From Sminthopsis crassicaudata (Eukaryota), in assembly GCF_048593235.1 (NCBI RefSeq), contig NC_133622.1, positions 236,809,198-236,873,197 on the forward strand: 64,000 bases of DNA, read 5' to 3'. Position numbers and translations under genes: made by a program. Shown here one piece after another: positions 1 through 64,000 of the stretch (the first letter of the stretch is position 1; each line of letters begins with the position of its first letter). Below the pieces are notes generated by a model, which had not been told where the DNA came from, searched no databases, and saw nothing but the letters and a program-made list of their open reading frames with translations.

Positions 1-1970
1 CTATCTTTTGCATCTCCAGATACACTGAAAGACTAGTCATTCCAGATCTAGGATCAGTACATCTAAACCAGGTGATTTCAGGGCAGTTGTATTTCCTTTC
101 CTCACTTATCCAAGGTTTCTCTTCTCAGCTTTGGTTCTTTCTATCTCTGACATTTTATCTTCTATGTTCTATGGTTTTTTCCACCTCTGATGTTCTGTGA
201 TCTGTGTCCTAAAATCCTATGGAGTGCTACTAACATTTTTTTTTGAGCTTTTGCATTGATCAGATCCATTTATGGAGGATTAGTCATACTGGGCAGTGAC
301 AGGAATGAAGGAAATCAGGTGAGGAGTCAATGGGGGTGAGAAGGGTCAGTGGATGGAAAGCATCGCTCCACTTGGGTGGCTTTGCTTCCATGGAAACTGG
401 CACTTCCCACCTGCATTGCTAATGGCTCTGCAAATGTGGATGAGGCACAAAGACTCACAGAATGTCAGCACTGGAAGGGACTTCAGAGAATCTCTAACCC
501 AAATATATCATTTTACAGATGAAGAAGCAGATCCAAAGATCCAGAAATATCCAGAGTCTCATACAAGTACATTGAAGGGCTAAGATTAAAATCCATATGA
601 CTTGGCTTTTGGAACTTTTCTATGACATCAAAACATATCAATGAGAATTAAAAACTACCCCTGGGTGTCTTTCTTACAGATGCCATTTCTTCAGTCTCTT
701 AATTACCTAATGTTCCTTTCTCTAACAGTATGTATTATTTCTGTGACAGAGTAAATCAGATGGTAAGTTTTTCTTTGTTTATTAATTTTAAAAAGAGGAG
801 TATATTTTAGGATTCAAGAAGACCTATTAATCTTGAGAGACAGAATTTCTAGGTAATTAACGAATCAATGTATTAATTAGGCTAACCACAATCAATAAAT
901 TGGTAGTCAATTGATAGTTTGGTAGAAGAGCTTTCTAGCAATTTTCCTGTTCACATGACAAAAGACCAACCATTGAGATTACCGAATGCTTAAATACCTT
1001 TGACAGGTAGAGATCAACCCTGCGTGGTGAACAGAAACAGGGGGTGGACATATTAATGAGGAGGTGGGCTGATAGTCTTCAGTTCCTCTAATTGAGAATA
1101 TGACTTGATTATGAGAATCAGCCATCTCCAGCAATCTGGCCAAAAGAATCCATCTCTATTTAGACTACTCTGATTGGTTTTCTCCTTTATAAGCTAGGTC
1201 ACCCTAAATTCCAAGCATAGGGGCTTATTTCCAAAGGACAAGAACTTATCCAGACTAGATTCTGTTTGCAAGGTCTTCTGGGTAAATGGGATCCCACCGA
1301 AGATTAAGAAGCATAGATCCAGAGGATTTGGGCAATCTCATTTATCAGCCTGTCCTTCAGAGGCTGGTTGAATGACCATGGGGGTTGATCTCTTAAGGAG
1401 GAATAGGAAGGAAAAACAATCCTAATTTAATAATTGATTATTAATATAACATAACAATATGACTTAATATAAGATAAATAATAATTTCTTTCATGTATGA
1501 CTTCTGGTACTCATTTAATCCATCTGGTCCCAGATACGTTCTATTAAATCATAGTTTTTTTGGGGGTAGGAGGGGATGGAATAGTAGTTTCCACAATGGT
1601 AATTTTCCAGAAGGAAAGAACTAGGATGAAACTTTGTCACTGAATTCCTGTGTGATTTTGAGCAAGTTGTACTCTGAATCTTAGCTTCTTTATTTGGAAA
1701 TCGAAGGATTTGACTAGAGGACCTCTGAGATCTCTCGCAGAAGTCCATCTACATCAATGATTTTTCATGTACAAACATAGGAACTTTACTTCTTTGATGT
1801 GTTCTTCACTTCCCTGCTCCCACTCCCTCAGTGAACCACTGTTCAAGGTGTGTGTTTAGTAAAAGTTGGTCGTGACTTCACATGTGACCCACAACTGATG
1901 ATGTTTTTACTTCCTTGTACCCTCAGGTAAATTTACATGGTTTAGCTTACTTGAAAACTATCAAGATCTC

Positions 1971-2906
1971 ATGGAAAGTAATGTCACAGAATTTATTCTG
2001 ACAGGTCTGTCCCAGAACAAGGAGGTGCAGCAAGTATGCTTCTTACTGTTCTTACTTTTTTATGCCATCATCATCTTTGGGAATTTCCTTATCATCCTGA
2101 CGATCAAGGGCAGCACAAATCTGAACTCTCCCATGTATTTCTTCCTCAGTTTCTTATCTTTTGTTGACATTTGTTACTCTTCCGTCACTGCTCCAAAGCT
2201 GATTGTAGATTTCCAAGCTAAGGTCAAGACCATCTCCTTTGTTGGTTGCATGACTCAGCTCTTTGGGGTCCATTTCTTTGGATGCACTGAGATCTTCATC
2301 CTCACGGTAATGGCCTATGACAGGTATGTGGCCATCTGTAAGCCCCTGCACTACACAACCATTATGGACCAGAGGGTCTGTACCATACTGATGGTGAGTT
2401 CTTGGGTGGGAGGCTTCATTCATTCTATCATCCAGACCCTTCTCACCGTCTGGCTGCCCTTCTGTGGTCCCAATCTGATCGACCATTATTTTTGTGACGT
2501 CCATCCTCTCTTGAAGCTGGCCTGCACAGACACTTATGTGGTGGGCGTCATCGTGGTGGCCAATAGTGGGATGATATCCTTGAGCTGCTTCATCATTCTT
2601 GTGGGCTCCTATGCTGTCATCCTGTTTTCCCTCAGGACCCGCTCTGCGGAGGGAAGGCGTAAGGCCCTCTCCACCTGTGCTTCCCATGTCATTGTGGTGA
2701 TTTTGTTCTTTGCACCCTGCATCTTCATCTACATGCGACCCTCAACCACCTTCACGGAAGATAAAATGGTAGCTGTGTTCTATACCATCATAACCCCCAT
2801 GTTGAACCCCCTGATCTACACTTTGAGGAATGCAGATGTGAAGAATGCTATGAAAAAGCAGTGGAGCAAGAAAGTGATGGGGCAGAGAAGTAAAGAGCTG
2901 AAATGA
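1971..2906 (+). CDS. OR4S2: Olfactory receptor, family 4, OR4S2-like (311 aa, intact)
   Basis: Open ORF with class II OR motifs [44 protein letters not shown] and N-glycosylation site NVT. Polypyrimidine/AG acceptor ends at 1926. The symbol is the closest human gene from memory, not proven orthology. Confidence 0.93.
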
Positions 2907-3639
2907 GACTTTATTATGGTTGTAGCAGCTAAAAGAGGGATGGTAGAAGAGATTTCCAGCAATTTTCCTTGAAATCTGCTATTCACATAATCTAGTAATT
3001 CTTACTCCTCACATAAATCCCCTCTGATTTGTAATTTCTTTCAGTTTGTCCTATATTCATTTAACCACTGGTTAGCATCGATAACCCCTTAGCTGATCCT
3101 GTTCAGCAAAGAGCCTCTGGTTTTCAGAGTGCCACATTCGTATCAACTATATAAATGCATGCTTGAGGAATGCAATAATGAGGCTACTCTTCAGAGAAAC
3201 AGATGAACATGATTAAGTGGTATGCTAAGGACGGTATCCACAAACACAATGAATAATACTGAATAACACGCAGAATATCTACTGATGACTGCCCGTCCAT
3301 TGCTCTCTTAGATTCTGGATATACACGAAATTTTGTAGGATTGATTAGAGCTCAGGATTTCAGGAAATGCATTTAGGAAATGTATCATTTAAATTTGTCT
3401 AGTTCCCCATGGTCATAATTCCTGTGAATGGGGGAAAAGGTGCCTACTTAATAGTTAATAATCAATGGCTCATGTAGGGCCCAGTTGTGATGATGATACA
3501 AACGCTGGATTCAGAACTTCAGTTCTACTTAGGGTCTAGGGCTTGGGATCTAGTAGGAAATGGAACTCATAAAAATTCTCAAGATTTCTCTGGTCTCAGT
3601 CACTGGCAGGAAATGGCGAATGATTTTAGCCTTTGGTAT

Positions 3640-4486
3640 TGTATGATGAGCAACTGTGAATGATTTAGCTTTTCTCAGTAATATCATGATCTAAGACAAT
3701 TCTGAAGGACAAATGATGAAAAATGCTATCCATCTCCAGAGAAAGAACTGATGGAGTCTGAATGTAGATTGAAGTATATTTTCCCTGTATTCTTACTTTT
3801 TCTTTTTTTGGAATGTATTTTTTAAAATAATTTTTTATTATATATTTTTTTATAATATTATCCCTTGTATTCCTTTTTCCAAATTATCCCCCTCCTCCCT
3901 CTACTCCCTCCCCCCGATGACAGGCAATCCCATACATTTTACTTGTGTTACAATATAACCTAGATACAATACATGTGTGTAAATATCATTTTCTTGTTGC
4001 ACAATAAGCATTAGATTCCGAAGGTATAAGTAACCTGGGTAGATAGACAGTAGTGCTAACAATTTACGGAATGTATTTTCTTTCCTAGCATGGCTAATGT
4101 TGAACTATGTTTTGCATGATTATGTGTGTATAATCTATATCAAATTGCTTGTTTTCTCAATTGAGGAGGCTGGGAGAGAGTGAGGGAGAGAATTTGGAAC
4201 TCAACATTAAAAAAAAAAGAATGTTAAAACTTGTTTTTCTGTGTAATTGAGGAAAAATAAAAAATTAAATCATTTTTGGAATGTATTTTCTTTCCCAATA
4301 TGGCTAATGTTGAACTATGTTTTTTGCATGATTATATATGTATAATCTATATCAAATTTCTTGTTTTCTCAATTGAGGAGGCTGGGAGAGAGTGAGGGAG
4401 AAAATTTGGAACTCAACATTTTAAGAAAAGAATGTTAAAAATTGCTTTTACATGTAATTGAGGAAAAATTAAAAATAAAAAAAATT
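3640..4486 (+). mobile_element. Old marsupial L1 3' end with a 210-bp tandem duplication (4068-4277 / 4278-4486)
   Basis: L1 3'-UTR phrases (AATGCTATCCATCTCCAGAGAAAGAACTGATGGAGTCTGAATG; GAATTTGGAACTCAA) and A-rich ends; two near-identical units. Confidence 0.8.
3822..4067 (-). mobile_element. 5'-truncated L1 3' end with 12-bp target-site duplication
   Basis: GGAATGTATTTT at 3810-3821 and 4068-4079; T-rich tail on the left. Confidence 0.8.
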
Positions 4487-4516
4487 ACTCTCCATTATTT
4501 CATTTGAATTTAATAA

Positions 4517-4744
4517 ACACTTATGTGGTGGGTGTCATTGTGGTGATCAGTAGTGGGATGATATCCTTGAATTACTTCATCATTCTTGTGGGCAATCCTG
4601 TTCTCCCTCAGGACTCACTTCTTGAAGGGAAGGTGTAAAGCTCTCTCCACTTGTGCTTCCCATGTCATTGTGATAATTTTGTTTTTTGTACCCTGCATCT
4701 TCATCTACATGTGGCCCTCAAACATCTTTACAGAAGATAAAATG
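4517..4744 (+). pseudogene. OR pseudogene fragment (TM5-TM7 region), copy of 2530-2768
   Basis: Aligns to 2530-2768 of the first OR with a net 11-nt frameshifting deletion after GTGGGC. No upstream or downstream OR sequence. Confidence 0.92.
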
Positions 4745-5742
4745 TGTGATAGGTGTTATAATTATTCCCACTTCAAAGATTGGGAAACTGAGGCAAACTG
4801 ATTCCCTCACTTTGAAATTAAACTTTTGTTTGATTCCTAACTTTCCTATCTCTAGCCTGCCCTGTTTGGTTCTGACCATCTGTAGGTTAGACAGTATTAC
4901 TTCCATCTGAGTGATAGTATTATTCTTTCCACCAATTAGAATGTTTTATGCAAATGTACCAGTTGTGAACCCTGGGTTACACATGTGAGGAAACAGAAGT
5001 AGAAGGAGTAGAGGGTACCTGAGCTATATATTAAAGGAGATTATTCCCTGTTGGCTTACTTACCATTCCTTGTACTTTATATCCTGATTTTCTATCTTTG
5101 TCCCAGGTGACACACATGCCTCAAATGTCTTTCTTCCACACCACTGTCACTTGAAATTCCCAGATTTAAGGTCCATTCTTGTGCTTTCCTCGACCTCCAG
5201 TCCATGTCACCATGAAAGGGACTTAAGATGAAGATTGTTTCTTCACTTTCCAGGAAGAGAGTTGACTTGAACATTCTTTGCCATGCTTAATTCTATCCCC
5301 TGGCTTTCAGCTTAGGACTCTCCTTTATTTGCCTTCTTTGCTGGTGGGAGAAGGAGAAAAGCCATAGGCTCCTGACCTGTTGGCTGGGAGGAAAAAAGAT
5401 TTTCTGTTCCCCAGGAGAGAGTTCTAGCTCCCTGTAGCTTATATTCTCTGAAAATATAGAACATATTAAATATTAATTATTTTATTATTATTAATATTAA
5501 TTCAATATTAAAATACATATTATTAATAAAATCCTCCCATTTCTGAACTCCTAGGTGATAATTTTGTTCTCTAGGCAAAAAAAAAGGTTTCTCAACAGGC
5601 CAAATTTGGGAGAATCCATTATCTAAAGTTTCCTTCACACCCTTATCATATACTACATAGCAAAACCATTGTCAGGACACAATTAAGATTATGTATGTCA
5701 TTTTTATCTAGCAAATCATTGTGAAAAATGAAAATATTCTAC

Positions 5743-8700
5743 AAAAAGTCTTTGGGTTTGTGAAATACTAGATTGCTATAATCATTGACTATTTTGTTCT
5801 GTGAACCTAACCTATTCCACTGACCAACTGCTCTGTTTCTTAGCCATCATCAAATTGTTTTGATAACTGCTGCTTTTTAATATAGATTTAGATCTGGTGT
5901 AGCTAGGTCACCTTCATTTGCTTTTCTCTTCATTAATTCCCTTGAAATTCTTGACTTTTTATTCTTTCAAATTAATTTTATTGTTATTATTTTTGTTTCT
6001 TGGGATTTTGATAGGCATAGCAATAAATAAGTAGATTAGTTTAGATAGTATTGTCATCTTTATTATATTTGCTCAACCTATCCAAGATATTTTTCCAATT
6101 GTTTAAATCTGACTTTATTTGTATCGAAAGTGTTTTGCTCATGTAGTTCCTGATTTTCCCTTGGCACATAGATTCCAAAATATTTTATACTTTTGACAGT
6201 TATTTTAAATAATAGAATTTTTCTTTATATCTCTTGCTATTGGATTTTGTTAGTGATGTATAAAAATGCTCATGATGTATGTCTGTATGTCCATTTATTT
6301 TGCATCCTGAAACTGTGCTAAAGTTGTGGATTATTTCTAATAGTTTTTAAGTTGACTCTCTAGGATTTTCTAAGTATACCATCATATCAATTGGCAAAGA
6401 GTGATGATTTGGTTTCCTCATTAATACTTTAATTTATTTTTCTTCTCTTATTGCCAAAGCTAGCATTTTTAATACAATATTGGATAGTAATGTTGATAGT
6501 GGGTAACCTTGTTTCACCCTTGATCTTATTGGGAATGATTCCAGTTTATCCCCATTGCATATGATGCTTGTTGATGGCTTTAAATAGATACTGACTATTT
6601 TAAGGAAAAGTCCACTTATTCCCATATTCTCTAGTGTTTTTAATGGGAAAGGATATTGTATTTTATCAAATGCTTTTTCTGCATCTATTGAACTAATTAC
6701 ATGGTTTTGTTAATTTGGTTATTGATATAGTCATCAATTATGCTAATAGTTTTCCTAATATTGAAGCAGCCCTGCATTCCTGGTATGTATCCTATTTGGT
6801 AGTGATATATTATCCTGGGGATGATTTTCTGTAATCTCTTTGCTAATATTTTATTTAATATTCTTGCATCAATATTTGTTAGGGAGAGTGGTCTATAGTT
6901 TTTTTTCCTCTGTTTTCTAGTCAAATTACCTAAAGATTTATCTAATTTCATAAAACCAACTTTTAGTTTTATTTATTAATTCAATAGTTTTTTTTTTTAC
7001 TTTAAATTTTATTAATCTCTCTCTCTCTCTCTTTTTTTAGAATTTCAAATTTGGTATTTGATTGGGCATTTTTAATTTGTTCTTTTTATAGCTTTTTTAG
7101 TTGCAAGCCCAATTCATTGATTTTCCCTTTTTCTATTTTATGCAAATAAACATCTAGAGATATAAAATTTTTCCTTATTACTACTTTGGCTGCATCCCAC
7201 AAATTTTGGTATGTTGTCTCATTATTGTCATTCTCTTAAATGAAATTATTAATTGTGTCTATGATTTGCTGTTTCACCCATTCATTCTTTAGTATGAGAT
7301 TATTTAATTTCCAATTACTTTTGGGTCTATTTTCTCCTGATCTTATATTGCATGTGATTTTTATAGCATCATGATCTGAAAAAATGCATTTATTATTTCT
7401 GCCTTTCTTCATTTGATTTTGAAGTTTTTATGTCCTAACATACGGTCAATTTTTGTATAAGTTCCATGAACTGCTGAGAAAAAAGTAAAATCCTTTCTGT
7501 CTCTATTCAGTTTTCTCCAAAGATCTATCATATCTAACTTTTCTAAATTTTGTTTCTTAACTTACTTTCTTTAACTTCTTTCTTATTTATTTTGTGGTTT
7601 GGCTTATCTAGTTCTGAGAGAGCAAGGTTGAGACCCCCCACATTATAGTTTTGTTGCCTATTTCTTCTTGCATTTCTCTTAACTTCTCCAGGAATTTTCA
7701 TGCTATACTACTTGGTACATATATGTTTAGTATTGATATTGCTTCATTATCTATGGTATCCTTTAATAAGATATAGCTTCCTTATCTCTTTTAGTTAGAA
7801 CTATCTTTGTTTTTACTTGATCTGAGATCAGAAGTGCTACCCCTGCTTTTTGTCCCCTTTACCTAAAACATAATATATTCTGCTCCAACTCTTTACCTTC
7901 ACTCTGTATTCACACTTTGCTTTAAATGTGTTTTTTGGAAAGAACATATTGTAGGATTCTGGCTTTTAATCCAGTCTGCTATCAATTTCTATTTTATGGG
8001 AGAGTTCATCCCATTCACATTTACAGTTAATTAATTCTGTATTTTCTGCCATCTTATTTACCCTAAGTTATACTTTTCACTTTCCTTTCCCTCTTCCCTA
8101 CTCCCCAGTATTTTGCTTTAGATGACCAGGTCCATCAAATAGTTCTCCTCCTTTAGAGCCCTTACCCTTTTTTTACACCTTTCCCCTAATTCTTCTGTTT
8201 TCCCTTCTATTAGTTTTTTCCTTTCTTTTCTCTTTCCCTCCTACTTTTCTATAAGGTGAGACATGTTTTTCTACAAAATCAAATATGTCTGATATTCTCT
8301 CCTAGAGCCAAATCTGATGAGAGTAAGATTCACACAATACTCATCCCCCTCCTTTCTTTCCCTCAATTATAATAGGTTTTCTTTGCCTCTTTGTGAGATG
8401 TAATTTCTCTTATTTTACCTCCTTTTTCTTCTTTTTTCCCCTAGTATGATCCCCTTTTCGCTTCTAGTTTCTTTGCATATTATCATAATAAAATCAAATT
8501 ATACCCACATTCTCTAAGTAAACCCATAACAGAAATATAGTTCTCAAGAGTGCTTTCCTTTTTACCTTTTTTATGTTTCTCTTGAATTCTGTGTTTAGAG
8601 ATCAAATTTTTTGTTAAATTATGGTTTTTTTCATTAGAAATAGGTGAAATTCACCTATATCATTGAATGTCCATTTCTTCCCTGAAAGATAATGCTCATT

Positions 8701-10122
8701 TTTGATGGATAGCTTATTCTTGGTTGTAATCCAAGTTCCTTTGCCTTTCAGAATATCAGATTCCAGCCTCTTTGATCTTTTAAGGTGGAAGCTGCTAAAT
8801 CCTGGGTAATCTCAATTGAGGCTGCTCAGTATTTAAATTGTTTCTTTTTGGCTCATTGTAATATCTTTTCCTTGGTATGATAGCTCTAAAATTTAGCCAT
8901 GATATTCCTTGGAATTTTAATTTTGAGGGCTTTTTTAGGAGATGATGGATGAATTCTTCCAATGGCTATTTTACCTTCTGGTTTTAAGATATCAGGGCAG
9001 TTTTCCTTTATTATTCCCTGTAAGATAAAGTCTAGGTTCTTTTTTTTCATCATGGCTTGTAGGAAGTCCAATAATCCTTAGATCAGTGTCCTCAAACTAC
9101 AGTCCACTGGCCAGATGCAGCCCATGGAGGACAGTTATGTGGCCCACCGGGTTATGGCAAAATCAGACTGGAAGTGAGGTTCAACCTAAACTCGCGTTAG
9201 CAACGCACACTGGGCTGAGGTGGTGGAGACAGAGTGTCTGGCCCTCCAACAGTGAACTGGCCCCTTATTTAAAAAGTTTGAAGACCACTGCCTTAGATTG
9301 TCTGTCTCTCCTAGATTTATTAATTGGTGTTTCTCCTGTTTCCAGGTCATTTGTTTTTCCCAGGAGATATTTCATATTTTCTTCTATTTTTCATATTTTA
9401 TTTTTGTTTGACTGATTCTGAAGTCTTATTGAGCCACTCACTTCCATTTTTTTCAATTCTAATTTTTAGTGTATTATTTTCTTCAGTTACCTTTTTTTAA
9501 ATCTCCTTTTGCAATTGGCCAATTGATTTTTTTGTTCATTACATTATTTTTCCGTTTCACAAATTTTGTTTTTCAGTTAATTGGTGTCTATGGTGAGAGT
9601 TCTTTTTGTTTTTTTATTCATTTTTTTTAAGGCTTGATGTTTGTTCAATGCAAAGGAGTGACAGCTGCTTTAATTTGCTCTAGGGCAGTTCTGCTGATTG
9701 ATTTCCAGTGCTGGGTAATGGCGCTAGGTCCTGCATTCTTCTAGGGCTCAGTGGTTTACAATTTGCCAAATTTGGTAAATCTACCAAATCACCTACTTGC
9801 AACCTGGACAGAGCAGCCTAAGAGGCTCACAGAAGATTCCCAGTTGCCTGGATGCTGTAATGCTCTGACTCCTGGCCCCAACTTTTTGCCCAAGTTTTCC
9901 TGTGGGGCAGTCTGGGCTCGGCAGACTTAATCCCTGCCGGTTTGAAACAGACCTCTTCTGAAGATCTTCCAAGGGTAACTTCTAGAAATGTGTTGTACTC
10001 CAAATATTTGTCAATTCTTTGACTCCAAAACCAATTTAGATACTTAATCTGCTGTTGGTTTGAGAGAAGGTCACAGAGATTTGTGTCTGTTCTTTGCTAT
10101 CTTGGCTCCACTTTGGGAAGTC
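5743..10122 (-). mobile_element. Degraded L1 with 5' terminus, ORF1 and 5' part of ORF2; 3' end missing
   Basis: 5'-end motif GCTATCTTGGCTCCAC..GGAAG near 10100; ORF1p fragment QGIIKENCPDILKPEGKIAIGRIH; ORF2 fragments ([34 protein letters not shown]); many stops and frameshifts. Confidence 0.92.
9084..9290. mobile_element. hAT/Charlie-type MITE (OC1-like), 207 bp, inside L1 ORF1
   Basis: TIRs CAGTGTCCTCAAACT and AGTTTGAAGACCACTG; perfect 8-bp TSD CCTTAGAT at 9076-9083 and 9291-9298. Confidence 0.9.
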
Positions 10123-11609
10123 TTTTGCCATCACTTTAAATACAAAATCGGTCCATTTTCTCTTCTGATCATACTTGTCATTTCTATGAGTCTCTTTATT
10201 TTGCTACTTTAATGCAAATCATCATTAGCTATATTCTCTACCCTGCTCATCCCTTCCATGCTTTTGTCTTTCTATTAACTCTTGAATCTCCCCAAATTTT
10301 TTTCTGATTATATCCCATGAGTTACAGAAGGGGGAAGCTGTTTCAGCAGCTCCTGGATATCAATGATATGTGATCTAGTTGGGTTGAATGGTGGGCATAA
10401 TGAAGTTGGAGTGAGAATGTCTGGATTCTACCACTTATACTTGTGTAATGTTACTCAAGTCACTTAAAGCACCCTAAACCTCAGTTTCATTATGGATAAA
10501 ATTCAGGAGTTGCACTGAATGATCACAATTTTGAATAAGACATTATAACTTTTTTCTCTTTCTGATGCATGATGACATGAGAAACATGTTTGAATTCCCG
10601 TGCTTGTTATTTTACCTGGAAGCCACTTCAAGGCTGAATAAACCTCCCAATTTGGGTTCAGATGTTCATGTGGAATAAAAATGAAAGAAACATGGTGTGT
10701 TTTCTCAAACTTCCTGGGAAGTTTGCTAGAAATGGGAAATGCTAGAAAAGGGAGAGGAGAAGAAAATGCAATAGCTAGCATTTACATAGTGATTTACAAT
10801 TTGCAGAGCATTTCATCTATATCATTTCATTTAATTCTCAGCAATTTAGGACATGGAACCAGGACTGAAGATGCCAGCTTTACTTCCTGCTTCAAATAAT
10901 CTAGGAAATTCTTGGTTTTTCCCTGCTATTTCTCCATTCTTTCCTTATCCTGTAACTGGGACTGTCATATATTTTACTTGCTTCTTTTATTTTAATGTTT
11001 CCTGAATCTTGATTGTGCCTCAAATAGGTAGAAATCAGGAATGATCTGGATATAAGCAAAATTTTAATTAGAGCTGAGAAGAAAATATAGGTTTTCTTAA
11101 GTAGGGGCTCTTAACCAGTATAATAATATTAATAACTCTTTGTCTGATAATAAACTCCATAAAATAGCAGAGGAAGGGCCACATAGGCCTGCATGCTATT
11201 ATATTTTCTTTAGGCTAAAAATAAGCAATGGCAGCTAGGTGCTGCCCTAGTGTATAAAGCAGCCAACCTGAAATCTGAGTTTGTGGCCTCAGAAACTTAT
11301 TAGTTTTGTGATCCTGGGCAAAATCAGTCAACTTTGCCTCAGTTTCCTCACACGTAAAAGTGAGCTGGAGGAGAAAATAGCAAACGACTTCACTGTCTTT
11401 TCCAAGGAACCCAAAGGGGTTACAAAATATCAGACATGACTGAAATGATAGAAACAACAAAAGTAAGCTAATTGTTGTGACATGGTATAGTTGATTAACT
11501 CTCCAGAGAGGAGGGAGAGGAAAAGATCTAGTGCTGGCCAGCCAACTCTTCTCCACAGAGACCCCTAGCAATGTAGCACTAGAAATGTGTGAAAACTCAG
11601 AATTGAAAC

Positions 11610-11780
11610 AAGTAATTGAAGCAGGCATTCAATCTTTCCCAAGTCATTGTTTCTTTGCAAAGTTCTCTCTCGAGGGAGCCAAAGAAGACCTCAGAGAATC
11701 TGATCTCCTGATATTAGCTTCTGTGTTAGTACATTTCATAAGGCTAGGGCACCTCAGAATTGCAATCATGCAGGTGAGTT
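11610..11780 (+). promoter_or_regulatory. Candidate promoter/first exon of OR4B1-like copy 1
   Basis: TAATTGA homeodomain-type site at 11613, O/E-like TCTCGAGGGA and CCTCAGAGA, consensus donor CAG|GTGAGT at 11774. The block is much better conserved with 18640-18810 than the surrounding spacer is. Confidence 0.6.
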
Positions 11781-12916
11781 TCTGATGTCACACAAGGGGA
11801 AGAGCTGTGGCTTTGTTGCCATCTGTACTTCTTTCCTCCTTCTAGGAGAAGGGACAAAAGGATTGGCCATGTAATCTTGAACCGGGTTCCAAATGATTCC
11901 TCTGCCATAGGACACCATTTGGTTATTTTCAGAGATCATGAAGTGTCTTGAGATTTGGTGTAGCTGGGTGAAAGCACATTATAAACTGTGATTCAGCAAT
12001 AACAATAGCAAAGTTGATGCCATGGGGAAGGTAAGACTGTCTAATGAAAAGGTTATTAAATGGAGAGACAGATTCTAGATGGTTGTTGACTATGAATAGT
12101 TGGGTCATCTTGAGCAAGGCATTTCTTTCTGAGTCTCATTTATCATCTTTGATCAAATGAAAAGTTGCATTGGATGACCTCAAAATCCTTTAAAGTTATG
12201 ACATTGAATATTTTGTATTATAGGTCCCCTCCAGTACTGAATTTTACATTCAGTATTTTAAGCAGTGCTCTTCTTTCACTTCATTACCAATAACCATGGG
12301 TTTTTACCAAGGCTTTGTTCGGTATGCAAAGGATTTTCAGAATCAACTGTCTAGGATTCTTGAGGAAGGAAATAAGTCAAAAGAGACCTGAAATTTAAGG
12401 GCAGGAAATACTATAACCCTCGGGATATTCTTCTTAGCCACTGGCTCACTTTTAATTCCCATGGTCTGGGCTTTGGTGGAAAGGTACATCGTGGAAGCTG
12501 AGAAGTATCTTTTAAGAAAGGGAAATCAGACAGAGAAACTATTTATAGAAGGTTGAGAAGGGAGGGACAATAAAGCAAGGAGAGAGAGCTATTAGATAAC
12601 ATTATTTTCCTCTTCTCCCTCCCCAATTCCTTTGTGTTCCCTATTAAGGGAAACTTGGTCCTCTGACCCTCAGACCACTACAACCTGAAACTAGTACCAT
12701 TACCTGTAACAAAATATGAACTCCTTGGAAGTGTGCAGTTTTAAAATAAAATTTCTAATCTTTGCATGATGTCTCTACATATAATAGATGGTTAACAAAA
12801 TTTTTTTTGAGTTTAATGAATTAGAATCACCTACTACTCTTGCAATGACCTTGTAGCTTTATATTTGTAAAAGTTAGAAGTAGCAAACTAACATATTTAT
12901 TTTGTTTACCTATGCA

Positions 12917-13076
12917 NNNNNNNNNNNNNNNNNNNNNNNNNNNNNNNNNNNNNNNNNNNNNNNNNNNNNNNNNNNNNNNNNNNNNNNNNNNNNNNNNNNN
13001 NNNNNNNNNNNNNNNNNNNNNNNNNNNNNNNNNNNNNNNNNNNNNNNNNNNNNNNNNNNNNNNNNNNNNNNNNNNN
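12917..13076. other. Assembly gap (160 N)
   Basis: N run. Confidence 1.
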
Positions 13077-13693
13077 GATCTGATCAACCTAAGAATACAA
13101 GTAAGTGGAGATGTGACTTGGTACATTTTGAAGTAAAAATATCTTTTTTGTTGACTGTCAGCAATAAAACCATTTGTTTATAAGAAATAGAGTTATAGTA
13201 AGGAAGGAACCTCATATCTACTTCTTGATCTTCTAATCTGCTGTAATTCTTACCATTTTTTTCATTTCATTTTTTTTTTTTTTGGGTAAACCTTTTCTGG
13301 GTAGCTAACCTGGATTTCTAGTTTTTATTGTGACAGATCATGTGTCTTTCCAAAAAGTTTGAACCTATCTAGAACTCTGCCAACAGCTGATTTCTTTTTT
13401 TTTACTTATATTCAAACCACATTTGATTTGAGCCTTCGTGTTACCTTTGGCATTCTGATGGGTGTAAAGGGAGAATTTCAAGGTTATTTTCATTTGCATT
13501 TCTCTGATCATTAGAAAATTAGGAGGATTTTTTTGTTGTTGTTGTAACAGATGATCAATTTTGCTTCTAGGTCAAGAATGGCCTGTTCATAATCTTGGAT
13601 TGTTTGTTAAATGAACATTAAGCTTACTTTCATGCAGCTAGGTGCTGGGGCCAGCTCTTCCTCTCTGAAGAGGCCACTGTTGTTGGTTGTGGG

Positions 13694-13858
13694 TTTTTTT
13701 TTTTTTTTTTTTTTTTGGTTTTGCTGAGGCAATTAGGATGGAATGAGTTGCCCAGGGTCACACAGCTAGCATGTATTAAGTGTCTGAGGTCAAATTTGAA
13801 CTCAAGTCCTCCTAACTTCAGGGCTGGTGCTTTATCCACTGCCCCACCTAGTAGCTCC
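13694..13858 (-). mobile_element. Marsupial tRNA-derived CORE SINE
   Basis: CAGGGTCACACAGCTAG..TGTCTGAGGTCAAATTTGAACTC..TATCCACT..CACCTAG with a poly(T) tail on the + strand. Confidence 0.85.
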
Positions 13859-14779
13859 ATTGTTGTGTTTTTAGTGTGAGCATTTCTATGAAACTGACAA
13901 AAATGACAAAACATTATAAAACTTGAATTATTATTTAGTTGAATGTTTAGACTTAAGGAAATGTTAATAATACATATTAGATTTGGAAATTCATCATACA
14001 TTTTGGGGATCCAGTTAAATACTTTTTAGCAAACCCAATTCAATTAACAGCATCAGTTTTTCAGGCAGAGTACCTTATTTGTCTAGTTTTGCTTTTCAGA
14101 CACTTAACAGGGTTGACTTGTAAGTTCATGTGTATGGTTCTGGTGCACAAATCAGAAGGGGAAAAAGAGAATGAGGAGAGGGAGATAGGAGAGAAAGAGA
14201 ATGAGAATTTATGGAATTAGCTAAAAATTAAGTGAAATATAAGGAAATAAAGACAGCAACATATCAAAAATTATTCTTTATGGTCATGTAAAAATTATAC
14301 CAGGGTTTCAAGGACAGTTTAGTATTAGAAAAGTAATTATAAATAAATTACAGCTTTCCCCAATAGCCTCCAAACTTCATCGAGGCTTCTGCCTTTTGAC
14401 CAAGTTATATTATTTGGTTACTTTTAAAAATTTAAATTGTGGTTAATAACAGTTGCATTTGAAGTTTTGCTTTTCCGTCTTTTTTTTGGGGGGGGAGGAG
14501 AGGTAAATTCTACATGTGGTCTAAAATGGAATCAGTTTGGGTAGATGTTTCCTGTGTTTTTGTGATAGAAATTTACTTGCCTGACTTTCCACTGTGCATA
14601 GGGAAGAATGCTCTCTAGAGTCAGAGAAGCCGAGTTGAACCTTTCCTGAAATGTGACATGAGGTAAGTCACTTATTATAGTCTCCTTGGGTGCCAGTTTT
14701 TTCAACAATAAAAGGAGTGAGTTGGATTGGATGTCTCTGTGGTCCCTTCCAGCACTAGCTTTATTATCCTATGATCCAG

Positions 14780-15030
14780 TCAGTTCTATGGTGCAGTGGA
14801 TAGAGCACTGGGCCTGAAGTTAAGAAAACATGAATTCCACTCTGGTCTGAAACACTTGCTAGCCATGTGATCCTGATCAAATCACCCTTGTTTGCCTCAG
14901 TTTCCTCATCTATAAAATGAACCGGAGAAGGAAATAGCACACCACTCAAGTGTATTTGCTAAAAAAACTCCCAACAAACCCAAATGGGGGCACTAAGGGT
15001 CCACCATGATTAAAGTAACTGAACAACATA
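14780..15030 (+). mobile_element. MAR1/MIR-type SINE
   Basis: GGTGCAGTGGATAGAGCACTGGGCCTG head and CCTCAGTTTCCTCATCTATAAAATG core. Confidence 0.75.
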
Positions 15031-15644
15031 CAAATCTTTCTAATGTTTGGTTCAAGTTTCTACCATCTTTATTTATTTATTTATTTTTTTGTGATACATC
15101 GTATTTCTTTAGGAGATTATTGAATCATTATATGAATGATGGTTTTCTCTGTTCAGCCTTTTGCAATTCAGTTAACTTTACAATTTTAGTTATTAGATCA
15201 TTGGGTGTCCAAATATTTATTCAATGTGATATGGTTGAAAGAGTAATAGCCTTGACGTTATTAGATGCACTAGCTATGTGACTTTATATTTGTTTACTTA
15301 TTATTTAGATTCATTTAGAGAAATTAGATTTATATTCCTAATAATTTTTTGGCACACAAAAGGCTCTTAACACATGCTTACTGTCAGGTTGAGAGAGAAA
15401 ATAGAGTATTGATACTTGTAGTAATTAGTAATGAGCTACTGGTAACTCATAGCTTCTTTTGAGGATTAAATGAGATAATGCATGTTTTGCAAACTTTAAA
15501 ATTTGAAATAAAATCCATTTCAATGGTAACTATTATTTATTATTGATTCTTCCTATTCTAAGTGATCCCTTTTTAAAAATTCTTGTCATGATATTTAAAA
15601 AAAAACAAATTGCTTATATTTCTCTTTTATTATTCCTGATTTAA

Positions 15645-15830
15645 ATTATTTTTTTATTAAAGCTTTTTATTTTCAAAACATATACATTGACCTTTGGAAA
15701 ACCTTGTGTTCCAAATTTTTTTCCCTCCCTTTCCCACACTCCATTTCCTAGATGAAAAGTATTCCAATGTTAAATATGTGTAACTGTTCTATATGTATTT
15801 CCATAATCAGCATGCTGCACTAGAAAAATC
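15645..15830 (-). mobile_element. Short L1 3'-end fragment, present only in OR4B unit 1
   Basis: TTAAAGCTTTTTATTTTCAAAACATAT..AAAACCTTGTGTTCCAAATTT; absent at the homologous site near 21745. Confidence 0.7.
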
Positions 15831-16341
15831 CTAATTTCAATTCACCTTCTTATGCAAGTATAACTATTAAATTTCTGAAGTCGTATCCGATATTGTAAAT
15901 TTTAATTGACCCTTCTCAGTTAACATTTTGAAGCAACTGATTTGCATATACTTTAAAACTTGCTCTATGTCATCATCACCTATTACAATGTGAGTTCCTT
16001 GAGAGTAAAGGCTGTGTTTGCTATTCTATTCTAATCCTAGAAGACACCACAAAATTTTATTGAAAATAAGCACTTAATAAGTACTTTTTACCCAATCATC
16101 TATACATCTATTTCTTCATTTATCTATCCATACTTTTATTAATTCACACATCCATGCATTTATGCATCAGTATATTCATCCATCCTTCCATCTCTCACTC
16201 TGTCCCTCCATACATCCATGCATCCTTTTTGTTGTACTTGTTGCAGGAAACTGTCTTAATAATTACAGTGGCCTAATCTACGTTTGTCTTATTTCAGGGC
16301 TACTGAGCTTCTTTAGCATTGATCTGACATGATTGGATTCC

Positions 16342-17271
16342 ATGGCTGTGGCAAACAACGTGACCCAATTACTATTCACAGGTCTCTTCCAGGATCCAGA
16401 AGCACAGAGAATTTCTTTTGTGGTGTTTCTTCCTGTGTACATGGCCACAATGTTGGGCAACGGTCTCATCATCTTAACTGTCAATACCAGCAAGAGTCTG
16501 AGCTCTCCTATGTATTTCTTTCTTAGTCACTTGTCCTTAGTAGAGATCTGTTACTCCTCTACTGTTGTTCCTAAATTCATTTCTGGCTTATTGGTAGAGA
16601 ATAAAACCATCTCTTTGGATGGCTGCATGACCCAGATCTTTTTCTTCCACTTCTTTGGGGTTGCTGAGATCCTCTTGCTCACAGTGATGGCCTATGACCG
16701 GTATGTAGCCATCTGTAAACCCCTGCACTACATGACCATCATGAATCGCCCTGTGTGCCACGTGCTGGTGTTTAGTTCCTGGTTAGGGGGCATATTCCAT
16801 TCTGTGATTCAGATCCTCATTACTATCCAATTGCCCTTCTGTGGTCCCCATGTGATCGACCATTATTTCTGTGACCTCCATCCCTTATTCAAGCTTGCCT
16901 GTACTGACACTTTTGTGGAGGGAATCATTGTTTTAGCCAATAGTGGTTTATTTGCTATGATTTTCTTTCTCTTATTGATTTCTTCTTATATTGTCATCTT
17001 GGTTCACTTGAGAAACCAGTCAGCAGAGGGGAGACGCAAGGCCCTGTCTACTTGTGCCTCCCACATCACTGTTGTCCTTTTATTCTTTGGTCCTGCTATT
17101 TTTCTCTACATGCGGCCCTCTTCCACCTTCACTGAAGACAAACTCGTGTCCGTGTTCTACACGATGGTCACTCCAATGTTGAACCCCATTATTTATACCT
17201 TGAGAAATGCAGAAGTAAAGAACGCCATGAAGAGATTGTGGAGGAAGAAATTGAACTTGGGAGGGGAATGA
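16342..17271 (+). CDS. OR4B1: Olfactory receptor OR4B1-like, copy 1 (309 aa from the true ATG)
   Basis: Full OR motif set; FTGLFQDP, FFHFFGVAEILL and RPSSTFTEDKL match recalled OR4B1. The ORF-track start 16333 is TTG; the first in-frame ATG is 16342. Acceptor TTATTTCAG ends at 16297. Confidence 0.93.
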   Translation: MAVANNVTQLLFTGLFQDPEAQRISFVVFLPVYMATMLGNGLIILTVNTSKSLSSPMYFFLSHLSLVEICYSSTVVPKFISGLLVENKTISLDGCMTQIFFFHFFGVAEILLLTVMAYDRYVAICKPLHYMTIMNRPVCHVLVFSSWLGGIFHSVIQILITIQLPFCGPHVIDHYFCDLHPLFKLACTDTFVEGIIVLANSGLFAMIFFLLLISSYIVILVHLRNQSAEGRRKALSTCASHITVVLLFFGPAIFLYMRPSSTFTEDKLVSVFYTMVTPMLNPIIYTLRNAEVKNAMKRLWRKKLNLGGE

Positions 17272-17924
17272 AAATGCATGTATAAAAATGAATTGTGACT
17301 TTGACAATAATAATTATCTTGAATTTGATTGTAGAATGGTTGGATATTGAAACAGAGTCTTGAATTTTGAGTGTCTTTTCTTTTGAGCCCTGAACAAAAT
17401 CAGGATGACTTGCATGACTCAATGTCATCCATGTAACTTCTCTGAATTTTAATTTTGTAATGTATAGTATAATGACCTTGAGCAAGATGGTCTTTTTCAG
17501 CTCTTAATCTAGGATTGTCCTCTCAATCATTCAATAAACAAACATTTGTGATGTGTTTACCCTGTGCCTGTTATCATCTTGGAAGCTGAGACACAAAGAC
17601 CAAAATTTACTTGGTTCATACATGTATGTGGAGAAGTAAATAGAAGATATAAAAATAAATACAGACATTGAAGGGGTCACTAAGACTGGAGAAATCAGGA
17701 CCCTCTCTTCCCATTTTAGTGTTACAGTAAGAGCCTCCTCACCCATCTCTATCCCAATTTCATATAATGTCATAAAAGTGGCCAATTTCTTCCTATTCTA
17801 GGCTGTCTTACATGTAGAGGAAACAAAAAAACTCTAACTTGATATAGTTCACAAGACAATAGGAAGTCCTCACTTTCCAAAAGTATATATCTGGGTATCT
17901 GGGTATTCATATATATATATATAT

Positions 17925-17984
17925 ATCCACAAACTTATATATATATACATATATATATATGTATATATATATAAGTTTGTGGAT
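17925..17984. repeat. Perfect 60-bp spacer-less palindrome
   Basis: ATCCACAAACTT(AT)5A C ATATAT|ATATAT G T(AT)5 AAGTTTGTGGAT, checked base by base. Confidence 0.97.
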
Positions 17985-18639
17985 CTGCTCAACCTAAGAA
18001 TACAGATAAAAGGGGGGCACATGTATATTTATGTAGATACTTAATATATGTGAGACATATGACATGCAAATATCTTTTTTATTGAAAATCAGGTATAAAA
18101 CCTGTAAGGAATGGAATCACAATGAGGAAGAAAACTCTTATGTTCCCTCCTTTTAACTTCTCATAGGTGATTCTTATCATCTTTCCATTCACCCCTTCTT
18201 CCTTCTCCCTTTTCTGAGGATCTTTTGGAAGCACTAGAGGTCTTTCCTAACTCTTTAAAAAGATCATTAGTTTACTAGGGAAGCTTCTTGGCTGTCCATC
18301 TCTTATGCCCATTTAATTTTTTTTGTCATTTAATATGTTAGGTACTTTTGTATCCCTTTTTTGGGTTAAATTTCTACCCAATTCTCTTTCCCTTCAGTTT
18401 TTGTAAAAAAAAAGTTATTTAAAATAAAGGAGTTATGAACAAATGAGGTCATAAAATATCAGACGAGTGAGATGCTGAAGAACAACAAAAGTAAGCTAAT
18501 TGTTGTAACATGGTATAGCTAAATAACTTTCCAGAGAGGAGGGAGAGAACAAGATCTAGTGCTGGTCAGCTAACTCTACCTTCCACAGAGATCCCTAGCA
18601 ATGTAGCACTAGAAATGGGAAATAACTCTGTATTCTAAA

Positions 18640-18810
18640 CAAGTAATTGAAGCAGACATTCAACCTTTCCTATTATTTCTTTGGCAAAGTTCTCTCCTGA
18701 GGGAGCCAAGGAAGACCTCAGGGAATTTGATCTCCTGATCTTAGCTTCTGTGTTAGTGCATTTCATAAAGCTAGGGCACCTCAGAATTGCAATCATGCAG
18801 GTGACTTTCT
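18640..18810 (+). promoter_or_regulatory. Candidate promoter/first exon of OR4B1-like copy 2
   Basis: TAATTGA at 18644, CTCCTGAGGGA, CCTCAGGGA; donor variant CAG|GTGACT at 18801. Confidence 0.58.
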
Positions 18811-19299
18811 GATGTCACACAAGGGGAAGAGCTGTGGCTTTGTCATCTGTACTTCTTTCCTCTTTCTAAGAGAAGGGACAAAAGGATTGGCCATGTAATC
18901 TTGAACCGGGTTCCAAATGATTCCTCTGCCATAGGACACCGTTTGGTTGTTTTCAGAGATCATGAAGTGTCTTGAGATTTGGTGTAGCTGAGTGAAAGCA
19001 CATTATAAACTGTGATTCATTAATAACAATAGCAAAGTTGATGTCATGGGGAAGGTAAGAGGGTCTCGTGGAAAGGGTATTGAATGGAGAGACAGATTCT
19101 AGATGTCTGTTGACCATGAATATTTGGATGGTTTTGAGCAAGGCATTTCTTTCTGGGTCTCATTTATCCTCTTTGATCAAATGAAAAAGTTGCCCTGGAT
19201 GATTGAATGTTTTGTATTATATGTCCCCTCCAGCACTGATTTCTACATTTAACATTTTAAGCTCCATTCCTCATTCTCTTTTGTGTGTTCTTCATCCAG

Positions 19300-19800
19300 T
19301 TCATTACCATTAATGATGGGTTTTTACCAAGGCTTTTTCGGCTTCTTCTTCTCATCTTCATTTATCCTATTTTATTTAGTGATTTCATCAATTCCAATCA
19401 GTTCATTAATCTCTATGCATTTGATTCCCATAACTACATATCTAGTCCTTTATGTCTCCTCTGACACCCTGTTTTACATCTTCGACCTCAGCTTAAATAT
19501 CTCATACTGGATGTCCCAAAGACATCTGAAACTCTTCCCTTCTCCAGAACCAACCTCTGTTCTTCAATTTCATATTTCTTTTGAGGGCATCACCACCCTA
19601 TATTCACTCAGACTTATAATTTAGGTGTCATCCTTAAGTTCTCACTGTGTTAAGAGCCATTGCTTCTATCTTTAAAACATCTCTCTTTCTCCTCTGACAT
19701 GGTCACCCTCCCTGTGCAGACCTTCATGACATCATAATTACATTATGGTGTAATATTTTGTTAGGCTTTTCCTCCTTCGAGTATCTCCCTACTTCACTCC
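19300..19800 (-). mobile_element. L2 LINE fragment
   Basis: GGATGTCCCAAAGACATCTGAAACTC, TTTGAGGGCATCACCACCC and GGTGTCATCCTT phrases typical of L2. Confidence 0.55.
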
Positions 19801-20397
19801 ATATATTTAATGTTAGATTTTTCTCTACTTTTTCAGAGGATGATAATCAGATAAGTCATTACAGTGCCTCAGAATTAGCATCTCTACAGTCTGTCTATAA
19901 GCCCTAGATCTCTTCTGATCCTCTAGAGATCTCTGAATATAGCCTTGGGTGCTCCTCACCTTTGGAAGGGCATCTTGATTTTCACAGTATCTCAATGAAG
20001 TCCTACGTCTAAAGAAGACTCACTGACTCGTAGAGATTGAATGCTCCTTGGGCGGTCCAAAGGACTTTCAACTGAATTCCCAGGAATAAGAAAATAAGAT
20101 CAAGTTTGTGTTGATTAAGTTTTCTAATGTTAGCTAATATCAGTTCATTTCTGTCTCAGAGGGAGAATGTGGGGGTTCTCAGATATTCATCTGAGATATA
20201 CTTTGAAAGGTGTCTTGCTTTTATTCTTTTTTTTGAATCTGCCTGTGAACTCTCTGTGAATTTAAGGGTAAAAAAAGACTATCAAGCAAGAAATAGCCTT
20301 CCTAGCCACTGGCTCACTCTTAAATCCCACAGTCTGGCTCTGATGGAAAGGCATATTATGGAAATTGAGAAGTATCAGTTTGCATCTTTTAAAAAAG

Positions 20398-20400
<3 letters not shown>

Positions 20401-20469
<69 letters not shown>
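20401..20469. repeat. (AG)n microsatellite
   Basis: Direct reading; the paralogous site near 12515 has no long repeat. Confidence 0.98.
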
Positions 20470-20471
<2 letters not shown>

Positions 20472-22054
20472 CATTTTCTATTATGTGTTGATATTTAAGG
20501 TCAATACAGAAGTTATATATCCTGTTTTTGACACATATTGAAACCAATCACCTTATTTCACACAGAATAGTGCAAATTTGAAAAATGAAACTACTTTATG
20601 AGATCCATTGCTCCTAGTAATTGGGACCTATCTATGTTCAAGCCATAGCCATTGCTTGCTTGTTTCTATTTTTTTCTTTTGGTAAAGCTTTTCCCGGCTA
20701 ACCTGGATTCATAGCTTTTCTGGTAGCATAATCTCATGTTGCTTTCCAAAAAGTTTGAATCAATCCAAAGCTGGGCCAACAACTGATTTGTTTTTTTATT
20801 CATGGCCAAACCAGCATTTAATTTGTTTATTTGTGTTACCTTTGGCATTTTAATGGGTGTAAGATGGAATTTCAAGGTCATTTTTATTTGCATATCTCTG
20901 ATTATTAGAAAATTGAAAGATTTTTGTTGTTGTAATGGAAGATCAGTTTTCTTTTAAGTCAAGAATGGCCTTTCAGATCTTTGGACCTCTTGTTAAGTGG
21001 AGATGAACCTTCTTATTCTCATGCAACCAGGTTCTGGATCCAACTCTCACTCTCTCTCTGAGGAACCCATTATTTCAATTTTACTTTGAGCATTTCTACC
21101 TCAGAAATTGGCAAACTTCTACTACAAAATTCAACTACAAAGAATTACAAACTCAATTTATTGTTTTGTTGAGTCTCCAGGCTTTAGAAAGGGATTGGGG
21201 AAATGTTACTTATACAGATTAAACTTGAAAGTGAATCATATATTTTAGGGATCCAGTTGGATATTTTAGAATACCCAATTCATTAATGGTGTCAGTTCTT
21301 CAGGTAGAGTACTTTCTTCTCTAATTTAGAAGAGTTTTTGTTTTTCAAATGTTCAATAGCTTTGACTTGTAAGGTTAGTCATTCTTTAGATTCACTTAGA
21401 GATCTCATTCTTTAGATTCTTATTCCTAATAATTCTTGGCAAACAGAAGTCTCTTCATACATGCTCACTGACAGACTGAGAAATAAAATAGTGATGTTAA
21501 TACTTGTAATTAGTAATGAGTTACTTGTAACTTTTAAGATTATTTTGAGCATTAAATAAGATAATACATGTAATATATTTTGCAAATCTTAAAGTTCTAA
21601 ATAAAATCCATTTGAATAGTAACTATTATTTATTATTGAGTAGCTTTTCCATCTCAGTGGTCTCTTCATTTTCTTTGATCCTTGCCATGGTCTTTTAAAA
21701 ACATACAGTACCCATGTTTTTCTCTTTTATTATTTCAGGATTTAAATTCAATTTGTTATATGACTATAACTTTTAAATTTCTGATCAGAACAAATATAAT
21801 GAATTTGAATTCACTCTTCTCAGTTAACATTTTTGAAGTTCCTGACTTCAGATAATTTAAGAAACTTGCTATATTTTCTCTTTCCCTGCTAGAATATGAG
21901 TTCCTTAAGAGCAGGGACTGTGTTTGCTATTCTGTTCTCCATTTGTTATACTTGTTAAGGAAAGTGTCTTAATAATTACGGTGGCCTAATCTACATTTGT
22001 CTTATTTCAGGGCTACTGAGCTTCTTTAGCATTGATCTGACATGATTGGATTCC

Positions 22055-22984
22055 ATGGCTGTGGCAAACAACGTGACCCAATTACTATTCACAGGACTCT
22101 TCCAGGATCCAGAAGCACAGAGAGTTTCTTTTGTGGTGTTTCTTCCTGTGTACATGGCCACAATGTTGGGCAACGGTCTCATCATCTTAACTGTCAATAC
22201 CAGCAAGAGTCTGAACTCTCCTATGTATTTCTTCCTTAGCCACTTGTCCTTAGTGGAGATCTGTTACTCCTCTACTATTGTTCCTAAATTCATTTCTGGC
22301 TTATTGGTAGAGAATAAAACCATCTCTTTGGATGGCTGCATGACCCAGATCTTTTTCTTTCACTTCTTTGGAGTTGCTGAGATCCTCTTGCTCACAGTGA
22401 TGGCCTATGACCGGTATGTAGCCATTTGTAAACCCCTGCACTACATGACCATCATGAGATGTCCTGTGTGTCAGATGCTGGTGTTTAGCTCCTGGTTAGG
22501 GGGCATGTTCCATTCTGTGATTCAGATCCTCATTACTGTCCAGTTGCCCTTCTGTGGTCCCCATGTGATCGACCATTATTTCTGTGACCTCCATCCCTTG
22601 TTCAAGCTTGCCTGTACTGACACTTTTGTGGAGGGGATCATTGTGTTTGCCAATAGTGGTTTATTCTCTGTGATTTCCTTTCTCTTTTTGATTTCTTCTT
22701 ATGTTGTCATCTTGGTTCACTTGAGAAACCAGTCAGCAGAGGGGAGACGCAAGGCCCTGTCCACTTGTGCCTCCCACATCACTGTTGTCCTTTTATTCTT
22801 TGGTCCTGCCATTTTTCTCTACTTGCGGCCCTCTTCCACCTTCACTGAAGACAAACTTGTGTCCGTGTTCTACACGATGGTCACTCCAATGTTGAACCCC
22901 ATTATTTATACCTTGAGAAATGCAGAAGTAAAGAATGCCATGAAGGGATTGTGGACCAAAAAAGTGAACTTGAGAGGGGAGTGA
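22055..22984 (+). CDS. OR4B1: Olfactory receptor OR4B1-like, copy 2 (309 aa)
   Basis: Paralog of 16342-17271 with 20 aa differences counted by eye; all OR motifs intact. The track start 22046 is TTG; ATG is at 22055. Confidence 0.93.
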   Translation: MAVANNVTQLLFTGLFQDPEAQRVSFVVFLPVYMATMLGNGLIILTVNTSKSLNSPMYFFLSHLSLVEICYSSTIVPKFISGLLVENKTISLDGCMTQIFFFHFFGVAEILLLTVMAYDRYVAICKPLHYMTIMRCPVCQMLVFSSWLGGMFHSVIQILITVQLPFCGPHVIDHYFCDLHPLFKLACTDTFVEGIIVFANSGLFSVISFLFLISSYVVILVHLRNQSAEGRRKALSTCASHITVVLLFFGPAIFLYLRPSSTFTEDKLVSVFYTMVTPMLNPIIYTLRNAEVKNAMKGLWTKKVNLRGE

Positions 22985-25089
22985 AAATGTATAGATAAAA
23001 ATGAATTGTGACTTTGGCAAAAATGGTTATCTTGAATTTGATTTTGGAATGACTATAGAACAAGCAGAACCAAATTTGTGTAAAACATTCATCTGTGTCC
23101 TTATGAGCAGCTTGCGTGAAACTGGATATTATAATGTAGTCTTCGATTTTGAGTTGAAGCCTTTTCTTTTGGATGCTGAAAAAAAAACAGAACTACTTGT
23201 ACAATTCAGGGTCATCCATGTTACCTCTCTCTTTTATATTTTGTCACTTTTAAATAATGACACTGGATGAGATGTTCTTTTCCAGCTCTAAATTTACAGA
23301 TGTCCTCTTAATTACTCAACAAATTACTCAACATTTGTGATATGTCTGTTATGTGCGGGACATCATCCTGGAAACTGGAACACAGACAAAAATTCACTTG
23401 GTTCATACATATTATAGAGTAATAAATGGAAGATGTAAAAACAAATATAAGCATTTAAGGGGTCACTAACACTTGAGAAATAGAGTCCCCTCCTTCCTTT
23501 GTAATGCTGCAGTAAAAGCTTCCCTTTAACTTGTTAATGTCCAAATTGTATGCAATATCATAGAAAGAGGCCAATTTCCTCCTATTCTAAGCTGATCTTA
23601 TATGTAGAAGAAAGAAAGAAATTCTAACTTGAAGTAGCTCAAGAGACAATCGGAAGTTTCCACCTTCCTTACAAAAGATGTACTTTGGTAATCTTTTTCT
23701 GACGTCTGGACTTCTATCAACAGTCTTTTAAAATATGTTTAAATTCTCCTTTTTATTTTGACCTTAATTATTAAACTTATTTCATTAGTAAAAGAAAAAG
23801 AAAAGAGGATTGTATAGGAAAATGTGGATTTCCGTTATGTAGAATTAATCTGCAATATATATATATATTTTTCATAACTGAAATTATATACAAACATATA
23901 CACAAACTTCTCTTCTGGAGTAGATCATCTTCATAACCTGGTTCCATTCTATTCTACCCATTTCCTACCTTTCTGGAAATAATTTCTATAGGAAATATAT
24001 TTCTATATTTAGTGAGGCTTGTCCTTGTATGGAATATATCCATTAGTGGGGCCACATTCTAAAATTTTCAAGCTTAGTAGGATCCATTTTCTACTGATAT
24101 GTTCTATAAGAAAGAATTCACATGTCTCTCATTGACATGAGGCATTGGAGGTAGATTCTCACCTCACATAAGTGTTTATAAATCAGCCTTTAGGCTGCTG
24201 ATTTGCCATCACTTTCAGTACAAAATCAGTTCATTTACTAATGTGGTCATACTTTTCATCTCTGAGGCTCTTTCTGATGTTGCTTTAATACATGTTATTA
24301 TTAACCAGGTGCTCTATTCTGCTCATGCCTATCATGCCTTTGTCTTTCTATTAAATCTTGAATTTCCCCAAAGTAGATTTTAAAAATTCTGCTCCATTAT
24401 TTACAGCAATGGGAAGTTGTTTCAGTGCATCCTGGATATTAATGATATTCATGACCCAGTGTGCTTTGAGAAGTGGACATAGTGGGCACAATGGATTTGT
24501 GGTCAAAATTTCTGGATTTTGCCACTTGCACTTGTGTGATGTTCATCAGGTCATTTAACCATCCTAAATCTTAGTTTCATTATGAACAAAATTTAAGAGT
24601 TGGACTGAATGATCATAATTATAAATTATGAAAATGAAATTATAAATTATTTTTCCCCTTTAAGGCATAATTACATGAGAGGCACCCTTCTTCTGTTTGT
24701 GATTCTAACTGGAAGCAACCTCAAGACTTTGAGTAAGCCTGCCTATTTGGGTTCAGATGTTCATGTGGGTTAGAATAAAAATGAAAGAAACATGGTGTAT
24801 TTTCTTCTAGGCCCATGGAAAATGCTCAAAATGGTGAGCAGCAGAAAATATAACCTCTAGCCCTTACATAGTGATTTAAAATTTGCAAGGCACTTTACCT
24901 ATGTTATCTCATTTGATTCCCCAAATAAACCTCTGAAGTAAATACTATTTTCAGATTATTATGGATTATTAAAGTTTTTTTTTACAGATAAGGAAAGTAA
25001 GCCTGAGAGAAGTGACTTGGCCAGGTTCATAGAGTTTGTTTAAGGCAGGATTCGAACTCAGGTTTTCCAGACTTTAGGTTGAATACTCC

Positions 25090-25560
25090 ATTTTGAACTG
25101 GCCATTTTGTTCAAATGCCAATTGTATGCTTGTCAAAAAGACTGTTGAATGGAGAATTCACACAGGACAAGCATTCACTTGTTGGCCAGAAGAAACACTG
25201 CAAGGATACTCTCAAGGTCTTTCTTAAGAACTTTAGAATTGATTATATGACATGGGAGTCACTGGCACAGGACCACCCTGCATGGTTGTGCCCTCATCAG
25301 AGAAAGTGCTGTCTGAGCAAAGTATAATTGAATTAGATCAGAAGAAATACAAGATGCACAAAGTTAGAACGTCCACCCCAAATACTCATAGGGACTATTT
25401 GTGCCCAACCTGTGGTAGAGCATTCTGAGCTCCTACTGAACTAATCAGCTACAGCTGCAAACATTGTGATTCAAATGCAACATAGTGATGCCAAGAATGA
25501 AGGACAATTACCTACCAACCAACCAACCAACCAACCAACAAAATAACCAACTAACCAACA
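25090..25560 (+). mobile_element. Marsupial RTE LINE 3' end with (CCAA)n tail, copy A
   Basis: Translates to RTE C-terminus-like KRLLNGEFTQDKHSLVGQKKHCKDTLKVFLKNFRID..WESLAQDH; (CCAA)n tail at 25514-25560. Confidence 0.85.
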
Positions 25561-27144
25561 CTCCATCTATTTCACTAGTTAGATATTTCAGGAAAACATT
25601 GAGAACTGAAAACCAGAGGATAGTAGTTTGTGAATTATCCTTGATCTAACCCATTATCTAGTGTTGAAAATTAGAGGGTCATATCTGTGTTTCTGACTAT
25701 TGACTCAACTCTTATGGATACAGAGATAATAAGACCAACAGAGTAAAGGAGAGGTTTTAAATTGAAGGCATGGCTTTTAAATACAAAAGTTTTACTAGAG
25801 TCCCTGAGAAAGCTTGCTATTTTTCAGGTTTCCATATTTTTTTTCTGAGCTTTGAAAGGACTACTTTTTGTTTTCTTTTACCTATAAATAGACTTTAATT
25901 CTGGAGTCTTTGGAACTTGTTTACAAGAAGAGTAGGGATAATACAATGAATAGCACCACCTAACAAATTCACAGTTTCTCTGTTGGTTAGTGGTATTACA
26001 CATCCCTGAGGGGTGGAGATATATATACACACATACATGATGTAGCCTTTTGTGTCATACCTCTAACACAAGAGTAATAATTACATTCTATGATATACAT
26101 AGAATGCTCTATTGGACTTAAATTTTTTTATTATTACATATTTTTATTGATATCTTTTGTCTTTCTCTTCCCATTATTTGTCAATATTTCTCAGCTAACT
26201 CACATAGAGAACCATTATCTCCCAAGATAAATAAAGAATAAAAAAGAAAGAGGAAAAAGTCAGATGAACAAAATTAAACAGCACACCAATCAAGTCTCAT
26301 AGTACATGCAATAGGTTGTCCCCTTTATCCCTGTAAAACAGAGAGAAAGGTGCCTTTTCCTGACTCTTCTTCAGAGTTAAATTTTATCATTACACACACA
26401 GAGGATTTATTTTAAAGTTGTTTTACATAATTGAATATATCACATTTCAGGTTCTTATTTCTCTTTTCATCAGTCTTCCTGTTATTTATTTGACTTTTCA
26501 AAACTTTTATACATAATTCATGATCTTCATAATAAAAAGGTATGTGTATATATGTACATGTATGTGTATGTGCATTTTTTCAGATGAAGAAAGGGGATTT
26601 AGGGAGGATAAGTGATGTGCTTAACTCCATACATAAAATAAATTAGATGAACACCCTTCTTATTATACATTATTGGGACCAGGATATTCAGGAAAGCAAA
26701 CACTAGTCTGAGCAGCACTTCATATTCATGTAGATGTAGATAATATGGGAGAGGGACAGCCTTAGAGTCAGGAATATGGGATTTCAAGCTTCATCTCTGA
26801 TACATACTGACTTTGTGACTTGAAGAGAATCAATTAAAATTTCAAATACACTGTTGGAGGAGGTAGTCATATCAATCATGCTTTTCATTGAAGGAAGCAC
26901 GGGTCCAGTCCAAAATAGAAACAATGAAAATAACAGAAAGAAATTCTAACCAAAAATGAAATGCTGAGGAAGAAACTGTGATGGAAACATTAAAGAGGAA
27001 GGTTCTTTGTATTAAGAACAGATAATTTATTTAAAGCTTTTCTAGAATATTACTGTTGGGAACATTTATGTAGTGCCCTGGACACCCATTTCTTCCCATT
27101 CTGATTCAGGATAAGGTAATTCCATGGGGCCCACATCACTCCCT

Positions 27145-28074
27145 TCATTTCTCATTTTTCTTCAGTGTCCTGACCCACAATTTCCTCATGGCATTCTTCA
27201 CTTCAGAATTTCTTAAGGAGTAGATAATTGGGTTCAAGAGAGGAGTGATCACTGTGTAGAATACGGCTACCATTTTGTCAACAGAAAGTGTGGTGGAGGG
27301 CCGCATATAGATGAAGATGCAGGGCCCAAAGAGTAAGACAACCACAGTAATGTGTGAGGCACAGGTGGAGAGAGCCTTTTGGCGTCCCTCCTTGCTGTGC
27401 CCTCTCAGGTGTACCAAGATGACAGCATAAGAGGTAAGGAGAACCCCAAAACTAATCAGTGAAAGGCTCCCACCATTAACCACAATGAGCTGACCTATGA
27501 AGTAAGTGTCAGTGCAGGCAAGTTCCAGCAGAGGGAGTAGGTCACAGAAATAGTGGTCAATCACATTGGGGCCACAGAAGGGTAAACGGAACATGAGGAG
27601 AATTTGGGCAATTGAGTGGAGGAAGCCACCCATCCAGGACACCCCCAACAAGAGCCCACACATCTGCTTGCTCATAATTGTCATATAGTGTAGAGGTTTA
27701 CATATGGCCACGCACCTGTCATAGGCCATTATTGTCAGTAGGAAGATTTCAATACCACCAAAGAAATGCATAAAGAATAGCTGTGTGATACAGCCCTCTA
27801 GGGAGATGGTTTTCTTTTTAACAAGTAAATCCACAATGAGTTTGGGAGATGTAGTGGAAGAATAGCAGATCTCCACAAAGGAGAGATGACTGAGGAAGAA
27901 ATACATAGGAGAGCCAAGGCTTTTGCTGCATTTGATAGTTAACACTATGAGAGAATTCCCCAACACTACAGCAGTATACATGAGCAGAAACACCACAAAG
28001 AAAACTCTCTGAACTTCTTGTTTGGAAGAGAATCCTAGAAAAATGAATTCTGTCACATTGCTGGTTGGCAGCAT
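27145..28074 (-). CDS. OR4X2: Olfactory receptor OR4X2-like, copy A (309 aa; MAYDRC variant)
   Basis: Intact OR ORF; C-terminus LWVRTLKKNEK and NGGSLSLISFGVLL resemble recalled OR4X2. AG acceptor 5 nt upstream of the ATG. Confidence 0.92.
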   Translation of the reverse strand: MLPTSNVTEFIFLGFSSKQEVQRVFFVVFLLMYTAVVLGNSLIVLTIKCSKSLGSPMYFFLSHLSFVEICYSSTTSPKLIVDLLVKKKTISLEGCITQLFFMHFFGGIEIFLLTIMAYDRCVAICKPLHYMTIMSKQMCGLLLGVSWMGGFLHSIAQILLMFRLPFCGPNVIDHYFCDLLPLLELACTDTYFIGQLIVVNGGSLSLISFGVLLTSYAVILVHLRGHSKEGRQKALSTCASHITVVVLLFGPCIFIYMRPSTTLSVDKMVAVFYTVITPLLNPIIYSLRNSEVKNAMRKLWVRTLKKNEK

Positions 28075-29224
28075 GATTGCTAGTCAAAGGGTCAAGAATT
28101 CTTTGAAATCTATAAATCAATAGCCAAAGTCTTAAATCAGAATGGTGGCCAAAGGCAGAACCGCCTATTATTCATAGAATGGTCAACAGGGTAACTGCAA
28201 GGGCCGATTTATCAGGTGATAATTAAAAATCAAATTACTGTAAGGATCATTAACAATATAGGATCTGAGGGAGTACAGTTTTCGGATGTAAAAGCACTCT
28301 CATCATTGAGATAGGGATTAGTCAGGAAGATCCTTGAGAATGAGAAATGAAGAGGAATCAGCCAGGGCTGTAGAACTTGGGAGACTTATTCAGTGTACCC
28401 CAATTTATGACTTTAAACTCTCCTGCTCCTTTTGCTGGAACTGCTGTTCTTGGGTAGGCCACAAAGCATGGGGAATTTGCTAGGAGAGGATCCTGTGAAA
28501 TGGTGCAAAAGAAGAAATCCAGTCTTTGAAATTAGTTGTGTCATTGTCACAGCAACATAGCATTTGTAAGGCACCTTAAAGATCATCTCATTTAATCCCT
28601 TATTTTATAATCAAAAAAACCAAGGCTCAGGGAGTTCAATTTAGCAAGTATTCATTAAGAATCTAAGTTATACAATACATCATGCAGAGCACCAAAGATA
28701 AGGAAACAAATGAAACAAAAAAGTAGTTTTTTCTCTCAAGAATGTTTATTCCTCTGGAAAAATATATACACATACATATATGTGTATATGTGTATCCATG
28801 TTTTGATATATATGTAATCTATTGATATATATCATAAAACTTATCAATTAAAAGGCATTTACTTTTCATTGCCCCTCTATTCTCCTCCCTCCTTGACAAT
28901 TCAAAAGCAAACTGATTTTTTAAAAAATAAATTTACATGACCACATTGGTTGTGTCCAAAAATGTCCGTCTTATTCTACACTTTGAATCCATCACTTCTC
29001 TGGCAGGAAGGAGGTCGCATGCTTCATTGTTAATCTTCTGAAATCTTGGATTGATATTATACAGAACAAAGTTTACAAGTCTTTCAAAGTTGTTTTTCCA
29101 CTATAATGTTATTTTTATTGTATAACTTTTTTATTATGGAATTTGGGATAAAGCATCTCCACATAGGATTTAATCCAAAGTAATTCAATTACCATGTGTA
29201 AAAGAAGGACCTAGGAAGATGTCA

Positions 29225-29710
29225 ATTTTTAATTTTAATTTTCCAGTAAATAATATTTTGTAAAGATAGTTTTCAGCATTCATTTTAAATAAGATTTTGA
29301 GTTTCAATTTTTTTCTCCCTCTCTCTTTTTCCCCCTCCTTAAGATAGCAAGCAATCTGATATAGAGTATACATGTGCAATCATGTAAACTCATTTCTGTT
29401 AGTCATGTTGTAAAATAAGAAACAGAACAAAAGGAAAAGCCTTTTGTGAAAAATAAAACCAAAAAAAAGAGAAATAGTATATTTCATTCAATCTGCAATC
29501 AGACTCCATATTTCTTTTTTTCTGGATGTGGATAGCATTTTTCATTATGAATCTTTTGAAATTCTCTTGGATCATTGTATTACTGAGAAGAGCCAAGTCA
29601 GTTACTGCTGTTAACTATGCACAATGTTCTCTTGGTTATGCTCACTTCACTCAGCATCAGTTCATGTAAATCTTTCTGGATTTTTCTGAAACCTGCCTGC
29701 TTATCATTTC
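29225..29710 (-). mobile_element. Old L1 3' end, copy A (paralog 44545-45037, resuming at 45765-46070)
   Basis: TCACTTCACTCAGCATCAGTTCATGTAAATCTTT and related L1 3' phrases; interrupted by a retrocopy. Confidence 0.8.
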
Positions 29711-29769
29711 CTCCCTTCCTCCCTTTCTCCTTTCCTCCCTCTTTTCCTCCCTTTCTTTCCCCTCCTTCC

Positions 29770-30326
29770 TCCCTTTCTTTTTTTCCCATACAATATTAAT
29801 TGGTAAAACACTGAATACAAGCTTCACCATTACGAAGCAATACACTAAGCAATATTCCAAAAAGATTCTTAAGCAAAAAGAAAAACTAGCCACTAAGAGT
29901 ACAAACATTACACAGCTACACAAAACATAAAAATGTAGACTTTCAAATAATATAGTCAAAAAGAACTATAGTCTCATTTTGATACACTGTGATTATTTCA
30001 GTTCTTTCCTTTGCCACACAATAATGTTAAAGGCTTAGTGATTGCAATATTTATTGTATTCTAACTGTAATTTTGTCTCATCTAAGTATTTTTTCTTTAT
30101 GCCCCATTAAATGTTATTAGGATGCACATTTACACCAATGCTTTACATACATTTTAAACAAAATTCAAACTTTACCACATTCTTCAAACATAAGTTTTTA
30201 TATGAAGGAATTAAATGTAATGATAGCACAAACAAAATGTAATTCCCCATAACTTTTTAAAATAATTAATCTTTTGAGAGATGAGAATTCACTAAAAATA
30301 TTAAAATTCCAAGCCAATCTGATGTC
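29770..30326 (-). pseudogene. Putative retroposed mRNA 3'-UTR fragment, copy A (runs into a gap; AATAAA deleted)
   Basis: Non-repeat U/GU-rich sequence with a purine-rich decayed tail, interrupting an L1; paralog of 45120-45760. Confidence 0.55.
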
Positions 30327-30457
30327 NNNNNNNNNNNNNNNNNNNNNNNNNNNNNNNNNNNNNNNNNNNNNNNNNNNNNNNNNNNNNNNNNNNNNNNNNN
30401 NNNNNNNNNNNNNNNNNNNNNNNNNNNNNNNNNNNNNNNNNNNNNNNNNNNNNNNNN
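30327..30457. other. Assembly gap (131 N)
   Basis: N run. Confidence 1.
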
Positions 30458-30462
30458 TCCAA

Positions 30463-30603
30463 GGGGCACCTACATGGCACAGAGGATAGAGCATTGGCCC
30501 TGAAATCAGGAGGATCTAAATTGAAATCCAGTCTCAGAGACATAATACTTCCTTAGCTGGGTGACCCTGGTCACTTAACCCTAACTGCCTCAGCAAAAAA
30601 AGG
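30463..30603 (+). mobile_element. CORE SINE shared by both OR4X2 units (paralog 46080-46220)
   Basis: GGGGCACCTACATGGCACAGAGGATAGAGCA..GGTGACCCTGG..CACTTAACCC..GCCTCAGCAAAAA. Confidence 0.8.
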
Positions 30604-32024
30604 ATCATGGAATTCCTTGGCTTTTTCAGAGCCAAATCCAGTTACTTTTACAAACCCAAGTGTAGTAGGCAGACAATAGTTACATAAACAATAGTTACAT
30701 ACATCAACAACTGGATTTTACTAAGAACATATTACTGTTGAGATTGAATTTTGGGTGCAATTTTAAAAAAAAACCCTCCAAACTCCAAACAGGTACTTAA
30801 TTAATGTTTGGTGATTAAATTACTTCCAGAGCTGAATAGAGTTGATCACAGAATACAACTATATCTTTTTTGGAAAACACTCCCCTACCTGATTTCTCTG
30901 TATATTTTTAAAGCTCCAGTGAAAAAAGCCTTATGGGGCCTGAGCTTGTAAAACATCTAAAAAAAGTTAAACATGGTTCAGGCAATGAAGGGTTGACTTT
31001 AAAACCTGGTCACTCAGCTTTCTCCATTTCTCTTAATTAGCTAGTCAGAAGGACCATGATTTATCCCGCCTGGCATTCCTTTTGACTCCTTGAACATCTG
31101 GAAAGTAGAATTATTTTCTTCTTGAAAGTCCCTGGGAGTTCATAAGAACTGTTTCTGTTCTCAGCTATGTTTAAGAGGTAAGAAGGTCTTCCCAACCCAA
31201 AGCTAGTAAGCTTTAGAATTATGAAACATTACAGAATATGAGGAACATTAGGCCCAGAAAGATCAACCAATTAACATTTATTAAGCACTTTATTGCAGAC
31301 ATTGTGCTAAGGGTTGGGATACAAAGAAAGACAAAAGGCAGTCTCTGCTTTCAAGGGGTTCACAGTCTAATGTTCTAGAGATAAACAAAGTCACGGAGGC
31401 AAAGATTGAATACATGACTTGTGAATTTACAACCAATACTTTTCTAGAGCTGCTTCTTGGAATATAGAATTTGAGAATTATAAGGGACTCTAGTGGTCAT
31501 TTAGTCCAACCTATACCTGAAGAAGAATCCTTACTAAAAAGAGCCTGACAAGTGTCTACTCAAAGATCTATTGTGAGGGAGAACTTCTTCCCACTGGCTG
31601 CCATGATTGACTATTCTACTTTTGGATCATTTAAGGTAGGTCTTTCCAACCTGGGATCCATCAACTTCTTAAGAAATATTTGATAACTTTCAATGTAATG
31701 ATATTTCACATATTTCATTTTAATAATAATCTTATATATTTTATTTTTTATGTAGTTAACCCTGAGAAAGATTCCAAGGACTTCAATAGGCTAGCTAAGA
31801 CAAACACTCACATTCACCATGAAGACCTCCTTTTCTATTAAAAAAGTTTCACCCCTGCCATGAAACCTTAATTTCATCCTTCAGCACAGTTGGGCTTCCA
31901 CCCATTTCAATGGGAGTCCAGAAAATCCAAGGGAAGTCAAAGAGGATGAAACAATGAAATTGGGCTTCTCAGGGGACCAGGCACAGGAAGCTCTGAATTC
32001 CTGGTCTCCCTCCACCTTCTTTAC

Positions 32025-32101
32025 CTTTTCTGAATCACAGGAATCATGGATGGCGGATGAGCAGCTCCAAACTATCTCATCTCACATTTTAGCTTAAGGA
32101 G
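32025..32101 (-). other. Putative 77-nt 5'-UTR exon of OR4X2-like copy A
   Basis: Minus strand reads TTTTTCTCCAGTTTCCTGACAG|...GAAAAG|GTAAAG; identical splice sites in copy B. Confidence 0.5.
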
Positions 32102-33039
32102 CTGTCAGGAAACTGGAGAAAAATAGATGAGATATCTCAGAAGCAAATCTATGATCCTATTATGATCTATAATATAATATCTGAATAATCCAAGTTGAAA
32201 GGGAATATCTAGGTCAACTCTCTCATTGCAGAGATGCAATTTAATCCCACCATTGTCTAAGTATCTACTGAGTGCAAAGTGTTGTTAGACACTAGAGATA
32301 CAAAGCAAGGACAAAACAGTCACTCTTCTCTGGGAGCTTAGGTTTTGCTGAGAGAACTGCTTAGAGAAATAAAATTCGAAGGTCTCAGATATAGTAAATT
32401 GCAGTCAGGATTCTAACCCAGAACTTCTACCTCAAAATGCAGATGATTTGTCATTAAGCCAAGTAATGTAGCTAATTTTATATATAGAAGCAGTTAAAGA
32501 ACAAACCTTACGACATCCTTCATATGAAATATGACAATATAAGGAACCAGGGACACCAGTTTCACTATAAAGATGTCAGGAAGACTTAAAATTAATTTCA
32601 CAGAAAACCAGGATCTCATGGCTAGCTATTAAATTATTAATAGTCCAAGAATTAGAAAAAAATACTTCAATTAATCTCCTTAATCATTGTTTCTAGTTAG
32701 AGCTATGGAAAGGAATCTACCCCTGTTCTTTCTTTGAATAGACAAATTTAATCATTAAAAAAAAGTCCTTCCCAAGGATGTATGATCTGAGACTTGGTCA
32801 AGTATAATGATTTTCATAGAGGAAAGGTCTTTTTAAAAACAATTTTTTAAAATTGTCAGATATTTTTCTCCCTCTCACTTCCTACTCAACAACAACAACA
32901 ACAACAACAAAAACATAACCTCATAACAAATACACATAGATAATTCCATTTCTGAGGAAATAGCTGATACCAGTTAGCAGAAAATTAGCCCTCCCTAACC
33001 TTCTTTTTATTCACCATATTCCCTGAAAGTGACTCAACT

Positions 33040-33420
33040 GAGAATGGGCTTCCCCTCTCTCTAACTAAGCAGCCTGGAAAGATTGCTATGATTCTTGAGG
33101 AGTGCCAGCCAAACATGGAATAATAGCACAACAACAGAAAGTCAGAGCCCACCTCAGTACATGGATTCAGCTAAGAAAATTTCCCTTCTTATCTGAGATT
33201 AGATCTAAGGGGTGAAGTAGAAATAGGTACCCAGATTTCAGCTTATCTTGTTCTAAAAGCCACTAGTCAATAAGATGATTGGGGAAAAAAGCCCAAAGTT
33301 TATCTAATGGAAAACTGAATTAGGGAATTGAGATCCCCTGAAGCTTCCCATTGTCTCCTGTCAGGGGACTTTCCCCAGTAGACTAAATTAAACTTGTAAG
33401 TTAAGGAACCTTTGTTCTAA
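33040..33420 (-). promoter_or_regulatory. Candidate promoter/first exon of OR4X2-like copy A
   Basis: Its reverse complement aligns with 54525-54930 (GGGGAAAG, TCAGGG, AATTCCC, GCTTTTAGAACA, CTGAG|GTGGG); about 5.2 kb upstream of the ATG. Confidence 0.6.
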
Positions 33421-33592
33421 TCCCCAGCTTCTTAAATTGTGCTCGTGACCCCCAAATCTCATAACTCAATTGACAAATTATGATTTATTATTAGTAAATA
33501 TTTGATTTGAACGACTACTTTATATATCCATATTCCTAGGATGCCATGAAAGAATGGGTCATGAGTGGTAAAACTTTGAGAAGCTTTGGTCT
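33421..33592. mobile_element. Old hAT-like MITE next to the promoter (paralog 49347-49540)
   Basis: Termini CCAGCTTCTTAAA and TTTAAGAAGCCTTGG in copy B, with TCTAAT on both sides. Confidence 0.5.
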
Positions 33593-33660
33593 AATTCATC
33601 AAATAAAAAATTACTGCTTTTCATCACATATTAAATTGATCCGACATTTTAAAAATTATA

Positions 33661-34445
33661 ACTTTTTATTGACAGTACATATGCATGGGTAATTTTTTCA
33701 ACCTTTTCCCTTGCACTTCTGTTCCGACGTTTCCTTCCCGTAGATGGCAGTCAGTCTTATCCATGTTAAATATGTTATAGTATATCCTAGATACAATATA
33801 TGTGTACAGAACCATACAGTTCTTTTGTTGCACAAGAAGAATTGGATTCAGAAGGTAAAAAAAAAACTGGAAAGAAAAACAAAAATGCAAACAGTTTACA
33901 CTAATTTCCTAGTGTTCCTTTTCTGGGTGTAGCTGATTCTGTCCATCATTGATCAATTGGAACTGAATTAAATCTTCTCTTTGTTGAAGACATCCATTTC
34001 CATCAGAATACATCCTCATACAGTATTGTTGTTGAAGTATATAATGATCTCCTGGTTCTGCTCATTTCATTCAGCATCAGTTGATGTAAGTCTCTCCAAG
34101 CCTCTCTGTATTCCTCCTGCTGGTCATTTCTTACAGAACAATAATATTCCATAACATTCATATGCCACAATTTACACAACCATTCTCCAATTGATGGGCA
34201 TTCATTCATTTTCCAGTTTCTAGCCACTACAAAAAGGGCTGCCACAAACATTTTGGCACATACAGATCCCTTTCCCTGCGTATCTCTTTTGGATATAAGG
34301 CCAGTAGTAACAAGGATATGCACAGTTTGATAACTTTTTGGGCATAATTCCAAATTGCTCTCCAGAATGGTTGGATTCATTCACAACTCCACCAACATTG
34401 CATCAGTGTCTCAGTTTTCCTGCATCCCCTCCAACATTCCTCATT
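33661..34445 (-). mobile_element. L1 3' fragment (stack element 1)
   Basis: T-rich tail at 33661; ORF2 C-terminus GKGSVCAKMFVAALFVVARNWK. Confidence 0.88.
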
Positions 34446-36660
34446 ATTGTTTGAATCATCTCATTGTTGAAGAGAGCCATGTCCATCAGAATTGATCATG
34501 ATATAGTATTGTTGTTGCTGTGTATAATGATCTCCTGGTGCTCCTCATTTCACTTAGCATCAGTTTATGTGAGTCTCTCCAAGTCTCTCTGAAATCATCT
34601 TGCTGGTCGTTTCTTAGAGAACAATAATATTCCATAGCATTCATATACCATAATTTATTCAGCCATTCTCCAGTTGATGGGCATCCATTCAGTTTCCAGT
34701 TTCTAGCCACTACAACAAAGACTGCCACAAAATTTTTTTGCATATGTGGGTCCCTTTTCCTCCTTTAAGATCTTTTTGGGATATAAGCCCAGTAGAAATA
34801 CTGCTGGGTCAAAGGGTATGCACAGTATGATAACTTTTTGAGCATAGTTTCAAATTGCTTTCCAGAATGGTTAGATCCATTCACAGTTTCACCAACGATG
34901 TATCAGTGTCCCAGTTTTCACACAACCTCACCAACATTCATTATTATTTTTTCCTGTCATCTTAGCCAATCTAATAGGTGTGTAGTAGTATCTCAGAGTT
35001 GTCTTAATTTTCATTTCTCTGATTAATAGTGATTTGGAGCACATTTTCATATGACTAGAAATAGTTTCAATTTCTTCATCTGAAAATTGTCCTGTTCACA
35101 TCCTTTGACCATTTATCAATTGGAGAATGTCTTGAATTCTTATAAATTTGAGTTAATTCTCTATATATTTTAGAAATGAGACCTTTATCAGAACCTTTGA
35201 ATGTAAAACTGTTTCCCCAGTTTATTGCTTCCCTTCTAATCTTATCTGCATTAGTTTTGTTTGCACAAAATTTTTTTAGCTTAATAATCAAAAATTATCT
35301 TTTTTTGTGATCAATAATGATCTCTTGTTCTTCTTTTCTCATAAATTCCTTCATCTTCCACAGATCTGAGAGGTAAATTATCCTATGTTCTTCTAATATC
35401 ATTCTTTATGTCTATATCATGAGCTCATTTCAACCCTAACTTGGTATACAGTGTTATGTATGGGTCAATGCCTAGTTTCTGCCAAATTAATTTCCAATTT
35501 TCCCAACAGTTTTTGTCAAATTGTGAATTCTCATGCCAAAAGCTGGCATCTTTGGGCTTGTCAAATACTAGATTGCTATAGTCATTGACTATTTTGCCCT
35601 GTGAACCTAAAATATTCAACTGACCAACTGCTCTATTTCTTAGCCATCAAGAAATTGTTTTGATAACTGCTGCTTTATAATAGTTTTAGATCTGGTACAG
35701 CTAGGCCACCTTCATTTGCTTTTCTCTTTATTAATTCTCTTAAAATTCTTGATTTTTTGTTCTTCCAGATGAATTTTGTTATTATTTTTTCTAGGTTAGT
35801 AAAATAGTTTCTTGGGAGTTTGGTATAGCACTAAATAAGTAGATTAGTTTAGGTAGTATTGTCATCTTTATTATACTTGCTCAATCTATCCAAGAGCACT
35901 TGATATTTTTCCAGTTGTTTAAATCTGACTTTATTTATCAAAATGTTTTGTAGTTTTGCTCATATACTCCTGATTTTCCCTTGGCACATAGATTCCAAAA
36001 TATTTTATACTTTTGACAGTTGTTTTAAATAATAGAATTTTTCTTTATCTCTTGCTGTTGAATTTTGCTGGTGATGTATAAAAATGCTGATGATTTATGT
36101 CCATTTTTTGTATCCTGAAACTGTGCTAAAGTTGTGGATTTTTTCTAATAGTTTTTAAGTTGACTCTCTAGGGTTCTCTAAGTATATCATCATATCATCT
36201 GCAAAGAGTGATGATTTAGTTTCCTAATTATTGTAATTCCTTTAATTTATTTTTCTTCTCTTATTGCCAAAGCTAGCATTTCTAATACAATATTGGATAG
36301 TAATGGTGATATTGGGCAACCTTATTTCACCCCTGATCTTATTGGGAATGATTCCAGTGTGTCCCCATTGCATATGATGCTTTGCTGATGGTTTTAAATA
36401 GATACTACTATTTTAAGGAAAAGTCCACTTACTCCTATATTCCCTATTTTTAAAAATGGGAATGGATTTTGGATTTTATCAAATGCTTTTTCTGCATCTA
36501 TTGAGATAATCACATGGTTTTCTTAATTTGGTTATGGATATAGTCATCAATTATGCTAATGGTTTTCCTAATATTGAACCAGCCCTGCGTTCCTGGTATA
36601 AATCCTACTTGGTCATGGTATATTATCCTGGGGATGCTTTTCTGTAATCTCCTTGCTAAT
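34446..36660 (-). mobile_element. L1 ORF2 fragment (stack element 2)
   Basis: ORF2 C-terminal and RT-region translations (DKGLISKIYRELTQ, SNLVFDKPKD); cut off at 36660 by another L1 tail. Confidence 0.9.
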
Positions 36661-39600
36661 ATTTATTTTTATTTTTTATTTTATTTAATAGTTTTTATTT
36701 ACCAGATATATGCATGAGTAATTTTACAACATTGACAATTGCCAAACCTTTTGTTCTAATTCCCCCCTCCCCGTCTTTTCCCCTCTCCCAGATGGCAGGT
36801 CGACCAATACATGTTCAATATGTTAAAGTATAAATTAAATACAATATATGTATACATGACCAAACAGTTGTTTTGCTGTACAAAAAGAATTGGACTTTGA
36901 AACAGTGTACAATTAGCCTGTGAAGGAAATCCAAAATGCAGGTGGACAAAATTAGAGGGATTGGGAATTCTATGTAGTGGTTCACAGTCATCTCCCAGAA
37001 TTCTTTTGCTGGTTGTAGCTGGTTCAGTTCATTACTGCTCCATTGGAACTGATTGGGTTCATCTCATTGTTGAAAATGCCACATCCATCAGAATTGATCA
37101 TTATATAGTATTGTTGTTGAAGTATACAATGATCTCCTGGTCCTACTCATTTCACTCAGCATCAGTTCATGTAAGTCTCTCCAGTCCTTTCTGAAATCAT
37201 CCTGTTGGTCATTTCTTACAGAACTATAAGATTCCATGATATTCAAAAAACCCAATTTATTCAGCAAATCTCCAATTGATGGACATCCACGTAGTTTCCA
37301 GTTTCTGGCCACTACAAAGAGGTTTGCCACAAATATTCTTGCACATACAGGTCCCTTTCCCTTCTTTAAGATCTCTTTGGGATATAAGCCCAGTAGTAAC
37401 ACTGCGGGTCAAAGAGTATGCACAGTTTGATAACTTTTTGAGCATAGTTCCAAATTGCTCTCCAAAATGGCTGGATGTATTCACAATTTTTCCAACAATG
37501 TATCAATGTCCCTGTTTTCCCACATCTCCTCCAACATTCTGCATTATCTTTCCCTCTCATTCTAGTCAATCTGACAGGTGTGTAGTAGTATCTCAGAGTT
37601 GTCTTAATTTGCATTTTTCTGATTAATAATGACTTGGAGCGTCTTTTCATATGACTAGAAATAGTTTCAATTTCTTTATCTGAGAATTTTCTGTTCATAT
37701 CCTTTGACCATTCATCAAATGGAGATTGCCTTGATTTCTTAATTTTAGAGTCAATTCTCTATATATTTTGGAAATGAGGCCTTTATCTGAACCTTTGACT
37801 GTAAAAATGTTTTCCCATTTTATTGTTTCCCTTTTAATCTTATCTGCATTGATTTTGTTTGTACAAAACATTTTCAATTCGATATAATCAAAGCTTTTTA
37901 TTTTGTGATCAATAATGATCTCTAGTTCTTCTTTGGTCATGAATTCTTTCCTCTTCCACAGTTCTGAGAGGTAAACTATGCTATGTTCCTCTAATTTATT
38001 TATAATCTCATTCAAATAGTCTATTTCTTAGCCAATACCAAATGGTTTTGGTAGCTGCTGCTTTATAATATAATTTTAGATCTGGTACGCCTAAGCCACC
38101 TTCATTTGATTTCTTTTTCATTAATTTCCTTGAAATTCTTGACTTTTTGTTTTTCCATATGAACTTTGTTGTTATTTTTTCTAGGTCATTAAAATAGTTT
38201 TTGGGGAGTCTGATTGGTATAGTGCTAAACAAATAGATTAGTTTAGGTAGTATTGTCATCTTTATTATATTTTCTCACCTTATCCAAGAGCATTTAATAT
38301 TTTTTTCCAATTAGTTAGATCAGACTTAATTTATGTGGAAAGTGCTTTGTAGTTTTGCTCATATAGTTTGATTTTCCCTTGGCAGATAGATTCTTAAATA
38401 TTTTATACTTTCAGTAGTTACTTTAAATGGAATTTCTCTTTGTAACTCTAACTGTTGGATTTTGTTAGTGATATATAAGAATGCTGATGACTTATGTGGG
38501 TTTATTTTCTATCCTGCAACTTTGCTAAAGGTATGGATTATATCTAATAGCTTTTTAGTAGAATCTTTGGGGTTTTCTAAGTATACCATCATATCATCGG
38601 CAAAGAGTGATAATTTGGTTTCCTCATTACCGACTCTAATTCTTTTAATCTCTTTCTATACTTTTATTGCCAAAGCTAGCATTTCTAATACAATATTGAA
38701 TAATAATGGTGATAGTGGGCAACCTTGTTTCATCCCTGATCTTAATGGGAATGGTTGCAGTTTATCCCCATTGCATATGATGCTTACAAATAGATGCTAC
38801 TGATTATTTTAAGGAAAAGTCCATTTATTCCTATACTCTCAGATGTTTTTAATAGGAATGGAAGTTGGACTTTATCAAATGCTTTTTCTGAATCTATTGA
38901 GATGATTATATTATTTTTGTTAATTTGGTCATTAATGTGGCCAATTATACTGATAGTTTTTCTAATATTGAACCAACCCGCATTCTTGGTATAAATCCTA
39001 TTTGATCATGATGTATTATCCTGGGGATGATTTTCTGTAGTCTTTTTTGCTAATATCTTATTTAAGATTTTAGCATCAATATTCATTAGGGAGATTGGTC
39101 TATAGTTTCCTTTCTATGTTTTCAACCTACCTGATTTAGGTATCAGTACCATGTCTGTGTCATAAAAGGAATTTGATAGGACTCCTTCATTCCCTATTTT
39201 TTCAAATAGTTTATATAACATTGGGGCTAATTGTTCTTTGAATGTTTGGTAGAATTCACATGCAAATCCATCTGGTCCTGGAGATTTTTTTCTTAGGGAG
39301 TTGATTAATAGCTTGTTCTATTTATTTTTTTGAAATGGGACTATTTAAGCAATTTACTTCCTCCTCTGTTAATCTGGGAAGCCTATATTTTTGGAGGTAG
39401 TCATCCATTTCACTTAAGTTATCAAATTTATTGGCATAAAGTTGGGCAAAGTAACTCATTTCTCTAATTTCCTCTTCATTGGTGGAGAGTTCCCCCTTTT
39501 CATTTTTAAGACTAACAATTTGATTTTCCTCTCTCCTTTTTCTAATAAGAGTTACCAACGGTTTATTTATTTTATTGCTTTTTTTCATAAAACCAACTCA

Positions 39601-40366
39601 GTTTTATTTATTAGTTCAATAGTTTTTTTAATTTTCAATATTATTAATTTCTCCTTTTAATTTTAGAATTTCAAGTTTAGTATTTGATTGGGGGGGTTTA
39701 AATTCACTTTTTTCTAGCTTTTTAAGTTGCAAGCCCAATTCATTGATCTTTTCTTTCTCTATTTTCTTCAAGTAAGCCTCTAAAGATATAACATTTCCCA
39801 CAAATTTTGGTATAATGTCTCATCATTGTCATTATCCTAAGTGAAGTTATTAATTGTGTCTATAATTTGCTGTTTCACACAATCATTCTTTAAGATGAGA
39901 TTATTTAGTTTCCAATTACTTTTTGGTCTACTTATACCTAACTTTTTCTTGAATGTAATTTTTAATGCATTGTGATCTGAAAAGAAAGCCTTTACTATTT
40001 CTACCTTCCTGCATTTAACTTTGAGATCTTTAGTCCTAATATATGGTCAATTTTTGTATAGGTTCCATGAACTGCTGAGAAGAAAGTATACTCCTTTTGT
40101 GTCACATTCAGTTTTCTCCAAAGATCTATCATACCTAATTTTCCTAATATTCTATTTACCTCTTTAATTTCTTTCTTATTTGTTTTGTGGTTTGATTTAT
40201 CTAATTATGAGATCTCCCACTATGATAGTTTTGTTGTCTATTTCTCCTTGCAACTCCCTTAACTTCTCCTTTAGGAAGTTAGATGCTATACCACTTGGTG
40301 CATATATATTTAGTATTGATATTGCTTCATTGTCTATGCTACCCTTTAGCAAAATATAGTTTCCTT
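36661..40366 (-). mobile_element. L1 from 3' tail to ORF2 endonuclease region, with an internal deletion at ~38025 (stack element 3)
   Basis: Tail at 36661; ORF2 fragments [20 protein letters not shown] and [11 protein letters not shown]; ends abruptly at the start of duplication unit B. Confidence 0.9.
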
Positions 40367-40555
40367 CATTTGATTCCCAAAATAAACCTCAGAGGTAGGT
40401 GCTATCTTCAGATTATTATGGATTATCAAAGTTTTTTTTTTTTTTTAACAGATAAGGAAAGTAAGCCTGAGAGAAGTGACCTGGCCAGGTTCACAGAGTT
40501 TATGCTTAAGGTAGCATTTTTACTCAGCTTTTCCTGACTCTAGGTTGAATACTCT

Positions 40556-41034
40556 CTTTTGAGCTGGCCATATTGTTCAAATGCCAATTGTATGCTTGTC
40601 AAAAAGACTGTTTTATGGAGAATTCACACAGGACAAGGATTTACTTGTTGGTCAGAAGAAGCATTACAAGGATACTCTCAAATCTTTCTTAAGAACTTTA
40701 GAATTGATTGTATGTCATGGGAGTCACTGGCACAGGACCATGCAGAATGGTTGTGCCCTCATTAGAGAAAGTGCTGTCCTCTGAGCAAACTATAATTGGA
40801 TTAGATCAGAAGAAATACAAGATGCACAAAGTTAGAAAGTCCACCCGAAATATTCATAGGGATTATTTGCGCCCAATCTGTGGCAGAGCATTCTGAGCTC
40901 CTGTTGGTCTAAACAGCTACAATTACACACACTGTGACTGGACTGTAACATAGTGATGCCATTCTGGCTCTCTTCAAGAATGAAGGACGACTACTTACCA
41001 ACTAACCAACCAACCAACAAACCAAGTAACCAAC
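40556..41034 (+). mobile_element. Marsupial RTE LINE 3' end, copy B
   Basis: Duplicate of 25090-25560. Confidence 0.85.
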
Positions 41035-42342
41035 ATTCCGTCTATTTCACTAGTTAGATACTTAAGTAAAACATTGAGAACTGAAGATCAGAAGATTTCT
41101 TGGAGTCTTTGGAACTTGTTTACAATAAGAGTAGGGATGATACAATGAATAGCACCACCTAATAAGTTCACAGTTTCTCTGTTGGTTAGCGATATAACAT
41201 ATCCCTTGAATACACATACACATGATGTGGCCTTTTGTGTCATATCTCTAATACAAAAGTAATAATTACATTTTATGGTACAGATAGGATACTCTATTGG
41301 ACTTAATTTTTTTTATTGATTAAATATTTTTTATTGATATCTTTTGTCTTTCTCTTCCCTTTATTTGTCAATATTTCTCAGTTTCCCCACTTGGAGAACC
41401 ATTATTTCCCAAGATAAATAAAAAATAAAAAAGAAAGAGAAAAAAAGTCAGATGAACAAAATTAAACAGCACACCAATCAAATTTCATAGTACATGCAAT
41501 AGGCTGTCCCCTTTATCCCTGTAAAACAGAGAGAAAGGTGCCTTTTCCTGTCTCTTCTCCAGAGTTAAATTTCATCATTGTACACAAAAACACAGGATTT
41601 ATTTTGAAGTTGTTTTACATAATTGAATATATCACATTTCAGATTCTTATTTCTCTTTTCATCAGTCTTCCTGTTACTTATTTGACTTTTCAAAACTTTT
41701 ATACATAATTCATGATCTTCATAATAAAATGGTATGTATATATATATATATATGTACATGTATGTGTATGTGCATTTTTTCAGATGAAGCAAGTGGGATT
41801 TAGGGAGGATAAGTGATTTGCTTAACTCCATACATGCAATAAATTAGATGAGCACCCTTCTTATTATACATTATTGGGACCAGGATATTCAGGAAAGCAA
41901 ACACTAGTCTGAGCAGCACTTCATATTCATGTAGATGTAGATAATATGGGAGAGGGACAGCCTTAGAGTCAGGAATATGGGATTTCAAGCTTCATCTCTG
42001 ATACATACTGACTTTGTGACTCAAAGAAAATCAATTAAAGTTTCAAATACACTATTGGAGGAGGTAGTTATATCAATCATGCTTTTCATTGAAGGAGTAC
42101 TGGTCCAGACCAAAATACAAACAATAATAATAATTACAGAAACAAATTCTAACCAAAAATGAAATACTGAGGAAGAAACATTAAAGAAGAAGAAGGTTCT
42201 TTGTATTAAGAGCAGATAATTTATTTAAAGCATTTCTAGAATATTACTGTTAGGAAGGAACATTTATGTAGTGCCCTGGACACCCATTTCTTCCCATTCT
42301 GATTCAGGATAAGACAATTCCATGGGGCCCACATCACTCCCT

Positions 42343-43272
42343 TCATTTCTCATTTTTCTTCAGTGTCCTGACCCACAATTTCCTCATGGCATTCTTCACT
42401 TCAGCATTTCTTAAGGAGTAGATAACTGGGTTCAAGAGAGGAGTGATCACTGTGTAGAATACGGCTACCATTTTGTCAATAGAAAGTGTGGTGGAGGGTC
42501 GCATATAGATGAAGATGCAGGGCCCAAAGAATAAGACAACCACAGTAATGTGTGAGGCACAGGTGGAGAGAGCCTTTTGGCGTCCCTCCTTGCTGTGCCC
42601 TCTCAGGTGTACCAAGATGACAGCATAAGAGGTAAGGAGAACCCCAAAACTAATCAGTGAAAGGCTCCCACCATTAACCACAATGAGCTGACCTATGAAG
42701 TAAGTGTCAGTGCAGGCAAGTTCCAGCAGAGGGAGTAGGTCACAGAAATAGTGGTCAATCACATTGGGGCCACAGAAGGGTAAACGGAACATGAGGAGAA
42801 TTTGGGCAATTGAGTGGAGGAAGCCACCCATCCAGGACACCCCCAACAAGAGCCCACACATCTGCTTGTTCATAATTGTCATATAGTGTAGAGGTTTACA
42901 TATGGCCACGCACCTGTCATAGGCCATTACTGTGAGTAGGAAGATTTCAATACCACCAAAGAAATGCATAAAGAATAGTTGTGTGATACAGCCTTCTAGG
43001 GAGATGGTTTTCTTTTTAACAAGTAAATCCACAATGAGTTTGGGAGATGTAGTGGAAGAATAGCAGATCTCCACAAAGGAGAGATGACTGAGGAAGAAAT
43101 ACATAGGAGAGCCAAGGCTGTTGCTGCATTTGATAGTTAACACTATGAGAGAATTCCCCAACACTACAGCAGTATACATGAGCAGAAACACCACAAAGAA
43201 AACTCTCTGAACTTCTTGTTTGGAAGAGAATCCTAGAAAAATGAATTCTGTCACATTGCTGGTTGGCAGCAT
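42343..43272 (-). CDS. OR4X2: Olfactory receptor OR4X2-like, copy B (309 aa; MAYDRC variant)
   Basis: Paralog of 27145-28074 at constant offset 15198 with 11 nt and 7 aa differences counted by eye. Confidence 0.92.
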   Translation of the reverse strand: MLPTSNVTEFIFLGFSSKQEVQRVFFVVFLLMYTAVVLGNSLIVLTIKCSNSLGSPMYFFLSHLSFVEICYSSTTSPKLIVDLLVKKKTISLEGCITQLFFMHFFGGIEIFLLTVMAYDRCVAICKPLHYMTIMNKQMCGLLLGVSWMGGFLHSIAQILLMFRLPFCGPNVIDHYFCDLLPLLELACTDTYFIGQLIVVNGGSLSLISFGVLLTSYAVILVHLRGHSKEGRQKALSTCASHITVVVLFFGPCIFIYMRPSTTLSIDKMVAVFYTVITPLLNPVIYSLRNAEVKNAMRKLWVRTLKKNEK

Positions 43273-43960
43273 GATTGCTGGTCAAAAGGTCAAGAATTTT
43301 TTGAAATCTATAAATCAATAGCTAAAGTCTTAAATCAGAATGGTGGCCAAAGGCAGAACCGCCTATTATTCATAGAATGGTCAACAGGGTAACTGCAAGG
43401 GCCAATTTATCAGGTGATAATTAAAAATCAAATTACTGTAAGGATCATTAACAATATAGGATCTGAGGGAGTACAGTTTTCGGATGTAAAAGCACTCTCA
43501 TCATTGAGATAGGGATTAGTCAGGAAGATCCTTGAGAATGAGAAATGAAGAGGAATCAGCCAGGGCTGTAGAACTTGGGAGACTTATTCAGTGTACCCCA
43601 ATTTATGACTTTAAACTCTCCTGCTCCTTTTGCTGGAACTGCTGTTCTTGGGTAGGCCACAAAGCATGGGGAATTTGCTAGGAGAGGATCCTGTGAAATG
43701 GTGCAAAAGAAGAAATCCAGTCTTTGAAATTAGTTGTGTCATTGTCACAGCAACATAGACTTTGTAAGTCACCTTAAGTGACTTACATTTGTAAGTCATC
43801 TCATTTAATCCCTTATTTTATGATCAACAAAACCAAGGCCCAGGGAGTTCAATTTAGCAAGTATTCATTAAGGGTCTACATTATACAATATATCATACAG
43901 AGCACCAAAGATAAGGAAGCAAAGGAAACAAAAAGTAGTTTTTGCTTTCAAGGAACTTTT

Positions 43961-44176
43961 NNNNNNNNNNNNNNNNNNNNNNNNNNNNNNNNNNNNNNNN
44001 NNNNNNNNNNNNNNNNNNNNNNNNNNNNNNNNNNNNNNNNNNNNNNNNNNNNNNNNNNNNNNNNNNNNNNNNNNNNNNNNNNNNNNNNNNNNNNNNNNNN
44101 NNNNNNNNNNNNNNNNNNNNNNNNNNNNNNNNNNNNNNNNNNNNNNNNNNNNNNNNNNNNNNNNNNNNNNNNNNNN
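43961..44176. other. Assembly gap (216 N)
   Basis: N run. Confidence 1.
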
Positions 44177-45119
44177 CAATTAAAAGGAATTTACTTTTCC
44201 ATGCCCCTCTACTCTCCTCCCTCCTTGACAATTAAAAAAAATTGATTTTTTAAAAAACAAATTTACATGACCACATTGGTCATTTCCAAAAATGTACATC
44301 TTATTTTTCACTTTGAATCCATCACTTCTCTGCCAGGAAGGAGGTAGCATGCTTCATTGTCAGTCTTCTGGAATCTTGGTTTGATATTGTATAGAACAAA
44401 GTTTACAAATCTTTCAAAGTTGTTTTTCAATATAATGTTATTGTTATTGTATAACTATTAGAACCTTCTTTTATTATGGAATTTGGGATAAACCATCTCC
44501 ACTTAGGATTTAATCCAAAGTCATTCTAAAGGACCTAGGAAGATGTCAATTTTTAATTTTTATTTTCCAATAAATAATATTTTATAAAGATAGTTTTCAG
44601 CATTCATTTTTAAATACGATTTTGAGTTTCAATTTTTTAATCTTTCCCTCTCTTTCCCCCTTCTTAAGATAGCAAGCAATCTGATATAGATTATACATGT
44701 GCAGAAATGTAAACTTATTTCTATGTTAGTCAAGTTGTAAAATAAGAAACAGAACAAAAGGAAAAGCCGTGAAAAATAAAAACCAACCAAAAAAAGAAAA
44801 ATAGTATATTTTATTCAATCTGCAATCAGACTCCATATTTCTTTTTCTGGATGTGGATAGCATTATTCATTATGAGAGTTTTGAAATTCTCCTAGGTCAT
44901 TGTATTGCTGAGAAGAGCCAAGTCAGTTACTGCTGTTAACTATGCACAATGTTCTCTCATTTATGGTCACTTTACTCAGCATCAGTTCATGTAAGTCTTT
45001 CTGGATTTTTCTGAAATCTGTCTGCTCACCATTTCCTTCCTTCCTTCTTCCCTTCCTTCCTTCCTTCCTCTCCTTCCCTTTCTTCTCCTTCTCCCTTTCT
45101 TTCCCTGATTCCTCCCTTT

Positions 45120-45760
45120 CTTTTTTTCAGCATTTTTTCTTTTATTACAAGCATACAATATTAATTGGCAAAACACTGAATACAAGCTTCACTATTATGA
45201 AGCAATACATTAAGCAATATTCCAAAAAGATTCTTAGGCAAAAAGAAAAACTAGCCACTAAGAGTACAAAAATTACACAGCAACACAAAGCACAAAAATG
45301 TAAATTTTCAAATGAAATAGTCATTTCAATATACTGTGATAATTTCAGCTCTTTCCTTTGCCACACAATGATGTTAAAGGCTTAGTGACTGCAATGTTTA
45401 TTGTACTCTAATTCTAATTTTGTCTCATCTGAGAATTTTTTTTCTTTATGCCCAGTTAAATGTTATTGGGATGCAGTTACACCAATGCTTTACATACATT
45501 TTTAAACAAAATTCAAACTTCACCTCATTCTTCAAACATAAGTTTTTATATGAAGGAATTAAATGTAATGATAGCACCAACAAAATGTAATTCCCCACAA
45601 CTTTTTAAAAGCTTTAATCTTTTCAGAGATGAGAAGTCATTAAAACAAACTAAAATTCCAAGCCAATCTGATGTCCAATTGATTTAGTGCTCTCTCTGTC
45701 TCTATCTGTCTCTCTGTCTGTCTCTCTCTTTCTCTCTCTCTCTCTTTCATGATTAATAAT
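45120..45760 (-). pseudogene. Putative retroposed mRNA 3'-UTR fragment, copy B (AATAAA plus poly(A))
   Basis: Minus-strand AATAAA at 45141-45146, 13 nt before an A8 run. The host L1 resumes at ~45765 with an approximate TSD TCACCATTTCCT / TCATCATTTCTT. Confidence 0.62.
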
Positions 45761-46554
45761 TGATCATCATTTCTTATGCCACAATAGTATTCCATAACTT
45801 GTTCAGCCTTTCCCTAATTAATGGGAATTCTCTCGATATCCAATTCTTTGCTACCACAAAAGAACTGCTATACGTATTTTTGTACATGTAGGTCCTTTCC
45901 CCCTTTTATAATGCCTTTGGGATACAGACCTATTAGTGGTGTTGCTAGACCTAGTTTGAGCGCCCTTTGGACATAGTTCCAAAGTGCTCCCCAGAATGGG
46001 AGGATCATTTTGCAATTCCACCAACAGCTAATTGGAAGCTATCCCTTTTTCTCAATTTCCTCAACATCATGGAATTCCAGGGGCACCTACATGGCACAGA
46101 GGATAGAGCATTGGCCCTGAAGTCAGGAGGATCTAAATTGAAATCCAGTCTCAGAGACATAATACTTCCTTAGCTGTAGGACCCTGGCCACTTAACCCCA
46201 ACTGCCTCAGCAAAAAAAGGATCATGGAATTCCTTGGCTTTTTCAAAGAGCCAAATCCAGTTTGCTTTTACAAACCCAAATGTAGTAGGTAGACAATAGT
46301 TACATAAGAATAGTTACATACATCAATAACTGGATTTTACTAAGAACACAATCCTGATGAGATTGAATTCTTGGTGAAGTTAAAAAAAACCCCTCCAAAC
46401 TCTAAACATGTGCTTAATTAATGTTTGGTGATTAAATTACTTCCAGAGCTGAATAGAATTGATCACAGAATACAATTATATGCTACAGATCTTTTTTTAA
46501 AAACACTTCCCTGATTTCTCTGTGTATATGTACATATATATATATATATATATT

Positions 46555-46693
46555 CCCCCCCCCCCCAGGCTGGGGTTAAGTGACTTGCCCAGGGTCACAC
46601 AGCTAGGAAGTGTTAAGTGTCTGAGATCAGATTTGAACTCGGGTCCTCTTGAATTCAAGGCTGGTGCTCTATCCACTGCGCCACCTAGCTGCC
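46555..46693 (-). mobile_element. Young WSINE1-like SINE, unit B only
   Basis: Near-intact GGCAGCTAGGTGGCGCAGTGGATAGAGCACCAGCCTTGAATTCAAGAGGACCCGAGTTC with CpGs retained; empty site at ~30900. Confidence 0.88.
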
Positions 46694-46831
46694 TCACTCT
46701 TATATTTTTAAAGCTCTAGTGAAAAAAGCCTTTTGGATCCTGAGCTTGTAAAACATCTAAAAAAAAGTTAAACATGGCTCAGGCTTAGGGTTGACTTTAA
46801 AACCTGGTCACTCAACTTATTCCATTTCTCT

Positions 46832-46980
46832 CTCTTTTTTTATAATAGTTTCTATTTACCAGATATATACATGGGTAATTTGACACTTGCCAAACCTTTT
46901 GTTCTAATTTTTTTCCTCCTTCGCCCCTCCCCCCAGATGGCTGGTTGACCAATACATGTTAAATATGTTAAAGTAAAAAC
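46832..46980 (-). mobile_element. Short L1 3' end with TSD, unit B only
   Basis: TCCATTTCTCT at 46821-46831 and 46981-46991; empty site at ~31022. Confidence 0.82.
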
Positions 46981-59198: not shown

Positions 59199-60128
59199 AT
59201 GGTACAGCCTGGAAATGTGACAGAATTCATTTTTCTAGGACTCTCTCATAATCTAAAGATTCAGAGAATTTGTTTTGTGCTGTTTTTGTTCTTGTACGTG
59301 AGTATTGTATTGGGGAATTCTCTCATTGTGTTGATTGTCAATTTCAGCAAGAACCTTGATTCCCCCATGTATTTCCTCCTCAGTCACTTCTCTTTTGTGG
59401 AGATCTGTTATTCCTCAACTACTTCCCCCAAACTTATTGCAGATTTACTTGCTGAGAGGAAATCCATCTCTCTAGAGGGCTGCCTCACCCAAGTGTTCTT
59501 TATCCACTTCTTTGGTGGCATCGAGATGTTTGTTCTCATAATAATGGCTTATGACCGATACTTGGCCATCTGTAAGCCTCTGCACTACATGTCCATTATG
59601 AACCCTTGGATTTGTGGCCTCCTGGTTGGCACGGCCTGGTTGGGAGGCTTTTTACACTCAACTGCCCAAATTCTCCTTATATTCAACTTACCCTTTTGTG
59701 ACTCTAATGTGATTGACCATTATTTCTGTGATGTTCTCCCTCTGTTGGAACTGGCCTGCACGGACACCTTCTTCATTGGGTTGCGTATTGTGGCTAATGG
59801 AGGGAGCCTGACAGTGGTCAGCTTCATAATTCTCCTGACTTCTTATAGTGTGATCTTGTTCCATCTAAGGGGGCACAGTAAGGAAGGACGCCGAAAAGCC
59901 CTCTCCACATGTGCTTCCCATATCACTGTAGTTGTCTTATTCTTTGGACCCTGTGTCTTCATCTACCTGAGGCCCAACACCACTTGCTACATGGACAAAA
60001 TGGTGGCCATATTCTACACAGTGATTACTCCCCTCCTCAACCCAGTCATCTATTCCTTGAGGAATGCTGAAGTGAAGAATGCCATGAGGAAGCTGTGGGT
60101 CAGAATGGTGAAACAAGGAGAGACATGA
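59199..60128 (+). CDS. Olfactory receptor, OR4X subfamily-like (309 aa, intact)
   Basis: Complete OR motifs ([40 protein letters not shown]). Acceptor TTTTGATTCAG ends at 59193. Confidence 0.92.
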   Translation: MVQPGNVTEFIFLGLSHNLKIQRICFVLFLFLYVSIVLGNSLIVLIVNFSKNLDSPMYFLLSHFSFVEICYSSTTSPKLIADLLAERKSISLEGCLTQVFFIHFFGGIEMFVLIIMAYDRYLAICKPLHYMSIMNPWICGLLVGTAWLGGFLHSTAQILLIFNLPFCDSNVIDHYFCDVLPLLELACTDTFFIGLRIVANGGSLTVVSFIILLTSYSVILFHLRGHSKEGRRKALSTCASHITVVVLFFGPCVFIYLRPNTTCYMDKMVAIFYTVITPLLNPVIYSLRNAEVKNAMRKLWVRMVKQGET

Positions 60129-61546
60129 AATGAGAGACTCCTGATATTAATTTGCCCTGAATCAAAATGGGTAAAATCCAGGGAAGTTCAATTGTAGTAG
60201 AACATAGTAGATAATATATTTATCAGAAATAGGACTTGAAGAAAAATTCAAAATGGCTTTCTTTGAACACAGAAGTCATGAAAATATTCTTTTATTGTGT
60301 TCATCAAATTTTGCTTTGGATATTGTTTTTTAAAATATATATATTTTATGTATCTGATTGTATATGGATATATTAAATTGTGATTATATTTTCAATCTTT
60401 AATTTCTTGGGGGCAGACTGGTATAATGGACAGAGCAATGATTTGATCTGAATCTTGATTAAGCTACTTAGTAGTTGTATGACCTTAGGCAAATGATAAT
60501 AATGATAACTAATATTTAGATAACAATGAAATTGGTTAAGCAATTTTCATGTGTCATCTCATTTCATGTTTGCAACAACACTGTGAGGTGGGTTCTATTA
60601 TTATCTTTATTATACAGTTAAGGAAAATGATGTTAAGAGAAATTAAAGTACTTGCCCAAGGTCACATATGTAATAAGTATCTGAAGTAGGATTTGGAATT
60701 AGGTATTTCTGATTCCAGATCTAGCACTCTCTCCTTTAGGCCAGTTTCTTCAGTCTCCTAAGTCTTAGTGATTTTTAAAACAACTTCTTATTCTAATCTT
60801 TCATGAATATCAAAGAAATATTTTCTTCTTCATATCTTGGCTCTCTTTTATCTTGATTATAATTGCCCTGCATTATATTTATCTTTCTACATAATGTATT
60901 CTGATTTGTAGATTGTAAGTTCCTTGAGGAGAGGGATGAAATACTTTTATATCTTTATAACCAAGTCTGGAACACTGTCTTCAACTTAATAAAGAAATGT
61001 TTTTGGATCAGAATTTGTTTTCAAACCCTGATGGTACCTGAATACCATTTGCATATAGACTGTCCACACTGGATCACAAACTAGTAAATATCAAGTATCT
61101 GAGCCAGAGATTTGAACTCCTGACTCCAGTTCTGGTGCTCTCACATGCCATTCTTGATATCTCCAACTCTATGTAATCACGATGGCCAAGTTACTGACCC
61201 TCTCTGAGCTTCAGTTTTCTTATATATAAAATGAATCTGATATTATCTGTAGTACCTATCTCAGAGTTTCTCTTTGTGAGGCTCAATTGAAATAATTTCT
61301 GTATAGAGTTTTCAAAAATTTCAAGTGCTAAATAAATGTTATTTATTATTATGATTATAGGGAGTTGTCCAGAAAATCCTGGACATGGCACCATTGGTTT
61401 CTGATCAAATGTAGGATAGTACTCATAGAGTGCCTGGGCAGGGAGGAGGGCGGTGTAATATTATTGATCTGGAAGGTTCAAAGTAGACTCATTATAAAGA
61501 AACTTGAGAGTGAGGGAAGAAGAATGGGTCTGTGTAGATTTCCTTT

Positions 61547-61728
61547 NNNNNNNNNNNNNNNNNNNNNNNNNNNNNNNNNNNNNNNNNNNNNNNNNNNNNN
61601 NNNNNNNNNNNNNNNNNNNNNNNNNNNNNNNNNNNNNNNNNNNNNNNNNNNNNNNNNNNNNNNNNNNNNNNNNNNNNNNNNNNNNNNNNNNNNNNNNNNN
61701 NNNNNNNNNNNNNNNNNNNNNNNNNNNN
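61547..61728. other. Assembly gap (182 N)
   Basis: N run. Confidence 1.
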
Positions 61729-61830
61729 TTTCCCTTTCTGTTTTGTTTTCCCTTTCCCTTTCCTTTTCCCTTTCCCTTTCCTTTTCCCTTTCCCCTTCCC
61801 CTTTCTCCTTTCCCCTTTCCCTTTTCCTTC
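61729..61830. repeat. (TTTCCC/TTTCC)n pyrimidine repeat abutting a gap
   Basis: Direct reading. Confidence 0.9.
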
Positions 61831-62334
61831 ACTTTTTGTTCCCTTCTCTTGCCAAGGCTGCATATTTTCATAATTTCAAGTCTTTGAGATGATCTCTTCT
61901 GGCCATTCTTAGCCTATCTGTCTTTTAAAAGAATTCCAAGAACTGAACTCAGTGTTTCATATGTGATCACAGCACACCAAAGTAGCAAGGTCATTAATTC
62001 CCTAATCCATGATATTCTTCTATTTTTAAAGTTCAGCATAAGACAGTGGGAGCTAAATAAGCTGCCATGACTCACTCTTGACTCTTAATGAACTTGAACT
62101 AGCTCATCTTTAGATATCTTTCAAAAGAACTGGTGTTTATGTTCTCTCAATTCTTTAACTGAGGTTTGAGCTGTCTCCAACATGCTCTTAGAATTAGGAA
62201 GTATCTTAAAGTTCTTTTAATCTAACATTTGCTGATTCTAGGATCCTGTGCAGTGAAAATTGAGTGAAATACACCATTTATTTCTGACCAAATATAGGTT
62301 AATATCCAAAGAATTTTTTTGCTTATTGGTTGTC

Positions 62335-62527
62335 TCTCTATGTGTATATGCATGCATATGTATAGGTGCAGGAGTGCATGCACATAAATTTATATGTAAG
62401 TGTGCATGTGACAGCACCTGTGTGTGCATACATGCATGTGTGTATGTACATGTACAAGGGTGTATGTTTGTGCATATGTGCTTTGGAAAATATGTGTGTT
62501 TGTGTTTGTGTTTGTGTGTGTATGTGT

Positions 62528-62570
<43 letters not shown>
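62335..62570. repeat. Compound (TG)n / (TGCA/TGTA)-type repeat
   Basis: Direct reading; only ~35 bp long at the paralogous site 54338-54372. Confidence 0.95.
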
Positions 62571-62573
<3 letters not shown>

Positions 62574-62714
62574 AGGCAAATTAGGGTGTATGTGGTAGGT
62601 CCAAGTCATCATGGTAGCTTTTTAGTTAGTTCTCTGAGGCCATCTGAAGATGGACTGGGTACAGATGGGGAGAGACATGCTTTCTTCTTTCTGATTCTGA
62701 GGGAGGAAGAGGAG

Positions 62715-63090
62715 ACTAAACAAAGGTGCCCTTTTAGAAGTCCAGGATTTCTGATTGGAATAATTAATTGTACATTTACCTTAGTCTTCTGGGGAAAGGT
62801 CTTTGATGGGGAGTGTTTGAAAACCTCAGGGGCCTCAATTCCCTGATTTCAGTTTTCTGGCTTCTAAACTTAAGGCTTCTTCAGAGTAGAAATAATTGCT
62901 TCTGATCCTTCTGTTCTAGCTTTTAGAACAGAAAGGGCTAAGGCACAAGTGAATTTATAGCTCTGATATCAATGAGGAGGAGGAAGAAATCCACAACCTG
63001 AGGTGGGCACAGTGCTAGCGTTCCTTATGTGTTTAGTATCCTCGGAGTGCTATAGCAAACTCCCTGCCACTCACTAAGAGAGAGGCAAAT
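62715..63090 (+). promoter_or_regulatory. Candidate promoter/first exon of an OR predicted beyond the window
   Basis: Paralog of 54525-54930: TAATTAAT at 62761, CCTCAGGGG, ATTCCCTGA, GAG|GTGGGC at 63003. Confidence 0.55.
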
Positions 63091-64000
63091 TTTTTTTCAA
63101 TTGACCCCTTTCAGAGAAGGTAGCTAATAAAGACAAGGTTGGAGAGGTACTTGAAGCCCTTTTGTGTCCCCAAGATCTTTCCTTCTAGAAATGAATAAAT
63201 TTGACCAATTGTCTTATGTTAGGTATCCCTAGAAAGCATAAAAAGACCAGGATGGTCGAATTCAACTCCTTCATTTCCTAAAATCAGATGGCTTCATTGT
63301 CAAGACTTGCGAGGGACAATGGTCAAATATTAGTTAAAGCTTGTTTAAAAATATTTCTTTGGTTTATTGCTGAACTAACACAATCTTGAAGTCTTGATTC
63401 TCTGTGAAATTACCATTTTTTAAACCAGGATCTTGGGGAAGAAAAGTTTTTCTCATTCTTATTTACTGTTGTGTTTCTTAATAAGGCTCATTTGGTGATA
63501 ATTTCTACAAATAGAAAGCTTGGCTGCCTTGTACATAACATTTGCTATTTTGCTATTTATTACTAGTGTGATCTTGGGTAAATAATTTGACTTTTCTGCA
63601 GTTTCTCCCTTAAAAGAACTTCAGAGCAGGTGAGATTTTCTTTTGTCTTAATGTTGCCAGAGTATGGCAAAATGTCACATTTCTTGACATGTGAGGAGGG
63701 TGTCCTCATTTGTCATAGGACAAGTTATTCATAAGTGTTGGATGAATCTTTTGAAGCTCTGGATCATGTAATTTCTAAGGTGTTCCCGTTGAAAGGAAAA
63801 ATTTTCCTTTGGGCTTTTGCTCTGATTAAAGAGGCAAAATGCAGGACAAAGAGGATTAAAGATTTTTTTAATAAGTATTTCAAGGCAGCACAATGCTGCT
63901 GAGATGAATCACTGAAGATCAACAATGGCTTCAAGGTGGGGACAGCTGTAATAGGTAATTTTAAGATAATCTATTTGGGTCTGTCTTGCCAAAAGAGGTT

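Follow-up and report, generated by a model that had tools for sequence, protein, structure and literature searches.

Promoters in olfactory receptor gene arrays

In mammalian class II olfactory receptor (OR) genes, a non-coding exon 1 is preceded by a proximal promoter with homeodomain (Lhx2/Emx2) and O/E (Ebf) sites (PMC5318403, PMC12547500), an arrangement addressed by a series of promoter studies (Vassalli 2002; Hoppe 2003, 2006; Rothman 2005; Michaloski 2006; Clowney 2011; Young 2011; Plessy 2012; reviewed in PMC5318403, PMC12547500). In OR promoters both kinds of site lie near the start site, about 300 bp is enough for OR expression, and conservation is raised near start sites (PMC5318403, PMC12547500, PMC3247239). 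Young 2011, which covers placentals only, reports conserved elements in 68 of 314 promoters.

Six segments in the window (the whole 64-kb stretch of dunnart DNA that was analysed) form three tandem-duplicate pairs, type A next to OR4B1-like genes and types B and C next to OR4X2-like genes, and their sequence points to them as the most likely site of the promoter and non-coding exon 1 of each of these genes. As in class II OR promoters, the modules around them are AT-rich in setting, span about 300 bp with a local conservation peak, and hold TAAT-type and, in types A and B, O/E-like sites within about 100 bp; each gene has one module, which shares its orientation and lies a few kb 5' of its only coding exon. 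They differ from class II promoters in that the start site is a predicted one, the O/E matches are imperfect, with none within one mismatch in type C, and a conserved palindrome-like YTCAGRGA-N6-8-TYYCYYRA is added. Conservation of the dunnart modules spans marsupials, dog and mouse, a wider range than the placentals of Young 2011.

OR enhancers are few per cluster and enriched in a composite motif of side-by-side homeodomain and O/E sites, which promoters are not (PMC12547500). The dunnart modules share homeodomain and O/E motifs with the 'Greek Islands' (H and P elements) and, like them, are conserved non-coding islands in OR clusters; they differ in being one element per gene, in having their sites 45-50 bp apart, and in being followed by splice donors. 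Promoters conserved throughout a subfamily have reportedly been described by Hoppe in 2003 and 2006 for the mouse OR262 cluster and OR37 subfamily, and V1R promoters are reportedly a further case of conserved promoters in chemoreceptor gene arrays. In the dunnart as in those arrays, tandem paralogues retain a recognisable promoter block while other non-coding DNA decays; here, however, another OR subfamily and species are concerned, and the link between OR4B and OR4X is just marginally detectable.

Six segments in three duplicate pairs

The segments occupy the coordinates and strands given for them in the earlier note, and lie relative to the genes as follows:

11657-11712 (+), type A core seg0, 4.6 kb upstream of the ATG (16342) of G2 (OR4B1-like)
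18684-18739 (+), type A core seg1, 3.3 kb upstream of the ATG (22055) of G3 (OR4B1-like)
33317-33376 (-), type B core seg2, 5.2 kb upstream of the ATG (28074) of G4 (OR4X2-like)
49243-49301 (-), type B core seg3, 6.0 kb upstream of the ATG (43272) of G5 (OR4X2-like)
54597-54656 (+), type C core seg4, 4.5 kb upstream of the ATG (59199) of G6
62791-62850 (+), type C core seg5, its gene past the window end
16342-17271 (+), G2, OR4B1-like CDS, intact, paralogue of G3
22055-22984 (+), G3, OR4B1-like CDS, paralogue of G2
27145-28074 (-), G4, OR4X2-like CDS, intact, paralogue of G5
42343-43272 (-), G5, OR4X2-like CDS, paralogue of G4
59199-60128 (+), G6, OR4X2-like CDS of the C lineage, intact

The pattern by which the earlier note defined the core matches these six sites only, against 0.02 expected in the 64-kb window, a test that is circular because the pattern was derived from the same segments; no seventh copy of the core was found in the window. 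Core-to-ATG distances of 3.3-6.0 kb are correct as first reported, TAATTR stands 26-44 bp upstream of four cores (25-50 bp had been claimed) and GT donors lie 62-175 bp downstream (60-180 bp claimed). For seg0, seg2 and seg3 the distance to the ATG hinges on estimated gap sizes. Both flanks of the gaps at 12917-13076, 30327-30457 and 43961-44176 are colinear with glider or opossum orthologous loci, so the units there are continuous; the gap at 61547-61728 falls outside every core-to-gene interval, and no assembly gap lies within 1 kb of any core. The rise of GC content near the cores is weak, which counts against a promoter.

Identity within the pairs is 84% over 930 bp (A), 90% over 1.8 kb (B) and 70% over 1.2 kb (C), and the six segments are not six independent witnesses. 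Being duplicates, they have inherited their common orientation and spacing, so that 'always in gene orientation' stands as an observation and fails as independent evidence, since it follows from duplication of whole units. Types B and C are, on alignment, clearly homologous across about 350 bp; they are colinear over this distance around the core, so that 'otherwise unalignable' does not apply to B and C, and beyond the block a weak alignment (58-60%) continues through over 1 kb of the intron. At the synonymous divergence of the coding sequences (0.9 for B versus C, 1.4-2.4 for A versus B/C) neutral DNA is expected to be unalignable, yet B and C cores are 72-75% identical (nhmmer E 6e-7 and 2e-6).

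Motif content and predicted splice signals

All six cores are preceded by a TAATTR or by a TAAT-type position in altered form. O/E-like sites were scored against TCCCYNGRGAR, the consensus from PMC3247239 Table 1; that motif matches were scored against degenerate consensus sequences weighs against the promoter reading. The sites are:

11613-11618 (+), homeodomain-type TAATTG of seg0, within TAATTGAAGCAG
18644-18649 (+), homeodomain-type TAATTG of seg1
33414-33425 (-), altered homeodomain position GGGGATTAGAAC of seg2
49339-49350 (-), altered homeodomain position GGGAATTAGAAC of seg3
54566-54573 (+), homeodomain-type TAATTAAT of seg4
62761-62768 (+), homeodomain-type TAATTAAT of seg5
11667-11677 (-), O/E-like TCCCTCGAGAG of seg0, perfect match to TCCCYNGRGAR
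18694-18704 (-), O/E-like TCCCTCAGGAG of seg1, one mismatch
33358-33368 (-), O/E-like TCCCCTGACAG of seg2, one mismatch
49283-49293 (-), O/E-like TCCCCCGACAG of seg3, one mismatch

In the type A alignment TAATTGAAGCAG is invariant in dunnart, glider and dog. Other marsupials, dog and mouse read GAT(T/C)AATTA at the altered homeodomain position of seg2, and the loss of the canonical TAATTA from the dunnart B copies speaks against a promoter. The O/E-like TCCCCTGACAG of seg2 is identical in opossum, monito and glider and becomes TCCCCAGACAG in dog and mouse; every orthologous element examined (types A, B and B-like) has an O/E-like site with at most one mismatch. Perfect consensus matches number only three in the window, that of seg0 among them, and four of the 25 sites with at most one mismatch fall inside the A and B cores. 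The type C copies hold no O/E-like site within one mismatch, only a weaker match, a further point against a promoter. The motif scan proposed in the earlier note thus returns a homeodomain site in all three types and an O/E-like site in A and B. It does not place the latter at CTCAGGG, which departs from TCCCNNGGGA at 2-3 positions and matches less well than the best site, found in the 5' half of the core (such as TCCCCTGACAG or, on the other strand, TCCCTCGAGAG).

Predicted donors and candidate acceptors are listed below, with a slash at the exon boundary:

11771-11779 (+), predicted exon-1 donor CAG/GTGAGT, seg0 unit
18798-18806, paralogous predicted donor CAG/GTGACT, seg1 unit
33147-33155 (-), predicted exon-1 donor GAG/GTGGGC, seg2 unit
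49073-49081 (-), same predicted donor as in the seg2 unit
54828-54836 (+), same predicted donor
63000-63008 (+), same predicted donor
1919-1926, candidate acceptor of G1, 44 nt before the ATG
16289-16297 (+), candidate 5'UTR acceptor TTATTTCAG of G2, 44 nt before the ATG
22002-22010, candidate acceptor TTATTTCAG of G3
28110-28120 (-), candidate acceptor TTGATTTATAG of G4, 35 nt before the ATG
43308-43318, candidate acceptor TTGATTTATAG of G5

Strong donors are kept in paralogues and partly in orthologues: the glider counterpart of the seg0 donor is CAG/GTGAAT, and the GAG/GTGGGC-type (+190) donor is present in monito and glider, its absence in opossum counting against the promoter reading. The distance from acceptor to ATG is identical, 44 nt, in G1, G2 and G3. 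The TTGATTTATAG acceptor was chosen by eye from the 250 nt that precede the ATG; a scan for acceptors with a pyrimidine tract of at least 70% gave none for G4 or G5.

These features support a view of the segments as a constrained gene-proximal regulatory module with putatively functional, conserved splice donors downstream. Each segment is the best-preserved piece of a module of about 250-350 bp, in which a TAAT-core homeodomain site of the Lhx2/Emx2 class is followed about 45-50 bp downstream, in types A and B, by an O/E (Ebf)-like site, some 10 bp past this by the imperfect palindrome given above and, beyond the palindrome, by the conserved predicted donor, at about 85 bp in type A and 190 bp in types B and C. 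Exon 1 would be joined across a 5'UTR intron of 3-6 kb to an acceptor that precedes the ATG by 35-44 nt. From homology, conservation, motif content and predicted splice signals we infer that transcription starts at the module and that Lhx2 and Ebf bind there. It is probable, in our estimation, that the module is a proximal promoter with a short non-coding exon 1, duplicated with its gene and held under purifying selection.

Conservation among mammals and alternative readings

For each type a counterpart lies 3.6-8.5 kb 5' of the orthologous gene in at least one of opossum, monito del monte, sugar glider and Gracilinanus. The type A element is found in gene orientation in glider (Petaurus; E 3.5e-42), in opossum (Monodelphis; E 4e-35) and upstream of dog OR4B1 (E 8.5e-12); a second opossum copy, farther along the same locus, presumably serves the next gene of the array. 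Type B, likewise in gene orientation, has counterparts in opossum, monito and glider (E 1e-35 to 1e-41), which precede the ATG by 4.0-4.5 kb, and type C lies 5.45 kb upstream, in gene orientation, in Gracilinanus, whose element is 81.6% identical to the seg4 region 54506-54701 (intron 65-67%) and 82% to the seg5 region 62700-62893. A B-like type is present, again in gene orientation, in dog (E 1.8e-14) and mouse (E 1e-5). The search for orthologues suggested earlier was productive in opossum (types A and B) and mouse (B-like type). Across three marsupial orders the most conserved 50 bp in 2.9 kb of the G4 unit, 33341-33390, overlaps the seg2 core (94% conservation versus a median of 67%), and core identity between marsupial orders is 87-95%, versus 68.5% for the whole intron. 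In the OR4B type, what marsupials and dog have in common is the TAATTGAAGCAG region immediately 5' of the core and not the core; the sole stretch aligned by blastn between the upstream sequences of G3 and dog OR4B1 is 18635-18691. Several observations count against the promoter reading: searches of the 8-10 kb preceding dog OR4X2 and mouse Or4x6 gave no B-type element, a search of the 10 kb before one of the opossum OR4B1-like paralogues gave no A-type one, and the glider C-lineage gene has an intact CDS, yet its 4.15-kb element-bearing segment is wholly missing.

The proposal of one ancestral OR4B/OR4X core is less strongly supported than first claimed, by profile matches that are reciprocal, yet marginal (E ~1e-3 to 5e-5) and dependent on the flanks. 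OR4B versus OR4X similarity does not beat shuffled controls for the 55-bp core alone, where the A versus B/C score is equalled by 64/200 and 49/200 dinucleotide shuffles, and does so with 60-bp flanks on each side (0/200 and 1/200). The A and B/C cores could be real promoters that do not derive from one ancestral promoter and are alike by convergence or chance, as would suit the core-only score, the core identity of 47-60%, cross-type E-values of just 5e-5 to 0.3, O/E-like sites on opposite strands in A and B with differing internal spacing, and a dog type A element that lacks a match to the B/X/C profile. We consider such an origin unlikely: besides the score with flanks, leave-one-type-out searches always put the top non-self match or matches on the other type's element and on the gene strand, both in dunnart and, as independent cases, in monito, opossum, glider and Gracilinanus, and the order of homeodomain site, O/E-like site and palindrome is common to the types, as is a spacing of 72-80 bp. 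The best cross-type match of the B/C profiles is seg1 (E 1.2e-4 and 4.9e-5 in two profile searches), and with flanks the A-to-B/C link is significant, reciprocal and seen again in other species.

The module could instead act as an enhancer close to the gene, or as a regulatory element of an intronic or alternative kind, with transcription starting elsewhere. This would accord with the presence of homeodomain and O/E motifs in OR enhancers too (PMC12547500), with a mouse copy upstream of a nearly silent pseudogene and with the intact glider gene that lacks the module. It is an improbable reading of elements present once per gene, in gene orientation, at a distance typical of a 5'UTR intron and followed by conserved strong donors, whose homeodomain and O/E sites lie 45-50 bp apart, unlike the side-by-side composite enhancer motif. 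Very little probability attaches to the conserved stretch working as RNA, a 5'UTR hairpin TCAGGGA...TCCCTGA that affects translation or stability: among 14 aligned sequences there are no compensatory double changes, changes being one-sided or pairing-breaking, no Rfam family matches, and conservation peaks outside the hairpin (homeodomain block in A, O/E-like block in B), although the 7-bp inverted repeat is perfect, with 7 nt between its arms, in seg4, seg5, opossum, monito, glider and Gracilinanus and would be transcribed from any start site upstream of it. The window is repeat-rich, and contig depth in relatives is very high over 49.5-51.8 kb; that the core is an interspersed-repeat fragment near OR genes by chance is nevertheless barely credible. 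In four related genomes (at least 85% likeness) depth is about single-copy at seg4 and most of seg3 (bin 49100-49290; the last 11 bp of seg3 fall within the elevated bin 49291-49481), there is no seventh copy, significant matches in some 230 kb of loci are only gene-oriented upstream of an OR gene or at a locus edge, where the next gene would follow, and conservation is higher in the core than in its flanks, contrary to what the decay of a repeat would leave. An ancient repeat, exapted later, may have been its origin.

As a promoter with exon 1, the module would be an unexceptional case of a promoter type already known. Each tandem duplication carried it along with its gene, and purifying selection on it predates the divergence of American from Australian marsupials; for the OR4B1 type and a B-like OR4X type it predates that of marsupials and placentals. 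In marsupials the module has been retained for more than 80 million years, and it is partly retained in dog and mouse too.

Duplicated modules upstream of family-4 olfactory receptor genes

The window contains six intact coding exons of family-4 olfactory receptor (OR) genes (Pfam 7tm_4, E 1e-49 to 4e-54). An earlier note had described six similar ~55-bp cores as one ancestral OR4B/OR4X promoter core, and five of the genes have such a core 5' of the coding exon on the same strand. Gene assignments below follow named relatives, and each core together with its flanks is referred to as a module.

1971-2906, forward strand: G1, intact family-4 OR coding exon
11657-11712, forward strand: core seg0, type A
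16342-17271, forward strand: G2, OR4B1-like
18684-18739, forward strand: core seg1, type A
22055-22984, forward strand: G3, OR4B1-like
27145-28074, reverse strand: G4, OR4X2-like
33317-33376, reverse strand: core seg2, type B
42343-43272, reverse strand: G5, OR4X2-like
49243-49301, reverse strand: core seg3, type B
54597-54656, forward strand: core seg4, type C
59199-60128, forward strand: G6, OR4X2-like
62791-62850, forward strand: core seg5, type C

All six segments were found where the note had placed them, with no further significant copy in the window, and its sequence pattern matches exactly these six sites against 0.02 expected, although this is circular as a test. The six copies are a real feature but were over-counted as six witnesses: a blastn comparison of the segments, each extended by 1.5 kb of flank, resolves them into three duplicate pairs, A (seg0/seg1, 84% over 930 bp), B (seg2/seg3, 90% over 1.8 kb) and C (seg4/seg5, 70% over 1.2 kb). 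As each segment pair corresponds to a pair of sister genes, the constant orientation and spacing of the cores were inherited with the duplicated unit; the cores do lie on the strand of their genes, but not as independent instances. For pairs A and B, whose copies are recent, the core shows no better preservation than its flanks, as expected at that age, and the comparison is uninformative. The supposedly unalignable spacers of the OR4X genes proved otherwise, as sensitive blastn and MAFFT alignment show B and C to be colinear for ~350 bp around the core and 58-60% identical across more than 1 kb of the presumed intron. Types B and C also recover each other by the core alone in leave-one-group-out nhmmer searches (E 6e-7 and 2e-6).

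Several other features of the array were observed. The coding sequences of G4 and G5 (27145-28074 vs 42343-43272) are 98.8% identical (dS 0.019), whereas their upstream and intron DNA (31863-33653 vs 47800-49609) is just ~90% identical, and G2/G3 show a weaker version of this pattern (dS 0.11 vs 84%). This contrast in identity suggests gene conversion limited to the coding exons. A perfect 60-bp AT-rich palindrome (self reverse match, blastn) is located at 17925-17984, between G2 and the seg1 module. Across 49482-51773, which separates the divergent B and C modules, contig depth in four related genomes ranges from thousands to over a million, a sign of high-copy interspersed repeats. Contigs from each of the four also leave out 49367-49514, immediately 5' of the seg3 module. 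No assembly gap occurs within 1 kb of any core, and the flanks of three gaps are colinear with orthologous loci.

Conservation in other marsupials and placentals

Synonymous divergence between the coding sequences is 0.9 for B vs C and 1.4-2.4 for A vs B/C, a depth at which DNA free of constraint should no longer align. Orthologous loci, picked around exact protein matches, contain recognisable elements, and we regard these elements as the decisive evidence that the modules are under constraint.

Elements recovered in other mammals (locus, position, support)
Type B, Monodelphis (opossum) L001: 4.0 kb 5' of the ATG, in gene orientation, E 1.6e-35
Type B, Dromiciops (monito) L002: 4.4-4.5 kb upstream, E 1.2e-36
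Type B, Petaurus (glider) L003: 4.0 kb upstream, E 4.1e-41
Type C, Gracilinanus L011: 5.45 kb upstream, 81.6% over 196 bp vs 65-67% in the intron
Type A, Petaurus L007: 8.5 kb upstream, E 3.5e-42
Type A, Monodelphis L012: 3.6 kb upstream, E 4e-35
Type A, dog OR4B1 L008: 6.3 kb upstream, E 8.5e-12
B-like, dog L006: 3' of OR4X2, oriented towards the following gene, E 1.8e-14
B-like, mouse L005 14049-14192: 4.1 kb 5' of an OR4X-like pseudogene with a frameshift (18210-19135), E 1e-5

Cross-species conservation of the modules is raised over the surrounding non-coding DNA. Dunnart and opossum introns remain alignable at ~68.5%, so background and element are directly comparable, and the conservation peak of 2.9 kb compared with three marsupial orders is the 50-bp window 33341-33390 (94% vs a median of 67%). 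Core identity among marsupial orders is 87-95%. The Monodelphis type A locus has a second copy further along, presumably that of the following gene in the array. A search of 10 kb at an opossum paralogue (L010) returned no A-type element, and no B-like element was found within 10 kb upstream of the intact mouse neighbour Or4x6. By gene spacing and a presumed coordinate offset of 169,656 between two mouse assemblies, we tentatively take the mouse pseudogene downstream of the B-like element to be Olfr1268-ps1; Or4x6 is, on the same grounds, presumably Olfr1269, and the multi-exon neighbour Olfr32, with an annotated 5' end at mm10 chr2:90,142,293 (PMC4154679 Dataset S2), would be the mouse gene in the OR4B1 position. 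Olfr1268-ps1 has a value of about 0.09 in the expression column of Dataset S2 in PMC4154679.

In the sugar glider orthologue of G6 the coding sequence is intact, yet an entire 4.15-kb segment is missing (L009:9227-9245 vs window 54327-58477), and with it the type C element, the predicted exon 1 and the larger part of the intron; the cause is a deletion accompanied by a promoter switch, or else an assembly fault. A V1R-like or TAS2R-like gene (Pfam V1R, TAS2R; L009:19741-20634, reverse strand) is also called at this locus, ~9 kb 3' of the glider OR4X2-like gene.

Motifs of the probable promoters, candidate splice signals and alternative identities

OR promoters are known to carry homeodomain and O/E sites near the start site, to be sufficient for expression at ~300 bp, and to show raised conservation near the start (PMC5318403, PMC12547500, PMC3247239). 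The dunnart modules, with their predicted start site, match this established picture in both anatomy and conservation, and most likely belong to this well-known kind of element, as class II OR proximal promoters with a non-coding exon 1. Using the O/E core consensus TCCCYNGRGAR (Young et al. 2011, PMC3247239) and allowing up to one mismatch, only 25 O/E-like sites occur in the whole window (0.39 per kb). Four of the six cores contain one, located in the 5' half of each A and B core, whereas the type C copies carry two mismatches. All orthologous elements examined (B in opossum, monito and glider, A in glider and dog, B-like in dog and mouse) have an O/E-like site in the same place. The type A and B modules possess the O/E (Ebf) motif expected of a class II OR promoter near a putative transcription start. 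The CTCAGGG site singled out in the earlier note is a poorer O/E match than the one in the 5' half of the core, with 2-3 mismatches to TCCCNNGGGA, and the O/E site had been misplaced there; in dog OR4B1 the CTCAGGG position has become a good match (TCCATGGGGA).

The TAATT(G/A) sites reported alongside it are borne out, with TAATTG or TAATTA 26-44 bp upstream of four cores. A homeodomain (TAATTR-type) motif lies near the O/E site, the TAAT-type site being 45-50 bp upstream of the O/E-like one; TAATTR occurs at 2.2 per kb in the window, so the motif by itself is weak evidence. In type A, TAATTGAAGCAG is unchanged from dunnart to dog and falls within the only part of the OR4B1 upstream region for which blastn gives a dunnart-dog alignment. 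In a 14-sequence alignment of the elements, B-type orthologues, dog and mouse read GATYAATTA at the aligned homeodomain position. The dunnart B copies (33414-33425 and 49339-49350, reverse strand) have GGATTA or GAATTA at the homeodomain core, where monito, dog and mouse have TAATTA and opossum and glider CAATTA; GGATTA is similar to sites of the bicoid class (Otx/Pitx). The window has three perfect O/E consensus sites, of which two, TCCCCTGAGAA at 31966-31976 and 47899-47909 (reverse strand), occupy paralogous positions in the presumed intron, ~1.35 kb 3' of the B cores. The region around them is 73-77% conserved in other marsupials and may represent an alternative promoter or else an element of the intron.

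Strong candidate splice donors follow each core on its 3' side, as the note had reported: CAG/GTGAGT or CAG/GTGACT at 11774 and 18801 in type A, and GAG/GTGGGY at 33152, 49078, 54831 and 63003 in types B and C, over a background of 0.25 equally strong donors per kb per strand. The B/C donor is inside a block invariant between these types and is kept in monito and glider and absent in opossum. A scored acceptor precedes the ATG by 44 nt in G1, G2 and G3; the candidate 35 nt before the ATG of G4 and G5 was chosen by eye, the acceptor scan having listed none there. Such donors and acceptors would delimit a putative 5'UTR intron between a non-coding first exon and the coding exon. The GC rise at the presumed start site is weak. 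In B and C, the TATA-like TAAATTTA lies ~57 bp 5' of the CA in CTCAGGG, a distance too large for transcription to start at this CA. A search of sequencing runs returned no RNA run containing the stretch, and runs labelled 'RNA?' were treated as DNA because their shares scale with run size, like random genomic sampling.

An interspersed repeat would have many dispersed copies unrelated to gene position. Here, contig depth in four related species is approximately single-copy over seg4 and the greater part of seg3, whose last 11 bp lie in a bin of raised depth, and in ~230 kb of other-species loci significant matches occur only 5' of an OR gene in gene orientation, or at a locus edge where the next gene would follow. 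A structured RNA family, for which the inverted repeat in the core might speak, finds no Rfam match in the window and no compensatory changes among the 14 aligned sequences. OR enhancers of the Greek Island type share the homeodomain and O/E motifs; they have them in a side-by-side composite, occur few per cluster and act on many genes, whereas the sites here are ~45-50 bp apart with one element per gene.

Probable kinship of the OR4B and OR4X modules

The proposed likeness between OR4B (type A) and OR4X (types B and C) modules held up against 200 dinucleotide shuffles of the window per comparison only when the flanks were included: 64/200 and 49/200 shuffles reach the score of the core alone, compared with 0/200 and 1/200 with 60-bp flanks. 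With these flanks, A and B/C are reciprocal best hits (E 1.2e-4 and 3.3e-4). The likeness is weak and could possibly represent convergence on shared sites; cross-type matches always fall on the element of the other type, in five species, and the 14 aligned sequences have a common order across all three types, from homeodomain site to O/E-like position to palindrome-like motif. On this basis, we consider it likely that the OR4B and OR4X modules share a common ancestry. A doubtful further proposal is that the palindrome in the second half of the core (YTCAGRGA-N6-8-TYYCYYRA) is a site for a dimeric factor specific to OR4B/OR4X rather than a degenerate O/E site. If so, it would be a subfamily-level cis code that predates the marsupial-placental split and helps to set where or how often OR4B/OR4X receptors are chosen.

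The dunnart modules leave the current picture of OR gene regulation unchanged and are of modest interest for being conserved between marsupials and placentals. They provide a precise, testable promoter annotation, with a predicted start, for six dunnart OR genes whose public models consist of the coding exon alone, and indicate with site-level detail that some OR promoters have been kept from marsupials to placentals. The glider gene without a module offers a natural experiment on the extent to which an OR gene requires the module, as do the altered homeodomain site of the dunnart B copies and the mouse pseudogene that still has its module.
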